The position numbers were made by a program, and so were the translations under genes. Positions 1 through 64,000 of a stretch of DNA of 64,000 nt are shown here, one piece after another (positions within the stretch are counted from its first letter, which is position 1; the number at the start of each line of letters is the position of its first letter). The DNA lies in assembly GCA_051362555.1 (NCBI GenBank), contig CM120649.1, forward strand, positions 18,862,567 through 18,926,566. The letters run 5' to 3'. The notes beneath the pieces are model-generated. The model searched no databases. It saw nothing but the letters and a program-made list of their open reading frames with translations, and had not been told where the DNA came from. The DNA is from Lingula anatina (taxonomy: Eukaryota; Animalia; Brachiopoda).

Positions 1-35
<35 letters not shown>

Positions 36-57
36 TATTCTTGCATTTCGCTTCCAG

Positions 58-366
58 TATTGGGGTGGCGATGCATGGGTTCCTATCAATCTCGCAGACG
101 TACCAGGAGTTTTCCCCCCTCCCGCTGGAACCGCTTGGGTTTATGCTGCAATGAAAAAGTTCAGGATAGACTGCAGAATGGACACATACATGTTCGCCCT
201 TGTTTATCTGCACAGTGTCAGGATATACGCGAGCGGTCAGTGGGCCGCCGGTGGCCCTCATGCAATACGTGGCATTTGCGGGGACTTCAATGGCAACCCG
301 GACAACGACTGTGTTGATTTGGAGGCACCTCCTCCTCTCCCGGCCTGGAAACCTTTCTTAATTTGA
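58..366 (+). CDS. Secreted single-VWD-like domain protein, copy 1 (last exon only; upstream exons lie outside the window)
   Basis: The acceptor ttccag ends at 57. The exon reads YWGGDAWVPINLADVPGVFPPPAGTAW...RGICGDFNGNPDNDCVDLEAPPPLPAWKPFLI*. RGICGDFNGNPDND matches the VWD C-terminal GLCGxFNGxxxND motif. It aligns without gaps to the exons at 7034-7342 and 14225-14533. Confidence 0.8.
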   Translation, partial: YWGGDAWVPINLADVPGVFPPPAGTAWVYAAMKKFRIDCRMDTYMFALVYLHSVRIYASGQWAAGGPHAIRGICGDFNGNPDNDCVDLEAPPPLPAWKPFLI

Positions 367-1427
367 ATCCTGGACGAATAAAGTCAATATCTGAATGTGG
401 ACGATGACAAAAACGACGCGAGCAAGGACAAACGAAACATGAAAAAGGACAAAGATAACGTTTAGGTAAACAAAGACAACAAATTGGACTGAAACCGATA
501 AGAATACTGACAGCTGAAAATGGGGAACGCAAACTGCAATTTCACTTATTTTCCTGATTATTCGAAGTTTGTGGATAAGATACTGTTTCCTTCAACTATG
601 TATATTGACATTCGATTACGGTAGAATGATTGGTCAGTTATATATGCCGTAGTTTTTTTTTCATGTCTTGATATTTATACATTAATTTTTTAGTAATAGA
701 CGAGGTGCTTATGGCAAATTATATGTTGCGCATATAATGTATGTTTTTGTAACATCTTATTTTTTCCATAACATATGTATATATGTAGACTAAATTGGTA
801 TTCGCATTTGATATATTACAGTGACTCAAATGAAAACATCCTTCCTATTAATCAATTTTGAATGGACAGAATATTTATGCTAAGTAAACGTAATGTTTTG
901 AGACACTGTTTTCAAATTTGGTATTCTTCAAGTGAGCGAATTGATAGAAAATTGTGTATTTTTTATGTCTCAATTATTTACCTTGGTGACTTAATTATTA
1001 TTCTTTTGTTCTTTTATGATATATAAGAGGGACTTAAATTTTAAATATTCTATTCAAATGTTACAATCTTTAATGCATGGGATGGATATATATGTTAAGT
1101 GAGAGGGTAAGAGAGATATTCTGAAGTTCTGTTTGCATATTTCAAATATTTTAAATGAGCAAAATGATAAAAAATATTGTGTATGTCGTTAAAATTTCTT
1201 TCTTTTAGCTATGCTTAATTTTGAATAAAGAAGGTTCAAGAAGTTATTGATGGCATTCCTTACTTGTAAATGAAATTGTTGAAAAAAAAGGAAGTTACAG
1301 CTATGTTTCAATAAGAGAATTGTTAACTGCCTTATAATCAACAACAATCATGCAACGCGTGTATAATGGAAAGTGACCCCATCGGCGCTCTGATTTTCAA
1401 ATTGACCACGAACGGTCAGGGCAAAAT

Positions 1428-1500
<73 letters not shown>

Positions 1501-1984
1501 TTTTGAAAAAAAAATTACATAAAATGTGGGAGAGTCGACTCTCCCGCATGCGGTATAATCATTGAAGTCCTGGGGAAAGGGAAGGCACCGTCGGAGATTG
1601 CCAAGGACGAAGGCATTTGATTTGGTTGGTCAGCAAATTTACACATGAAGGTATTTAACTGAAACCGCCCCCTCCCTTCCCGCATTAAACTCTACATCAG
1701 CAAATTGCAATTGTGCTGCAGCCCAATCAGTCACCGCCAACAGACTCCGCAACTGCAGATCGCCCTTTAATTGTGTTGTTTGTGCAAAATTAGAAATACC
1801 ATTATTTGCACCACGCCAGGAAGTTGATTAACGTTGATTTATCAATATCTCAAACTGACTTCAGGCTTTTTTGAAATGTGATCGAGTTGAGTGATAAAGA
1901 TGGTGAAATCGATTGCGTCCTGCTACAGACTAACGAATATGGCCAACCCCTCTTGAAAGCAATTTCGCACAATCCCCGAATGGT

Positions 1985-2458
1985 CTCCCATTCGGATAGA
2001 TGATCCGAGTACTAACTGATACGCCGTCTAAATATGGCCGACCTTACTTCAAAAGCGACGCCGCTATTTCCATCATGGTCTTCCTGCCTCCACACTCGCC
2101 GTCGCTGCAGAGCTCTAGCAATTAAACCTCGGAGCCGAGATTTAGTACTAGTTACAATACGAATCGTCCAATGTTTGCGACATACAAGAACGTAATTACA
2201 TCTGACTTATACCACGACTGGCGCTTCCAACAATAGAAAAAACGAAGCGAAGAGAATGAAAATACAGACAAACCTCTACGCAAAATACAAGTGCAATTAT
2301 CCTACTATTTAAAGCGCCAGCCGTGGTATAAATCTCTTGAATGGCGCGTGTGGTGGCGGGGAGATCATCGGAAATCAGCGATATTGCTTTTGAAGTGTGG
2401 TCAGCCATAATTAGTCGGAGGATCAGTTAGTCCTCGGATCACCTATTCTGAATGGGCC
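1985..2458. mobile_element. Foldback MITE-like element with long imperfect inverted repeats
   Basis: The left arm cccattcggatagatgatccgagtactaactgat...atggccgaccttacttcaaaagc matches the reverse complement of the right arm gcttttgaagtgtggtcagccat...atcagttagtcctcggatcacctattctgaatggg over >100 bp. Related fragments lie at ~2520-2670 and ~3710-3855. It is absent from the paralogous spacers. Confidence 0.65.
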
Positions 2459-3383
2459 AATGATAAATTGGCAGCACTCACAACCAAAGTTGATATGTAG
2501 ACTAACAAATTCCATGTTCAAAAATGGCCGACTCACTTGAAAGCCTACCGCGTAATCCCCGCGGGGAATCTTTTCAGTGCCTATTAAGGCATTATGCAGC
2601 AAGCTTTCAGGTTGGTCGGCCATATTTGATCAGCAGGATTTGTTAGTCCGCGGATCAAAGTGTTCTGAATGCACACATTAATTGAGGTCTAGAAAAACGT
2701 ATAGTGAGATAAGAGAAGAAACATTTATAAGGTATTTCTTAACTATTTAAACTGTAAAAAACTGTATTTTAAGGTAGGCAATTAATAAGATATGTGTTTA
2801 TTTTATTCACTTAATAATGAAAAAATCAACTCTGCATGCTCATCTACATATGAAACACATATGAAACACTTTTTAAAATCTACACGGTGAACAGAGCTGC
2901 AGCGTTCAATTCAACTGCTGTCAGATTCACAGATAATATTCCCTGACCACAAATAGGTGAGCACAGAAACAGGTAGCTTATATGGCTCAATAAACTGCAT
3001 GGTACTGCTGTGTTCGATTTCATCAATTTTCCAGCAAAGGGCCTCAACAAAGGATCTTCAAAGGACAATACAGACCTTTTTGGAGAGATATATTTTAATA
3101 TGTTTGAACACAAGTGTTGTAAATGGCCATAAGTGTGACATGGTTAGAAATGTTGAAGTAATGTACCCCAGACAGGGATGTTTTGATGGAGAGGCAGGTG
3201 TTGAGCAGGAGACTGAAATGTGGACAGATAATAAAACACTCACACGTAGTAAGGGTGATGTTACTGAGCCATCTGAGGCACAATAAGTCATATGGATCGA
3301 CATTTAAGACATTGAAAAAAAAGACATTTAAGACCTTGGGTTTGGTTAGACATTTGAAACTAGACCAGGTGTGACAGGAATGT

Positions 3384-3450
3384 TAGTCTGCTGGGATCCG
3401 TAGTCTGCTAGGAATCGTAGTCTGCTTGGAACCGCAGTCTGCTGGGAACC
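3384..3450. repeat. 17-bp minisatellite, 4 units (tagtctgctgggatccg-like)
   Basis: Four adjacent imperfect copies are directly visible. Confidence 0.85.
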
Positions 3451-4969
3451 ATGAGTGAAACTGTAAGCATAAACTGCAAATGGATGCAATGTTAAAAACG
3501 AATTAGGTGGAGGAAGGTTGTAAAAGTAAACTGATTGCTAGGGGGTAACAAATAAAAGGAATATAATAACTGGTTTCAATGTCTATCTATCTAGAGACGT
3601 TGTCGTGAGAAACATAAAATATACAGAAAAAGATGGGGCGATCGAAAACGTGTTCATTGCCAAGGGAATCTAAATTAACTTGTTACATTTTGTCAGTAAA
3701 TCCTCATTCACAACAGCGGACTAAATAGCCCGCGGATCAAATATGGCCGAACCTCTTAGGTGCTTGATGCGTAATCTCCACTGGGAATCTATTCACTGGC
3801 TATTAGGGGTTTAGACGTCAAGCTTTTACGTGGGTCGCCATATTTGATCTGCTGTTGTGGATGCGGCCTACAACTGATGCCAACGATTACATTAAAATAC
3901 TGAGTATAAGAAATGTATACTTTTTTGGAATAGGCTCCTAGCTGCGGGCCTGCTATAAGATCGTTATCCAAAATATTATACTATTATATGCCTTGTATGA
4001 GAAAATGACCAATTTTCCAAAACTGCAGTGTTTCGCTTGACTTGTTTGATAAACGTCATCTACATAGAAGATAGAACTTAATTAAAGCGGTTTATTATGC
4101 AGGCAATAAGGATTTGATTTGCAAAACATACGGAAAAAAAGAAACTTATGGCGCATTCAGTACATTAGATATGCGACGTCTTTGTTTTTTCCCCACATAT
4201 TACCTTGACTCCTAAACAGTAATTAAAAAGCTCGAGATGAAAAAGAACCCACTACTAATGACAATAACAAGGAAACAAAACCGTCGTCACAGCCCACGGC
4301 GGGTGTGCCATCCAATATCGAGTCCACCCACTCTCAATTTACTAACTCCCCCTGTCAATTAAATTCCATCTGGTGCCAACTCTAGTCAGATATTTGTCAT
4401 TTTCGACTGACTTTCTAGTACCTTCGTTATTTCTTGAAAAGATGACGTTCTTTATAGACTAAATTCCCACTATCAGCAAAAGAAACAGTTACTATAAAGT
4501 TTTACATAACAAAACTCATATTAACGTAAGTATCCACAGAGGAGGCAGGTACCTATTCTTTTTATTCAAACAGCTGTTATCTGACCTTGTGCGAGATTGT
4601 GGAAAGACGAAATTGCCTCTTTAACTATTCACCGCATTACGCATGCGATTGGGACGACGGTGCTGTGTTTGTATTTTAATTATGTCTCATCCTTCTAACT
4701 GGCACTGATGATAATCGATGTAGTGGGAAAACGCCTCGCTAAAGCTTCAGTCCCAGTCCTCTTTTTTGGGGGGAGGGGGTGTGAACTGTTCTACATTGTA
4801 CTAATTCTGAACAGGGGGTAGTGGTGTCAAGAATTAAAGTCCTTTTTTCTTTAGGCCCTACAAGGTAAAATATGACAAAAAGCGAGTATTTTTTAAAGCA
4901 TGGGTTTCTGTGTGGAACTTGCAGTATCATTATGTTTATAGTTTTTTGATTTTTGATTATTGATTGATT

Positions 4970-5152
4970 ATTGATCCTGATCACCACCAAAAAGTAATCA
5001 TCTGTTCCATGGCCCACTTCTGACAGTACCTGAATATTTCATCAAAATCGATGCATAACTTTTTCTGTAATGTTGCTAACAGATAGACAGACAGATAGAC
5101 AGACAGACAAACTAACGGAACCAAAAACATAACCTCCTTGGCGGAGGTAATT
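4970..5152 (+). mobile_element. 3' end of a Helentron/HINE (DINE-1-like) non-autonomous element
   Basis: A (GACA/GATA)n microsatellite is followed by aaaacata and the terminal hairpin acctcc-ttggc-ggaggt, the layout typical of these elements. Confidence 0.6.
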
Positions 5153-5198
5153 AGCTTATATTAAAATAAGACACTTGGAACTGATTTGTTAGGTTTTT

Positions 5199-5200
<2 letters not shown>

Positions 5201-5262
<62 letters not shown>
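5201..5262. repeat. (TA)n microsatellite. Others: (TA)n at 1-31 and ~44488-44540; (AAC/AAT)n at ~1427-1498, 8515-8543, 15830-15867, 17843-17892, 25443-25487, 30471-30567 and 35433-35483; (TG)n at 23574-23609
   Basis: Directly visible simple repeats. Confidence 0.95.
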
Positions 5263-5264
<2 letters not shown>

Positions 5265-5716
5265 TTCAGCTGTATTGTTATGATATTCTTAAAATCCCCC
5301 TCATTATAAAAATATCAGATTGTTTTTGATGAGAATCTCAGAGAGCAAACGGTTTAAGACAGTATTGACAAGGATGGATAAGAAGGAAGAGATTATAAGA
5401 TTTTTCATCTGTAAAAAAAAATATTTTAATTGCCATCATTAGCTCTATGAATTACTTGGTCTTTATCTTTCAATACCCTTGTCTCTCTGGTTTTATGCTT
5501 CAAGAAAGCTTTCTTTTCACATCAATGTTGTCAGGCAAGAAATGGGCTGTCAGCTTCAGGTCATGTAGATTCAATTCGTACCATTCCAGGTCTACTTCAC
5601 ATCTGGTATCCCCTTTACATTATAAAGGTCATTCTATGTCTCCAAGAATTTTCGACTGGCGTACGGACAGCAATATGCCATTGTAATAAACTGACTCTGC
5701 CCGTTTTCTAGATAGT

Positions 5717-5840
5717 CCAATGAAAACGTGACACACGGGACACGTGTAAAATTGACGTCAGAATTAATATTCATCAGAACGTTCATTGGTCGTTTCTGTT
5801 CCGCCTCGATGGAAATTTAATGAACTTGAGGAATATAAAA
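5717..5840 (+). promoter_or_regulatory. Proximal promoter of VWD-like gene copy 2 (CCAAT, CRE, TATA)
   Basis: CCAAT 5717-5721, CACGTG 5741-5746, TGACGTCA 5753-5760, ATTGG 5785-5789 and TATAAAA 5834-5840, with the ATG at 5891. CCAAT, CRE, ATTGG and TATA are conserved in copy 3. Confidence 0.6.
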
Positions 5841-5890
5841 ATCTCTGCACTGACGACTGTCAAGAGAACTTGCCGAAAGAGCTACTCATT

Positions 5891-7342
5891 ATGGATCGAC
5901 GCCTTATGACACTGGCCGTGGCCATGGTGCTGGTTTATGTTGGCCCGAGGGCGACTGTAGTTGGCGTTGCTACTCCCCCACAGCTTGAAGCAAGGTTGGC
6001 ACCTCATTTAGTCACAGAACCGTTGCCAGCAGGACCAGGCATACGTAAGTAGTAGCAACGGGGTTAATGCAGTTTGATTGTCGATGAAAACACAACGTAA
6101 GTTTTTGTCGCTACTTCTGTTATGCAGTGTTCACTATGTTTGCGACAACCAAAAATATGTTGCGCTTTTTGTATGGCAAGTGAGTGCGGAATACTCATTA
6201 TGTTGTGAAATACAGAGATAAATACAAGATTAAATGGAGGCCTTCATCACTCAAATTTGATTATAGCAGTCAGTAGGGTATACCCTATAACTAGATTGGA
6301 TGCATTTTTAAAAAGCCAACTTCAAAACTGAGTAAAAAGTTTTTTTTTGCTTTTACACAGTAACCGCAGGCTTCAGAGGGCTATAGGATCGTTCCTATCT
6401 CTTTGAAAGTCTTTACACGTGTGGGGTGGATGGTGAAAGGCATAAAAAGAAATTATTTTCACATTTTTTTTTACTTTTTTACTAAGCAGAACAAGACATT
6501 TAATTCTTACACTGTTTTAACTATTTGAAGCTTAAATGCAAAAATTCATGCCACATAACATGCAATATTTACATGTAGAAGTGACATTCTCATTTAAAAT
6601 TAACATTTTTATGTTTTTGTAGTTGATAATTCCACGTGTGGGGGACACGGCGATGTATATTACAACACTCTAGATAACAGAACCTTCACTTATCCTTCTC
6701 CTGTTGAAAAATACGGCGTTATGATCCTTCCTTGGATAGGAAATCCGTGGTGGGTGATGACTGAGCACGAGTTACATGGTGCACCAAATGCCACGCGCAT
6801 CAAAGAAGTATACGTGAAGTGTCCAACTGACATCTACTTTAGGGCCACATTGGGGGGGCGTGTCAACTTATATGTGAGTCTTCTTTCTTACAGTTTTAAA
6901 TACAATGAGCACCTTTTGCACCAACTTAATAACCATACCCCTTATCCCCGTTTCTCTAACAGTTGCAGTCAAAATGTTCATTACACTTAGTTCATTGCAC
7001 CATATTAAAAATATTTTTGCATTTTGCTTTCAGTATTGGGATGGCGCTGCATGGGTTCCAATCGCTACCGCAGGCCTACCAGCTAATTTCCCCCCTCCAG
7101 ATGGGACCGCGTGGGTTTATGGTACACCGAAGTATTTCAAGATAGATTGCAATATGGCCCCATACATGTTCGTCACTGTCTATCGGCACAGAGTTGTCAT
7201 ACACGCGCACGGCGAGTGGGCCGTCGGTGGCCCTTATGCAGTACGTGGTATTTGCGCGGACTTCAATGGCAACCCGGGCAACGACTGTGTTGATTTGGAG
7301 GCACCTCCTCCTCTTCCGGCCTGGAAACCTTTCTTAATTTGA
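5891..7342 (+). CDS. Secreted single-VWD-like domain protein, copy 2 (exons 5891-6044, 6623-6873, 7034-7342; 237 aa)
   Basis: GT-AG introns (phase 1, then 0) join into one open frame. It has a hydrophobic N-terminus (MDRRLMTLAVAMVLVYVGPRATVVG) and a Pro-rich linker. TCGGHGDVYYNTLDNRTFTY resembles the VWD start CxxxGDPHYxTFDG, and RGICADFNGNPGNDC resembles the VWD end. Exon lengths (154/251/309) are identical in copy 3. Confidence 0.85.
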
Positions 7343-8514
7343 ATCTGGGACGAATAATAAGTTCGAATGTTGACGATGATAACGAATACATGAACAAGGA
7401 CAAACGAAACATGAAAAAGGACAGTGTAGGTAAATAAACACAACAAACCGGACTTAAACTCACAAGAATAGGGACAATGAACGCTGAAAATGAGAAACTC
7501 GAACTGCAATTTCACTTGTTTTACTTAACTGATTCTTGGATCTTTATGGGTTCTTTTTCATGCTATGATACTTATACATATATTCATTTTAGTAGTAGAC
7601 AGGTTGCTTATGGCAAATTATTTGTTGGGCATATAATGTATGTGGCTGTGTAATATCTTATTTTTCCATAACATATGTATTGAAATGTAGACTAAATTAG
7701 TATTTGCATTTGATATATTACAGTGATTCAAATTAAAACAATTTTTTCCAGTTAAACAACTTTGAACGGACAGAATATTTGTGCTAAGTAAACGTGATAT
7801 TTGGAGGCACTGTTTTCAAATTTGGAATTCTTTAAGGGAGCGACTTGATAGAAAATGGTGTACATTTTTAGGTCTCAATTATTTACCTTGGTATATACAT
7901 ATGTATTTATTAGTCTTAATCAGTTTACCTAAGCTTCATTCTGCTCGCCATATTAATATTGGATTTTGATTAGAATGATTATTAAGTCATTAGTTATAGA
8001 GAAGGTTTATTTTTGTCCTGATCCACATTATTTTACCAAGGCAGGGTGTTTATGTGTGTATTATTACGGTGAAGACATATATGAGGTTGTGGTAGTATTT
8101 TCAAACTTAAACTTAATTATTGTTCTTTTATAATATGTATGAGGGATTTAAATTAATTTAAATTGAAATTTCATTCAAATGTGTTAAGTGAAAGGGTTAG
8201 AGAGATATTCTAAAGTTCTGTTTGCATATTTCAAATATACAAATGAGAGAAATGATAAAAAACATTGTGTTTATTAATGAGGTCTTAATCATTTCTTTCT
8301 TTTAGCTTTGCTTAATCTTGAATAAAAGAGGTTAAAAAAATTGTTGATGACATTTCTTATTTGTAAAGGAAATTGTTGAAAAAAAAGCAGTTTTAGCTAT
8401 GTTGCAATAAGAGAAATGATTATTGCCGTTATGATCAACAACAACCAGGCAACGCGTGGGTCATGGAAAGTGACCCCATCGGTGCTCTGATTTTCAAATT
8501 GACTACGAACGGTC

Positions 8515-8546
<32 letters not shown>

Positions 8547-8602
8547 AATTTTAAAAAACTTAAATGACGTTGCACTGGGAGATGCGTTGGATAGGAGTGG
8601 CA

Positions 8603-8965
8603 CAGTGGCAGATTCTGGGATATTGACCTTTATCTTTTTTAAAGAGATAATGGGAGAGTTGATGACCAAAGGGTTCAAATAATGCCGCATGTGGTATAAT
8701 CACTGGTTCACTGGGGATCCCAGGGGAGGGGGAGGGGCGGCACCGTCGGAGATTATTTGAAGGGGGGGGGTCTGCGGATGCCAAGCGGGCCCCGAAAAAA
8801 ATTGGAATTTTAGAGGGGTGAACGGTGCCGTTTGGTACCGTTTAGAACCATAATTCAGCTAGTCAAAAGTGTAATTTCAAGTGTAGGCCATTGGTGTGAT
8901 CTTTCTCAGAAATTGAAGGGGGGGGGGGGGGGGGGGGGGGTCAGGGGGTCCTAAATCCGCCACTG
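8603..8965. mobile_element. hAT-like MITE remnant (CAGTGGC(A/G)GATT...AATCCGCCACTG ends)
   Basis: Inverted termini cagtggcagatt / aatccgccactg with G-rich internal tracts. A homologous copy lies at ~15900-16245 in the next duplication unit. Confidence 0.45.
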
Positions 8966-9532
8966 TGCCATGGGTGAAGGAGTTTGATTCAGTTCGTCTG
9001 CAAATTTACATATGAAAAAATTAATTGAATCCGACCCACTTCCTCCCGGCATCATAGTCTACCTCAGCAAGTTGCAATTGTGCTGCAGGCCAATCAGTCT
9101 CCGCCAACAGACTCCGCAACTGCAGTACGACCTTTAATTATGTTGTTTGTGTGAAATTAGGAATATAATCATTTGCACCACATTAAGAAGTTGACTAACA
9201 TTGATTTATCAATATCTCAGACTGACTTCAGGCCTTTTTAAAATGTGATCAAGATGGCCGGTGGAAACGAGAGCGTCCAAATTTTGTCCTGGTACTGTAA
9301 ATCATATTTTGTTTAACTAATTAAGGCCGATTTCACAATTGCTGATCCTTACACTAACACATACAACGTTGGTAAAAAAAGTTGTCTCACCCCCCAATTC
9401 CAAGTGTTTTGCACAGGTGAAGGTTAACAGGTAATTACCCCATGTGTATGGCGACATTCTCAGAGCCAACCTGTGGGGGGGGGGGGGGGGGGGGGGAGGA
9501 GAGGGATACGAGAGGGGGACTGTAAAAACCTG

Positions 9533-9679
9533 GGCCCCGTAACTCGAAAGCATCGCGCATTGCGACCGAGCGCAAGCGTCTCGATTCCATAACTCGCCCA
9601 TACTCGCCCCATATAATACATTGTAGCCTCTATGTGATATCGCTATTCGCAGTAGGCGATGCTTTCGAGTTACGGGGCC
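9533..9679. mobile_element. 147-bp PIF/Harbinger-like MITE
   Basis: Perfect terminal inverted repeat GGCCCCGTAACTCGAAAGCATCGC, flanked by a 3-bp CTG direct repeat (9530-9532 and 9680-9682). Confidence 0.8.
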
Positions 9680-10109
9680 CTGGATCTGAATGTGGGTAGT
9701 TGTATTATTAAGATTAAGATACACTGTATCCGTGTTTATTTTATTCCCTTAATAACGAGAGAAGTAACCCTACATATACATAAACATATGAAACACTTTT
9801 AAAAACCTCCACGGTAAACAGCACTGCAACGTTCAGTTCAGCTGCTGTCAGCCTCGCAGATAATATTCCCCGACCACAAATATGTGAGCAAAGTCAAAGG
9901 TAGCTTATGATTTATTTAGCTTAATAAAATGCATGGTACTGCTGTGTTCGATTTCATCAATTTCCCCAGCAAAGGACGTCAACAAAGGGTCTGTCTTCAA
10001 AGGATAATTCAGAGGTTTTTAGAGATTTATTTTAATACAGGTGTCGTTCGTCTTATATACTTATCGGAATATACCTCACATAACACTAACCTGTACGGTA
10101 CTATATCAC

Positions 10110-11940
10110 ATCAGTTCCTGGACTTCCATTCCTAGGACTACCATGTCTGTCATACCGGTGATGCAGATTCTAGGGGTACAATTGTACACAGTAGTCATGA
10201 GTGAAGCTGTAAGTATAAACCGTAGAGGGTCACCCATCGAATAGTTTACTTATACCCGTGTCATCAAATCGACAACGGTCATTAAAGGCAGCCCCTATAC
10301 TAACACTAAAAATAGCTTTTACCCATCAGCAGTACGTATTTTTAATGAGTGTAATGGATTTTAATTATTATTCCATTTTATTTTATCGATAGATCATGTC
10401 GATTTCAATTTTACGCTTTTATGTATAAATATGACAATAAATTATTCTTATTATCATTATTAATGTTGAAAACAAAATATGTGTAGGGAGGTTGTAAAAG
10501 TAAACTGATTGCTGGGAGGTAAGAATAAAATTAATTTAATAACGGGTTTCGATATCTACATTTAACTGTGTACTGACGTTGTTGTGGAAAAAAAGAATAC
10601 GGAGGAAAGAGAGGATTATTAGCACAGTAAGAAAACCTATTCATAACCAGTGGCATTGGAATTACCTTGTTAATTTTTGTCAATAAAACAGATGTCTGCG
10701 ATCACATTAAAATACTGAGTATAAGAAATGCATTTTTTTCTGGAATAGGGCCCTACTGGGTGTGGCCCTGATATAAGCTCCTTATCAAAAATATAATACT
10801 GTTCATCATATTCCTTATATGAGAAATGACCAATTTTTCACAGATGCAGTGTTTCGTTTGACTTATTTGATATACTTCATCTACATAGAAGATGAAACGT
10901 AATTAAAGCGGTTTATTCTGCAGGCGATAAGGATTTGATTTGCAAAACATACGGGTAAATAGAAACTTTTGGCGCATTTACTTCATTAGATATGCGACGT
11001 CGTTGCTATTTTGGAAACGTTTTCCCTCAGCTCTTAAACAGTAATTAAAAAAGCTTCAGATGAAAAAGAATTCACTGATGACAATAAGAAGGAAACAAGG
11101 CCGTTGTCACAGCCCACGGCCAATGTGTCATTCGATATCGAGATCATCCACTCTCAATTAACCGGGTATCCCTAACCCAACACTAATCTGTACCAATCAC
11201 ATCGGAGCCCGGGCTTCCATTCCTAGGACTACCATCCCTGTCATACCGGTGATGCCGATGCTATACCAGGGTACAAATGTACACGGTACTCAGAAGTGAA
11301 GCTGTAAGTATAAACTGTAAAGGGATGCAATGTTGAAAACGAAATATGTGTAGGGTGGTTGTATAAGTAAAGTGATTGCTAGGGGGTAAGAATTAAAAAA
11401 TATAATAAAGGGTTTTGAAATCAATATATAACTGTTGTGACGTTGTCGTGAGAAACCAAAAATAATCACACAGAGAAAAGAGAGCGCAATTTACATAGTA
11501 AGGTATTCATGGCCAAAGAAGCTGAAGATACCTTGTTAAGTTTTGTCAATAAATTTTGTCTGCAATCATATTATAATACTGAGTATAAAAATTGTATTTT
11601 TTTCTGGAATAGGGCCCTGGGTGTGGCCCTGATATAAGCTCCTTATAGTACTGTTCATTATATTCCTTATATGAGAAATGACCAATTTTCCACAGATGCA
11701 GTGTTTCATTAGACTGATTTGATATACTTCATCTACATTTAAGATAGAACGTAATTAAAGCGGTTTATTATGCAGGCGATAAGGTTTTGATTTGCAAAAT
11801 ATACGGGCAAACAGAAATTTTTGGCGCATTCACTTTATTAAATATGCAAAGTCTTTGCTATTTTGGAAACGTTTTCCCTCAGCTCTTAAACAGTAATTAA
11901 AAAGCTTCAGATGAAAAAGAGTCCATCCATTCTGAATTAA
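10110..11940. repeat. Internal tandem duplication (~10110-11160 vs ~11210-11940) within the VWD spacer
   Basis: Blocks such as cttccattcctaggactacca...gtgaagctgtaagtataaac...gagaaatgaccaattttt...aattaaagcggtttatt occur twice here and once at ~3450-4340. Confidence 0.75.
10230..10462 (+). mobile_element. 3' fragment of a Rex1/Babar-like (CR1-group) LINE
   Basis: Reads HPSNSLLIPVSSNRQRSL...KNSFYPSAVRIFNE, followed by AATAAA and a (TTA)-rich tail. It interrupts a sequence that is contiguous in the duplicate at ~11310-11345. Confidence 0.6.
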
Positions 11941-12705
11941 CTTACCCCCCCCCCCCCCCCCACACCCGTGAATTAAATTCCATCTGATACCGACTCTAGT
12001 CACATATTTTCCATTCTATACTGGCTTTCTAGTACTTTCGTAATTTCTTTAGAAAAAATAACATTCTATATAGACTAGATCCCCCCTGTCAGCAAAAGAG
12101 TTAGTAAAAGTTTTAACAGAAGATAGCCCGTGTTTACGTTAGTATCCAACGAGCGCCTGGAGAAGTTGCTTAATTGAAGCAGCTGTTATCGGACCTTGTG
12201 CGAGGTTTGTGGAAAGACGAAAGCCTCTTTTATTATTCACCGCATTACACATGCGGTTGAGACGTAGGTGCTGTGTTCGTATTTTAATTAAGTCTCATCC
12301 TGTTAACTGGTAGGCCTACTGATGATGATCGATATATTGGGGAAAACACTTTGTGTGTGTGTGGAAGGGGGAGGGGGAGGAAGGTGTTGACCCATGTCCC
12401 TCTAATTCTGAATGGGCGTTTACAGGAGGTGTCAGAAATGAGTCCTATTGTGTTCTGGATTTGTTAGGGTTTTTGATATTGTCTTTTAATATGTATATAT
12501 AAATTTAGTCTTAAGCTGTAGGTGTATTAATATAATATTTTTAAAATTCCCTTCGTTTAAAAAATATCAGATCATTTTAATGCAGATCAATTTTCAATAA
12601 AGGGCTCCATATGAAGTAATGGAGCAGACGGTTTAAGGCACAGTAACGATAATGATCAATCAAAGGATGAATGAGAATGGGGGGGGGGGGGAGGGAGAGA
12701 TTATA

Positions 12706-12858
12706 CAGGGGCGGATTAGGCCGTCTTCTGGGTTTTCCGGAAGACAGTCAGATTTGTAAGTTTACATTGACGGGAATCTAATTTTTTCTGTTGGAAGACG
12801 GTCAAAAATGGGGGCTGACTTAACAAAAATAATTTGGAAATATATGGATCCGTCACTG
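12706..12858. mobile_element. Short MITE with CAGGGGCGGATT...ATCCGTCACTG termini, upstream of VWD copy 3
   Basis: Imperfect inverted termini. It is absent from the paralogous site at ~5390 (gagattataaga). Confidence 0.55.
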
Positions 12859-12938
12859 TTATTAGCTTTTTTCGTCAGTAAAAATATAATTGTGAATGCC
12901 ATTATTAATAAACTGACTCCGCACCTTTTCTATATAGG

Positions 12939-13060
12939 CCAATGAAAACGTGACACACGGGACAGGTAGAATTGACGTCAAAATTAAATTTTATCAGAAC
13001 GTTCATTGGTCGTTTCTGTTCCGCCTCAATAAAAATTTAATGAACTTGAGGAGTATAAAA
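12939..13060 (+). promoter_or_regulatory. Proximal promoter of VWD-like gene copy 3
   Basis: CCAAT 12939-12943, TGACGTCA 12973-12980 and TATAAAA 13054-13060, with the same spacing to the ATG as in copy 2. Confidence 0.6.
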
Positions 13061-13110
13061 ATCTCTGCACTGACGACTGTCAAGATAACTTGCCGAAATA
13101 ACTGCTCGTT

Positions 13111-14533
13111 ATGGATCGACACCTTATGTCACTGGCCGTGGCCCTGGTGCTGTTTAACGTTGGGCCTAAGGCGACAGTAGTTGGCGTTACTACTCCCCCA
13201 GTGCTTGAAAAAAGGCTGGAACCCCATTTGGTCATCGCACCGTTGCCAGCAGGACCAGGCGTACGTAAGTAGTAGAAACGGACTTAATACAGGACGCATT
13301 TGATTGCCGACGAAAATGCAACGTATGTGTTTGACACTACTGCTGTTATGCAGCGTTCACAGTGAATCCGACAACTAACAAATAACTCATTTTATTATGA
13401 AATGCAGAGATATAGACAAAATTAAATGGAGCCTGCCTTAATCAGAAAAAATCGATTATTGCAGTTAGTAGGGTATACCCTATAACTAGATTGAATGCAT
13501 TTAAAAAACCAACTCCAAAACTGAGTAATGTTTTTCTTTTACACACTAATCTGTGGCTTCAGAGGGCTATAGGATTATTCCCATCTCTCTGAAAGTCTCT
13601 GCATATGTGGAGTGGAAGGGGAACGGCATAAAAAAGAAATTGTTTTCGCCTTCTTTAAGTCTATACTCGGCAGAGCAAAGACTTGATTCATACCATTGTT
13701 TAAACTATTTGAAGCATAAATGCAAATATTCATGCCACATAACATATGATATTTACATGTAGAAGTGACATCCTCAGTTAATATTAAGAATTTTATGTTT
13801 TTGTAGTTGATGATTCCTACTGTTGGGGACACGGCGATGTACGTTACGACACTCTAGATGACAGACGCTTCCCTTTCAATTCTCCTGTTCATTTGTACGG
13901 CGTTATGCTCCTGCCTTGGATTGGCAATGCATGGTGGGTGATGACTGAACACGAGTTTTTTGGTGGAACAACTAAAACGCGCATCAGCGAAGTATATGTG
14001 AAGTGTCCAAATGCCACTTACTTCAGGGCTACATTGGGGTCGCTTGTCAACTTATATGTGAGTCTTCTTTGTGATACTGTAGTTGTAGGAACAGTAAACA
14101 CTTTTTGCACGAAGTTATTGAAATAACCATACCCCTTATTCTCGTTTCTCTAACAGTCGCAGTCAAAATGTTCATAACATTTACTTCATTGCGCTTTGTT
14201 AATATTCTTGCATTTTGCTTTCAGTATTGGGATGGTGCTGCATGGGTTTCCATCGATGTCGCAGGTCTTCCAGGATTTTTCCCCCCTCCCGGTGGCACCG
14301 CGTGGGTTTCTGGCACAGCGAAATACATCACGATAGATTGCGATATAGTCCCATTCGTACTTGTCTCTGTCTTCCGACACACAGTTAGCATACACGCTAG
14401 CGGCGAGTGGGCAACCGGTGGCCCACACGCAGTACGTGGTATTTGTGCGGACTTCAATGGCGTGCCGGTCAACGACTGGATTAAGTTGTTGGGACCTCCA
14501 CCTTTCCCCGCCTGGACACCTTTCTTAATTTAA
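13111..14533 (+). CDS. Secreted single-VWD-like domain protein, copy 3 (exons 13111-13264, 13807-14057, 14225-14533; 237 aa)
   Basis: Same splice sites and phases as copy 2. Reads MDRHLMSLAVALVLFNVGPKATVVG...YCWGHGDVRYDTLDDRRFPF...RGICADFNGVPVNDW...WTPFLI*. Confidence 0.85.
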
Positions 14534-15829
14534 TCTCGGACGAATTATGACGGATTTCGAACGTTGACGATGATAAAAAAGACACGAACAAGGACAAATG
14601 AAACATTTAATAGGAGAAATAAAATGTATAGGTAAACAGAGACAACAAGACGGACTGAAACCCATAAGAATACGGACAATGAACGGTAACATGGAGAACG
14701 CAAACTGCAATTTCACTTGTTTTATTTAACTAAAATGACTGTTTCTTGGTTCTTTATGGTTCAGATACTGTTTCCTTCAACTATGTTAATTGACTTTCAA
14801 TTACTGTGGAATAATTGGTCAGTTATTAATGCCAATGGGTTCTTTTTCATGCGATCATACTTATACATTTAATTATTTTAGTAATAGACAGGGTGCTTAT
14901 AGCAAATTATTTGGTAGGGCATAAATGTATGTGTCTGTGTAATCTTATTTTCCCATAACATATGTATTGCAATGTAGATTAAATTAGTATTCGCATTTGA
15001 TATATTACAGTGATTCAAATTAAAACATTTTTTCCAATTTTAATTTTAAAAACATCTTTGAACGGACAGAATAGTAATGGTAATGTTTGTGATATTTTGA
15101 GGCACTGTTTTCAAATTTGGAATTCTTCAAGTGAGCGAAATGATAGAAAATGGTGTATTTACCTTGGTATATGCATTTGTATTTATTAGATCTTAATCAG
15201 TTTACCTCTGCTGCATTCTGAACATTGTTTCTGTCCACCATATTTATATGGGATATTGATTAGAATGAATCTTTAGTTATTAGTTATAGCGAAAGACTGA
15301 TTTGTTTCCTGTTCCACATTATTTTACCAAGGCAGGGTGCTTATGTGTGTATTGTTACTGTGAAGACATATACGAGGTTGTGGTGGTATTTTTATTCAAA
15401 CGTAGACTTAATAATTGTTCTTCTGATATATAAGAGGGATTTAAATTTGAAACTTTTCATTGAAATGTAACAATCTTTAATGTGTGGAATATGTGTTACA
15501 TGTAAGTAAGAGGGTTAGAGAGACATTTTGAAGTTCTGTTTGCTTATTTCAAATATCTAAAATGATAAAAAAGATTGTGTATATTTATGAGGTCTAAATC
15601 ATTTCCTTCTTTTAGCTTTGCTTAATATTGAATAAAAGAGGTTAAAAAAAGCTGTTGACGACATTTTTATTCGAAAGGATATTATTGAAAAAGGGAAGCT
15701 ACAGCTATGTTACAATATAGGAAATGATAACTGCCCTTATTATCAACAGGAACCATGCAATGCGTGGGACATGGAAAGTGACCCTATCGGTGCTCTGATT
15801 TTTAAATTGACCACGAAAAGTCATGGCAA

Positions 15830-15867
<38 letters not shown>

Positions 15868-17842
15868 GTTAAAGTGACGCTGCAATGGCAGATAGGCACA
15901 GCGGGAGAGTCGACGACCAAAGGGTTCAAATACTGCCGCATGTGGTATATTCACTGCTTCACTGGGGGTCCCAGAGGAAGGGGCGGCACCGTCGGAGATT
16001 ATTTGAAAGGGGGGGGGTCTGCAGATGTGGAGCCGACTTTCTTCCCTCCACTCCACCCCACCCCACCCCACCCCACCGCCCGCTGAAAGGGCCTCGAAAA
16101 TTTTTAGTATTTTAGAGGGTGAACGGTGCCATTTGGTACGGTTTAGAACTATGTTTCAGCTAGTCAAAATTCTAATTTCAAGTGGGGGCCATTGGTATGT
16201 TTTTTCAGGGCCCCCTGGCACCCCCTCCCCCCAAATCCGTCACTGTGCCATGGGTGAAGGCGTTTGATTCGGTTGGTCGATAAATTTGTTCATGGGAAAA
16301 TTAATTTAAACCAGCCCTCCCCCCTCTCCGCATCAAAGTCTGCTTCATCAAATTTTGCTGCAGCCCAATCAGTCGCCACCAACAGACTCCGCAACTGCAG
16401 TACGACCCTTGATTGTGTTGTTTGTGTGGAATGTAGAATATCATTATTTGCACCACGTTAAGAAGCTGATTAACATTGCTTTGTCAATATCTCAGACTGA
16501 CTTCGGGCATTTTCGAAAGATGGACGGGGAAATAAATGCGTCCAAATTTTGTCCTGCTACTGCAAAATCATACTTTTTAATACTAATTTATGCCGATTCC
16601 ACAACAGCTTTCCGTAGACTAATTAACACATACAACATTGGTCAAAAGGGTTGTCCTACCCCCAATTCCATGTGCTTTTGTCCAGCTACTGTAAATCACA
16701 CTTTTTTAGACAAATTTGGGCTGCAATCACCACAGATGATCCGCAGCCTAACTCCACATGAAAGCAATGTTGCATAATCCCAGACTAACAAATAATCCCA
16801 GACTAACAAATTCGACTCCGCATCCCCAAATGGTCTTCCTGCCTATAAGATATGAACTCATGATGCGTATGCACAATCTCATGGATATCAGAAATGCTGT
16901 ATTGGGTAGGTAGAATCCAAAATGACCATAAAAACGTTATGGAAAAGACAAAGAAAAAGATGAAAATAATTTTTCTTTCAACTTCAATTAAATTTACCAA
17001 TATCTCAGTAAAATGATATACCTGCATTTCAAGCATGCAAGAAAATATAAATAAAACAGTTTATCTTTATAACACACACACAAAAAAAAAGAAAAAAAAA
17101 GCCCATTTAAGATACTCTATGACTAAACCAATCAGTCATTATGTGTCAATTAGAAAATAACACTGCAGGTTCTATGTATGACTTATGGGAGTGGCAACTG
17201 GACTAAATGTTGACTCTTAACGTAATCCGTTGTTTTTAAGCGAGTGAAGGAATCAAAAAATTGCATGCATATCTAGAGAAGTAGATGCGTTATGAGATCG
17301 TGACAATATGCGCTTTTTCGGATTTAAGGTTGGTTTTTCGGTGAAATGCGAGCATTTTTATCTTGGTATGTATGCCAAATAATACTCTGCTATCCTCTCA
17401 CAACACATGCCTTGAACACCTGTCTCTGACGCATGAGGCTCGGATGACAATGTATTTGATCAACATTTTGCTTCACAGAAATCCGCTAATGTCAATAACT
17501 ATATAATACACAATGTACCACGGTACATTTAACGTTACTAACACATAGGATTACATCTAGCTATGCAGGTAATATATTATTTCATATTGCAGATGACAAA
17601 AAGTATAAAAATAACCTAACATGGTGTCAGTATTTTTTTTTTTTTTTTTGTTGAAGAATAAATGGTACGTGTTACAAACGGGTGATTTTGCACGTGTTTC
17701 CACAATTGAACCAAGTTCTTTAGAAGGTGTACTGGTACTTAACGGGCACTTTAAGATTTTAAAGCTTTGTATCATTGCGCATGAAATAACTCAAATAGCT
17801 TACAGTACTTTAGATTTTAATTAAAGCTTGCGTTACCGCTAA

Positions 17843-17892
<50 letters not shown>

Positions 17893-18074
17893 GTTTATTA
17901 TATCCACGGCCCACTGTATAATTCTGGTAGAGCTAGACATCCAGTTCTGACACAAGTGGCTGACGCACATTTTGTACCCTAAGGAGTTACCGTTATTATA
18001 CTTATGTAACTTAAGAGTTATAATAAACTTTCAAGCCCGATAGTGGTTCTGGTTTTGAACAGCAGAACTGAGTA

Positions 18075-18510
18075 TGACATCGTGGGATGACGGAGGACTG
18101 TTCGATTATAATTGTTATGATGTTTAGTTCTTTTCCTTTTGAATAAGTTTTCATATTAAGATCTAATTTAATTTGATATTGCATTTATACAATTCTGCTA
18201 TATATTGTAGTAAGGGTAATGGTAAATATTAAACATCAGGCTTCAAGTTGAACCCCGTTAAATTATTCTTTCACTACATTGGTTAAAATTCCTGTTAAAA
18301 ACCTTGAAAAAACTCGTGCGATGTACTGCACAAATAAAAATACTTCTTTTTCCAAAATGACAATTTTCGCCTGGCAATTATTCTAAACCCGTATATTTTC
18401 AGAGCGTAAACAGGATCAGTTTGACGATGTAAAAACAAGGGTTCCCAGGCAGGCAATGATAACGATCTGATGCAGGTGAATTTTCTAGTGAACTTGTCAC
18501 AAACAGGTGA
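18075..18510 (+). pseudogene. Decayed remnant of a mytimycin-like gene (exon 2 tail and exon 3)
   Basis: ggatgacggaggactgttcgattataattgttatg resembles exon 2 of the intact genes. 18403-18475 aligns with exon 3 but has CAA>TAA and TGC>TGA stops and is 73 bp rather than 74. Confidence 0.7.
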
Positions 18511-18812
18511 AGTACCGCGGTTTAATGAAGCGGAAACGAAAAGAAATCGCCACGCTTAATTCGGCAAATGGAACATTTGGAGAAGACTATATTATCAAGA
18601 CCGTAACCAGTTATTTCAAAGGGAGGAAACTTTTTTTCTGAGAAATCTTCTTAAACATCGATCAACTTTTACCCAAAACCAACCTTTCACCGGTAAAAAG
18701 GTCTGTTCGAACTCCCCCCCTCCCCAGGGTCTGGATATGTAGGGTGAAGTACCGCGGTTCAATGGAGCGGAAAAGAAAAGAAATCGCCACGCTTCATTCG
18801 GCAAATGAAACA
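18506..18812. repeat. ~70-bp direct repeat pair (from 18506 and ~18743)
   Basis: ggtgaagtaccgcggtt(t/c)aatg(a/g)agcggaaa...gaaatcgccacgctt(a/c)attcggcaaatg occurs twice. Confidence 0.8.
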
Positions 18813-19874
18813 GTCGCACACAAATTAAAGGGATAATAACTCTTCGTTTCGGCAAAAAAAATGAATTTTCCTGGAGTAAACAACAATTTTCCCATACTTA
18901 CCAATGGTTAATGAATCCATTTTTACATTCAAAGTTAGTCCCTGTTTTTTTTCTACAAAGTTTGGTTTTTTGTTAAAATCTTTTAAGAGATTTTAACAGA
19001 GTATAGCCATCAATGGAGGTCACGTGGTCTAAAGACGAGCTCAGATATCAGAATAATAGCTATAACTGCTGTTTTGTGGTAAAACAGAATATATTATATT
19101 TCTATGAGTTATGCACAATGTTTTTATTGTGAAATGTAGATCTCATACGAAGAGTTACTATCCCTTTAAGCAAATTGTCTCGATTTATCGGAAAGACAAG
19201 GATATGAAATTGCTCCCGCTTTATTCAACAAATATTAATCAGGGTTTACGCTAAATAGCTGTCAGCCGAGCGGGAGCGAAAGTTAATTACCCCCTTACAG
19301 CTTGTAGTAGGCGGGACGGACATTGAAGCTGGATTATCTGACAGTAATCTAGTGAGACACCCCCCGGGGATAGATCGATCTAAAATCTATGGGAATCCAC
19401 CCATAGACACTGATGCACGTATGATATGTTAACCTCTTGTCTGATTGGCTGGATGGTACATGACAGAAAGCAACAATGCCGTGTGCTTATGTATTTATGA
19501 TATGTACAGTTTCTACCGTCAATTCACTGTTTATGTACTATGCGCACGGTGAGCCAGACAAAATTCTAACTTATGTGCCTTTACTAATACTAGTGTTAAA
19601 AGTGTTCATTCTTTAGATGGTGTAAATGACGCGTTTATTTTTATACTGACATCGTTATACATGTAATACATAACAAGAGGAGTTCGAATGATACAATGTT
19701 TTTTTTTCATGTACCATATTACTAAGATATACTCCTAGCTAATTATGTTTGAATATTCATTTCTGTTATTTACTTTTAAGAATTAACGGAGTTACATAGT
19801 TAATACTACATTTGTATTATATTATATTTTCATATTTGTCACTTTAAGTGATCATCTGAATTACATTTCAGAGA

Positions 19875-22796
19875 ATGGCTGGACATCTTGTTGCTGTAAC
19901 TGTACTTGTAACTGCCCTTTTGTCAGTTACTTTCGTAGAGAGAAGCGAAGAAGTTTGCTGTCACAATTCGTTTTTTCATCATGATCTTTGCAGTGATTGC
20001 ACCAAGGTAGGTTTACTGATACTATTATGTCCGTGTTCCACACCAACTACGAATTCCACGAACCGGCAGAGGTTGATACATTTTAGAAATTGCGAGGAAT
20101 CTTGAGATTATGCACACTTCTGGTAGAAACCCTGTCTGCCTGGGCTTTACTTCCAAAATGGATGTTCAACATAGAGCAGCTTTAGTACTTGTCTTAGAAC
20201 TACAGTATGAACATCAGATGGTGATAAATATAATGACAGTCAATGAAAACACATCAGAAAACTTTTTTGTACTTTTCTACCGAGAATCGATTCCAACCAT
20301 ATAAACGAGTACAATTGCACTTGTTTGGCCATAAGAGAGTGGGCTGACCACTATATCATATTTCACATATTTCACACAAAAACTGTTATTTTCTAATGTG
20401 CCACAGGAACTTGAAATATTATTTGAGAAATAAATGATGCGTTTTCATTGGCACCCAGGGTCGAAACTTTTCAATCGATTTCACGATCTCTCAAAAATGG
20501 CATGAACTGAATGAGAATAGATAAGAATCAGTAAAGAACTTGACAAAAAATCTATCACGTTTTAACCAAGAATCCTGGGATTTATCGATTCTTGGCGGTT
20601 CGTGAAATTCGTAGTCGATGTGAAATTGGGGCTTTATACAAAAACCATATGGCTCATGACCAACGAAACTATCGTTCCACGTGCGCACTCGGATTAGCAG
20701 ATGAACACGTCTGGGATCATGTTATCCCACCTGCCCTCGAGTCGGTGTGTCTGAGCGTTAGTAATTTCAGCTATTACCTCTTAGACCATTGATGTAGGAA
20801 GTTAAAACTTTGGGGATTGATAGAAGGATGTACACGAGCATTTCAAAATTTTAGTGCAAAAGGGCGCTGGTCTATCTCTGGGGGATTGTTAATTCTTTAT
20901 TATTTTCACATTGTTATTTCTGTGTACTCCCCCTAGACCATAAGAGTAAGAAACTTGAAACTTAAGTAATTGGTAGATCTGTCGTCGGGGTTGTGCATGG
21001 ATATGACAGAATTTTAGAATGTCTGGAGGTTGGGCTGGCCCTGGGCGGTGATTGATTCTAATTTTTTCTCACATCGTTTTTTTGCTGACTTTTAATCCAT
21101 TGCAATTTGGAGTTGAACATTTGATGTTTGATGAACCTTCCTTCAGGAATGGTGTTAATATTGTGGATATGAAAAATTGAGCAGTTCTGAAATAGTTGTT
21201 TTCCAGACAACATGCATTTGATAATAAAAACCCGCCAACCCATATCACATTTTTAATCTGAAGCTTAAATGTGCAAGAGTTTAAAAAATCTATTTGATGA
21301 AACAAAATACAATATTTTAGCCAAAATAAATTAGAAAACAATCTGCTCTTTGTAATAAAATGCGCTCATGTCAGTGTCACATTTCTGATGTCTGAAAAAC
21401 GGCATATATCAACCAGTGTCTAAGGTGAACAGATACATATTATTATTATTATTATTATGTTGATTAAAGTTATGAAATCAAATCTTTCGAGTGTCTGATT
21501 TGTTACTGCAGATCTACGGTGAGTATTGTGGAAAGGGGAGCTGCAACATATTTGGTTGTGCCTGCGTAGGAGGATGCAAAGAAGACTGTTCGCCTGTAAT
21601 TGTTATGCCGCCGTAAGATATTGTGTATATTGTATGCTATTATATTCGGCATGTCATATATAAATTTAGGTTTCAATATTATATTTAAACTATCCTGCTG
21701 TCCAGGGAAGTGAGAATATCGGTAACTATTCGTCGTCAGACTTTAATTTGAACTGTATTCAATGAACCCCATAAAATATTTTGTATTATTGACAACTTTG
21801 ATTAAATTTGTGTAAAGAACATAAATATAAAATATATATGGAATATAAAATACCCTTTATCAAACTGGAAGTTAATGTGAGGCATTTATTTTAAACTCCT
21901 AATGTATCATTTCAGAGGGCAAACAAGATCGGTTTGCAAATGTCAAAACAAACGTGCCCTAGCAGACAATGCTGACGAAACTGATGCGGGTGAAGTTTTT
22001 AGTGAAACCCACAAATAGGAGAGGGGGCTAAATTCTGGATTTAATGGTAAATTCAGGGATGAAAAATTATCTCTTTCCAAAAATATTCAGAAATGACGCA
22101 ACCCATTAATTTTGTGTTTGCTCAGTGTATATATTTATATTGTCCATATGTTGGTTTTCCTTATGGTGCTGTAACACACTGCTAGAGGTTGGGCTTGGTA
22201 ATTTTTGGTGTGGATTTATTGGATTTTTTTCTCATTTCTTTTGGCAAATGTTCAGGAATGATGCAAGCCATTAATTTTGTATTTCATTTTGTGTGTGTTT
22301 GTGGGTGATCCGTTGGTGCGGGTGGGGGTGAGGGGTTAGGTGTTAGATACCTGCTACCCCTCCCCCAAACCAACTACTGCTTAGTGTATAGATTTATATT
22401 GTACATATGTAGGTCTTCTTCATGTTATACACTGCAAGAGGTTTGGGTATATTTGTATCTTAAAACCCCTTCTACATGTACAGAACATTTAAGCGACAGA
22501 TAAGAAAACCAATTAGCCCTACTGAAGTGAGTAAAACAATTAAGAGCACATTTGTTTGTTAGCTTAAAGAAAATGAGGAACTGTAAATAGTAGAAATAGT
22601 AGAATACGTTGAGATATATACGGACATCTTTAGTTTTCCTATCCCTTGTATTAAATTAGTAACATGCTGATGGGTATTATGCAACAAGTTTTATAAATCT
22701 GGTGTATTTTCAGAGATTGATGACGTCATACCAGTCGCCGTTATCACAGAAGCCCCGGGCACACATCATAGTACACAAGATATCAACAAGTTTTGA
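19875..22796 (+). CDS. Mytimycin/Diedel-like 12-Cys secreted peptide precursor A (exons 19875-20006, 21512-21612, 21916-21989, 22714-22796; 129 aa)
   Basis: GT-AG introns with phases 0, 2, 1. The product is MAGHLVAVTVLVTALLSVTFVERSEE-VCCHNSFFHHDLCSDCTKIYGEYCGKGSCNIFGCACVGGCKEDCSPVIVMPPGQTRSVCKCQN-KR-ALADNADETDAEIDDVIPVAVITEAPGTHHSTQDINKF*. AATAAA at ~22856. An acceptor just before the ATG implies a non-coding first exon (candidate donor 19549). Confidence 0.85.
20028..20632. mobile_element. Old Harbinger-like MITE in intron 1 of peptide gene A
   Basis: The termini ccgtgttccacaccaactacgaattccacgaacc / ggttcgtgaaattcgtagtcgatgtgaaattggggc are degenerate versions of the TIR at 39591/41895. The paralogous insertion is at ~24409-24797. 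Confidence 0.65.
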
Positions 22797-23571
22797 AAAC
22801 ATCTAAAATGTTGAATGGCAATATGCAGTTTGTATTCAGAGACTACAGGCACATAAATAAAGCTTTTAAGTTATTAAAATAATGGATTTGGATGTCAGTG
22901 AGATATATCAGTGAAAAAAGCGTTGAATTGGATCTGATAGTTTGATGATTTGCCGGACACAATTGTTTCATATACATAAAGGAAGAAAAAAACAAACATT
23001 TCTTTTGATACAATTTTTCAGCCCGCTTACAAACAATTCATTAAAGCATCAAATATTGACTTTTTTCTTTAGATGACATTTACATTGGATTACATTGTAG
23101 CATATTACCTTGATAAATCTGAGGTATAGCTGTTTAAAGCGTACACATTTAATCATGAATACAGCACAGCATTCGTCTGCTCCACCTTCAACTATCACAG
23201 GTGTACGAGTTTTTTGGGGTAAGGTCCTTTGGTGTTTAATTATTATTTCATGTTTATTATTGATGTCATATACATAATGTACATACATGCACATCACTTA
23301 ACATCTTAAGCTGGATTAAGCCTACATGAAACATTACGGGACTACATTCTGCTTTACTTTAATATGTAGGGGACATAAGCAAGAAATCGCTTGATTGCGC
23401 CTTTGTTCGTTTGTTATACATGTACAGTTTATATATAGTAAGGACGAGGGGTAACCTTCGTTAAACATTATATTTTATTTGTTTATTTATTATTTTATTT
23501 ATTTATATATTTATTGTGAATTGGGGAGAGGGCATGTGCCAGATGTGTTAGCTGTGCTAGGACTTAGGCTA

Positions 23572-23612
<41 letters not shown>

Positions 23613-24266
23613 TTTTTTTTTTTTGCATCCTAATGCCCTTTTGATTAATAGACCACAAATATTAAAATCGATCTATCCCCCTGGGTAGTCTCACTAGATT
23701 GCTGTCAGCCTGACCGACTTAAAAGTCTGTCCCACCTACTAAAAGCTGTAAGGGTGTAATTAACTTTTGTGCGCGCTCGGCTCTCGGAAGCTGACAGCAA
23801 TTTATTTGTTTTGACATCTGGACAATGCACACCGTTCTCCTGTTTCCTTTCTTGAAAAATAAGGGGACTTAACGAATATACATGATATCTACTGTTCAAA
23901 ATTACTGTCTCTCTGTAAGGTGATATAATGGCATTGAATCGTTCACATTTGTCAGCCTGATGTTTTTTAAACATTGTTAAAGAATAATTTATTGGGAAAA
24001 TAGGGGGATGGCGTGTTGCTGATTTAGGTGTCAATTCACGGTGAGTCAGACTTCTTATCAAATAAATTTTTGGAAAAAAAGAAAAAAAACTATTCAACGC
24101 CAAGGATAAAATACAATGGACTCAAAATCTATTCGTATTAATTACAGGAAACAGAAAAACATACTGCCAGCATCTGTCAAATCAAGCGTGCACGGCATTT
24201 GTATTACGTTGTACTTTCATATTAAAACTATCGCTTAAAACGATCATTTGAATTACATTGCAGAGA

Positions 24267-25443
24267 ATGGCTGGTCATCTTGTTGCTGTAATTGTACTTG
24301 TAACTGTTCTTTTGTCAGAGAGAAGCGAAGAAGTTTGTTGTCACAGTTCGTATTTTTATCATGAACTTTGCCTTGATTGTAGCAAGGTAAGTTTAACTGA
24401 TACTATGATGCCCCTGTTCCACACCAACCACGAATTCCACGAACCGCCAGGGGTTGATACATTTTAGAAATCGTGAGGTATCTTGGGATTTTGCACATTT
24501 CTGGTAGAAATCTTGTCTCTGCTTGGGCTTCACTGCAAAATGGATGTTCAACATAGAGCACCTATAGTACTTGTCCTACATGTAGAACTGGAGTATGAAC
24601 ATCAACTGGCGTTAAATAGAAATCTGGGTCGAAGTTTTTGAGTCGATTTGACGATCTCTCAAGAATTGCATGAAATGAATGAGAAAAGAGAAGAATCAGT
24701 TAAGAACTTTAAAAATTATCACGTTTTAACCAAGAATCCTGGGATTTATGGATTCTTGGCTGTTCGTGGAATTCGTAGTCGGTGAGGAATAGGGGCATTA
24801 TACATAAACCATATGGTTCATTCCCAATGAAACTATCGTTCTACGTACTTTGATCTAACGCTGCGGGGACCCCTGCTGAATGCACTCGGATTAGCTGATA
24901 AACACGTCGGGGATCATGTTATCCTGCTTGTCCGCGAGTCGATGTGTCTGAGCTTTTGTGATTTCAGTCATTTCTTCCTAGATCATTAGATGTAGGAAGT
25001 TCAAACTTTGGGGATTGATTAGGGGATGTACACGAACATTTCAAAATTTTAGTGCAACAGAGAGCTGGTCTGCCCCTTGTGTGGTCGATTCTTTATTATT
25101 TTCACATAGTAATTTCTGTGTACTCCCCCTAGACCATAAGAGTAAGAAACTTGAAACTTTAGTGATTGATAGACCTGTCATCAGGGATGTGCATGGACAT
25201 GTCATAATTTTAATTTCTGGAGGTTGGGCTAGCCCTGGGCGATGGTCGATTCTAATTTTTCTCACGTTGTGTTTTCTGCTAATTCCTTGGCCATTACATT
25301 GAACATTTGAATTTTTAAAAGACCTTTCATCAGGTATGTGTTTAGGATTTTCAACCCATCGGACACTACCATTTGGACACTATTAACATTGTGGATATGA
25401 AAAATGGAGCAGTTCTGAAATAGTTGAGGTGTGCGACCTCGTA

Positions 25444-25488
<45 letters not shown>

Positions 25489-26649
25489 TTAACTGGAATT
25501 TTGAAATCAAATCTTTTGAGAGTCTTATTTGTTACTGCAGCTCGACGGTGAGTATTGTGGAAAGGGGAGCTGCAACATTTTTGGTTGTGCCTGCGTAGGA
25601 GGATGCAAAGAAGACTGTTCGCCTGCAATGGTTATGCTGCCGTAAGATATTATGTATATTGTATGCTATTATATTCGACATGTCATATTCTAATTTAGGT
25701 TGATATTATACTTAAACTATCCTGCTGTCCAGGAAAGTGAGAACATCGGTAACGATTCGTCGTCAGATTTTAATTTGAACTCTGTTAAATGAACCCCATA
25801 GACTGATTCCATCATAACGTTTATTTAACGCAGGATTGTGTATTATTGACAACTATGATTAAATTTGTGCAACTAAAATGGCCTTTTTCAAAATGCCCTT
25901 TATCACAATTAATGCGTGGCATTTATTTCAAACACCAAATGTATCATTTCAGAGGGCAAACAAGATCGGTTTGCAAATGTCAAAACAAGCGTGCCCTTGC
26001 AGACAATGCTGATGAAACTGATGCGGGTGAAGTTTTTAGTGAAACTCACAAATAGGCGAGGAGACTAGATTCTGGATGTATTGAAAGGCAAGGATGAGGA
26101 ATTGTCTCTTTCCAAAAATATTCGGAAAAGGCGCAACCCATTTATTTTGTATTTCATTTTGTGTGTGTTTGTGGGAGATCCTGTGGTGGGAATGGGGGTG
26201 AGGGCAGTGTAAAGATTTATAGTGTCCATATGTTCGTTTCTTCCTAGTGCACACTACAAGAGGGTTTGCGTTTGGGTATACTTGTACTTTAAAAATCCTT
26301 TTACATAACATTTAAGGCCCCAGATATGAAAATCAGTTAGCCCTATTGAAGAACACAACGTTAGCTTATATAGAATGCGGAACTGTGTATTGCATAATTA
26401 CTGTAGATTACTGTACAAGAAATAGTAGAACATGTTGGGATTAGTTTGCTCAGTACTTAATAATTATGCAACAAGTGCTATAACAATGGTGTACTTTCAG
26501 AGATTGATGACGTCATATCCATTGCTGTTTTTACAGAAGCTACAGAAACACACCATAGTGCCCAAGACGACGTCAGGGTTGGAAAATACTTAAAAGTGTG
26601 GAATTGCAATATGCAGATTTTATTCAGAGTGAACATGAATAAAGCATAA
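24267..26649 (+). CDS. Mytimycin/Diedel-like 12-Cys secreted peptide precursor B (exons 24267-24386, 25541-25641, 25953-26026, 26501-26649; 147 aa)
   Basis: Same exon phases as A. Reads MAGHLVAVIVLVTVLLSERSEE-VCCHSSYFYHELCLDCSKLDGEYCGKGSCNIFGCACVGGCKEDCSPAMVMLPGQTRSVCKCQN-KR-ALADNADETDAEIDDVISIAVFTEATETHHSAQDDVRVGKYLKVWNCNMQILFRVNMNKA*. Confidence 0.85.
24409..24797. mobile_element. Old Harbinger-like MITE in intron 1 of peptide gene B
   Basis: tgcccctgttccacaccaaccacgaattccacgaacc ... gttcgtggaattcgtagtcggtgaggaataggggca. It sits at the same position as in gene A, so it predates the duplication. Confidence 0.65.
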
Positions 26650-27729
26650 TAATGAATTTAAATGTTAGGGAGATAAATGAATGAATAAAACATTAAATCG
26701 GATCTATGATTTATGATTTGTGGGACGCGGTTGTTAGAGAAAGCTTAACATATCTATTAATTATTCATTTCCATTTTTTTCAATAAAACTGTTTGAAAAC
26801 AAAGTGGAGCATATCAATATTTTATGTTTTGTACACGTTAATTTCAAAACAACCTGATATTTTAAACGATATCACATGCAAGAACATGTTATCAACTTCA
26901 AATGAGTTGATAAAGTTGTCACAATCGTTAGCTATGAGTAAGAACAGATAGCATAGGAGCTAAGAGTAGAAATTTTGCATTGATTCGGAGGGTGAGGTCA
27001 ATTGAATACCGCTATTAAGACAACTAAAATGAAAGTCTTTTTATCCTGTGATTGGGTTAAAATTACCATATATAAATTACATAACTTTTAATCATACATA
27101 TCCATAATTTCTGTTTATTATGCAAACAAGTATTACATTTTCTGAAAACAACTTTTCAGCTACTGTTCTTACCATTGTTTTATCATTGGCATTTGTAAAA
27201 AAATACTATATTTCGTTCACAAAATCGATGAGATGTACGTTTACTGTGATTACATGCAACAAAAAAGAGGAGTTGAATCTCGATATGATGGAAGGTTTTT
27301 GTATTTGAGGCCCTCGCCCACACAAACCCAAGTCCAACAGAGAAACATCCAAACCCAAAGTTTTACAAGGGGTCGAGAAAATATATATAGCATCGTCAAG
27401 GATAATTACTTTAAAAATGATTGCCTTGCTGTGATGCACATTAACGTTAAAGTCGATTAAACTCTAGACACGAAAAAATTAATTTAGTGCCGGGGGTGAA
27501 AAATGACCTCCACCCACCCTGCGGCCACATGCTTACACTTTAAGAAAGAAACACCCGAAACAGCCACAAAAACATTTCCTTTGATACAATTTTACAGCGC
27601 TCTTACAAACAATTCATTAAGGTATCAAAGACTGACTTTTTTCTTGGGATGACATTTACATTGGGTTACATTGTAGCACGTTACCTTGATAAACCTGCGG
27701 TATAACTGTTTGAAGTGTATATATATTAA

Positions 27730-28137
27730 TTAAACCTTGGAAATCCTAACTTAAAGGTCATACATATATACCCTGCATATATTTAGCCATCAAACATGTG
27801 CTACTGCTAAACACATCCAGGCTAAAAGGGTGTACCATGCTTAGGTGCAAAACATGCTTGGGAGCTAAATGCGTTGAATAAATCTGACAAAGCAAGCACT
27901 TGAATGTTTTTACAGTCTACGTTATAATTGTGCACCTGTGTTTTGTACCAAAAATAAAAACATTTCAGGTCATTTTAATGTCTTTTCGTGCAAGAATGTT
28001 GTCTAACAACTGAGGTTGATACAATGTTGTTATCTGACACTGATCCAAGTTTCAAATCCAACTTTTATCCGATGTCTTATCAACGTTATGGCTCAACGTT
28101 GTTTCAACGTTAAAACAACGTCATTTGCCCGCTGGGT
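27730..28137. mobile_element. Right arm of a non-autonomous DNA transposon (terminus ...caacgtcatttgcccgctggg)
   Basis: Nearly colinear with 44620-44965. It interrupts sequence that is contiguous in the paralogous spacer at ~23140-23170. Confidence 0.65.
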
Positions 28138-28559
28138 CAGCACAGCATTTGTCTGTTCCGCCTTCGACTATCACAGGTTAAGAGTTCTTTTGGTGCAACA
28201 TCTTATGGTAGTGTTTAATTATTATTTTACGTTAATCACTGATGTGATTGCGTCATATACATAATGTCTAGATACATATGCATCACTCAACATATTTAGC
28301 TGTATTAAGCCAACATGAGACATTACAGGAGGACAATCTACTTTATTTTCAGATGTAGAGGTGCCCCTATTTGTTTGTTATACATGTCGGTTTATATATA
28401 GTAAAGGCGAGGGGGTACCTTCGTTAAACATATTTCATTTATTTATTTATCTATTTATTTATTTATTTATTTTTTGTGAATTGTGGAGAGGGCATGTACC
28501 AGATGTGCCAGCTGTGCTAGAAATTACAGTGCGATTTTTGCATCTTTATACCCTTTTGA

Positions 28560-28980
28560 CTAAGCATTTAGGAGCAAAATATATGGCAATTATTAGCTGC
28601 ACTGAAGTAAGTAAAACAAATACACTGTTCATTTTGTGAATTTTAATAACAGGAGCTGAAGGGTATTGATTATTAAAAAGAAAACGTTAGAATAATTGAG
28701 GGAGTTATATTTCAGTTTACATATAGCTCCCTGTATCCGCTAAATAACATACGTAGAGTGACTATGAAATGATTAATGTAATGATATTTTATTTTCAGAG
28801 AAATGAAAAGGTTATATTCACGGGTGCTTTCACAGATGACACAGAAGTACACCGCGGGGAAAGTTTGAAAACATGAGATAATACAATTGGCAGTTTTCAG
28901 AAGAAATAGATTAACGGGAAACAAAATAATGAAATGAAATGGAACAGACTCAAGGTTTAGATCAAATGATTAAATAAAGC
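28560..28980 (+). pseudogene. Remnant of intron 3 / exon 4 / 3'UTR of a mytimycin-like gene
   Basis: attagctgcactgaagtaagtaaaacaa matches intron 3 of gene A (~22510-22540). After ttttcag (28798) it reads RNEKVIFTGAFTDDTEVH, versus EIDDVISIAVFTEATETH in gene B. AATAAA at ~28973. Confidence 0.55.
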
Positions 28981-30470
28981 ATTTCTTTGGATCTTTCTCA
29001 TATGCCAATATAACTGACATCGTTTAGCGTTACAGAGGATTTAGTGAGTAGAAAAGGCTAAGTACATTTCAATTATTAATTATTTCTATGATATATTTAA
29101 CGAATCAATAGAATTTATGATTGCTCTGTCTTCTCATGTTTTATTCTCTAGCCTCCAACACTATGCAGTGCCTTGAGAGGACCAAACGAGGTGAGATTAT
29201 TCTGAAACTAATTATATAAAAAGTTCAAATAGAAATAAATGCACATTTAATATACATTAACGTACTTAGAAATTATTTTCGCGTAACTACCGCTTCCGTA
29301 GTTTCTATTTATAATGTAATCCCGTATTCAGCTTAAAGTCCGTGTGTCACCATGTCGATGATATTTTAAGATTATAACACCAATGTGATTATTATGGTAT
29401 ATTTATTCCAAAAATCAATGATTTGTTAATTTGATATTAAAGCATATTTTAGCCCCAACAAAGTAACATCCAAACTGACACTTTACATAAAACATTACAT
29501 AAAAGCAAGGAAGTTATTTACTTTTTACACATTTGACGTCGACTTTTTTGCTGATCGCCTGGATAAAACTGCGGCAATCACAGGTAAGATAATGTTAATA
29601 TTCCTTTACTAAAACTGTTGCCCTTATAATGACAATAATAAGTAATTATTAGGCCTCGCTCGATAATATAAAACAACTCAAAACACCAAGCAAAGTTGAC
29701 AGTGGAAACGTGATGTATTTGTTGAATCCCAGCACCCAGACAAAGGTGACAAATTGAAAAAGGAGCCAAATGATAAATGTTGGCAGTTAAATAATAGTTG
29801 CAATAAAAACAACACAATAATATTATGTGCATACAAAATCGTTTATTGTAAGCTTAAGGCAGTATTTCAGGAAAAAAATCTACACTAGTGATCTTTGCTT
29901 GACCTTGGCCTCCAAGCCAATTAACCTTGGTAAATGGTTCCTGCTAATTAATTAAGCTTTTTATTCTCTAAATAGCTCTTTGTTTACAACTGAGGACATA
30001 TTTCAAGCTTCTATTCTATTAATTTCAGAAAAAAAGGAATACTTGAAAATAAAAAGACCCAATTTGCTTACATTGACTTATCAAAATGCCCGTCATTCTG
30101 CATTTTCTGTACCATGTGTCACGTATACATACTGTAACTGGAATGATAATTTAAAAAAAACACTGTTTAAAATGGTTTACAGATGTAAGATGATCTTTTG
30201 TAAATAAAGACCCATGGAATGATAGGTGGGAAATCATTTTTTCTACCAAGTTTGAATTCTCAAGGAAATATCTCTGGTAATCACACCAGATTGTTACACT
30301 GTATATAAGTACATGTATAATGTTTAAGAAAGATCTCAGATCATCAAATCATTCTGTTATATTTGTATGGCATAAATCTATACACTATTCATCTCAAAAT
30401 ATTAATGTGCATTTATCAGTATTTCATGTGCTAAATTGTAAATAGCTAATAAACCAAAACTACTAGTATC

Positions 30471-30522
<52 letters not shown>

Positions 30523-31287
30523 GCAACAGCAACAACAATTATAATAATAATAATAATAATAATAATACTTTGGGTTTTATGCGTTTTGTCATCTTATTTC
30601 AAAAATGGTTCTAACAATATTCGCTTTTAACAACACATAGGGTAGTTAATATACTGTATATAGTAAATGTGATACATCTGGATTAACATACAGATAATTC
30701 CTTTTGTGGTTCCTACAACAATGTCATTTTGCTTTCTATCAAAACAACGAAGCAACAAACTTTACAAATCTCCCCTTTGGGATGTAAGGCTTTTAATTTG
30801 ATTCCCTTTAATTAAAAAGGAGACAACTGGCTGGCAAACGCAAAGTGTACACGTTGTCAGCTTTTCTGCTCAGACCTATTCTTTAGGTCATCAGCTGTTT
30901 TGCATTACTAAATGAACTTCGTCCACCTTCCTAAAGTGACAGTTGTTTATTGATAAATACTTCAACTACTTATATAAAACATTCCGTGGTAATTATTACA
31001 GTGAACTTTGAAACAATAATTATATAATATCATACAGTCATATATTCATATATTATATATTTTCAAAAATATTACATCATTTAAGCAATAGTGTAATTTA
31101 TTTGACCGATGGCCATTCCTGCATATACCGTTTTAGTGCTCTGGTTGCCATTTTTTGAACAACGACAATAACTGTCGGTTGGCAAAATGGGTTTTAGAAA
31201 ACGAAACTAGAGCTTTAGACTCTGGCACTAACGTCACTTAAATTAGTATTCCGTTGTACATGACAGAGATGTTATCTACATGTAATC

Positions 31288-32604
31288 TTACATGTGCATC
31301 ACATAGAACTGGGTATAATCAGTTGGACTTATTGTCAAATTTTTAAATACAACATGGAGCGGCAGGGCTAAGCTGAGCTTTTTGTCGTTTCCAAAAGGAA
31401 TATCCCCTCCAACAATCATTGCTAAGGCTTGCCTATTCCTTACATCTTCATGTCTGGTTGTTATAATGGATCCACTATCGCCTGCTTTCGAGAAAGCATT
31501 GTCACTGCCGTCTGCCTCAAAGGCCATAAAGGTGAATGGTCCATGCAATATGTCTTGCTCTCCAAAACCATGAAGTTTCATTTTAGTACGAAATTTTGCA
31601 TTAAATAATTTTCCAAATGTTGTCTTTGTCCCAGCTCCAGACTTTTGTACTTCGAGACCATGCTCAGTGAAGACACGTATATTGCATGGGATCAATTCGT
31701 GGACAAGAGCTTCATTTGTTATTTTAACACAAGTAACATCAACAAAGTACGAACTATTGTCCACGTCGGACCACTCTTTATACGTACTTGAATGGACTTC
31801 TCCAACTATTTTAGGTGATTCATTTTCTATACAAAATACATGTAATGGTGACTCGGTTTCAGATACACGTGCACTCAAAAGCACATCCAGACAATGGCAA
31901 CACGTGATACCATAGCATTCCCTTCCAAAACCAAAACATAAAAATCCTCCCATGGTGCCTGACCTTGGAGAAGTCACCTCTGCATACCCTTGTGCGTGAA
32001 GCTTCATTAATCCGTCTTGGCCCTCAGGTAGCTCATATAACTCAAAATTTAAACTACCCCTTTTCAGTTTCCCAAGTTCTCTTTCCACTTCATTTTTCTT
32101 ACCGTAAAGAACATTTGCATGCGCAATGTTGTCTACGTCGTCATACCAATAGCTGCTTACATCAGGACATCTGAAATAAAACAGCGAGCTTTTATCCGTC
32201 TGCACATTACACATGTTTATACTTTTTTGACACTGACAGAATAGAAATTTACTTATTTTATTAACACTCAGCGTAATAGGAAACTGAAAAAAGAAACACA
32301 GAGTTATAGGGTTTGGTAACAAGTAAATGAAAGGTGAGTCTAACGTGTCTAGGTATTTTGTGACATCAGTGGGAATGTCAAGTGTTGGTTCCGATTTCAT
32401 TCCCATGAGGGTCTTGACTGATGCAACTGGGGGTTCCGATTTCATTTCCATGAGGGTCTTGACTGATGCAACTGGGGGTTCCGATTTCATTTCCATGAGG
32501 GTCTTGACTGATGCAACTGGGGGTTCCGATTTCATTTCCATGAGGGTCTTGACTGATGCAACTGCCCCCTGGGCATCGGTAGCACTGATCTGATTTTGTT
32601 CTCC
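31288..32604 (-). CDS. Terminal exons (32604-32345 and 32170-31288) encoding a 15-aa repeat region and a Nal1/Ssy5-like trypsin-fold serine protease
   Basis: Motifs GTMGGF...YGITCCHCL (His), FVDVTCVKI (Asp), VQKSGAGTKTTFG, FSKAGDSGSII (Ser), ALAMIVGG and LALPL. There is no signal peptide or IVGG activation N-terminus. A phase-2 GT-AG intron at 32344-32171 happens to be open in frame, which is why the ORF track merges the two exons. Confidence 0.8.
   Translation of the reverse strand, partial: GEQNQISATDAQGAVASVKTLMEMKSEPPVASVKTLMEMKSEPPVASVKTLMEMKSEPPVASVKTLMGMKSEPTLDIPTDVTKYLDTLDSPFIYLLPNPITLCFFFQFPITLSVNKISKFLFCQCQKSINMCNVQTDKSSLFYFRCPDVSSYWYDDVDNIAHANVLYGKKNEVERELGKLKRGSLNFELYELPEGQDGLMKLHAQGYAEVTSPRSGTMGGFLCFGFGRECYGITCCHCLDVLLSARVSETESPLHVFCIENESPKIVGEVHSSTYKEWSDVDNSSYFVDVTCVKITNEALVHELIPCNIRVFTEHGLEVQKSGAGTKTTFGKLFNAKFRTKMKLHGFGEQDILHGPFTFMAFEADGSDNAFSKAGDSGSIITTRHEDVRNRQALAMIVGGDIPFGNDKKLSLALPLHVVFKNLTISPTDYTQFYVMHM
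32387..32564. repeat. 45-bp coding minisatellite, ~4 units (KTLMEMKSEPPVASV on the - strand)
   Basis: ggttccgatttcatttccatgagggtcttgactgatgcaactggg is repeated almost perfectly. Confidence 0.95.
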
Positions 32605-34135
32605 CTAATAAACGAATATAAGTTTATTTATATGATAGTATAGGGGTATAATGTTTATAATCTAGAACACAAGAACGCATCTAAAAATAATAAGTACTGG
32701 TACATTATCATATACTTGTATCTATATAGGAATCATGTTGTTGGTTCCTCGGCTGTTTACAGGGACTTTTGAGGCAATAGTTACATGCAGTATACATGTA
32801 GAAGGAAGCCATTCATCTGGTTATTGGATGTGTATTTTCAGTTATTTTGATAAATTGATTGGATGGATTTTCTTTCATTAGTTTTATTCTGTTACGTGCC
32901 AAAGTGTGTTTGTTCGCTAAAATTATATTTTGTGTATCTTCCAATCTACAGCGCTTAAGCGTTTGTTTCATGTATACTGGCCACGCATCCTCAACAGCAT
33001 CATCTCACAGCTGCTTGTCCTGTTGTAAGCAAACGGTAGGGTGTCCATCCTACCACGATATTGTTAGTGAAAATCAAAATGGCAGCAGATGGTAGAAAGA
33101 GCAGCATGATCAGTATATTTCCGGTATAGAAGTAATTAGTCTAACTGAAACCATTTAGAGCTTTAATTTGTCTATTGAATCTAGACCTGATATTTCGTTA
33201 GCCATGATCCTATTATCTGATTGTTTGACATTCGACTAATGCTTGGTGAGCCACTTTGCTACTCCCATGGACCCCATAGTGGAACGATTTCATTTTACTT
33301 TTTGTTATTATTTGAGAAAAAGAATTGCATTCTATCAGGTTAGATCAAATAGCATAAATATTAGTGATTCAAATCAACTATATTTTTCATTGGTGTTTAA
33401 TTGCATGTTTATGGAAACAGAAGTCTATATTGTGATTGAGTTTTAAAACTCTGCAAGTCATAAGTCATATCAATAGAAATAGCAAGGGCCGCTAAAAACG
33501 GTATGGAAAAGACAGGAAAAGATATGGTAAGTTATGTTTTTTTCAAAAGAGACAGACCTTTAAGGAGCATCACATATAAACAACTTCTACTAGTTTCCTA
33601 TATGACTAAAAAAAGTCGACCTGCCAAGGAACAAACTGAGCAAATCACTCGATCAGCCATAAAAGAGCTTTAGATTGTTCCTTTCTTTAAATTGTTGGTC
33701 AGAAATTAAATCTTCTTATCTAGCCTACTTTTCTGCCCCATTTATAGCATAGAAAGCTAGCAGAAAATCCGTTCAAACATCATTTTTCAGGTAATATTAA
33801 GCAATGTCTTTTGGTTATTCTCTTAGTTGTACTATACTTTATGCTGGCATCTTGTTTTGTTTTTTTTTTTTTTTTTTTTTTTTTTTTGGCAAAAATGACT
33901 TCACGTTCATCTAAAAATGAAATATACATACCTTTCAGTAAAACAATTACGCTGTAGGCAAAGCATTCATCAAAATAAATTAGATTGGTTAGCTAGGTGA
34001 TACAAAAAAAATTGAAAAAATGTTTGTCAAAGTTCGTCTACAGTTAACCAGCTGTCAGTTATCTCTGATAATTGAGTCGTTTGCCCTTAATTTTTAATAA
34101 AATCGTTATGGATGGTTATGTACCTCATCGCTCTT

Positions 34136-34166
<31 letters not shown>

Positions 34167-35432
34167 CACACACAAACACACACATATGAAAATTCGTGCA
34201 CATTTCGGCTGTATTAGCTCTCAAATGCAGCTCGAATGTAGTTGGAAAACTAGGAATAACGATAATGCTGTCAGAATGCAGTCTGACTATTTAGAATACA
34301 CTTCAAATGGCGTACGAGTTTAGTTCAATTGCTGGCTGAAATATGATTTCGGCAGCCATCGAGATGCATTCGAGTTGCATTCCGACTCATTTTAGCAGGA
34401 TTTGAAGTGTCTTGCCCTTTCAGTTCTCCCTCGAACGACATTCTTGCTCATTCCACCTCTAATGTGACGGGGCCTTCGGAGAGACAATTCTTTGTAAGTT
34501 CCTAGATATTCGAAGTGCATTCTAAACTTTATGAGTGCATTCCAAAAATTTTTACCCATGCTTGTGGCCGGCCCGAATATTTTGCTCATGCTCAAAATTT
34601 TCGAATTGCATTCCAAGCGGAGAAATATCGATTGGCATGGTAATTGTATTTTAACTGCACTATGAGTGCATTCTAAATATTCTTAGGGCATTCCAACAGC
34701 ATTCGAAACATTCTGATTGCTTTCGAGGGAAAACTGAAAGACACTTGTAGACACTTGTAGTTGGAAGTTGTTATCTGCGTTCGTTTCATACTGTTGTTTT
34801 AAAACTAAACAGAATCTTCCTGGCGAGCTTCATCGAAAGAAAGAACCTACGCGTTATAAAAGATAATCTAAAGCGGTAATGGTGTTGTGGAGGTGTAGCC
34901 GTGGACAACATGGGTCGGGACTAAAACCATGCGTACCGCCAGCGCTCACGCTGGTGGCACTATTAGCATTAACCCCAAAGGATCTGTAAGCCACATTAGA
35001 TAGAAACAAAGTCTCTTACTTACCTTACTGCTTATTGAAGGTGGGATTGGTACAGGTATATCTGAAATTTAATTATATTGTTTTAGTCGGAGCATAAGAT
35101 CCAATTATTTTTATAAAATTTCAACAAGCTATAACCCAAATCAAAGGCTGGTATTTCTATTGCCGTGAACGTGATAAGTCAATGATGAAAAAATGTCTGG
35201 GTGAAGGGCAAGGCAGTCCCAATTAAAAAAAAATGGTCACAGTTGAGTTTGGGTAGGTAAATTTTATGCCAAATGGGTTTCAAACTTTCATCAAATAAAC
35301 CTTCCTTGTTTCTCTTACAATTTAGGTTTATGAGATTCGACGTTATGATTCGTCTACGGATTGAAATCACTTTCTGATCTGAAGAAATCTTTTCGACAGA
35401 TAACTTCCACGTGCGTTAAAACTTTATACAAC

Positions 35433-35483
<51 letters not shown>

Positions 35484-35949
35484 TAACAGTTTTCCTGTAA
35501 ACTTCAGCCAGGTGTATCCTTTCCAAAACCAACAAGGAAAGTAAAGATGTGTCAAGTTGTTCTTGCATTGTATATGAAATTTGTGGATTACCTTGTCCAA
35601 TATTGCCAGCCTCCATCTCCTATACAGATTTAAGAGAGAAATGACCTCTGTAGTCAATAGAGTAATTAATACGGTTACCGTTGAGGACTGGATGTTACCA
35701 TAAGTTCCAAGATTAAAACGCGCGAGAGGTCTGGCGAGTGTGATGCTAAAAGAGGGATGCTCTTCTATCCAAAGTGTAGCTCTAACTGCATTCACATGAA
35801 AGTACATTGTTACAAGGGTAACCATACGTTAAATTTTACTATTACATATAAGAACTAGGACACCTATCATTGTGTAAACTTGGGATGTGAGAAGTAGAAT
35901 ATTGACATACCTATGTCACCTTTGTGTCACCATTAATATACTCAAACAC

Positions 35950-38900
35950 CTACAATATTTTCATATGCGGCTTCGGAGATGCATTCATTTTTATAGAGTA
36001 GTTCGGCAAAGGGGGTGTTTTTGACCTGCCTTGTTGCCAGAAGATTGAGATGTTCCATGATAACCATTTTGAGGGTTAGGCAACATCCAAACCATACCAG
36101 CACGTGTTAAGCCTGGGTCACACTGCGCTTGCAACCTTTTAGCAACCTCTTTACAACCTAAGTCGCAAGGAGGTTGCCATAGGTTTTAAAGTGGTCGCAT
36201 AAGGTTGTTAACAGGTCGCATGCAATCGTTGACACATGAAGGCCATTTTTTGTGCACCGACAACCAGTGCGACTAAAGATGAAAATTATCGGTATCCTAA
36301 AGGTTGCCTATCGGTCTCTTCTTGGTTGTCAGTAGGTTGCTATAACCAGTAGCATACCAATTGTAACTGCACGGTCGATTGACGGTATTTAGTCGACTGG
36401 TCGCTTACAAGTTTTTTACCAGTCGCAAGTAGTCGGCAGCAGGTCGTTAGAAGATTGCAGTTGTAACTGCACGGTCGATTGACGGCCTTTAGTATCTTGG
36501 TCGCTAACAGGTTTTTTACCGATCGCAGGCGTTCGAAAATATGTCGCAGGAAGGTTGCAAGCGACTGCAATAAAATAAGCGTAGGATGGTGGTCTATCTG
36601 GGCAAGAACTTTTTTCATAATTTGTTATGTAAGCCTTCTGAATATCAAGGTCATATATTATAATATTTTAGAAAAAGAAAACATAAATTGCATTTGTTGG
36701 CAATATATATATATATATACCAATAACTGAGTTGCCAAGGCTTTCATGTACCAGGTATTTCACACTTACGAAACCAAAAAAAAAAAAAAAAAAGGTGATG
36801 ATAAAAGCAATGTACGTTTTTTTGACGCTACGTTTATTTATCTTTTAGCGAAAATCATAGGTAAAATGCCGAAAACCTCAATTACATATCGCTGTATGTT
36901 ATTTAAAATTTGCAAAGCCATATTATCAGAGTAAACAGTGAAACAAATACAACAATGCAGAGAAAACGGAAAGTAAAAGCAATTTAATCAGCAAGGTATA
37001 ACTGCTATTTAATATCATAATTTCAACATCAAAATTATCCACTAATAATTGAACAAATCGTAAAATGTGTCCAATAGACTTAAATAAAAATAGTTTCAAC
37101 ACAAACAATTTAACATCTTCCCAGTGCTTGGTATCCTCACTACAAGGATGAGAGTGTAAAAAGTACACGATGCGCATGACTTGTCACGATTTAATTACGT
37201 TGTATTGTAAGTGGCAAACGCCTAGGATAAAAAGACAAAGGGTAAACCACACATTCGGTTGCAAATCAGTTGCAAAGCAGTCGGCGACCTGTTAGCAACC
37301 GGTTGGATACCACAAGTAGGTTTTTCGGTCGCCAGGAGGTTAGCGGTGCTGCACCGAAAACCAGCGCAACCGGATATTAACCCAGCGTTCATTTGGAAAC
37401 CACTTTGCGAGTTGTTGCAACCGGTCGCCGACCTTTTTGCAACCGGTGACAGTTGCAAGTCGCAAAGACGTTTTTTGTTCAGTGTGACCGTAACTGCACA
37501 GGCCTTGCGACCTCAAAGAGACCAAGTATTTGAACAAGAAAATATTAAAGAGTATTATGAGATTAATAAGGATTAAAACGTTTGCAAGTTTATGTTTTTA
37601 TTGCAGCACTGGTTTCGTTAGGTAAGGGTGTAGTCTTTTCAAAAGTTCACAAAACATTGTTAATTCTATTTTTAGGAAGGAAAGGAAAACTTCCTGATTT
37701 TCAAGTCGAAGTTCTTTCATCAAATGTTTGTAATCGCCTTACAAGGGGCGTCTTGCAATCCACGGGTTCACCCAGTATTTTCGAGTTTTTTTACTCGTTT
37801 TACTTCTTAGGTAAACAAAGTCAATGATTATAGCAGTCCCTTCTTTTTGAAAAGAAGTCGTTTTACTACAACATTTTGTCTTTTGAGAGGTGAATTTATG
37901 GGAAAGCAGCTACTGTCACAAGTTGGCAACATATATGTTCTGAGCGACCTTGCTGCTACCAGTTGACAAGCGATTGCTACAGTCCTGCAACCGGTTTTCG
38001 GACACCGAGTGGTTGCAGACAGGTTGTTTATCGCTCGGCGAACAGTGTGCGACTGGTAACCTATAACTTGAAGATGGTCTATAAGAGGTTGCAGATACCA
38101 TACTGCAACCTTGTTGCAACCGATTTGCGACTGCTTGCCGATCAAAATTGGCCACAGCTTCTTAATTAGCTTGCAAAGTGATCGCAAGCGACCGCCAGAT
38201 TTTGTGGTTGCAAAAAGGTTGCAAAAAGGTCGCAAGCGCAGTGTGACCCGGCCTTTAGGTAAGGTCAAACGAGTGAAACAATTAACACTTGAGAGAAAAG
38301 AGAATGTTCACACGCCATCTTCGTAGGAAACACTTTATAGCATCTAGGAATTAGATTGCACCATTTCAAAAGAATATAGCAAACAGTACAATGATACTGT
38401 TCTCAGATGAAAACAGATTCAGCGTTGTCAGAAGTGATGGACCCTTTGGGATTTTGGAAAACAGCCGGTAAGAAATATGCTCCCAATTGTTCTGCCCCTG
38501 GTCGATAGGACGCACCCCAATTAAGTCATGCATGGGGTTGTATTGGTTACTTTTGTGTTGGCGAGCTGGAGGTGGTCAACGGGAACCTGTACACAAAGAT
38601 ATGCAGCCAAGTAATGGCAAGGGACTTCAGTAATTCTGTCGAGAATATTTTAGGGACAATGACCACCCATTTTTGGTTCAGCATGATAATGCTACTCCAC
38701 AAACAGCCAATGCAACAGTAGGTTGGTTTTATGCGAACCACAACTGAACCCCGATGTCCAGCTTAACCCCAAGATCAGAACCTCATTAAGAACGTGTGGA
38801 ATATCCTTGGAAATGGATAACTATGGGAAACAAATATGCTCATACTACATTTGCATCGTATGTGGAATACCATCACACGACAGACATTACAGAACTATAT

Positions 38901-39030
38901 CACTTTTTGCGTTGCATTAAGGATGGCTATTTTTAGTAGGAAAGAATATAACAGAAAAACGGAAATGTTAATCCATCCTTGGATGTCATCAAGATCGGTT
39001 GATGAACCTTGAAACCACATAACACTTAAG
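35950..39030 (+). mobile_element. Fossil Tc1/mariner transposase gene, split by a nested Harbinger-like element
   Basis: HTH-like LVARRLRCSMITILRV at ~36030-36080. After 38257 come ILFSDENRFSV, WGCIGYFCVGELEVVNGNL, FLVQHDNATPQTA and QDQNLIKNVWNIL, corresponding to the Tc1 FSDE, QxDNA and PDLNPIENxW motifs. It has stops and frameshifts, and the boundaries are approximate. Confidence 0.7.
36110..38254. mobile_element. 2.1-kb non-autonomous PIF/Harbinger-like element
   Basis: TIR agcctgggtcacactgcgcttgcaacc / ggtcgcaagcgcagtgtgacccggcct, with a TTA target duplication at 36107-36109 and 38255-38257. Many subterminal GTTGCA/TGCAAC motifs, and a further TIR-like end at ~37480. Confidence 0.85.
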
Positions 39031-39590
39031 AATTCCACAGTATCCTCCCACTATTAAAAGAAAAAAACGATATTTAAAATAATTTAATAAAAATATACGA
39101 CACATAAGGTCTATAGGTATAAGAATGTAAGCTAATGAAAAAAAACGGTTATATTTTGCATTAACCACTAATTTTCATTACTTTTAGCTTACGCTGCATT
39201 TTTGTGTGTCACTTAGATATTTGTGTAGTATTTACGTTTGGATTTGAATTTCTAATGGATTTTAGAATAACGCAGCAATAGATTATGATCAACGTTTCAA
39301 TTAGTATTCCGCCTCCTGATAGACCAAGCGCAGCTTCAGACGCCATGCCACTGAAGACGTTTTGATGGGTTTAACTGACCGAGTTGACAACAGGGTGCTT
39401 GATATATATATATATATATACATATAATACACATACGTATGGGAAATATCTGCGTTTTAATAACTATTTTTGCATATGTTTCGTTTTGTTTTGTAGCTCG
39501 TACTTTGGTAATTCAGAGAAAGACTGTTCGTACATGTGGCTGTTACAAACTGAAAAGGATCGCTTTTCGTTTCTTTACTTATACTAGTAA

Positions 39591-41895
39591 TGCCCCTATT
39601 TCACACAGATCACGAATCCCACGAATGGCCATGAATTGACAAATTTCACGATTCGTGTTTGAATCGTAATCAGTTCGTGAAGTTCTTAACAGATTCGTAT
39701 ATATTCGTAGTCATTTCTTGCACTTCTTGACCAACAGGAATGGGTGGCAAAAACTTTGATGCCCCTATTTCACACAGACCACGAATCCCACGAATCGCCA
39801 GGAATTGAAAATTTGGTTGAATCGTAATCAGTTCGTGAAGTTCTTAACAGATTCGTATATAATCACAACTATGTCTCTTTTTGCTGATGACTCAAAGATG
39901 CAAAGATTAATTAGTTCTTTGGCTGATTGTTTGGCCCTCCAGGAGGATCTTGAGAGGGTAGTAGGTGGTGTAATAGGTGGGGAATGAAATTGAATGCAAA
40001 AAAATGTATGCTGTTAAGTGTCACGCGGAAGGTCAATCCAACTGTATTTTATTATAACATCTTTGGACATGTATTGATAAAGGTACATGACGTAAGGGAT
40101 TTAGGAGTTACCGTTAGCAGTGAGTTGACTTTTAATTCACTTATAAATAACTTTGTTAAGAGTGCAAATCAGACATGGGCAACTATTAGGCGAGTGTTTG
40201 ACAGAAATAGGAACCCAAGGTTAATGCAGCCTCTTTTTGATTCGTTAGTACGTTCAAAGCTTGAGTTTAATTCTGTATCTTGGGATCACATTACAAAAGA
40301 AAATTTAATAAAACTAGAAAGAGTGCAGCGAACTGCCACAAGACATATTCTGGGTAACCAAATGAATTATAAAGACAGACTGGTTGCTTTAAACTTGCTG
40401 CCTTTAGCTTATAGAAGAGAAATTTTAGACGTTACCTTCCTGCATAGTTGTTTTATTGGCAGGGCTGACCTTGATCATACGAAGTATTTGTATTTTAGAG
40501 AAAGATGGGGAGATCGTTTTATCATCCACAGTGCCAACTTCTGTAGAACCGAAACGTTTTGCCGGTCTTTTTTCAATCGCGTTGTTCCCATCTGGAACGC
40601 CCTTCCCATTTGCACACGTTCAGGGGTTGGCAGATCAATGTTTAGACGATCCGTCAGAGAGCACAATAGTACTCTTCTGGTGGAGCGCTTTGACCCCGCG
40701 AACGTTTGCACTTGGGTGGGTCGTTGCAGATGTACACATTGTCGTTTTTAGATGTACACATTGTCGTTTTTAGTACTAAAGTAGAGTTTTTATTTTTTAT
40801 CATTTGTATATCATTGGGGGTGTCCATTCATGGGTCATTGACCCCTTAGGCAAACCCTTTTGTGTACAATCTTATTTTGCATTATTTTAAAGTGACGTCG
40901 TACTATTAGTTGTAAGTTGTTTTATTATGCTCTTTTAAAAATCTTGTATATAATCTTGTACCCAATAAAGTCATTCAAATCAAAAATAATCGTAGTAAGT
41001 TCTTGCAATTCTTGATCAATCGGGAATTCGTGGCAAAAATTTTGAGCTGTTCATAGTTTTGGCCACGAACTCCCGATTCCAAAAAATTGTAATGACTTTC
41101 TGGACAATATTCGTGCGATTCCAGCCGAATCCCACGAATATTCGTAACACTATCGTAAGTACCTGTATCGTAAGTGAATCGTGAGCGTGTCGAATAAGAC
41201 CAGAAAATTGGCAAAATCTCACGCAAAATCCTAAAAGTTGGCAAAATCCTAAATGTTGTCAATTCCTGGCGATTCGTGGGATTCGTGGTCTGTGTGAAAT
41301 AGGGGCCTAATGCCCCTATTTCACACAGACCACGAATCCCACGAATGGCCATGAATTGACAAATTTCACGATTCGTGGTTGAATCGTAATCACTTCGTGA
41401 AGTTCTTAACAGAATCGGATATATTCGTATTTAGTTCTTGCACTTCTTGACCAACAGGAATTGGGGGCAAAAACTTTGATGCCCCTATTTCACACAGACC
41501 ACGAATCCCACGAATCGCCAGGAATTGAAAATTTCAGGATTCGTGGTTAAATCGTAATCAGGTCGTGAAGTACTTAACAGATTCGTATATAATCGTAGTC
41601 AGTTCTTGCAATTTTTGATCAATCGGGAATTCGTGCCCAAAATTTTGAGCTGTTCAAAGTTCTGGCCACGAACTCCCGATTCCAAAAAGTCGTAGTGAAT
41701 TTCTGGACAATATTCGCGCGATTTCAGCCGAATCCCACGAATATTCGTAACACTATCGCACCTGTATCGTAACTGAATCGTGAGCGTGTCAAATTAGACC
41801 AGAAAATTGGCAAAATCTCACGAATCCTCACGAATCCTGAAATTTGTCAATTCCTGGCGATTCGTTGGATTCGTGGTCTGTGTGAAATAGGGGCC
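39591..41895. mobile_element. Head-to-tail dimer of a PIF/Harbinger-like MITE (39591-41307 and 41311-41895)
   Basis: TIR (T/G)GCCCCTATTTCACACAGACCACGAATCCCACGAAT. The units are separated by one TAA, and each carries a duplicated left arm. The outer flanks are TAA (left) and TTA (right). Confidence 0.9.
39865..40985 (+). mobile_element. 5'-truncated CR1-clade LINE (RT C-terminal half) inserted in the MITE
   Basis: SLFADDSK RT motif, then a frameshift, then MKLNAKKC...RDLGV...SLVRSKLEF...LERVQRTATR...SFFNRVVPIWNALP. AATAAA at ~40964. ATAATC is duplicated on both sides, and the empty site is visible in the second MITE unit. Confidence 0.9.
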
Positions 41896-42137
41896 TTAGG
41901 TGCACTTTTACGCTGTAAGGTACACCAGTTGCTATATTACCAATTGTGCGGTTTTCAACACTGGAACTGGGGAATTTTGTAGTGGCCTCGTCTCCTCGTC
42001 CGTACTTTATGTCATACCCACTGTCAATATTGCCTTCACTCGCTTTCCAAAACAGTGACATTGCTTTCACAGAGGTGTTTTCTTTGGTAACTTGCCCAGG
42101 ATCACATGGCTCTGGAAGTAAAACACGTGAAAGACTA
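41896..42137 (-). CDS. FN3 exon 3 of the ANK-TIR-FN3 gene, truncated by the MITE
   Basis: Phase-1 acceptor (exon starts at 42137 or 42111). Reads PCDPGQVTKENTSVKAMSLFWKASEGNIDSGYDIKY...IGNIATGVPYSVKVHL, then runs directly into the MITE TIR. Confidence 0.65.
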
Positions 42138-42339
42138 CTGTGATTTCAATAAAATGTTTGGCTCATTGCTGTCGCTTTCAAGTGGAATGCATGTATAATT
42201 TTAGCGTAAAATTCATGAGTTATTCTTCAAATTGGGTAGACATTTCCAGTCCAATTTAACAGCTCATATGCTTCCAAAAATTCAACAAAGTTACTTCATT
42301 ATATATCATTTAAAATAAGGGATGTGATAAAGCACTTAC

Positions 42340-42729
42340 GTGTCACCTGTGTACTTTGTTGTGGTACGCTAGGATAACCATTAGCTATCGCAAAAATTCG
42401 GATTTCATACTTTGTGTCAGGGAGAAGATTTTCTATATTGCACTCGTTTTGCACAGTTTCAATCTTATCATATCTAGCATCCAATATTTGGAATTCATCG
42501 TGATCAATTTCTTCTTGAGTTTGTGCCGATCCTGGCTCACTACTGTGAATTTCATATTGACGTCGTATCTGCTGCATGCCTGCACTGTCTTGACTGTTAA
42601 TGTCTGCATCTCGAACAATTCTGTACATTATGGCATAACTGTGAACAGCACCTGGAGCTGGCATCCAGCGCAAGTATAAACTATTTGTACTTGCTACGCT
42701 ATGTACAATGGTACCAGGCATTGGTGGTG
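42340..42729 (-). CDS. FN3 exon 2 (with a long acidic loop insertion)
   Basis: Phase 1-1, GT-AG. Reads APPMPG...NSLYLRWMPAPGAVHSYAIMYR...IENLLPDTKYEIRIFA, carrying the FN3 W...Y...L.P.T.Y signature. Confidence 0.85.
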
Positions 42730-42927
42730 CTGTAAGAATGAAAGTTTGGTTACGTGGAATTATATTCCATTTTATACCTTAAGGTGAATTAATTGTCATT
42801 TATTTTAATCTCACTTCTTTAAGTAATTCAGTGTATTAGCCAAGATTCCATTTTATCATGAATATGAATAAGGTAAAAGGTCGTGATATTTACCAAATAA
42901 AACAGATGAGAAAACAACCCCAGATAC

Positions 42928-43215
42928 CTGTATAAGCCACGCACGTGACAGCTTCACTTTTTTGTCCATTGTGTAAAATAGTTGAAATACTGCAGTTGTA
43001 TGCAGTCCCGGACTCTAATCCATATATTTCGGCAGTTCGTCCGCTGCACTCGACACTCAATAGATTGTGATGAGCTTCCTGGGCATAGTATGTTATTTCA
43101 AAGTGATCAATATTTTGACGTATTTGCAAGTCCCACTCCAGTTTAACTGACGTAAGTTGTCTTTTCTTGTTCGCCTGTGACCATGTCTGTTTGAAATATG
43201 TGGGTGCTGATGAAT
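42928..43215 (-). CDS. FN3 exon 1
   Basis: Phase 1-1, GT-AG. Reads TSVKLEW...IDHFEITY...AEIYGLESGTAYNCSIST...KSEAV. Confidence 0.85.
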
Positions 43216-44182
43216 CTGAAATTAATGACCAGATCATGATATTCGAATTAATAAACAGTCCTAACATGAAATAGGTAGAGCATGGCTTTACCAAAAAAAA
43301 AAAAAAATAATAATAAATAATAATAATAATAATAAATAAATAAATCTATAAAGTAACGCACCGCGTGTAAAAAAGCTTTTGATTTTTTGCATAAACGTAT
43401 AGCAGTATTTTTCTGTGGGGGAACTGAGTAAAGCAGCGTGTCACGGCATTGGAATGGCGCAAAACAGCCTTGGGTGCATCAAACAGATGTACATTGTCAG
43501 ACAGATTGTTGATTCGCATGGAACATTCTGCACAGTCTTATATACGTACGTCCATATCATGATTTGAATATCTAGATTGGAAGTTTTTCATTAATTGTGG
43601 TGAGCTGGCCAGCCAATAGGAGCGGTCAAGTCAATCATTTCAAGCCTTATTACCGGCAGCATAAGCCTTTCTATAAATTGCTCTGAACGAGTTACCAATA
43701 ATTGTAACATTTAGGAACATTTAGTAAGTGGCCTTCAATATTTATGGTTTTAAACATAATAAACACTCGCAATTGTGTAACAGGTTTGAAACGTCTTGTT
43801 AATTTTGTAGCCATTTTTACTTCTATGGCAATCACTGTGGGAATTAATATTTGAGGGTGTGCATGTTCTTAGTTTATATAAATGGTACACAATGGACAAC
43901 TTCATCGGTGTTTAGGGTTTTCTTAACCCTAAATTAAATATGGTACATGGGAAATTATGATTTAAGTTTTGGGCGGAATTCACTCTGGTACCAATACCAC
44001 ATTACTAGTAATCGGTGGAAACTTGAACCACGTCATATACAGACTGTTCTGTAAACCATCTGCCTCTAATTTACAGGAGGACCCCTCAGGAACAATTTAA
44101 TTTTGTTAGGTTGCAATGCCAGTCAACAGAAAACACTAGCAATCACATAATAGTGGAAACAAGAGACTGATCAAATAGCATC

Positions 44183-44481
44183 CCAGCAGGCATAGTGACG
44201 TTGGATCAGCCTTGAAAACAGGTTGATACAGTGAATTGCCGTTGATCTACCTAAATTCAACATAAAATCAGCGTTGATCCAGCCACGTCAAAACACCGTC
44301 ATAATGTGATGTTGACTCAACGTCGTATTTTGGTCCTTGACTTAACGTTGTTGTTTGGTCGTCGTGATGCAAGACATGGATTGTAATTTAAAATATTAAT
44401 TATTGAAAACGTGATACTTTGTTTATCAATACTGTAACTAACTTTATCATGATATTAAAGTGCCATATGTTTATAAGGAAA

Positions 44482-44546
<65 letters not shown>

Positions 44547-44965
44547 ATATATATATTTTTTTTTTAATTTTCTTATATAAATATGTATATAAGGATATAT
44601 ATATATATATATATATAACTAAACCTTGGAAATCCTAACTTAAAGGGCATACATACATATAAATCCTACATATATTTAGCCATCAAACATGTCCCACTGC
44701 TAAACACATCCAGGCTAAAAGGGTGTACCATGCTTAGGAGCTAAAAGTGTTAAAAAATCAGACAAAGCACGCACTTGGATATTTTTACAGTGTACGTTAT
44801 AATTGTGTACCTGTGTTTTGTACCAAAAATAAAAACATTTCAGGTCATTTTAATGACATTTCATGCAAGAATGTTGTCTAACAACTGGGGTTGATACAAT
44901 GTTGTTATCTGACGTTGATCCAACTTTCAAATTCAACGTATATCCAACGTCTTATCAACGTTATG
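44183..44965. mobile_element. Non-autonomous DNA transposon lacking its right terminus
   Basis: Starts cccagcaggcatagtgacgttg, which matches the reverse complement of the terminus at 28137. It has an internal (TA)n, and 44620-44965 is shared with 27730-28090. Confidence 0.6.
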
Positions 44966-45274
44966 GTTATGGCTGTGACTACTTGCCATTCCTTTACAGA
45001 TAATAATTTGAAAAATACGGGTATAGAGGTCCAAATAGCACTGAATTGTTGTTTTATGACTAGGTATCAGGTATGTATTTTTGTTTACTTTAGGGGTCTT
45101 ACTGATCAATTTATATGGAACCTGATGCCACGATGACATTGAAAAGATTAATAAAGTTATAAAAACACAATTTAATTTTGTTTTCATTTATCAGTAAGAC
45201 AAATAGAAAAAAAGGGAATGAAAAAAATATAAGATGTTAATTCTCTATATAACAAGCATTGAAACCACAAATAC

Positions 45275-45675
45275 CTTTAATGATATGTAAAAGCTTTGAC
45301 ATCAACGCCTCATCATCAAATCGGATTTGTTTCATCCCTCTGAGTTCTGCAGGGATTTCCTCAGCTGACATATTCATTACAACTGGAATGAGGACATCCC
45401 TTTTCCACTCTTTGGCTTTTTGCATGACATACTGCAGCTGTAGTTGACACCACTGACTTTGGACAAAACTCTTGGACAAGAATACTACAGTATGTTTGGA
45501 TGCCGTGATCGCCTCACAGATCGAATGGATTGCATATGTTCCAGGAATGAAGTCTTTGGCGTACCAACGTTGAACTCCGTGTTCCTTAAGCTGGTGTAGA
45601 ACTGGTTCTATCGCGGTCTCATCTTCGTCACTGCACGCAATGAACACGTCGTAGCGGTGTAGATCCAAAGGCAAA
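45275..45675 (-). CDS. TIR domain exon
   Basis: Phase 2-1, GT-AG. Box-1 YDVFIACSDED, BB loop KDFIPG, then AITASKHTVVFLSKSFVQSQWC, LIPVV and IPAELR. Confidence 0.9.
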
Positions 45676-45902
45676 CTGTGAATACACGCATTTTGTGACT
45701 GAGAATGTTTATATACATCTACACACACATACCTACATGTACATGCAAACAAACACTGGCGCATCTGCGTATGCGAAACAAGGGTGCTAACGTTTTTGTT
45801 GCATTGAATATCATATGTATTTGTTTTCTTTAATTAAAATTTCGAATAAATTCCAGTTAACATTACTTTAAAAAGCAAAACTAACTTCCTTTTTTCACTC
45901 AC

Positions 45903-46044
45903 CTAGCATTCTTTTGATTACGGATGGTTGAACATGAGTATATGTTACTAGCAGTGACCAGGGTTTTCAAAAATTCTTGAAATTCATTGGGGGCCTTGTG
46001 TGAAATTTTTGTCACCACCTTTGCATAATAGTCCACTGCCGCCT
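45903..46044 (-). CDS. Linker exon preceding the TIR
   Basis: Phase 1-2, matching both neighbours. Reads AAVDYYAKVVTKISHKAPNEFQEFLKTLVTASNIYSCSTIRNQKNA. Confidence 0.7.
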
Positions 46045-47694
46045 CTGTAAGGGGAATGTTTAAAATATGTATCCCGGCGATCAAACTGTACAAAGGAAAA
46101 AGATAAGTCATAGGACAGTTTGCGATTCAGTAAAATAAGCAGTTGCCCCTGGGCAGATGCTGATCAAATTTTGGTCTTGGGTCAGTTGCCGATTATCCTT
46201 GGACAGATGACGATCAGCATATGTCCTAAGACATTAGCTATTTGTTCTAGGACAATAACTGTGCCATCAGTGTGTTTTCCTCAACAACTAAAGATATGAA
46301 ATGGTGATGGATTTTATAATGTCATCTTTTCTATTAAATTGATTTGTGTCATCTTTAATAAAAGAAACCATGGTCTGTCATTCATCTTAATTTGGGTACA
46401 GCAATAGCCAACATTAATATTTTTGTACTGCATACATCTGATGAGTATTTCAAAGAATGAAAATTGATATGTTTCAAATTCCTGTAATGACCAAATCAGC
46501 AAAATGCTTTTTTTCTCCATATTTACTAGATGTTTTACATTTTTATTCAACACCAAGACCTTTCTAAAGGAAAATTTATCTTGGAATTATCTTCAAACGC
46601 TTATGACCTTTATCTATTATCTTTAATGTATCTTATTAGGTCATTCCATATCAACTCATCCAGCGATGGTACCCTCCATCAAGAAACTTGCTGGTTTTCA
46701 CATTGTACTCTGACAGACTTGGTCACAATTGAATTACATGTTCAGGTGAAGATGAACAGCTAATTACCTCAGTCTTGACGATGATTTTTAGTCCCTATCG
46801 CCCCCTCCCTACAGGTTGGGTTTGAGAATGTCAACGGGTTAATCAAATGTCTGAATCTATCGTAAATGAAAACTTTCTGACTAGCAAGACTGAGATCCAA
46901 TGAAACTATTTTCACGATATTTCAGTTATGGTTTCAAAGTTAACACTCCAAAGTTGGGACCAACATTTCAGGAATCCAACTATCACATTGTAATTTATCT
47001 GACATATATAAAATGTATTAATTTTTACTTTGAAAAACCTTGTGATATTTTCAAATTGAAGGACACCCCGTTTTTGGTATCTTAATTTTCTCAACGACTT
47101 CAAATGGACATGCATTTGTTTTATTTCATTTAAAAGAGGGCGGGGCTTGAACTTAAAAATGAAAGTGTTAAAGCAATTTGTATTTTTGGCGACAAAAATT
47201 ATAATACATTATAAGAAAATGTGTGACATTTCTTTAAAAAATACATGCATAAGGCCTGCTGCAAATACGGCACCAAGGACTTGGTTTTTGAACATTTTTC
47301 TAGAAAGTATGTTACCTATGTTTTACCAAACCATAAGTGAACCACTACGACAAATATTGGAACACGATACAGAAATTATAAATTATATCTCAAACATAAC
47401 CTGTTCGTTATCAGTACATATCGCGGGTGTAGTACCATTTGGACTTCTTATGCACATGATAAATGGCACATACATGTACATTATGAAAATGCACGTAGGT
47501 GTAAATTTGAGACAGCCAAGTGTTTTTGGTCTACCTTTATACACATGTTATAAAAATTGATTACACTTACATTTTAATAGGTCTTTTATAAATGGTATAC
47601 AACGATGTATATGTTTGGTTAGTTGCTGTAACGATATGAAATGACTGATAACTCTGAAGTACATGTATCAGAAAAAAAATTGAGAATCACTTAC

Positions 47695-47911
47695 TTGAAA
47701 GTCGTGGAAGGTTTACAGCCTGTAGTTTGGTTCCAAAGTCTCTTATATTTGTACACTTGGTCTTGTTGGACCATTCTTTTAAGTCCTGTATTTTTTGTAA
47801 TTGGGAGACGAGGGAAAAGTCCGAGCTCATGTTGGTCGGTTTAATGGTGGTATATTCATCAGAAGCTAATATTTCAGCAAGGTGCTCAAAAGTCCTGCTT
47901 TGAATATATTC
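47695..47911 (-). CDS. Exon encoding a helical, weakly death-fold-like region
   Basis: Phase 0-1, open, with a ttttacag acceptor and gtaagt donor. Reads EYIQSRTFEHLAEILASDEYTTIKPTNMSSDFSLVSQLQKIQDLKEWSNKTKCTNIRDFGTKLQAVNLPRLS. The pattern LA..L...L.EW...L..V.L..L resembles death domains; the domain call is an inference. Confidence 0.65.
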
Positions 47912-48129
47912 CTGTAAAATGGCATCACACTAATAACTTTATAGAAAGCGGTACACATATATACATAATGCATATCATTAATTGGCACATGGTGTTTGTG
48001 TGGTAAAATGCATTGCTTAAGTGTTTATTGAAAAAAATTGATATATGATAATTGCCCAAAAATGTACACATGGCCTTTAAATGTCTGCATCTTGGGCTAC
48101 ATAGAGCATCCTTGAATCCCTGGATAAAA

Positions 48130-48348
48130 TAGAGCAAAGGGTAAGGCAAGGATGTGTCATTTCGCCCACCTTTTCAACCGGCCTCTACTCTGAATCCATA
48201 ATGACCAATGCTTACAAGGTGGAAAACGTGAAACAATTTATCTATCTTGGTGCAATATTCACTGACAAGTTCGATGACACTACAGAAATAAAATAATGAA
48301 TTGCAACCGTGGAGGGTGCCACAGTCTCTCTAACTAAGGTCTGGAGGG
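48130..48348 (+). mobile_element. Internally deleted RTE-clade LINE fragment
   Basis: Reads VRQGCVISPT..., LYSESIM and VENVKQFIYLGAIFT...EIK**IA...LTKVWR. Confidence 0.75.
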
Positions 48349-51300
48349 GTGATATACAATCAGACAGGAAGAGATTACAAAGTAAAGTTTACGCCTGTTT
48401 TCATGTACTAGTATTTATATTTAAACCTTAGAAAATAAACTGACATACAAGACATAAAACCTCAAAATAAACCAAGCATATATATATCCGCATTTTCTTC
48501 TACCTGTACATATATCTATACCGCGTTACGGCAGCATACGTCCTCCGCACGCTTCGAATCGTACGAAACAATTTACCGAACGGGTAGATAAGTGGATGAA
48601 TGTTAGTGCTAAGAATCGCCATGGTAGTGGTAAATACTTTTACGGTGTATTAATTTTAATTGTGGGTTATGTTATTAATATGGAAAATAGTGCTAAAAGA
48701 TCAAATGGAAGTGTTAGTAAATGCCTTATCCATTTAAAAGACTTGAGCAATTATTAGGCTGAATCAGCGGACAACATTAACAGGTGGTTAGTCAACAACC
48801 CCTAGCCAGTTCGACATTGTGCCACAATCACAGATTAAGACCATTATCTGTATTTGTCTTACGTACAGATTTTCACTGTCACTGCCACCACACTACAAGT
48901 ATTTCCATAAAAAGGCCACTCACAGTAACATTAATGACGAAACTGACAGAGACCATTTAAGGAAATATAACGTTTGTTCAAAACATCTTAATACTGGCAA
49001 GATATAGAATTACTCGTATGATGTTGGCTTTACTGAGTTTAATTTTACAACCCAGAGCAGCAATGGCAGAACTCGAGTGTATAGAGGAGTCCATATTGGA
49101 GGGGACCAATAGCGAGCGCAGCAAGTGTTGTGGTGACTTCGAATGGTATGTGGTGCGTTTTCATTAAGCCCCTTCCTTTTTATGCTCATTTCCATAATGA
49201 CACTTCATAGTAAAGTCCCAACGCAATGTACCGTACTAGGATTAAGAATGTGTACATTTACCCCGTGGACCATTTGAAGATTACACTGCGATTAATGCGG
49301 TGGAAAATACAATAGAGAGAGTGTATAATGATAGGGTCGCTAGACGATTGTTGACGGTATATAGTAACTAGCCTAATCCCCTGGTCGCCTGGGTAGCCAC
49401 GCCCCCTACTTAGAGTACTTATGTAAACAAACGGTCTCCCGTAGCGAACTATCCTTTTGTTCAACAGCTTCGCGCGTGCAGCTGATTATGTATGTAGTGA
49501 CACTATAGCTAACTGCATATAAATTTGTGCTAGCTGTTATTTGATTCATTCTGCTGTGTCGGATGTTGTGGATCAGCCCACTGGTTCGTTGACGTATGTT
49601 TTTCTGAAGATTGGTGGTGCAGATTTTGAGTGCTTAATTATTTACCCTCCTTCTAACAAGAGAAAGGGGAAGAGAGATAAAAAGAGAGAGTGTCAAATGA
49701 AACGGGTAATGAGTAATACATTGCATTAAATAAAGGGACTCGGGGTGGAAGAAACGATAGACTGTTTTGCATCAAGGTATGCCATTATAATCCGACATGG
49801 CCCATAACATGATCCATAACATGACTCATTGTTGTATGCCTTATATTTGTGCCGACTTATATTTTACTCTCGTTCATTTCGTGAAACAATTTCCTTGAAT
49901 AATGTTTTGCCTGTATAAATTAACTTTGTGACATGAAGTAATTAATAAAACGCGCCTGTTGAAAAGGGGGCTTTTCGTAACTAATATAGGTTCACTATTC
50001 AGAAAAATATCGTCGCCGTTCGTCGCCGCTACCTTCAGGAAAGCATACCCTCCGCGTGGATCACCGGCATTTTTGGTTATCTGACAAATTAGGGCAATTT
50101 ACGTTTTAGCTAATAATTCTGAATTTACTAATATTTTGGACTAAATTCGATGTCAGATTCATAGCAATGACGGAGAGCCGCCAGAGTAACTGTTTGATTT
50201 TCTAAACTAATCAAACTAGAACGCGTGGCGATAAAATGTGTCGCTAGATTTTGTAAACACTCAGCGAAATGCACCTAGTGACTATATTCATTGTGCCGTC
50301 ACTTAATTGCTTTCTCGATTTCATTAATTGACGATAGTAATTGCAGATAACAAGGAAGAGGAAATGCTGAAGACAAAACAACGTCGGGTCTTTGTGTGAC
50401 TTTCTCCCTATACACTTTTTATGTTACTGTCAAAGAAAAAGGAGTCTAGATAGCGACTATTTAAACCACTGCTGCTGCTTTTGCAGGTAGACTTCCTCGT
50501 TTATCATTTAAATGCTCCCCTCCCCCAGCAGACCCAACTTGATGCATGTACGTCTTGGTAGCTATAGTACAGATCTTGGTTCAAGTAATGAAAGGTTTAA
50601 GCACAAAACGATAATTTGAGGCTATTTTTTCATTCAAGACAAAATTAAGTATCTATGGTGTGTGACAATATAGGGACTTTACAAAGCTTAATTTATCCTT
50701 AAATATATATTCCAGTAGCATAGGCGAGCGACGTAATTGTAACCTCAACTTGAGGTATCCTCGATGAAAGCGGAGTACAAAAATTAACTTTTTTAAATAT
50801 CGATTACAACATGCTGTACAATGATATTGAGACTAAAGGGTTTAATGGACTTCTTTGCCTTAAAAGCAATTCATTTCAAAATTAAAAGAAACAGTTTTTT
50901 CGGGGAGCGCGGGTACACAGTTTACGTCAGGTGATTTGTTAAAGTCGAGGAGTGTTTCACTATCAAATGTGTAAATCATATATGTCATAAAACACTATAA
51001 GAAAGTTTTTTGTTACGATCTGCAACATTTGTTCATTTATATAGCAGGGCGAAGTTAAAGCCAGAGGTAAATAAAACCTAATTCCGTAATCCTCCTCGTC
51101 CATTTATTTAAATTGTATCAAAACGTTTGATACACAATGTTCATTAAATTCATAATTTTGGCGATTTATTAAAACTATATTGGTACATAAAAGTTTAAGA
51201 TTAGCATAAGTTAAGCAACAACCAGTATGAAGAACAACACCCTTTTTAAATGAGGCAAGACACCCTCTTCACACTGATTATAACCTTGAGAAAGACATTA

Positions 51301-53726
51301 TGCAACTTTAGGCAAAGGAGTTACGCAAAGTTCTTTCAACTCGTGTGTGAATACAACACATTCTTTGTCAATTTTACAAGACAATGGAGGCGAGCAAGTA
51401 GAGTAATTACAATATACAATAAAAAGGACATTAGTATAGAAAGCTTACTTCGGGTCAGCCCTTTGCTTGATCGAATGAAAGAGATACATGTAGATATCGC
51501 GCCGCGACTCCCTTTATTAAACTTTCGTGTGTTTGTGTAAAAGTGTGAAAGACAGGCAACGGTCTTTAGTCGCTGTTGATATTGTTCGCGATTAATATTG
51601 AAGTATAACTCCTTCGCCTGCATGTAAACGTGTTACTTTTCCTCATGTTCTCTATATTTCTTTTAGGTGGTTGAGACAATGGGATGAGATCGATAAAAGT
51701 AAAGGTTAATCTAAACAATTAGATGCGATTTTTGTGAAATGACTTATTAAGTGATGTGCATGTACCTAGCATGTTTAAATTCTTGAATTTCTAATTTGTT
51801 AAATCTTTCATACACGGCCTCATATATGTATTACTCTCAGGACTTCGATATTATTGTGTTACACGGGACTCCTGGAAACCTGAAGCACAGGTCTACGGAG
51901 TCTTGTTATCCTTCATGCAGTTTTATGGCTGGGATGAACACTGCGAAGTAGAAACAGGCTTTACTTAGCTTTACTTGATGCACGACAGTTTAAACAAAAC
52001 CAGTCTGCAAGGCTTGCTTTGATTTGGGGTTAACCTTACACTGGTTTTAAAAGAACAAATATAAATATGTTCGATGGATTAAATGCCGGCTTCGTTATAT
52101 TTTAACTAAATGCGTTCATTTGCACAGTTACACAGATAATATTTTTAAGTTGTCTGTCGTTCAGCACGCATTATAGGCGAGTAGCTAAATAGTGACGGTG
52201 ATCAATCCAAGCTCTTGGCAAGTATCGTTTACAAAATAGATCATGTTGAATAAACTTAATTACGCTTTAATAAATAATCAACACACGGTTCGGTTATTGT
52301 CACTTGAAAGCTTTCGATCAAAGACGTTCAATGAAATCACAAATCATTTGACGATTAAAAAATGGGCATGTTCAAGGGACAGTGTTTGTTTCAGCTAAAG
52401 GGACTTCAGGTTCAGGTAGAGGGTTCAGTTACGTACGTGTTTCATCGGATGATAGCATCACGCCCTAGGTCTAAGCGAGTGGAATAGAAGCATTTTATCC
52501 AAACATCCTATTCCTAACTACTGAGTTAGGACAAAGGTCTAGTAACATGCACTGTGCAATTACTATTAATGGATCAGATGCATACTTGATTGTTTTTCCT
52601 CTGGTGTCGCACGTATGCATCCTTTCTTGAGTGATCTAAAACGAGTCGCTAGTGTACCATGTTTCTCACTGTAGCAAAATATGTTCGACATGGTGTTTCT
52701 GAACGGCAGCCGGAGACACAGTAATTGTATAGGCATGCTTTAAGCTTGTTCGAGAGATAATAACAGTCGGGTTTAACAATAGATAGCGAGCTATAGTAAG
52801 ACCCCCTCCTCTTTAACTGATGATTTACACTTTTAATTGACCGTACTTTCGTATATTGTATGATCATACAGCCAGACTTCCCCCTGTTGCACCTTGTAGT
52901 TGGATTGTCATTGCGCCTATGTCAATGCACCTCATTTAATTTCAATATTATAATATAAGCATAATATAAGTAATATGTTATTTCCTTATTCCTCTTTCAT
53001 TATCATTCATGTTTTATAAATACTTGAACGCTTGAATGCAGATATTTCAAATTAAAACGTAAGTACATAAATAAATTATACATTTATAAATTAATGCAAT
53101 GGGAATTTTTTGAAACAGATTGATGCTGACGCTCATGCATTTCAACCAAACAAACAATAATAAGTTCAATTTTTGACTGCGGAAATTTCATATAGGATGA
53201 AATAACTGATAACAAATTTAACAAGCAGTTTGTTAGCAACACTAAAAACCAGCTGCGCGTGCCAAACTAGTGAACAAAAGGACAGTTCGCTTCGCGTGGC
53301 ACGCCTTAGCATGGGTTTAGCCTCTTCAAGCTATAATCCTATTGCCGCAGCAAACAATAGGGACCTTCTGGCTGATGTATCCTGCTGTTAATTACACCTA
53401 GTTACAGCGGATTGTCACGCTCGCGCTGGGCAACAGAAACCGGCGTCATGGGGTCCACTCGTATTAAGTATTGTGTTATTCCACCTAAGCTATTGTGTTT
53501 GTGCGTTCGAATTTTGAAGGGATTTATACGGCCCTCCATTGTTTGTCCGCCCCCTTCTATTCACAAGATAGGGATTAAAACATTTCAAACGTTGTTACAC
53601 CGGTGTACAACGGAAACAAAATTATTCCGACCACTGTACGACCCAATTATGCAATAGCTGACAATGAATACTTTTTTACTTATTGAACAGTAAACATTAT
53701 TTTTTTTGTAATAAATGCTTTTCTTA

Positions 53727-53995
53727 CCCGCACGAAAACGAAGTAGATACTCCAGCGCAGTAGACTACTGCAATCATACTGTAAACATGCTTCAAATCTG
53801 CTTCGATGTGGGAGCTAATTAGTATATTTGAAACATGCTTCTATCATGCTGCTAATCTACTGCATTAATGCTCCTCCTCTGTACAACCCTATGTCATTTT
53901 TGAAGTAGAATTGCATTTCTACTGCAAATATGCTCCATACCACTACTGCGTTCATGCTTCTTTGCTACTTCGATACTACTGCATTTTCGTGCGGG
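53727..53995. mobile_element. 269-bp MITE with TA target duplication
   Basis: TIR cccgcacgaaaacgaagtag / ctactgcattttcgtgcggg, with TA on both sides. Confidence 0.8.
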
Positions 53996-54232
53996 TAGTG
54001 TTGCCTATCCCTCTTTTTGGGTAGCATTTAATTGAAATAACCACATTTATATAATCCAAGTTTAAACCTTATTAATGCAATACATGTAAATATGGATGGA
54101 ATACAAATTAATCGAGGATATACATGCATTTAGCCCGAAAGAAATGGTATTTTACGGCTAAAGCTTAAAAAATTATTATCCATTACTATATAAGCGCTAA
54201 AGTAAGACCTTCACACTGATGCATATATATAC

Positions 54233-54322
54233 CTGTATATCTGGCATTTCTAAACGTCTCAGCAGTTCTCCTATGGCGATGTGCTTCTTCTTTTCTGCCA
54301 CCATTCTTGGCGTCTTTCCACA
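54233..54322 (-). CDS. C-capping ankyrin exon
   Basis: Phase 0-0. Reads CGKTPRMVAEKKKHIAIGELLRRLEMPDIQ. Confidence 0.75.
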
Positions 54323-55120
54323 CTGTTATTGAAAGGCATATAAAAGTAGTAAGGAATCAGGCTGGGGGTTCTTAAAAAAAGATGACCCTGAGAACCTGTG
54401 TTAACGTGACATCACATAGGGTTTCTATGGAAATATTTCTTAGTAGCTCATCGATTTTGTTTGTTTGTCTACATCCACTTTCGGTGTAATTTTGTTGTGT
54501 AAGATTTTTAATTGTTTTTCAAATCCCTACGGCCAACTTGTGTTCTTATGCCATTTTTACCAAAAAATAAATAAATAAATAAATAATAATAATAAATAAA
54601 TTAAAATAGTAAAAAAAAATTAAAAAAAAATAAATAATAATAAATTAATTAATAGATAAATAAAACATATGGATGAAAATGTTAAGTTAGCATATCAGTC
54701 GCGTCGCATCTTATATAGATAATAGTGCGCTTGCACTAAAGTTTGTTCTAGTGTATTATTGAGTTGTATACAAACAGAAAAGTTAAGACACCCAGTGGAC
54801 AAAGCCCGAAATACTATTTGATCGCTTAAGCGCCCTTGTATTCGATTGCAAACAGTCTTATCAAATATTTCTTTGTGTCTAAAACTGGCAGCCCAGGGAA
54901 GACGTCCCGCCCTCTCTATGGATATTTAACATCAATATCATTAATGCCATAGAAACACTATTTCTGCACATGAAGAGAATAAATCATTATTAAATTAAAT
55001 GAATAATCAGTTTACAGAAAATGTACTTGTTAATCTTACATAATTCATTTTTACAAAATGCGGGAAACATATATAGCACATAAGTGTATCCTCATTGTGA
55101 TTTGACTATTGTACATTCAC

Positions 55121-55219
55121 CTTATCCTGTATATTGGTATTCGCCCCGTGTTGGAGGAGAAGCTGGACACATGCCGTATGGCCGCCATCAGCAGCCCAGT
55201 GAAGTGGTGCCCATCCAGA
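55121..55219 (-). CDS. Single-ankyrin-repeat exon (99 bp)
   Basis: [33 protein letters not shown], with AG/GT boundaries. Confidence 0.9.
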
Positions 55220-55377
55220 CTGTGAATGTGTAAAATAAAAACGATTAAATATGTAAATTCATTACCCGAAATATTTTCATTTCAATACAGGCTTTGGAAT
55301 AATCAGTAATACTAAAACTTGTAAATCTGGCTGAATTTCTTCCCGTAATTTGTAGACAATAAGGTGTGTTGACTTTT

Positions 55378-55473
55378 CTACATTAAATCGGTATCTGCCC
55401 CGTGTTGGAGGAGAAGATGGACACATTCCTTGCGGCCGTTACAGGCAGCCCAGTGCAATGGTGTGAAATAACC
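55378..55473 (-). pseudogene. Ankyrin exon copy that has lost its splice donor
   Basis: Reads [31 protein letters not shown]. Compared with sister exons, the last codons plus GTGA are deleted, so the frame reads into a TAG. Confidence 0.7.
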
Positions 55474-55766
55474 CTGTCACATGGTATATAGGGTATTTAA
55501 AGTATGTACAAACATTATACGATTAAAATGAGAAAGTAAAATGATCCAGCAAAAGTAGAACAAACACGTTTTTATATGTTCCTTTGGATTTGTACATCAA
55601 ACATACGTGTAGATAATCCACGTCGAAGAAACATTTGTTTCAATACATGCTTTAAAATAATCAGTTATAAAAAAGGAGAAAGATCATTCAGCAGAAAAAT
55701 GTTAACCTCGAAGAATCTTTACCCATAACTGCCAAACATGATGTGTTTAGACCTCTTTACACCCAC

Positions 55767-55865
55767 CTCGTCCTGTATTTTGGTATCCGCCCCGTGTTGA
55801 AGGAGAAGCTGGACACATGCCGTATGGCCGTCACGGGCAGCCCAGTGAAGTGGTGTGCTCCCGTC
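55767..55865 (-). CDS. Single-ankyrin-repeat exon (99 bp)
   Basis: [33 protein letters not shown]. Confidence 0.9.
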
Positions 55866-56668
55866 CTGTGGATGTGTACAAACAAACCGATTTAACAGAG
55901 ATAATTCATGCCAAAGTAGCATATTTAATTCCTTTAAAGGTTATTGTAACCCTTTATTATCATCCAGATACCGAAAATGTTTTTTCTTCTATCTAATTAA
56001 TCAACAATGCCCCTTTCTTTGTGCTGACTAAAACAATAAAAATAAGCTCGAAAATATTTTAATTTTATATTTCATCCCTGCAATGTATAGGCATAAGCAA
56101 CTCAAAGCTTGATTTGTCAATTTAACGCCTTTTTATTTTGGGGGGAGATTACAATCGATAAGTGGCGTATTAGTAATTTCATCCCTATAAAGTTTTATCT
56201 CCAATATCGACATTTTGGTTTTAAAGTTTTGTTATGGAGTTATGAGCTCCTTATTACACTGAGGAAAGACATTGTTTTGCTTTATTAATGATAAAATCTG
56301 AACCAAGACTTTAAAGAAAAACCTCTGGCAAGGTTTTGGAGTTCTAAATGCTGTCATTCAATCGGCATTGAAAGAGTGATCGCGGGTACTAAAGGTAAAA
56401 GAGAAATTTGAGACACCAATTTTTCTGTTTTTTTTTTGTTTTTGCCCCAAAATCGCAATTATAACGTCACCCATAAGACATACCCAAATGTTAATCAATT
56501 TAGTCGCCGAACACTGAAGATTTATCTATTAACCAAAAAAATGTATGTAAGGCAGTAAATAATGGGTTTTGGGCAAAGGGTGACAATATCCGTAACATGG
56601 AGAAAATTGGAGCTTCCCGTAAATGTGCATTTAACCATATGTACGTATTCACACTATTCTACACTCGC

Positions 56669-56773
56669 CTCATCCTGTATAGGCCTATTAGTATCCGCCC
56701 CGTGTTGGAGGAGAAGCCGGACGCATTCTGTATGGCATTTACCTGCAGCCAAGTGAAGTGGTGTCCACCCAAA
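56669..56773 (-). CDS. Single-ankyrin-repeat exon (105 bp, GC donor)
   Basis: [35 protein letters not shown], with donor GAG|GCGAGT and an in-frame 6-bp insertion. Confidence 0.7.
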
Positions 56774-56983
56774 CTGCAGGTTTGTAGAAACGATGTGATT
56801 TTTTTTTTGTTATCATAACTATTTAATATATTTTTATTCGTGTTTCACTTTTAAATGCTCGACTAATATTAAAATTTCTCAAAATTTTTGTACACAATCT
56901 ATGTTTATGGGACCTTGGGGCTGGAGGGTCGATACATACTATTAATATTACGGAAAATGTGGCTCACTGCATTACTGTATATA

Positions 56984-58643
56984 CAGACTTGACATTTAAT
57001 ATGGAATATTTTTTTCCAAATAATTTTTCATCAGTTTTTTCCTATTTTGCTGACTGATAAATGAAAATAAGGCTTAAAATTGGGTTTTAATAACTTTTAA
57101 TTATCCTTTTGATGTCATTGTGTCTTCAGTTCATTAATGGAATTCGCCAGAGAAGCAAACAAAAACACATTGCCTATTCTATGTCATACGACAACAATTA
57201 AAAGAGATATTTTGGATCTCCACATTTTCCAAATTATTTTCTGTAAAAGAGTTACACGCCTCACAAAGAACCCCCATGTCAGTGTCTAGTCACAGTAACG
57301 GTCGCTGTTACGCTTGACCTCTTCTGTCTGCTACCAGGGCTCTCAAGGGGCAAGGCATTCCTTGGGTTAGGTTTTTAGAGTTAAATCTGGAATAACATTC
57401 CAGGCATCGGTCAAAATCTGTCCAATTTGGTCCAGTTTTGTTGTAGGACATGTAGGCCATTGATTCGGCGAGTAATGGCCTACCCACATATTGTCTATGT
57501 GGTTCAAATGTGGCGATTTTGATTACCAAGGTAGCTGCTCATTCCCTTGGTTCTGTAAGTAATCTGCTTTTAAAAGTGCTCTGTGTGTACCGGCAATTTC
57601 ACCGTGCAACCTAAAATTGTTCCTAAGGTGCCCCCTGTCAAATGATTGTCAAGTGGTTCCCAGATTATTCCTTTATTTGATCTGGTTCAGGTTTTCGTGG
57701 ATGACCATCATTGGTGTTTTGGCACCAATGTGGTATCCGCTCCAATTACCGACGCTGTTAATGAACTTAGTCACTTTAAACGCGGCACACGCTTAGTTGT
57801 TGGCCTCTTCTGGATGTCTGTAAATTCTGTTTTGACAAGTTGAGAGGCATAGGTGAAAACTGACCTCAATAAAGAAAGCCACGACTTTTCAGTGTTCAAC
57901 TCAGAAACAGTCAAGGTCCCCAATTCATTAGAGAAACATACAGCGATGTTTTGCTGTTTACAGTGGGTTCCCCCGAGGTCGTCTGGTATTCTAACCAGCT
58001 AAAACCAGTTTGGTGTTCTCTAAGGGCCTTGAAAAATGCGTTTTGGTGGCAATTTACCCCTCATTCTGAACGGACTGGGTGGTTTTTGTTTAGTTGCAAC
58101 AACATATCCCGACAGACAGTACGTCCTGTACCCTGGTGGTAAGATTTCAATACATTGGGTGTGGTCTCTGTGTAGGTGCATCAGTCTGGACATTACTCTA
58201 TTAAACTGTGCGGACCGTTTCGTTTGGCGCAATTATCTGTCTGACAATGCCTGGCTTTTTCGAGCCATTCTGCCACAGATTAACAAATTTGCGGAGCAGT
58301 GCATAGCTCATTTTACACCTTGCAAAACTGACCACTTGCATGCCAAATTTCAAATTCATCTATGCAGTAGTTACCGACATATGGATACTTTTTTGGAAGA
58401 ACCATGCTTTGCCAAAGCCAAGCTTTGACCTGCCCAAAGGAGCACTACCCAATTAAATCACTGCATATTACATAATGCAGCAGCGCAACAAACCTGGAAT
58501 TCAGTGAATTGGAAGTGACACACCTGACTACACACTTCTCCATTCACATATCTTATATGAGATCTGAGTTTTTGAAAAAAGGATGCATTTTTACCAGGGC
58601 ATACCTTCTAAACTGAAATATTCCATATTAAATGTCAAGTCTG
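56984..58643 (-). mobile_element. Full-length but decayed Tc1/mariner element (1.66 kb)
   Basis: TIR CAGACTTGACATTTAATATGGAATATTT at both ends with TA flanks. Degenerate transposase on the - strand: GAKTPMMVIHENLN, THRALLKADYLQNQG, LPW*SKSPHLNHIDNMW, DAWNVIP, NLTQGMP..LRALVADRRG. Confidence 0.85.
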
Positions 58644-58804
58644 TATATTTACAAACAACATGATTAAACTGAGATAATTTATGTTGACAAATAAGTATAT
58701 TTTCTTGCAGGTTTTGAAAAAAATTTAGTCTTGAATTAAATCAAAGTAGGGGATCAGAGAGGCGATACCGCCTCCGGGTATCGTACCACCAGCTGGAGTA
58801 AGCG

Positions 58805-59697
58805 CATTTGTATGGACAGGGACACCACCTCCACTTTTGTGCTTGACAAGCTCTACAAAAAGCAGTAAATGAAGGTTCTCAATATTTTTGTTGGATATTA
58901 CCATTAAAAACAAAACCATAGGGAAAAGTAAAAGAAAAGTAAAAAGTTTTTAAAAAAATGGCAAAGGTCAGTTCATGATGAAAAGTAGGTCAAAGGTCAA
59001 TGTGAGGGTCACAGACTTCCTATTCAAGTTCAATAGATCTGTGGGTATATCTTTGCTGGTTTTTGAGATATAACGGATAGAAAAGTTCCAAAGTTCAGCC
59101 CATGGTGAAAAGTAGGTCAATTGCCAAACTAAGGTTTAAACTAAATATTAAGGTCATATTTAGATAGCCAGTATATGACTTTCCATTCAAGTTCGATAGT
59201 AACTCTGGGCGTATCTCTATCAAATTTGGAGATATACCTGAAAGGGACTAAAATGTTCCAAAGTTCAGTTCATGGTGAAAAGTAGATCAAATGTAAATTT
59301 GAAGGCCACAGTTAGATTGTCAGTGTATTATTTCCTATTCAACTTCAACAGTAGCTATGGCCCTATCTCTTCCAGTTTTAAAATGTTGCAATTTTAGAGT
59401 GACAGTTATGTGCCATACATTTCATACAGAAGAACTTAATTGAAATAAAGAAAATGTCATTTTGGTTGATATTCATGAAATGGGAGGTGCTCAGAAATTC
59501 TAGGTGTTCGAATTTCATGAAATAATGTCATTTTTGACCATTTTTGACCATTTTTTTGGGCATATTACCGTATTGCACATTTTGCTTTTACCACCACAAT
59601 GTACTTTTTGATACAGTGTAACTCGTAAACCGTATGGAAAACAAAAAACGGACACCACCTTCAGTGTTGGGCTTGACATGCTCTATCAAAAGCAAAA
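58805..59697. repeat. Repeat element with ~50-bp terminal direct repeats and three internal subrepeats (Helentron-like/satellite-associated)
   Basis: ggacaccacct...gcttgaca.gctcta..aaaagca at ~58820 and ~59650. The internal unit catggtgaaaagtaggtcaa...ttcctattcaagttcaatag occurs three times. Confidence 0.55.
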
Positions 59698-59702
59698 TAA
59701 AA

Positions 59703-60093
59703 AAACAAGAGGTCTCTAGCATTAGCGGTTCCAGAATTAGAGACAGTTTTCAGTTTCGGCATCTACATGTAGTGGCCGCTGCTCCCGTGAAAATGCACCT
59801 GTTGACCCCCCCCAAAACTCACGGAGATGAAAGAGGACCCTAATGGTAACGCCTGCCAATAATATTATAGGTGGGGTCTGTGCAGTTTCTGAATATCGGC
59901 GCATCGACGAAGCCCACATTTTACGTGGATTGAGTTGAGATTATACGTGACCTAAAACCAAAAGATGGGTACGAAGGCCCTTGTAGTCTAGGAGGAGAAG
60001 CGGTAACAGTGACGTGGCGCCGGAGCCGACGGAACGGATGGGTCGGTACTAAAACCATGTGTACCGCCAGCGTCTACGCTGGAGGTACAATAA
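59703..60093 (+). mobile_element. Helentron/HINE-like element
   Basis: Begins aaacaagagg and ends with the hairpin gtaccgccagcg-tcta-cgctggaggtac. Its 3' end is shared with ~34870-34960. Confidence 0.5.
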
Positions 60094-60212
60094 TCAATTA
60101 TCATATCTTGTTAATTTGGCATAGTTTCTTGTAGTAAATGACGGAATTTGTAGCTTAGTTTTAAAACCTGTACATGTAACCATATTGCTTTGTCAAAATA
60201 TTCTACACTCAC

Positions 60213-60311
60213 CGCAGTCTGTTTATTGATATCCGCACCATGTTGGAGGAGAAGCTGGACACTTTGTGTGTTGCCAAAGGAAGCAGCATAGTGAAGTGGT
60301 GTCCATTCAGA
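60213..60311 (-). CDS. Single-ankyrin-repeat exon (99 bp)
   Basis: [33 protein letters not shown]. Confidence 0.9.
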
Positions 60312-60551
60312 CTGTGAATGTACATGTATAAAATAAGTGAAATTTAATATGATAATTCATGTTGTCAAAATATGTTTATTTCTATACAGGCTTTGAAATT
60401 ATCACCAATTAACTCAAACATAACTGATCATCATATATTGTACATTTTGCACAATTTCTTCAAATGAATTGCTGAAAGTGCAGTGTTGCGTACATGTACA
60501 TGTAAGTGTGCATGTAACCATGCTGATGTACTTAAACTATTCTACATTCAC

Positions 60552-60650
60552 CTCAGTTTGTATGCTGATATCCGCCCGGTGTTGGAGGAGAAGCTGGACA
60601 CAATGTGTGTGGCTGTTACGGGCAGCCCAGTGAAGTGGCGTGCTCCCGTC
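60552..60650 (-). CDS. Single-ankyrin-repeat exon (99 bp); the most 5' coding exon recognised
   Basis: [33 protein letters not shown]. Confidence 0.9.

Positions 60651-64000: not shown

Follow-up and report, generated by a model that had tools for sequence, protein, structure and literature searches.

A 64-kb window of the Lingula anatina genome holds two intact, tandemly duplicated genes that belong to the Diedel/mytimycin family. Both lie on the forward strand, as do all features given below with coordinates, and each comprises three coding exons separated by GT-AG introns, giving precursors of 111 amino acids (gene 1) and 107 amino acids (gene 2). In gene 1, coding exon 1 (19875..20006) encodes a predicted signal peptide, a CC pair, and a C-x-D-C motif; coding exon 2 (21512..21612) encodes the core of Diedel subdomain SD2, with its Asn-Ile-Phe loop and a GGC motif; and coding exon 3 (21916..22018) encodes CxC, QN, the dibasic site KR, and a 20-residue acidic tail ending in TAG. 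Gene 2 repeats this layout in coding exon 1 (24267..24386), where the signal region is four codons shorter, coding exon 2 (25541..25641), with the same SD2 core, and coding exon 3 (25953..26055), which again runs from CxC through QN, KR, and the acidic tail to TAG. GT donors and CAG acceptors bound every intron of both genes, and the exons join in frame. Other acceptors for a cysteine-rich exon 2 are present within 30 nucleotides, and the CAG sites chosen are those common to both copies. A gene coding for a TIR domain is found nearby, which is weak context.

Each precursor has 12 cysteines, arranged as CC-x9-C-x2-C-x7-C-x4-C-x4-C-x1-C-x3-C-x3-C-x14-C-x1-C. An earlier note on this DNA had described two such genes with this spacing and tail, and the present models bear it out, down to the junctions 20006/21512 and 21612/21916. 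Across six frames of the window, the motif C-x4-C-x4-C-x-C occurs twice, once per gene. The signal peptide was called as a hydrophobic N terminus by hydropathy (best 12-residue values of 2.85 and 3.48 for genes 1 and 2) rather than by a signal-peptide predictor, and its cleavage site is ambiguous because the residue before X-CC, Ala or Gly in relatives, is Glu here. After the last cysteine come QN, KR, and a 20-residue tail with a net charge of −5 that is identical in both precursors. The mature region has a predicted pI of 5.8 and 5.1 and a charge of −2.5 and −3.6 for genes 1 and 2, respectively; from CC to CxC, the net charge is 0 and −1. Two to three His residues, along with acidic residues, fall within a variable N-terminal loop.

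Further candidate features flank the coding exons. A candidate donor for a noncoding 5′ exon lies at 19545..19559 (GT at 19549), with an inferred acceptor that ends at 19871, 3 nucleotides before the ATG; its counterpart in gene 2 is at 24037..24051 (GT at 24041), with an inferred acceptor ending at 24263. Both are predicted from the genome, and the 15-nucleotide donor motifs match at 14 of 15 positions. The first exon of mytimycin genes is also noncoding (PMC8004829, methods). Downstream, a block that extends from an acceptor to AATAAA (22714..22861, AATAAA at 22856) is 77% identical to the corresponding block of gene 2 (26501..26643, AATAAA at 26638). The block of gene 1 could be an untranslated 3′ exon; alternatively, a weak donor at 21990, whose counterpart in gene 2 is 26027, may splice to it as a different last coding exon and so lengthen the tail. 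Substitutions in the first 68 nucleotides of the block fall 5:1:10 by codon position (P = 0.016, uncorrected), a bias that fades over 80 to 92 nucleotides, and the end of the tail also fits an alternative splice model. A scan of both upstream regions for kB and STAT motifs revealed no clear shared site pattern.

Comparison of the two copies shows where they differ. Exon identity is 89, 94, and 96%, and intron identity is 80 and 86%; despite this roughly 20% intron divergence, the reading frame, the 12 cysteines, the splice sites, and AATAAA are intact in both. Overall, pN (0.055) is lower than pS (0.133), a ratio of about 0.4. The 26 codons of the core show no amino acid change, and KR plus the tail has no nonsynonymous and four synonymous changes, while the N-terminal half of the mature region has nine nonsynonymous changes and two synonymous ones. 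An invariant core beside a variable N-terminal half echoes the block under purifying selection in mytimycins.

The relationship to Diedel is carried by exon 2. By itself, this exon scores 30.0 bits (gene 1) and 31.9 bits (gene 2) against the Pfam Diedel model PF13164, above the cutoff of 21.3, and the best PDB match for exon 2 of gene 1 is Diedel 3ZZO (E = 7.6e-6), with 14 of 18 core residues identical. The resemblance to Diedel pointed out in the earlier note is upheld by both the profile and the structure database. The present peptides share all eight cysteines of Diedel SD2 (CG11501; PDB 3ZZO/3ZZR) as well as its Asn-Ile-Phe loop. SD2 is the most conserved part of Diedel, and its Asn-Ile-Phe loop forms an exposed hydrophobic patch that is a proposed binding site (PMC3307722). 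In contrast, the ferredoxin-like SD1 of Diedel is absent here: in place of its long insert, a linker of 9 residues runs from CC to the C-x-D cysteine, compared with 32 residues in a Drosophila Diedel-like protein. Diedel, for its part, lacks the four extra cysteines, the KR site, and the acidic tail. The remaining exons attach to the same family, as exon 1 alone matches the family profile (hhalign E = 6.8e-5) and exon 3 shares 12 of 25 residues with the C terminus of a Lingula homologue; a PDB sequence search with exon 1 gave no match.

Structure-based comparisons of a homologue also placed Diedel first, but with low scores. One Lingula homologue, the sole protein folded, gave an AlphaFold model (pLDDT of 81) whose top Foldseek match is Diedel (probability of 0.93, E = 0.14, 32 columns), and VIA-align ranked Diedel best of 48,161 for the same model (Z of 3.5, 51 residues). 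In the ESM Atlas, a low-confidence model of the Lingula protein gave only TM scores below 0.4 when searched by structure, a feature search returned a Diedel cluster (0.91), and a search with exon 2 had no usable match. A word-index search of exon 2 plus its in-frame intron flank against longer proteins gave two candidates, neither of which scored. Weak matches to the cyclotide kalata (E = 0.6 to 2.7) were rejected as an effect of Cys and Gly composition.

The layout of the precursors is that of mytimycins, for which a scheme of 10 backbone cysteines plus optional pairs has been described, with type II having 12 (PMC8004829). Compared by eye, the cysteine order of the present peptides is the type II array (PMC8004829, Table 1), in agreement with the mytimycin likeness first proposed. 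Additional shared traits, especially with the Modiolus, Perna, and Perumytilus forms, are C-x-D-C, the CNIFGC core, a dibasic site with an anionic extension, a central block that is conserved, and probably a noncoding first exon. The present peptides are neutral to acidic, whereas mussel mytimycins are usually cationic, with a pI of 7 to 9 (PMC8004829); a single KR takes the place of the multibasic run of most mytimycins; and the EF-hand pair is absent, with a tail of 20 residues rather than an extension of 75.

The earlier note had read the acidic tail as a replacement for the EF-hand. The absence of the EF-hand stands: exon 3 has no Pfam match, and a profile of the EF region built from 46 EF-hand-bearing homologues found nothing in the three forward frames of the roughly 1.4 kb that follow each gene. 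The idea that a frameshifted EF-hand loop directly follows the stop codon found no support. The novelty of this absence does not stand, because a published mytimycin, Perpur_1 (PMC8004829), seven named Lingula proteins, and one further Lingula variant, longer and unnamed, have no intact EF-hand either. Moreover, the tail may weakly be read as the stump of an EF-hand entering helix rather than as a replacement, with a score that 247 of 5,000 shuffles also reached. Likewise, GGC cannot be regarded as a Diedel core added to a mytimycin frame, since it occurs in 10 of 14 Modiolus, Perna, and Perumytilus mytimycins, which make up 10 of the 39 published (File S4, PMC8004829; counted by eye), and in 118 of 127 core-bearing sequences.

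The seven named Lingula anatina proteins (XP_013388053, XP_013389171, XP_013407114, XP_013394455, XP_013392241, LOC106180166, and one named "protein Diedel") are the closest relatives found. Lingula proteins are the top four of 13 matches (E = 2e-9 to 1e-5) and have the highest phmmer scores for the whole precursors (47 to 77 bits for gene 1); the homologue search yielded nothing identical or nearly so. All seven have a signal, a type II array with GGC, CxC followed by KR, and a short tail in which no EF-hand is intact. Compared with the present peptides, their x9/x7/x14 spacings differ, most of their cores are net basic or neutral, and their tails vary, from a degenerate EF-hand in XP_013392241 to basic sequences. 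In a tree drawn from the 137 proteins retrieved, none of them a named mytimycin, they form one clade with the two precursors (support of 97/90). The two genes look like ordinary members of this branch, which Lingula database entries already represent without naming it, and no described function was found for its 12-cysteine proteins.

Beyond Lingula, the family spans animals, fungi, and algae. The pattern N-[I/V/L/M/F]-F describes the loop in 125 of 127 cores, and 46 of 120 listed homologues have an EF-hand in Pfam. Proteins from Tricholoma, Infundibulicybe, Sistotremastrum, and Branchiostoma resemble the present precursors in having a signal, CC, C-x-D, the core, and an acidic linker, but their EF-hands are intact, and the named members inspected have 8 to 10 cysteines. 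On sequence grounds, the mytimycin core appears to be the disulfide-knot subdomain SD2 of Diedel. The suggestion that these peptides are a new subfamily linking mytimycin to Diedel is thus partly right: mytimycin and Diedel are indeed linked, but the link extends across the family and does not hinge on these two genes as a unique bridge. A search of the open literature found no paper that joins the names Diedel and mytimycin.

For function, we propose, with about even confidence, that the products are predicted secreted, KR-cut knotted peptides of 60 to 65 residues that serve as inducible or tissue-restricted defense effectors and bind a microbial, probably fungal, target via the Asn-Ile-Phe loop. 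Upon removal of the signal peptide, six disulfides would form; eight cysteines would build the SD2 knot, while the other four (42, 70, 85, and 87 in gene 1) would staple a C-terminal hairpin. By analogy with mytimycin, a convertase would then cut the dibasic site, leaving a product of roughly 7.0 kDa that ends at QN and has lost its acidic tail. Given a mature region that is neutral to slightly acidic, specific binding seems likelier than charge-driven membrane lysis; the invariant core would carry the binding loop, and the variable N-terminal loop, rich in His, would tune specificity. The type II array, dibasic site, and acidic extension, shared with the antifungal mytimycins (PMC8004829), count for a defense role. 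Antifungal activity in the family is documented for mussel peptides only and is predicted here by analogy. Against defense stand the lack of observed expression, the noncationic mature region, the absence of a shared kB/STAT pattern, and the role of the Diedel domain as a cytokine or matrix ligand in Drosophila (PMC9116668 and PMC6072105).

That last point raises a somewhat unlikely alternative, in which the secreted knot, like Diedel, binds a host receptor and damps immune signaling or cell death without attacking microbes. SD2 and its proposed binding loop are retained, a noncationic surface suits a ligand better than a lytic peptide, and Diedel limits apoptosis (PMC6072105). However, integrin binding, the sole mapped Diedel activity, requires RGD (PMC9116668), which in a Drosophila Diedel-like protein sits in the SD1 insert; neither RGD nor KGD occurs in either precursor, whose layout is of the mytimycin rather than the Diedel type.

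Less probable still, the genes may be intact duplicates that are silent or seldom used, or they may be absent from the sequenced individuals through presence/absence variation. This idea arises from four RNA runs, picked by species label alone with tissues unspecified and each read to 5 to 29%, in which exon depth was 0 over gene 1 and at most 0.3 in the exon bins of gene 2 (four of four runs), and in which no junction of either gene was among the 15 joints listed of 50. Mussels offer a precedent, with some mytimycin clusters lacking expression in all the transcriptomes studied and pseudogenes accounting for 18 of 106 variants (PMC8004829). Nevertheless, the maintenance of frame, cysteines, splice sites, and AATAAA noted above, together with a low pN/pS and an unchanged core and tail, argues against silence; the window lacks a control gene, and mytimycin transcripts are themselves rare, having been seen only with cDNA normalization (PMC3039611). 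It is improbable that the peptides have a nonimmune secreted role in the matrix, shell, or mucus, or in binding metal by way of the His-rich loop: the breadth of the family, a fungal member that tops the fruiting-body transcripts, and the place of Diedel in the basement membrane (PMC9116668) speak for such a role, but processing of the convertase type and tandem copies that vary in a surface loop would better suit defense peptides, and the nearby TIR-domain gene weakly agrees.

A survey from 2021 described the structure and backbone disulfides of mytimycins as unsolved, their range as limited to Mytilida, and their EF-hand as a probable later acquisition (PMC8004829). The occurrence of proteins with knot and EF-hand in fungi and amphioxus conflicts with that range. 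We tentatively suggest, as a possibility more doubtful than the defense role, that mytimycins, Diedel, and the unnamed proteins of fungi, algae, amphioxus, mites, and brachiopods form a single old SD2-knot family in which the EF-hand pair is ancestral rather than a mussel invention, and that the present genes represent a stripped-down, noncationic branch in which the knot alone is active. Diedel is a fly cytokine that has been captured by insect viruses, whose Diedel relatives are absent from the sequences retrieved here. Diedel SD2 (3ZZO) provides a solved template and a candidate active loop for the mytimycin core, which now has relatives in brachiopods, amphioxus, and fungi, and the present peptides are natural minimal, noncationic versions that could separate charge from loop as the driver of activity. 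If the bare knot proved antifungal or immunomodulatory via the Asn-Ile-Phe loop, one mechanism would serve both the unsolved mussel antifungal and the fly cytokine.

Self-alignment of the window revealed two tandem gene copies on the forward strand, an intact duplication. Gene 1 has coding exons at 19875-20006, 21512-21612, and 21916-22018 and encodes 111 residues, while gene 2 has coding exons at 24267-24386, 25541-25641, and 25953-26055 and encodes 107; all four introns are GT-AG. In both products, the joined exons reproduce what an earlier note had described: 12 cysteines (CC-x9-C-x2-C-x7-C-x4-C-x4-C-x1-C-x3-C-x3-C-x14-C-x1-C), then QN, KR, and an identical acidic tail of 20 residues (net charge, -5). 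Shifting exon 3 by 1 base destroys the frame. The pair exceeds chance expectation, as evidenced by a core motif (C-x4-C-x4-C-x-C) that occurs only twice in the window's six frames, by copy-to-copy identity that is higher in exons (89, 94, and 96%) than in introns (80 and 86%), and by the substitution pattern. The copies differ at 9 synonymous and 14 nonsynonymous positions (pS 0.133 and pN 0.055, on small counts); no amino acid change falls in the 26-codon core or in KR and the tail, and 9 of the 14, again a small count, sit in the N-terminal half of the mature region. Because both copies have an acceptor 3 nt before the ATG and a common donor-like motif upstream, a noncoding first exon is suggested for each. 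Window GC is about 37%.

Both genes belong to the Diedel family. Exon 2 alone scores 30.0 and 31.9 bits against Pfam Diedel (cut-off, 21.3), an outcome that bears out the HMMER comparison proposed earlier, and matches Diedel 3ZZO at an E value of 7.6e-6, sharing 14 of 18 core residues. Searching 1.84 billion representatives with a profile of both exon 2 peptides gave 13 matches at E values of ≤0.001; 12 of these hit Pfam Diedel at E values of <0.001 (11 over its cut-off), and the best four are uncharacterized Lingula anatina proteins. A 14-row profile retrieved 316 proteins. The 120 listed come from Lingula (one of these further entries is named "protein Diedel"), amphioxus, basidiomycete fungi, Chlorella, mites, an aphid, and flies, along with many unnamed records; a manual count found a Pfam EF-hand in 46 of the 120. 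The core is present in 127 of 139 sequences (137 retrieved plus the two products), with GGC in 118 of the 127. The extra C..CxC occurs in 13 of the 139, namely eight Lingula cluster entries, three unnamed EF-hand proteins, and the two products. In a 34-row tree of the products and 32 of the 137 retrieved proteins, mostly picked for having names and with one coreless protein dropped, the products and seven Lingula proteins form one group (support, 97/90); most deeper branches are unresolved. By this grouping, the window probably derives from a lophotrochozoan, perhaps a brachiopod. The earlier note's new linking subfamily thus already has counterparts among unnamed Lingula database entries.

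Structural comparison indicates which part of Diedel was kept. According to PMC3307722, SD2 comprises residues 25 to 28 and 60 to 89 with four disulfides; its binding site is proposed to be the exposed hydrophobic tip formed by Asn77-Ile78-Phe79. A Drosophila Diedel-like protein places Cys 26, 27, 60, 71, 76, 81, 83, and 87 within these ranges and carries an RGD in its SD1 insert. The window peptides retain all eight SD2 cysteines, have nine residues in place of the long SD1 insert, and lack RGD in both precursors; therefore, they read as knots of SD2 alone plus four further cysteines. SD2-only relatives of 67 to 68 amino acids with eight mature cysteines are encoded by Drosophila serrata and D. 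bunnanda (P0038 and P0074 among the retrieved proteins), so minimal knots exist in flies too. The cysteine after C-x-D probably pairs with the one after the core, as suggested by co-occurrence in 37 of 43 sequences versus 19 of 79 without the former, the sequences being related rather than independent. An AlphaFold model built for the closest Lingula core, rather than for the window peptides (50-row alignment; mean pLDDT, 81; pTM, 0.53), matched Diedel best in two structure-comparison programs, with both scores low.

The second relative is mytimycin. The 12-cysteine order of the products equals that of the type II array in PMC8004829, and the mytimycin resemblance proposed earlier holds. By eye, the Mphi_4 mytimycin shares 16 of 18 residues with the Diedel core. 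The likeness of the cores and the order of the cysteines support the proposed mytimycin-Diedel link, but the GGC core is not particular to the window, since by eye it is already present in 10 of 14 mytimycins from Modiolus, Perna, and Perumytilus (10 of the full 39 in File S4). The proposed unification rests on that visible identity and order, as the tree contained no mytimycins. PMC8004829 describes mytimycins as restricted to Mytilida, their structure as unsolved, and their EF-hand as likely gained from a preexisting gene. Several retrieved proteins (P0012, P0025, P0053, P0057, P0067, and others), from amphioxus and from basidiomycete fungi, with an expansion in Infundibulicybe, have the mytimycin architecture of signal, Diedel core, and EF-hand pair. 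Together with the Lingula proteins, they conflict with a Mytilida-only range and make an ancestral EF-hand plausible. Outside subscription journals, no paper naming both "diedel" and "mytimycin" was found; the link may already appear in those journals or under mytimycin in domain databases.

The window products have lost the EF-hand, with none found in them or concealed further downstream, and the mytimycin Perpur_1 also lacks it. The earlier note's acidic, non-EF-hand tail therefore stands, but truncation rather than replacement is plausible, if unproven, because the tails weakly fit the entering helix of family EF-hands and one Lingula tail keeps a degenerate EF-hand by profile. The fit concerns the ten residues lying just ahead of the final ones; its score was reached by 247 and 256 of 5,000 shuffles for the two products and, among six Lingula tails, by 99 of 5,000 for one, the other five being nonsignificant. 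Conserved blocks with an acceptor and AATAAA lie 3' of each stop, at 22714-22861 and 26501-26643 (+). They may be a 3' UTR exon or an alternative last coding exon spliced from a weak donor within the tail (21990/26027), the only donor-like site found at an equal position in both copies. Substitutions in the alternative frame fall 5:1:10 by codon position over 68 nt (P = 0.016, uncorrected), a bias that loses significance when 80 or 92 nt are counted. A Lingula protein remains homologous beyond the donor, which favors the originally proposed tail; the mature peptide is identical under both models.

We judge an antimicrobial, probably antifungal, target-binding role to be an even prospect. Products would be secreted, form six disulfides, and be cut at KR to a near-neutral peptide of roughly 7 kDa that may bind its target via the Asn-Ile-Phe loop, a position where 125 of 127 cores have N-[I/V/L/M/F]-F. 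Convertases process dibasic sites. PMC8004829 echoes such processing, and PMC5484132 describes mytimycin as strictly antifungal. A Diedel-like cytokine role (compare PMC6072105 and PMC9116668) is possible and clearly less probable; the peptides share Diedel's SD2 and lack its SD1. Diedel-like proteins also occur in caterpillar venoms, according to PMC11335235.

That the copies are silent seems doubtful. Four of nine raw RNA runs, chosen by species label, were mapped to 18000-28000 (5, 6, 23, and 29% of each run, at 92% likeness). In these partly sampled runs, depth was 0 in gene 1 exon bins and ≤0.3 in gene 2 exon bins, none of the 15 joints listed (of 50) matched a proposed junction, and reads piled on repeats only. 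The earlier note had named an absence of junction reads as refuting its models, and the joints listed for these four runs included none. We treat this null as weak evidence against the genes because run tissues were undefined, the stretch had no control gene, and in mussels the transcripts of mytimycin are scarce (PMC3039611) and vary in presence/absence (PMC8004829). Least probable is a nonimmune secreted role (compare PMC6980582).

Thousands of RNA reads in each of the four runs match, at 90 to 99% identity, a repeat that lies immediately upstream of gene 1 (18825-19400), so transcripts commonly contain this repeat family; an inverted portion of it appears again at 23667-23782. Positions 1-16700 (+) contain a tandem triplication, with units of about 7 kb, that encodes a small protein (about 240 amino acids) with a predicted signal peptide, with copy exons at about 5891-6044, 6625-6875, and 7034-7341, a further copy at 13111-14530, and the last exon of the third at 54-365. 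Its exons 2 and 3 have motifs suggestive of one von Willebrand D domain, for which Pfam gave no matching hit; TGACGTCA is found upstream of each complete copy. At 31288-45833 (-), one TIR-FN3-serine-protease gene may be spread over a TIR exon (E = 2e-20), a pair of FN3 exons (E = 2.5e-9 and 7e-7), and a large exon that contains TCCH and GDSG motifs and has weak matches to trypsin-like S64/Nal1 models (E = 0.02 to 0.06); the protease exon had no homologue among longer proteins. Open frames at 39954-40751 (+) and 63156-63737 (-), without a matching Pfam hit, are by eye presumably remnants of a LINE reverse transcriptase C terminus. The commonest mixed 8-mer of the window is TACATGTA, with 22 nonoverlapping sites, a bias known from several marine invertebrate genomes.

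Follow-up and report, generated by a model that had tools for sequence, protein, structure and literature searches.

A candidate ankyrin-TIR-FN3 gene with a NAL1-like trypsin-fold protease exon in the brachiopod Lingula anatina

The stretch of Lingula anatina DNA analysed here (the window, 64,000 nt of contig CM120649.1) carries on its minus strand, the strand of all exons described below, twelve exons with AG acceptors that encode in order five ankyrin repeats and a cap, a helical domain, a TIR domain and three FN3 domains. The original prediction had placed them in one frame, and this was confirmed, since all twelve were present with agreeing phases and gave a stop-free product of 748 amino acids. 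The ankyrin exons 1 to 5 (60552..60650, 60213..60311, 56669..56773, 55767..55865 and 55121..55219) and the C-cap exon (54233..54322) are all of phase 0-0; the third is 105 nt long and has a GC donor. The fourth, the single ankyrin exon tested against Pfam, matched Ank with an E-value of 3.3e-12, and the C-cap matched three L. anatina relatives in tblastn (E 6e-8 to 5e-6). A dead ankyrin exon lies at 55380..55473, where the acceptor is intact and the donor is gone, followed by an in-frame stop. No start exon was found upstream of ankyrin exon 1 within the window.

The helical exon (47695..47911, phase 0-1) is 53-57% identical to the three L. anatina relatives, which also match the helical linker exon (45903..46044, phase 1-2), and the splice between the two (46042-47697) was found in four RNA reads from run X9. 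The helical region had been called 'death-like', and this was the one domain call that lacked Pfam and PDB sequence support, whereas the ankyrin, TIR, three FN3 and NAL1/Ssy5-like protease calls held. No Pfam match to a death fold was obtained with the three relatives or an alignment of the region, no PDB sequence matched, and a bacterial Death search gave one weak match in 241 genomes. The sole feature resembling a death domain is, we assume, a C-terminal L-x-x-W ... L pattern. The TIR exon (45275..45675, phase 2-1) matched Pfam TIR_2 (E 7e-21) with 75.4 bits against a cut-off of 28. At the WCxxEL position, which we take to hold the catalytic Glu of NAD-cleaving TIR domains, this copy has Gln (CAG, 45440-45438) and so lacks that residue, which is kept as Glu in 3/3 relatives. 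The recovered exons, from which the first exon is missing, contained no transmembrane segment, as had been claimed, the highest 19-residue Kyte-Doolittle mean being 1.1.

FN3 exons 1 (42928..43215, Pfam fn3 2e-7) and 2 (42340..42729, 1.4e-9, with an insertion of about 45 residues) are both of phase 1-1. FN3 exon 3 is split by two tandem MITE copies (39591..41895) with terminal inverted repeats and the flanks TAA / TAA / TTA, presumably of the Tourist/PIF type. The part before the insertion (41899..42111) matched Pfam fn3 at 3.9e-5, and reading through into the MITE meets a stop at 41830. The earlier statement that a 'MITE truncation' breaks the link from FN3 to the protease was too strong, as the MITE has inserted into FN3 exon 3, whose remaining 57 nt resume beyond it (39534..39590). 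The donor there is of phase 1, in register with those of the other two FN3 exons, and weak, with a score of 1.0 compared with 5.6-11.1 in supported exons. Skipping of FN3 exon 3 preserves the frame, either through a 38-nt exon or through an acceptor at 32600 (both described below). The MITE-damaged copy may be either dying or giving a two-FN3 form by skipping this symmetric exon. An FN3 profile search returned two generic matches among 1655 candidates and no close FN3 homolog. A further FN3-looking fragment was seen by eye at 44096-43983 and was not recovered by tblastn with the exons.

The terminal exon (31288..32170, 293 codons) encodes a NAL1-like protease with an intact triad of His92 (31896-31894), Asp144 (31740-31738) and Ser232 (31476-31474). 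Of the 1209 open reading frames in the window, this one alone was matched by a profile built from 63 NAL1-like proteases of bacteria (E 3.5e-11); the exon scored 40.0 bits, whereas 1000 shuffled versions reached at most 11.5. The identity to the bacterial set is 16-26%, and the motifs GTxG, KxGxxT and GDSGS are shared with NAL1 and these relatives. The triad residues aligned to columns kept in 62/63, 63/63 and 63/63 relatives, respectively, the Ser column being conserved by construction because the set had been filtered for G-x-S-G. An AlphaFold2 model, whose input alignment had been selected for resemblance to NAL1, reached a pLDDT of 72.9 and a pTM of 0.70 (single-sequence model, pLDDT 33.8), with residues 1-18 and 37-68 below 50. 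Its best Foldseek match was NAL1 (E 2.7e-8, TM 0.50), and VIA aligned residues 2-290 to NAL1 with no trimming (Z 15.1 over 226 residues), in a tie with lytic protease L5 (Z 15.7) and Deg1 (15.3). The Foldseek and VIA matches were all PA-clan, consistent with a predicted two beta-barrel fold. The NAL1/Ssy5-like assignment was thereby upheld as a likeness: the scores stayed below the cut-offs for both Nal1_C (PF25819, 13 bits, curated cut-off 26.1) and peptidase S64 (PF08192, 13.8 bits, cut-off 23.6, E 0.02), and upstream of the protease Pfam gave no match to the NAL1_N / ATP-binding domain (PF25608). Given the Nal1_C score and the match to our own profile, we treat the exon as probably working like NAL1 and do not file it as a member. 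By its triad, GDSG motif and modelled fold the terminal exon is a trypsin-fold (PA clan) serine protease, and its activity is predicted.

RNA runs were chosen by species label and read depth was low. Protease paralogs about 80-95% identical to this copy are expressed, and their reads support the splice between the linker exon (32604-32345) and the protease exon (32170-31288). Among differences in the paralog reads 18/37 were synonymous, compared with 21% expected (P 1.8e-4), and the codons for Asp231 and Ser232 differed silently. This shows that the protease paralogs form an expressed, constrained multi-copy family. The copy in the window was itself not seen expressed, given that 0/54 protease reads were at least 95% alike to it. 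Among the 15 of 31 read joints listed, at low depth, none connected TIR to FN3 or FN3 to protease.

The interval between FN3 exon 3 and the protease side (39533-32605) spans 7 kb and consists mostly of repeats. The protease side begins with a linker exon (32345..32604, phase 0-2) containing 45-nt tandem repeats, three of them complete and a fourth incomplete. Its phase 0 had been taken as a gap in the link; the phase was correct, but phase-compatible bridges exist. One is a candidate proline/serine-rich exon of 38 nt (35024..35061, phase 1-0) with a strong donor, the top-ranked 1-to-0 candidate in the interval, although it was equalled or surpassed in 34/200 simulations and 38/110 control windows and is thus no better than chance. 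The other is an alternative acceptor of phase 1 at 32600, 4 nt downstream in the linker exon. When the MITE was removed and the 38-nt exon added, the 16 pieces together gave 1159 residues with a stop at the end only, so that one open frame crosses all junctions from the ankyrin repeats through TIR and FN3 to the protease. A candidate polyadenylation signal AATAAA lies at 31097..31102, 186 nt past the protease stop.

Because the frame can pass through all junctions, the single-protein reading is likelier than the original prediction held, and judged from these sequences the TIR, FN3 and protease exons probably share one transcript. On the other side stand the read joints, the chance-level bridge and the relatives, which are without FN3 and protease. 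The closest full-length relatives are the uncharacterised L. anatina proteins XP_023932464.1, XP_013414964.1 and XP_013402582.1, which, like the window gene, run from ankyrin repeats and cap through a helical region to the TIR, in matching exon-sized blocks and with a TIR 69% identical to that of the window. They are 313-415 aa long, although the gene models may be incomplete, and 3/3 stop within about 35 residues of the TIR. A study of Lingula immunity by Gerdol et al. in 2018 may describe this ANK-TIR family.

The short relatives fit a different arrangement, which we regard as a serious contender that falls well short of an even chance, with two neighbours on the same strand: an ankyrin-helical-TIR gene, with or without FN3, and apart from it a gene for the protease or for FN3 plus protease, with a first exon that would be small, unrecognised or lost among transposons. 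The 7 kb of repeats leave room for such an exon, many ATG exons with usable donors occur there by chance (25 rows), the representative of the best protease cluster in the Atlas has only 311 aa, and domain fusions assembled by hand in invertebrate genomes are reported to be frequently prediction errors (PMC4967905). However, none of these ATG exons stood out and the phases all suit one gene. FN3 exon 1 lies 2 kb from the TIR exon in the correct phase, and AATAAA is missing between them (0 compared with 2.8 expected; 61/1000 shuffles likewise had none). In addition, the coiled-coil-like exon that ends the relatives was not found in the window, which leaves the TIR exon in need of a different 3' partner. 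Against a single gene, two AATAAA occur between FN3 exon 3 and the 38-nt exon. That last exon resembles the start of FN3 exon 1 in sharing PTY and LTS, but the likeness was discarded as evidence, since 269/1642 control starts equalled it locally and 43/1642 when anchored. The original prediction had named an own 5' exon of the protease between 32.6 and 39.6 kb as the sign of a separate gene; at the low read depth, the protease reads contained no joints upstream of 32604, neither to such an exon nor to FN3.

Searches for a relative carrying both TIR and protease, which had been proposed as a check, found none, and no close homolog of the protease was found either. There was no longer protein with this protease among 2341 long candidates, no match in 1.84 billion representatives, no homolog in genome contigs, and no match in PADLOC, NCBIfam or, with the single sequence, PDB; a PHROG protease matched at E 0.017. 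Phage and plasmid matches at E 7-10 were dismissed as chance, the plasmid one not being a protease ORF. Matches in 2/301 Bacillota genomes were weak and non-catalytic. The best Atlas match (0.98) was a eukaryote cluster in which Mollusca are commonest, and given the length of its representative a stand-alone protease exists, or is annotated, in molluscs. In a second Atlas search no cluster with ANK, TIR or FN3 was found among the matches listed. An 888-aa mollusc DUF4559/HEPN_DZIP3 cluster (Atlas 0.82) is a lead only.

Our preferred reading, held tentatively and at somewhat less than an even chance, is one gene for an ankyrin-helical-TIR-FN3-protease chain (three FN3 domains, NAL1-like protease). 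The product would be a cytosolic defence protein in which clustering turns on the protease. If one transcript spans the TIR, FN3 and protease exons, the exon-per-repeat ankyrin array would bind a ligand, the TIR (in this copy lacking the catalytic residue) and helical domains would self-associate as a scaffold, and clustering would bring the protease domains together to cut a host target. On that premise we consider ligand binding, self-association and clustering-driven cleavage rather likely. We infer the immune and clustering functions by analogy only. Rice NAL1 is reported to require a hexamer for activity, with oligomer contacts ordering its triad, and to have FZP as substrate (PMC12012508), and by analogy clustering would activate the window protease.

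NAL1 and its bacterial relatives (Nal1_C PF25819; phrog_20754) share the trypsin fold and His-Asp-Ser triad of the window protease but, unlike the proposed fusion, are without ANK, TIR or FN3, as checked for the 63 bacterial ones. Ssy5 (peptidase S64; Atlas 0.91) belongs to the same clan and is likewise cytosolic with a His-Asp-Ser triad, but is a single-domain component of fungal amino-acid sensing; it is described as processing a transcription factor, and S64 matches outside fungi have been doubted (PMC5567314). MyD88 combines death and TIR domains (PMC7075850), and in MyD88/TLR adaptors a helical domain precedes the TIR as in the window gene, which differs in its preceding ankyrin array, its following FN3 and protease exons and in that its death fold is putative. 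Kaur et al. 2021 (PMC8195603) report bacterial death-like domains fused to TIR or trypsin-like peptidases, and expansions in marine invertebrates in which death-like domains are joined to ankyrins and effectors. The proposed protein resembles the counter-invader systems of that account in combining clustering adaptor, repeat sensor and enzymatic effector; however, in the passages considered the trypsin effectors are bacterial, the effectors named for invertebrates include caspase, PNPase, HD and HEPN, and there is no ANK-TIR-FN3-trypsin protein. Anti-phage trypsin-like proteases of bacteria are reported to be tied to a sensor and to activate an effector by cleavage (10.1101/2025.09.03.673762; PMC12799240), but belong to prokaryotic operons with a nuclease partner. 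Among the papers listed in literature searches, no title or abstract opening described this architecture.

One gene working in another mode is improbable: in intact paralogs a product of an NAD-cleaving TIR, or an NAD-bound filament, would gate the protease, or the regulation would be non-immune. Animal TIRs, including one of a Lingula TLR, are reported to make cADPR, Glu-to-Gln abolishing activity (bioRxiv 10.64898/2026.04.20.719644), and the three relatives keep the Glu; the substrates of NAL1 and Ssy5 would suit non-immune regulation. Yet the Glu-bearing relatives are without protease, the fused copy has Gln, and a variable ankyrin array in a multi-copy family restricted to one lineage suits the pattern described for conflict systems (PMC8195603). 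That the locus is exon-shuffling debris, a dead assembly of TIR-gene, FN3 and protease pieces that was never a working protein, is less probable still: the MITE, the dead ankyrin exon, the GC donor, the Gln, the missing start exon and the protease reads below 95% identity would fit, but, MITE aside, no exon contains a stop or frameshift, the 293 protease codons with their full triad included, and silent changes are over-represented among the differences from the expressed paralogs.

In animals, clustering of TIR and death domains switches on kinases and caspases. If the preferred one-gene reading is true, a TIR-coupled trypsin-fold protease would be a new class of cytosolic effector, mirroring bacterial sensor-protease defence. 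A whole animal family of one-chain immune switches is conceivable, though we would sooner doubt it than assume it: a NAL1-type serine protease, of a class otherwise found in bacteria, plants and fungi, would have come by exon shuffling under the control of an ankyrin sensor and a TIR scaffold, as a caspase-free counterpart of inflammasome logic. Even without the fusion, there is an expressed, constrained NAL1-like protease family with mollusc look-alikes and, by sequence searches, no close relative. Two Diedel-like genes adjoin the locus, which gives weak support for a defence role.

Our results make it fairly probable that one gene on the minus strand joins ankyrin, TIR and FN3 exons to a NAL1-like protease. 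In this stretch of animal DNA (GC content ~36%), twelve minus-strand exons lie between 60650 and ~41897. With AG acceptors throughout, they translate into 748 residues free of stops, which bears out the original prediction that they join in a single frame with matching phases (in order 0-0 for six exons, then 0-1, 1-2, 2-1, 1-1, 1-1 and 1-). Pfam agreed with the proposed ankyrin and TIR domains (7e-21 for TIR) and with all three FN3 domains, and the peak hydrophobicity of 1.1, below membrane level, is in line with the proposed absence of a transmembrane segment. Of the ankyrin exons, one ends in a GC donor and another, at 55473, has lost its donor; the search for a start exon, which extended to the end of the window, found none. 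Upstream of the first ankyrin exon, at the window end, lie two ORF fragments (63159-64000, minus strand) that gave no significant Pfam match and that we take to resemble the end of a LINE ORF2. Between the TIR exon and the first FN3 exon (FN3-1), a short ORF (43983-44096, minus strand) looks like a decayed FN3 start by eye only, with no support from tblastn, and the same intron holds one copy of a dispersed repeat (27718-28091 and 44606-44966, 87% identical).

A search with the TIR exon (50 candidates) identified three Lingula anatina proteins with 69% identity, a result that suggests brachiopod DNA. These relatives have the ankyrin, cap, helical and TIR blocks in common with the locus, but unlike it they end ~35 residues or less past the TIR domain, with neither FN3 nor protease, which speaks against a single gene. 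Their last exon was not found in the window and has no significant likeness to FN3-1, and no close relative of the FN3 domains was found. For the helical region, described earlier as death-like, sequence searches gave zero death-domain matches. At one TIR position this copy has Gln whereas all three relatives have Glu; in a Lingula TLR TIR, a Glu-to-Gln change abolishes activity, according to a preprint (bioRxiv 10.64898/2026.04.20.719644).

The protease exon (32170-31288) follows a linker exon (32604-32345). Pfam gave S64 and Nal1_C matches for the protease, both below threshold, and direct sequence searches found no relatives. Bacterial Nal1_C and phrog_20754 matches were gathered from sampled genomes. 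Of 68 such ORFs carrying a G-x-S-G motif, 63 went into a profile once two off-target sequences and three duplicates had been removed. Among 1209 window ORFs the sole match to this profile was the ORF at 32604 (E 3.5e-11); the protease exon scored 40.0 bits, the best of 1000 shuffles 11.5, and His92, Asp144 and Ser232 aligned to conserved columns of the bacterial set. An AlphaFold2 model built from the bacterial alignment (pLDDT 72.9) had rice NAL1 at top rank in Foldseek, and in VIA the lytic protease L5, Deg1 and NAL1 were tied (Z 15-16), a structural ranking that leans toward NAL1 because the input alignment was chosen for NAL1 likeness. The Atlas comparison, independent of that alignment, placed first a eukaryote cluster of 311 aa in which Mollusca are the commonest group (score 0.98), followed by bacterial Nal1_C clusters (0.96-0.97) and then fungal clusters and Ssy5 (0.91-0.92). 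Profile match, triad columns and structural neighbours agree with the proposed Nal1/Ssy5-like trypsin protease, while the 311-aa look-alike counts against the protease being part of a larger gene. At Atlas rank 17 stood a mollusc cluster of 888 aa in which DUF4559 (48%) and HEPN_DZIP3 (32%) occur. It has 122 of 256 features in common with the protease (score 0.82) and hints that molluscs may have such proteases joined to further conflict domains. Stand-alone NAL1-like proteases were common among the Bacillota sampled, with matches at E <=0.001 in 48 of 301 genomes and in 0 of 14 control genomes.

Six of the nine raw-read RNA runs listed under the species label were mapped (6-30% of each run). 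Over 30700-48200 repeats dominated, and exon depth was below ~1 outside repeat-containing bins. Four reads from one run (X9) supported the joint 46042-47697, and at this low depth none of the 15 joints listed, out of 31, was a TIR-FN3 or FN3-protease joint; the lack of spanning reads among them weighs against one gene. Over 31150-33500, 54 reads were recovered at 80% likeness (26 from X7, 14 each from X8 and X9, none from X5), none of them at >=95%, nine at 90-95% and 45 lower, and nearly all fall on the linker and protease exons, at or below 32604. Three reads contain the joint 32169-32528 and five X8 reads continue beyond 32169 into sequence that, once translated, matches the last part of the linker exon in the correct register; the linker-protease splice is therefore real in paralogs. 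Among the 40 differences to paralog reads listed (of 64), 37 are in the protease exon. Of these, 18 are silent and 19 change the residue, where silent sites make up 21% (P 1.8e-4, differences scored singly, although two may be one indel), and the changes within the Asp231 and Ser232 codons leave the amino acid as it was. The protease family is expressed and constrained. The 45-nt tandem repeat inside the linker exon (32379-32564) probably expanded recently in this copy, since paralog reads with the joint 32169-32528 bypass most of it.

The FN3-protease link had been described as broken by a MITE that truncated the third FN3 exon (FN3-3). The MITE does interrupt FN3-3, but as an insertion: two tandem copies occupy 39591-41895, with flanks TAA, TAA and TTA, and the last 57 nt of FN3-3 are present beyond them (39590-39534), ending in phase 1 in the register of the other two FN3 exons, with a weak donor (1.0 vs 5.6-11.1). 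The frame could pass on to the protease. A 38-nt candidate exon (35061-35024) with a strong donor, phase 1 to 0, would possibly join FN3-3 to the linker exon at 32604, and when it is included the 16 pieces translate into 1159 residues whose only stop is terminal. If FN3-3 is skipped the frame is also kept, through the 38-nt exon or a second acceptor at 32600, and the present copy thus need not be dead. This exon was the top 1-to-0 candidate in its interval, but scores at least as high came from 34 of 200 simulations and from 38 of 110 control windows (which overlap and in some cases contain real exons), using a splice matrix that contained the linker-exon donor placed 2 nt off; being at chance level, it tells against one gene. 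An element at 36109-38255, presumably Harbinger-like, is bounded by terminal inverted repeats of 50 nt and holds decayed pieces of coding sequence; the fragment tested had no Pfam match.

Two adjacent genes would also be suggested by two AATAAA signals inside the 7-kb gap, and false fusions are a known hazard of invertebrate gene models (PMC4967905). The single gene is favored by the shared strand and phases compatible throughout, by the lack of AATAAA from TIR to FN3-1 (61 of 1000 shuffles likewise had none), by the lack of an outstanding ATG exon ahead of the protease and by an AATAAA 3' of the protease stop. It is also favored by the FN3 exons, which are symmetric in phase 1, as is typical of exon shuffling.

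For such a fused protein we tentatively propose that the ankyrins would bind ligand, the TIR and helical domains would cluster, FN3 and the repeat linker would serve as spacer, and the protease domains, once clustered, would turn active. Triad positioning in rice NAL1 depends on hexamer contacts (PMC12012508), bacterial death-like domains are joined to TIR or trypsin effectors (PMC8195603), and trypsin-like proteases are described as switching on anti-phage effectors. No description of an ANK-TIR-FN3-NAL1-type protease architecture was found in the literature by title or abstract start, and the main text of a TIR survey (PMC7075850) mentions neither trypsin, ankyrin, fibronectin nor peptidase. 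Shuffled TIR/ankyrin proteins are an already known kind in marine invertebrates; the new part would be a NAL1-type protease serving as effector.

Elsewhere in the window, three tandem copies of a gene with three exons (1-363, ~5800-7339 and ~13100-14530, plus strand) are 60-75% identical and encode a hydrophobic N-terminus; their ends resemble a single von Willebrand D domain, with no such match in Pfam or PDB. Adjoining the locus is a tandem pair of small genes (~19875-21615 and ~24267-25645, plus strand) whose products are cysteine-rich and begin with a hydrophobic N-terminus; the last exons of both matched Pfam Diedel over the cut-off (1.7e-7 and 1e-7), placing an immune-modulator-like family beside the locus.

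Follow-up and report, generated by a model that had tools for sequence, protein, structure and literature searches.

NAL1- and Ssy5-type proteases are signalling switches that have been studied in plants and fungi. Rice NARROW LEAF 1 (NAL1; PDB 7Y77, 8PN2, 8PMM; PF25819) is an intracellular two-barrel serine protease with the triad H234, D291 and S385, and it forms a stand-alone hexameric cage (PMC12012508). Fungal Ssy5 (S64, PF08192) and Aspergillus SltB are cytosolic signalling proteases of clan PA (PMC4985261, PMC5567314); SltB carries an Ssy5-like protease at its C-terminus, which releases itself from a pseudokinase by cleavage and goes on to activate a transcription factor (PMC4985261). 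Ssy5 has been reported as fungal, and a weak S64 match in Crassostrea gigas was doubted by the authors of the 2017 survey that lists it (PMC5567314). In prokaryotes, death-like-domain/trypsin and TIR conflict systems fuse adaptor domains to swappable effectors, including trypsin-like peptidases; the consulted parts of that account describe no animal TIR-FN3-protease fusion (PMC8195603).

Two further groups are close to the gene described here. Bacterial NAL1-like proteases, represented by 49 domains from GTDB loci (L003-L082), align in seven collinear blocks, with the triad among their 14 invariant columns; most have Ig-like arms or a short N-domain in place of TIR. Acidobacteria (L005, L006, L009, L024 and other Terracidiphilus/Acidobacteriaceae loci) encode proteins of 700-800 aa in which Ig-like arms surround such a protease. 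Lingula anatina itself has ankyrin-TIR proteins (LOC106157757, LOC106176922 and one more) of 313-415 aa, in which ankyrin, helical and TIR modules follow one another and the chain stops after TIR, without FN3 or protease.

Here, we report a protease of this kind in a 64-kb window of Lingula anatina DNA (the window being the whole stretch that was analysed). It resembles NAL1 in being a probably intracellular two-barrel serine protease with His, Asp and Ser at like spacing, but the two are only ~15% identical, no ATP-binding N-domain was detected here, the Pfam score is under the cut-off, and the brachiopod domain is likely preceded by ankyrin, TIR and FN3 modules. The blocks and invariant columns of the bacterial proteases are all present, whereas Ala-Gly replaces Arg-Thr after Lys-x-Gly and the His loop is Cys-rich. 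Unlike Ssy5 and SltB, the gene has no Ssy5 pro-domain or pseudokinase and its S64 score is under the cut-off; SltB may still serve as the best working analogy. It shares its module order with the Lingula ankyrin-TIR proteins, which lack its FN3 and protease modules and keep a TIR glutamate that is absent from it. We regard it as a real domain, and as a new architecture of a known kind of protease. A literature search, made with partly broad queries and covering titles and the openings of abstracts, turned up no account of either an animal NAL1-like protease or an ankyrin-TIR-FN3-protease architecture.

A protease behind TIR, if true, would be a direct serine-protease output of invertebrate Toll-type signalling, beside caspases, and the fusion would echo the bacterial conflict systems with their swappable effectors behind adaptor domains. 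The case is weakened in that the fusion is a prediction and this copy carries a MITE. Because the protease domain scores under every library cut-off, routine annotation will miss genes of this type.

The protease exon and its relatives

The protease is encoded on the minus strand, where 32170-31288 carries 293 codons without a stop (32169-31291 translated); the plus strand of the same stretch has many stops. A tttcag acceptor (32172-32171) precedes the exon and a TAA (31290-31288) ends the frame. The five motifs named in the earlier note, GTMGG (31959-31945), TCCHCL (31905-31888), VDVT (31743-31732), KSGAGTKTTFG (31644-31612) and FSKAGDSGS (31494-31468), were all located in one stop-free 883-bp stretch, as it had described without naming the strand, and the catalytic codons start at 31896 (His92), 31740 (Asp144) and 31476 (Ser232). 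The frame is not a product of chance: in each of 15 simulated 64-kb sequences (order-3 Markov), the longest open frame was 138-186 codons. It remains open upstream as far as 32604, giving 438 codons. Because the presumed intron at 32344-32171 is in frame and free of stops, and its sole fitting donor is weak, the exon may measure either 883 or 1,317 bp, its 5' end depending on whether that stretch is an intron; stop-free 58-codon windows make up 4.4% of 34,500 intronic windows. A 31-nt micro-exon within 32171-32344 was ruled out by a stop in the phase required.

Among 24,736 Pfam families only two matched the protease, both below their cut-offs: Peptidase_S64 (PF08192; E 0.011; 12.8-14.7 bits over ~80 residues against a gathering score of 23.6) and Nal1_C (PF25819; E 0.034; 12.2-13.7 bits against 26.1). 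Neither phmmer on 1.84 billion representatives nor word searches with the protease (514-2000 aa, and 161-513 aa at E 10) turned up a sequence relative, and there was no direct match in PDB sequences, metagenome scans or GTDB locus scans. Plasmids and phages yielded tblastn matches at E 3-8 only, and the two that were examined lay outside protease genes.

A bridge to NAL1 came from bacteria. GTDB was scanned for the motif coding F-S/T-x-x/A/P-G-D-S-G-S, which returned at least 120 loci; among the motif loci listed, 49 domains in which the upstream motifs were also present were retained, and alignments of 35 (A1), 26 dereplicated (A2) and 39 domains (A3) were made. All ten bridge sequences tested matched Nal1_C, seven of them above the cut-off, and three of eight trimmed domains also scored under the Nal1_C gathering cut-off. 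Searched against the PDB, the bacterial profile retrieved rice NAL1 first (E 1.4e-17; next family 6.6e-7). The brachiopod protease scored 36.2 bits on the 49-domain profile. Since the bacterial set had been chosen on a motif common to the protease, shuffling and masking controls were run: 300 motif-keeping shuffles reached at most 18.7 bits, and with the motif masked the protease still scored 8.2 bits, whereas 300 shuffles gave no more than 0.9. The first 160 N-terminal residues alone gave only 2.9 bits. Residues 70-282 matched the bacterial family with an hhalign value of 95.8% (E 8e-9); identity to its members is 16-24%.

All 36 alignment rows are identical in fourteen columns, including those of His92, Asp144 and Ser232, which map onto the triad segments of NAL1 (spacing 52/88 here, 57/94 in NAL1). 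The series GT.G, H, D, K.G..T..T.G, F...GDSGS, hydrophobic-GG and terminal helix is complete in the protease. An Atlas search, whose ranking is independent of the bacterial alignment built here, placed it with an unnamed eukaryotic cluster of 56 members (0.98), in which Mollusca are commonest among the five members of known phylum; bacterial Nal1_C clusters came next (0.97 and 0.96; 16-19% Nal1_C members).

The earlier note had proposed a non-S1A domain of the NAL1/Ssy5 type. The non-S1A, NAL1-like part holds: the three catalytic residues occupy invariant columns, neither Trypsin nor Trypsin_2 matches in Pfam, the serine motif is GDSGS and not GDSGG, and Met73 stands at the position of Cys42, the partner of Cys58 in the S1A bridge. 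Membership of Ssy5/S64 does not, with 14.7 bits at best against a cut-off of 23.6, and upstream exons that encode ankyrin, TIR and FN3 and not the 381-aa Ssy5-type pro-domain of a single-domain fungal protein. As a candidate NAL1_N domain (PF25608), the segment before GTMGG gave no match to that family and no score on a 15-sequence bacterial N-domain profile; it may be the autoinhibitory pro-region that the earlier note had suggested. The protease belongs to clan PA, with a predicted trypsin fold, and is not an Ssy5; by sequence comparison it is NAL1-like without formal Nal1_C membership, and we hold with high confidence that the exon encodes a NAL1-like domain with an intact triad.

Structure prediction from the single sequence was uninformative (pLDDT 34). 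A model of residues 46-293 guided by 39 bacterial rows reached pLDDT 72 and pTM 0.74, with model residues 1-23 and 56-92 unreliable and no confident prediction for the segment before GTMGG. In Foldseek, Streptomyces proteases and NAL1 ranked together (E ~2e-6; NAL1 TMq 0.45-0.54), a match that is not independent, the guiding alignment being of NAL1-like bacteria. All of the top 50 VIA matches were trypsin-fold chains. Deg1 (Z 13.7, 166 aligned), L5 (13.3, 165) and NAL1 (13.2 and 13.0; 202 and 205 aligned, rmsd 3.9 and 4.2) led; NAL1 gave the longest alignment, 202-205 of 248 model residues, with a Z tied with Deg1, L5 and DegS, and S1A chains scored lower (Z at most 10.8). FAM111, which the earlier note had named for comparison, was absent among the Foldseek and VIA matches listed. 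A two-barrel chymotrypsin fold is predicted, as is the catalytic geometry.

Upstream exons and predicted architecture

The earlier picture of the gene was incomplete, having missed both the ankyrin, TIR and FN3 exons upstream and the MITE that interrupts the third of the FN3 exons. Sixteen pieces on the same strand join in frame into 1,159 aa without a stop (Table 1), in the order six ankyrin exons, a helical domain of two exons, TIR, three FN3 domains, a micro-exon, a repeat linker and the protease. The front half, from ankyrin to TIR, is fixed by homology to Lingula proteins, and the back half (micro-exon, linker donor) was selected to fit splice site and phase. We consider the fused ankyrin-helical-TIR-FN3x3-linker-protease architecture likely.

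Table 1. Features of the locus in the 64-kb window, in the direction of the gene
Feature	Position	Strand	Remarks
Ankyrin exon, most upstream seen	60552-60650	minus	
Ankyrin exon, 99 nt	60213-60311	minus	phase 0-0
Ankyrin exon, 105 nt	56669-56773	minus	GC donor
Ankyrin exon, 99 nt	55767-55865	minus	phase 0-0
Decayed ankyrin exon	55375-55473	minus	donor lost, in-frame stop; excluded from model
Ankyrin exon, 99 nt	55121-55219	minus	phase 0-0
Capping ankyrin exon	54233-54322	minus	phase 0-0
Helical domain, first exon	47695-47911	minus	53-57% identical to Lingula paralogues
Helical domain, second exon (between ankyrins and TIR)	45903-46044	minus	phase 1 to 2
TIR exon	45275-45675	minus	TIR_2 E 7e-21; phase 2 to 1
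First FN3 exon	42928-43215	minus	fn3 E 2e-7; phase 1-1
Second FN3 exon	42340-42729	minus	fn3 E 1.4e-9; phase 1-1
Third FN3 exon, 5' part	41896-42111	minus	Pfam fn3 E 4.6e-5; phase 1
Insertion in third FN3 exon	39591-41895	.	2,305 bp; two tandem MITE copies, 39591-41306 and 41310-41895; inverted ends, TAA/TTA flanks
Third FN3 exon, 3' part (last strand)	39534-39590	minus	phase-1 donor
Candidate Pro-rich micro-exon, 38 nt	35024-35061	minus	phase 1 to 0; bridges FN3 exons and linker; picked by strong splice sites and phase
Linker exon	32345-32604	minus	four tandem repeats of 45 bp, encoding 15-aa units rich in Pro, Ser, Met, Glu, Lys; phase 0 to 2
Presumed intron, 174 nt	32171-32344	minus	in frame, stop-free; possibly retained or inside one larger exon
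Terminal exon	31288-32170	minus	NAL1-like serine protease domain, preceded by an N-terminal segment of ~55-70 aa

The best matches of the TIR exon were three Lingula anatina proteins at 69% identity (four matches among 50 candidates), and the same three match the ankyrin, helical and TIR exons collinearly. They begin directly with ankyrin repeats. The start-codon exon of the gene was not found within the window. Over the 1,069 aa of the exon model the highest 19-residue hydropathy is 1.1, with no membrane segment, the first exon lying outside the window. This agrees with the intracellular location that the earlier note had proposed; its word "active" is uncertain for this copy, with a MITE in the third FN3 exon.

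Glutamate of the WC..EL helix is catalytic in NADase TIRs. The TIR encoded here has Gln at that position (codon at 45440), and all three Lingula paralogues have Glu. The middle helical domain looks death-fold-like by eye. As a death domain it found no support: Pfam gave no Death, CARD or DED match, a four-row profile matched nothing in the PDB, and Atlas reached at most 0.82. A 64-codon frame at 35592-35783 (Transmemb_17 E 0.011, under the cut-off) was kept out of the gene model, although it may be an exon. The ankyrin exons at 55121-60650 (minus) are duplicated together with flanking intron sequence, are 73-89% alike at aligned sites, and include one decayed copy; the array has undergone exon-level turnover of repeats.

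The insertion in the third FN3 exon and the RNA reads

The two tandem MITE copies that interrupt the third FN3 exon align with 541 matches and 31 mismatches, and the first contains a 1,127-bp piece with a 6-bp repeat at its ends that is missing from other copies. We take the MITE to be PIF/Harbinger-like and the 1,127-bp piece to be LINE-like. Reading through into the MITE meets a stop after 22 codons, and omission of the third FN3 exon, which is phase 1-1, preserves the frame (1,069 aa, no stop). As judged from the sequence, the full chain would be obtainable in this copy only by skipping the broken exon. Other signs of decay are an ankyrin exon that is dead and another with a GC donor, the weak donor of the linker, and the change of the TIR Glu to Gln.

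Further repeats were seen in the window. The 586-bp MITE (internal 168-bp repeats) is abundant in RNA reads from other copies, and a diverged piece of it lies at 24659-24798. A second element at 36109-38255 has 50-bp inverted repeats at its ends and a 100-bp internal tandem repeat. Two LINE-type frames, at 39954-40751 (plus) and 63156-63737 (minus), have no Pfam match at E 0.01; presumably they correspond to the C-terminal part of LINE reverse transcriptases.

RNA was compared with the window in seven of nine raw-read runs, using 6-30% of each, at likeness thresholds of 90% and 95%. At 90%, one run (X7) covered the protease exon bins to a depth of 0.5-0.9 and the FN3 bins to 0.1-0.25, with repeat-free intron bins empty, and a second (X9) had fewer reads on the same exons. 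The X7 reads on protease and FN3 exons vanish at 95%; therefore the X7 and X9 reads stem from a diverged allele or paralogue. In X2, about one read pair at 95% falls on the 3' end of the protease and is oriented as a minus-strand transcript would require. Four of the seven runs had no reads on the protease exon (X1 and X4 at 90%, X5 and X8 at 95%), and among the joints listed for the seven runs, each read in part, there was no exon-exon joint of the gene. A close copy of the protease gene is weakly transcribed, and the fusion transcript remains a prediction. The stretch 34912-34965 is common to very abundant transcripts (more than 1,000 partly fitting reads in X1) and is probably a repeat in untranslated regions.

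Proposed mode of action, origin and alternatives

We somewhat favour reading the locus as encoding a cytosolic, clustering-activated immune protease with a functional product, possibly damaged in this copy. The protease would be the last module of the ankyrin-helical-TIR-FN3x3-linker-protease protein. Its variable ankyrin repeats may bind a trigger or partner, and the helical domain and Glu-less TIR could then dock on a TIR assembly, the TIR acting as scaffold and not as enzyme. Such clustering would gather protease domains, and the protease might free itself by cutting the repeat linker, as SltB does from its pseudokinase, before cutting a signalling or cell-death substrate. Likely, an ankyrin-TIR paralogue acquired the FN3 and protease exons at the phase-1 junction that follows its TIR. 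Extended to lophotrochozoans, an idea that we put forward tentatively and do not expect to hold in full, this would be an undescribed caspase-independent proteolytic TIR arm, with a NAL1-type cassette exon-shuffled onto sensors or adaptors; in the present gene the catalytic Glu of TIR would have been traded for a protease output triggered by TIR-filament clustering.

The earlier note had suggested that a single-exon domain could have been shuffled in or acquired horizontally. Because the protease exon (GC 0.405, GC3 0.34) matches the FN3 exons (GC 0.41-0.45, GC3 0.30-0.39), identity to bacterial proteases is low at 16-24%, and each domain has its own exon, exon shuffling within animals appears the simpler origin. 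Recent horizontal acquisition is not supported, in view of the same figures and of an Atlas neighbour that is eukaryotic, most often molluscan. One exon per domain is the rule in this gene, for TIR and for each FN3. It is highly improbable that the protease came in recently with a bacterial, viral or transposon-borne insert, or that it is of the ordinary S1A or FAM111 type. A large single exon, bacterial origin of the nearest Pfam-labelled relatives and the occurrence of the same fold in viral proteases might suggest it, but besides the composition, identity and cluster placement just given, plasmids, phages, GTDB and metagenomes hold no real match, viral proteases reach a TMq of at most 0.47 against 0.45-0.54 for NAL1, and the lack of a Trypsin match in Pfam speaks against S1A.

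The prediction of one fused gene has two competitors. The locus could comprise two tandem genes: an ordinary ankyrin-TIR gene that ends by read-through of the TIR donor and, next to it, a gene for the protease, with or without FN3, that has its own first exon. All three Lingula paralogues terminate shortly after TIR, read-through of the donor runs into a stop 12 codons on, the third FN3 exon and the linker exon are kept 7 kb apart by repeat-rich DNA, and no joint was seen in RNA reads. Yet the tail exon of the paralogues is missing (the post-TIR exon of paralogue P0002 has no match within the 64 kb), the TIR donor (AAG/GTATTT, phase 1) is followed 2 kb away by a first FN3 acceptor of the same phase, which belongs to the next recognisable coding exon, and no start or signal exon is evident in 43216-45274, where small exons are possible; we judge this arrangement quite unlikely. 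Somewhat unlikely, in our view, is a recent pseudogene of the fusion, or a null allele, in which the MITE truncates the chain before a protease exon that has not yet decayed, with working copies elsewhere in the genome or population. The stop inside the MITE, the other lesions (an ankyrin exon lost, a GC donor, Gln for Glu in TIR) and the near-absence of RNA at 95% likeness, though reads of 90-95% exist, would fit a gene already lost. Against this, the remaining modelled exons (~3.2 kb) are all open and in phase, the broken FN3 exon can be skipped, about one read pair does match, and the MITE copies, differing at 31 of 572 sites, would if they diverged in place have allowed time enough for breaks to be expected.

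Rfam gave no match anywhere in the window. Small exon-like pieces with good splice sites at 29150-30190 (plus) suggest that a neighbouring gene runs towards the 3' end of the protease. Two similar exon-like frames at 6604-7342 and 14075-14533 (plus) end in CG/RG-x-CADFNG and have no Pfam match; they resemble duplicated von Willebrand D pieces.

What the first reader, a model, noticed from the sequence alone, without database searches (positions are those of the whole stretch)
54233..60650. One-repeat-per-exon ankyrin cassette array under active birth and death
Seen: six paralogous phase 0-0 exons of ~99 bp plus a cap exon, with homologous flanking intron sequence (60312-60400 vs 55220-55310; 60651-60680 vs 55866-55897). 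The scaffold [10 protein letters not shown] is nearly constant. Variation concentrates just before TPLH (DGS/SEW/FGW/GYF/SGW) and after it (WAARN/YAASF/LAAGK/WAARD/WAACN/WAADG). One exon has a GC donor and one has lost its donor. Established: these positions form the ankyrin binding surface randomised in DARPins, and symmetric exons can be skipped without frameshift. Inference: a combinatorial recognition module diversified by exon duplication and possibly alternative splicing.
Basis: partly seen in the sequence, partly recalled or inferred. Interest (0 to 1): 0.7.

Follow-up and report, generated by a model that had tools for sequence, protein, structure and literature searches.

The report
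Shuffled ankyrin exons in brachiopod sensor
A gene of what is likely a lamp-shell (brachiopod) builds a predicted binding surface from duplicated one-repeat exons that vary mainly at contact positions and sit in front of immune-type signalling domains, likely a natural library of intracellular sensors like those known in brown algae and fungi.

Summary
Observation confirmed and extended. Five intact phase 0-0 ankyrin exons (one with a GC donor), one exon whose donor is deleted, a seventh relic and a C-cap exon lie on the minus strand, with homologous intron flanks. They are the front of a larger frame-consistent gene: ANK array, death-like helical domain, TIR (presumed catalytic Glu replaced by Gln), three FN3 (one interrupted by transposons) and a Nal1/S64-like protease; the TIR-to-FN3 link is inferred. 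All close relatives are Lingula anatina gene models: 15 ANK-death-like-TIR-clade and 3 ANK-Death, with about 1-14 near-identical scaffolds. Amino-acid change concentrates at DARPin-type positions (omega 2.3 versus 0.54; p=0.018 against 1, fragile). Exon skipping was not shown at this locus: the one RNA lay was swamped by intronic transposons. Two of 16 paralog clusters hold RefSeq isoforms differing by whole repeats, possibly mis-mapping artefacts. It works like brown-algal exon-shuffled ROCO/NB-ARC-TPR and fungal ANK-NLR receptors but lacks their NTPase; I found no description of this family in 10 paper searches. The scan noted a similar one-repeat-per-exon ankyrin array in another genome.

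The parts
60552..60650 (-). ANK exon E1 ([12 protein letters not shown]), phase 0-0
60213..60311 (-). ANK exon E2 (SEW-TPLH-YAASF), phase 0-0
56979..58648 (.). Transposon with perfect 33-nt terminal inverted repeats and a decayed transposase-like interior (Tc1-like, label recalled) in the E2-E3 intron
   Evidence: very high DNA depth
56669..56773 (-). ANK exon E3 (FGW-TPLH-LAAGK), 105 nt, GC donor
55767..55865 (-). ANK exon E4 ([12 protein letters not shown]), closest to E1 at binding codons and upstream flank
55375..55473 (-). Dead ANK exon E5 (GYF-TPLH-WAACN): donor deleted, stop if read on
   Evidence: same form in a contig of run X2
55121..55219 (-). ANK exon E6 (SGW-APLH-WAADG), phase 0-0
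54870..54914 (-). Relic seventh ANK exon (frameshifted 5' half, AG acceptor kept)
   Evidence: D9; 63% to E1, shuffle p 0.005
54233..54322 (-). C-cap exon, phase 0-0
   Evidence: 61-63% identical to paralog caps
47695..47911 (-). Death-like helical domain, exon 1 (phase 0-1)
   Evidence: hhalign 72%, E 3e-5 to the Death domain of the sister ANK-Death family
45903..46044 (-). Death-like domain exon 2 and linker (phase 1-2)
45275..45675 (-). TIR exon (phase 2-1); Gln where 5 of the closest paralogs have the presumed catalytic Glu
42928..43215 (-). FN3 exon 1 (phase 1-1); link to TIR inferred from phase
42340..42729 (-). FN3 exon 2 (phase 1-1)
39534..42111 (-). FN3 exon 3 (phase 1-1) split by a ~2.3-kb nested insertion (~41895-39591: inverted-repeat elements plus a LINE fragment)
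35024..35061 (-). 38-nt linker exon (phase 1-0), inferred
31288..32604 (-). 438-codon terminal frame: four 15-aa repeats then a Nal1/S64-like trypsin-fold protease with TCCHC, VDVT and GDSGS motifs
61571..61707 (-). Candidate upstream exon (137 nt, one open frame ending in phase 0); not an N-cap; unproven
   Evidence: low minus-strand RNA depth in its bin

Best explanation
The array is the variable, predicted target-binding end of a likely cytosolic sensor gene (ankyrin repeats, death-like domain, TIR, and likely FN3 and a protease) of a Lingula-type gene family, and it diversifies by duplication and loss of whole one-repeat exons with amino-acid change concentrated at the predicted contact positions. 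Shown: exon anatomy, shared flanks, dead and relic exons, repeat-number spread among paralogs, excess change at contact codons. Inferred: unequal crossing-over between homologous flanks adds or removes 99-nt cassettes in frame; the fixed scaffold lets any repeat stack on any other; target binding would cluster the death-like/TIR module, and in this paralog a grafted protease would replace TIR NADase activity as output. Skipping of cassettes likely adds some isoforms but is secondary to germline diversification.
For: Exons and flanks. E1~E4 (pN at contact codons 0.07, upstream flank 70%) and E2~E6 (upstream flank 67-71%) fit a block duplication. 13 exons from E1 to the protease chain in phase, with AG/GT(GC) ends and no internal stop, 1127 codons. 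Relatives: all 3 of 3 TIR hits and the top 13 of 731 whole-protein hits are Lingula anatina models; about 1-14 scaffolds per model; 7 models share one 212,496-nt contig. Pairwise difference in 48 family repeats: 0.78 at DARPin-type positions, 0.30 at other non-core positions, against medians 0.90 and 0.80 in 42 control ankyrin proteins, 0 of 42 below 0.35. 79 distinct five-residue contact words in 83 repeats; nearest neighbour in the same gene 28% against 8% expected. Window exons: pN 0.485 at six contact codons against 0.15 elsewhere (permutation p 0.00075; 0.015 among non-core columns); fixed-site codon model omega 2.3 against 0.54, p 1.4e-5; omega>1 p 0.018.
Against: omega>1 is fragile: p 0.093 with the other published position set, counting bootstrap 0.80-2.34, six sequences, and four-fold sites (41 of 182) differ less than intron flanks (266 of 754), so dS may be depressed. 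No N-cap/ATG exon found in the window. FN3-3 is broken, E1 has Gly>Arg in the scaffold, TIR lacks the Glu: the locus may be decaying. No junction read links any two exons; no paralog model ends in FN3-protease (they end in a coiled coil, not found in the window). Immune function is inferred from domains only. The one DNA run laid shows the same E5 lesion, so no between-individual change was seen.
Confidence: 0.6

Rival explanations
1. Combinatorial splicing is the main diversifier: each cell skips cassettes (31 non-empty subsets of five exons), with the GC donor tuning E3, giving a Dscam-like somatic repertoire.
For: All cassettes are phase 0-0. RefSeq isoform pairs in paralogs differ by whole repeats: P0122 vs P0007 by three repeats; P0123 vs P0008 each lack repeats the other has. 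Splicing of repeat exons is reported for brown-algal ROCO (PMC11378527, section read) and NLRP3 (PMC6642158, listing).
Against: Only 2 of 16 paralog clusters looked up show such isoforms. In both pairs the exons before the alternative junction end in the same or nearly the same residues, so short-read mis-mapping could create the models. No cassette junction among the 15 joints shown (150 not shown). Uneven RNA depth over exons tracks uneven DNA depth, i.e. paralog reads.
Confidence: 0.2
2. The locus is a decaying paralog; contact positions vary only because they are the least constrained ankyrin positions, and the dead exons are ordinary pseudogenisation.
For: Dead E5, relic E7, broken FN3-3, TIR Glu>Gln, no start exon in the window, transposon-rich introns. 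Contact positions are also highly variable in control ankyrins (0.90). Locus-specific expression is not shown (most laid reads 90-95% alike).
Against: 1127 codons in 13 exons without a stop or phase break; both lesions hit symmetric, skippable exons; omega 0.54 outside contact codons and invariant scaffold columns; the same pattern holds in each of 11 paralog models with three or more repeats.
Confidence: 0.15
3. The ANK-death-like-TIR gene ends shortly after TIR, and the FN3-protease exons belong to a separate neighbouring gene (concerns the architecture only).
For: All paralog models with a TIR end within about 60 residues after it; the TIR 'longer' search gave no FN3-bearing protein among 94 candidates; no RNA was laid on this part.
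Against: The paralogs' terminal coiled-coil exon is absent from the window; TIR donor and FN3-1 acceptor are both phase 1 and 2 kb apart; no separate first exon was recognised by reading the interval.
Confidence: 0.3

Closest known systems
Brown-algal LRR-ROCO and NB-ARC-TPR candidate receptors (PMC3341825 abstract; PMC11378527 abstract and discussion section)
   Same: One repeat per exon, same phase, exon birth and death, diversifying change on the binding face, proposed splicing of repeat exons.
   Different: Ankyrin rather than LRR/TPR; no ROC-COR or NB-ARC; animal death-like and TIR output; far shorter arrays; splicing not shown here.
Fungal NLRs with internally conserved ANK repeats, and Tuber nank genes (PMC4986451, passages)
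   Same: Ankyrin sensor with homogeneous scaffold, repeat-number variation and diversifying selection.
   Different: No NACHT/NB-ARC; repeats 62-84% alike in DNA, below the 85% protein criterion's spirit; nank diversifies by codon-sized microexons, here whole-repeat exons.
DARPin and ANK-N5C synthetic libraries (PMC8683736, PMC4308713, passages; PDB DARPins)
   Same: Caps plus self-compatible 33-aa modules with a fixed framework and variable beta-turn/helix-1 positions.
   Different: Natural; position 33 of the synthetic numbering (exon codon 31) is constant here, while position 10 and the conserved Gly at 4 vary.
Lingula anatina RefSeq ANK-TIR and ANK-Death gene models (P0001-P0013, P0019, P0021, P0122-P0125, P0129)
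   Same: Same scaffold, cap, death-like region and TIR (69-70% in TIR).
   Different: Carry only generic automatic names; end in a coiled coil, not FN3-protease; closest ones keep the TIR Glu.
BCAP/BANK1 TIR-DBB-ankyrin adaptors and platyhelminth ANK-caspases (first recalled; second PMC11463336, passages)
   Same: Ankyrins joined to TIR or to a protease in animal signalling.
   Different: Different domain order, no DBB or caspase hit in the exons scanned, no expanding exon array described.

Membership tests
Ankyrin repeat (PF00023) | 33-aa TPLH...GAD repeat above Pfam cut-off | tested here: met
   E1, E2, E3, E4, E6 score 44-46 bits, cut-off 21.1
Exon-shuffled repeat receptors (brown-algal ROCO / NB-ARC-TPR) | One repeat per exon, one phase | tested here: met
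Exon-shuffled repeat receptors (brown-algal ROCO / NB-ARC-TPR) | Exon birth and death, variable repeat number among paralogs | tested here: met
Exon-shuffled repeat receptors (brown-algal ROCO / NB-ARC-TPR) | Diversifying selection on the binding face | tested here: inconclusive
   enrichment clear; omega>1 p 0.018 or 0.093 by position set
Exon-shuffled repeat receptors (brown-algal ROCO / NB-ARC-TPR) | Alternative splicing of repeat exons | tested here: inconclusive
   swamped by transposon reads; paralog isoform models
Exon-shuffled repeat receptors (brown-algal ROCO / NB-ARC-TPR) | ROC-COR or NB-ARC NTPase core | tested here: not met
   no such Pfam family in the window exons or paralogs
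Fungal ANK-NLR / nank | NACHT or NB-ARC domain | tested here: not met
Dscam-type mutually exclusive array | One-of-many exon choice with docking/selector pairing | not tested
   paralog models include many repeats at once, which speaks against one-of-many; no RNA-pairing analysis run
Death domain (PF00531) | Six-helix death fold / Pfam match | tested here: inconclusive
   no Pfam Death hit; hhalign 72% over 53 columns, reversed control 0.3%; six helices in the model of paralog P0002; Foldseek rows shown were TIR-bearing structures; Atlas no usable hit
Enzymatic (NADase) TIR | Catalytic Glu in the alphaC helix (position recalled) | tested here: not met
   WCQLQL in the window against WCQLEL/WCQQEL in P0001, P0002, P0003, P0019, P0125
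Nal1 / S64-like trypsin-fold serine protease | His, Asp, Ser motifs in trypsin order and family match | tested here: inconclusive
   motifs present; Pfam S64 E 0.015 and Nal1_C E 0.051, below cut-off; Atlas 0.97 to Nal1_C/trypsin clusters; no HMMER or PDB relative; model pLDDT 34

The most novel reading that the evidence does not exclude
Brachiopods carry a natural DARPin library: a family of cytosolic ankyrin sensors whose one-repeat exons are both reshuffled in the germline and skipped combinatorially in cells, wired to interchangeable outputs (Death, TIR, and here a Nal1-like protease), an animal counterpart of NLRs without an NTPase.
Probability: 0.25. Interest if true: 0.78.

Novelty: new variant of a known kind. 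Interest (0 to 1): 0.52.

Why it matters
How invertebrates diversify intracellular recognition without adaptive immunity is open. This family gives a testable animal case where a fixed ankyrin framework with variable contact residues, the design that engineers chose for DARPins, evolved by exon-cassette turnover. Isoform counts, haplotype exon numbers and binding partners can all be measured directly, and the natural contact-residue choices may inform binder design.

Tried and rejected
No whole genome was held, so copy number and the region beyond 64000 were not examined. RNA/DNA lay on 54720-62900 (3 RNA runs, 1 DNA run, 90% likeness): tables were filled by intronic transposon reads; no cassette junction could be read, and the cap, TIR, FN3 and protease exons were not covered by any lay. 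Higher RNA depth over E1 and E6 was rejected as evidence of skipping because DNA depth is about tenfold higher in the same bins. An apparent frameshift in the death-like exon on first reading was my misreading; the frame is open. Protease: no relative among 1.84 billion representatives, none in PDB, single-sequence fold unusable. A wider structural search for the death fold did not run. Search for further isoforms of the ANK-Death locus found none beyond X3/X4. N-cap exon and paralog terminal exon not found in the window. No complex prediction was run: no partner is known. In one search the pooled set kept 48 repeats that fit a strict pattern; irregular repeats (e.g. about five in P0129) were dropped; one search used 83 with a looser pattern.
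Full report
What is there. On the minus strand lie six paralogous ankyrin exons and a cap exon. E1 60650-60552, E2 60311-60213, E4 55865-55767 and E6 55219-55121 are 99 nt with AG/GT ends. E3 56773-56669 is 105 nt with a GC donor. E5 begins at 55473 and has lost its last codons and donor by a deletion of about 13 nt. All are phase 0-0. The five intact exons pass Pfam Ank. A frameshifted seventh copy lies at about 54914-54870 (63% to E1, above 200 shuffles). Exon pairs are 62-84% identical. E1 and E4 share their contact codons (pN 0.07) and upstream flank (70%); E2 and E6 share upstream flank. This fits duplication of a two-exon block. A 1.67-kb element with perfect 33-nt inverted ends sits between E2 and E3.

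The gene. Downstream exons continue in frame: a two-exon helical domain, TIR (Pfam TIR_2 E 2e-20), two intact FN3 exons, a third FN3 exon split by a nested 2.3-kb insertion, a 38-nt linker and a 438-codon terminal frame. Leaving out the broken symmetric exons (E5, FN3-3), 13 exons chain in phase with no internal stop (1127 codons). This chain is inferred from splice signals and phase; no junction read supports it. The helical domain aligns with the Pfam-positive Death domain of a sister ANK-Death family (hhalign 72%, E 3e-5, 53 columns; reversed control 0.3%) but has no Pfam Death hit; a model of paralog P0002 shows six helices there, and the Foldseek rows shown were TIR-bearing structures. 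The TIR has Gln where five close paralogs have Glu in WCxxEL (the catalytic role of this Glu is recalled). The terminal domain has TCCHC, VDVT and GDSGS in trypsin order, sub-threshold Pfam S64 and Nal1_C hits and Atlas scores of 0.97 to a mollusc-rich unnamed cluster and a Nal1_C/trypsin cluster; HMMER found no relative and the fold failed. The N-cap exon that starts paralogs was not found in the window; it may lie beyond 64000.

The family. The TIR exon finds 3 proteins among 94 candidates, all Lingula anatina, 69-70% identical. A paralog query ranks 13 Lingula models first among 731 hits. With this gives 15 models of the ANK-death-like-TIR clade (some lacking ANK or TIR) and 3 ANK-Death models; seven share one 212,496-nt contig. 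The host is therefore inferred to be a lingulid brachiopod. The window TIR groups with the family (100/99) without a one-to-one partner. Scaffold counts run from about 1 to 14 per model. Paralog TIR models end in a short coiled coil, which is absent from the window, so FN3-protease looks like a graft in this paralog.

Variation. Position sets were fixed from outside: classical DARPin positions 2, 3, 5, 13, 14, 33 (recalled; variable columns visible in PDB DARPins) and ANK-N5C positions 2, 3, 5, 10, 13, 33 (PMC4308713, passages). In the six exons pN is 0.485 at the six DARPin codons and 0.15 elsewhere (permutation p 0.00075; 0.015 among 19 non-core columns); pN/pS is 1.47 with bootstrap 0.80-2.34. 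My fixed-site codon model gives omega 2.30 against 0.54 (p 1.4e-5), omega>1 at p 0.018; with the ANK-N5C set 1.83 and p 0.093. Four-fold sites differ at 41 of 182 and aligned intron flanks at 266 of 754, so synonymous constraint or conversion of the scaffold may inflate omega. Across 48 family repeats, difference is 0.78 at contact positions and 0.30 at other non-core positions, whereas 42 control ankyrin proteins have medians 0.90 and 0.80 and none falls below 0.35. What is unusual is thus the frozen framework, not the variable face alone. 79 of 83 repeats have distinct contact words, and nearest neighbours lie in the same gene 28% of the time against 8% by chance: in-gene birth plus family-wide sharing.

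Splicing and individuals. One lay of three RNA runs and one DNA run on 54720-62900 was dominated by transposon reads; none of the 15 joints shown (150 hidden) joins ankyrin exons. Reads at least 90% alike cover the exon bins, in the two stranded runs with first mates on + over E1 and E6 (RNA from the minus strand), but DNA depth is about ten times higher in the same bins, so these are probably paralog reads. A 503-nt contig of run X2 spans E6 and the E5 lesion with 2 differences; others span the E3 donor and E2. The lesion is therefore in public DNA, although X2 may not be independent of the window. In paralogs, 2 of 16 clusters looked up hold RefSeq isoforms differing by whole repeats: three repeats, or different repeats in each isoform. 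Both are automatic models and the exons before the alternative junctions end alike, so mis-mapping is possible.

Mechanism. Shown: symmetric cassettes with homologous flanks, cassette death, repeat-number spread, contact-biased change. Inferred: unequal crossing-over adds or removes cassettes in frame; a constant framework keeps any combination foldable; binding clusters the death-like/TIR module; here a protease may be the output because the TIR is likely non-enzymatic. Immune function rests on domain content and analogy.

Comparison and novelty. [quoted passage not shown] It is not a member of these families: no NTPase. Exon-based repeat expansion in general is known (PMC1553488, passages), and 99-nt exons in vertebrate ankyrin genes are recalled as common, so the exon geometry alone is ordinary. 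Lineage-specific expansions of death-fold and repeat proteins in sessile marine animals, brachiopods included, are known (PMC8195603, passages). Ten searches (four named Lingula, brachiopods or lophotrochozoans) listed no paper describing this family; subscription papers on Lingula immune and TIR genes (recalled, not seen) and supplements were not checked and may list the ANK-TIR architecture. The scan's notes hold a comparable array in a microbial eukaryote (e1-9963259), not checked here.

Verdict. Real feature; new variant of a known kind; interest 0.52. Germline cassette turnover is well supported, positive selection moderately, combinatorial splicing remains open.

Noticed in passing
window 1-16700 (+ strand exons 1-366, 6604-7342, 13788-14533): Three tandem copies, about 7 kb apart and 77-80% identical, of a gene without a Pfam hit; its GICADFNGNP motif recalls von Willebrand D domains (recalled, untested).
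   Followed up: partly
window 19800-26700: Two-copy segmental duplication (about 4 kb offset, 79-82% identical); content not examined.
   Followed up: no
window 39591-41895: Nested inverted-repeat elements (Harbinger-like, label recalled) with a LINE fragment (39954-40751) inside FN3 exon 3; the exon is symmetric and could be skipped in frame.
   Followed up: partly
window 32387-32564: Four 99%-identical 45-nt coding repeats (PVASVKTLMEMKSEP) just ahead of the protease domain, in a 438-codon frame that reads through intron-like sequence.
   Followed up: partly
window 58642-58683: A copy of the pre-exon intron flank abuts the transposon in the E2-E3 intron; possibly the trace of another lost cassette.
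   Followed up: no
window 61571-61753: Candidate 137-nt exon with low minus-strand RNA depth in three runs, preceded by an inverted 26-nt copy of the pre-E1 flank (73%).
   Followed up: partly
window 63156-64000: LINE-like reverse-transcriptase tail fragment upstream of the array (label from reading, no Pfam hit).
   Followed up: no
P0129 N-terminus vs window 55187-55143: The first residues of a paralog model resemble an ankyrin exon read in another frame (WRPYG), suggesting a model artefact or a recycled cassette.
   Followed up: no
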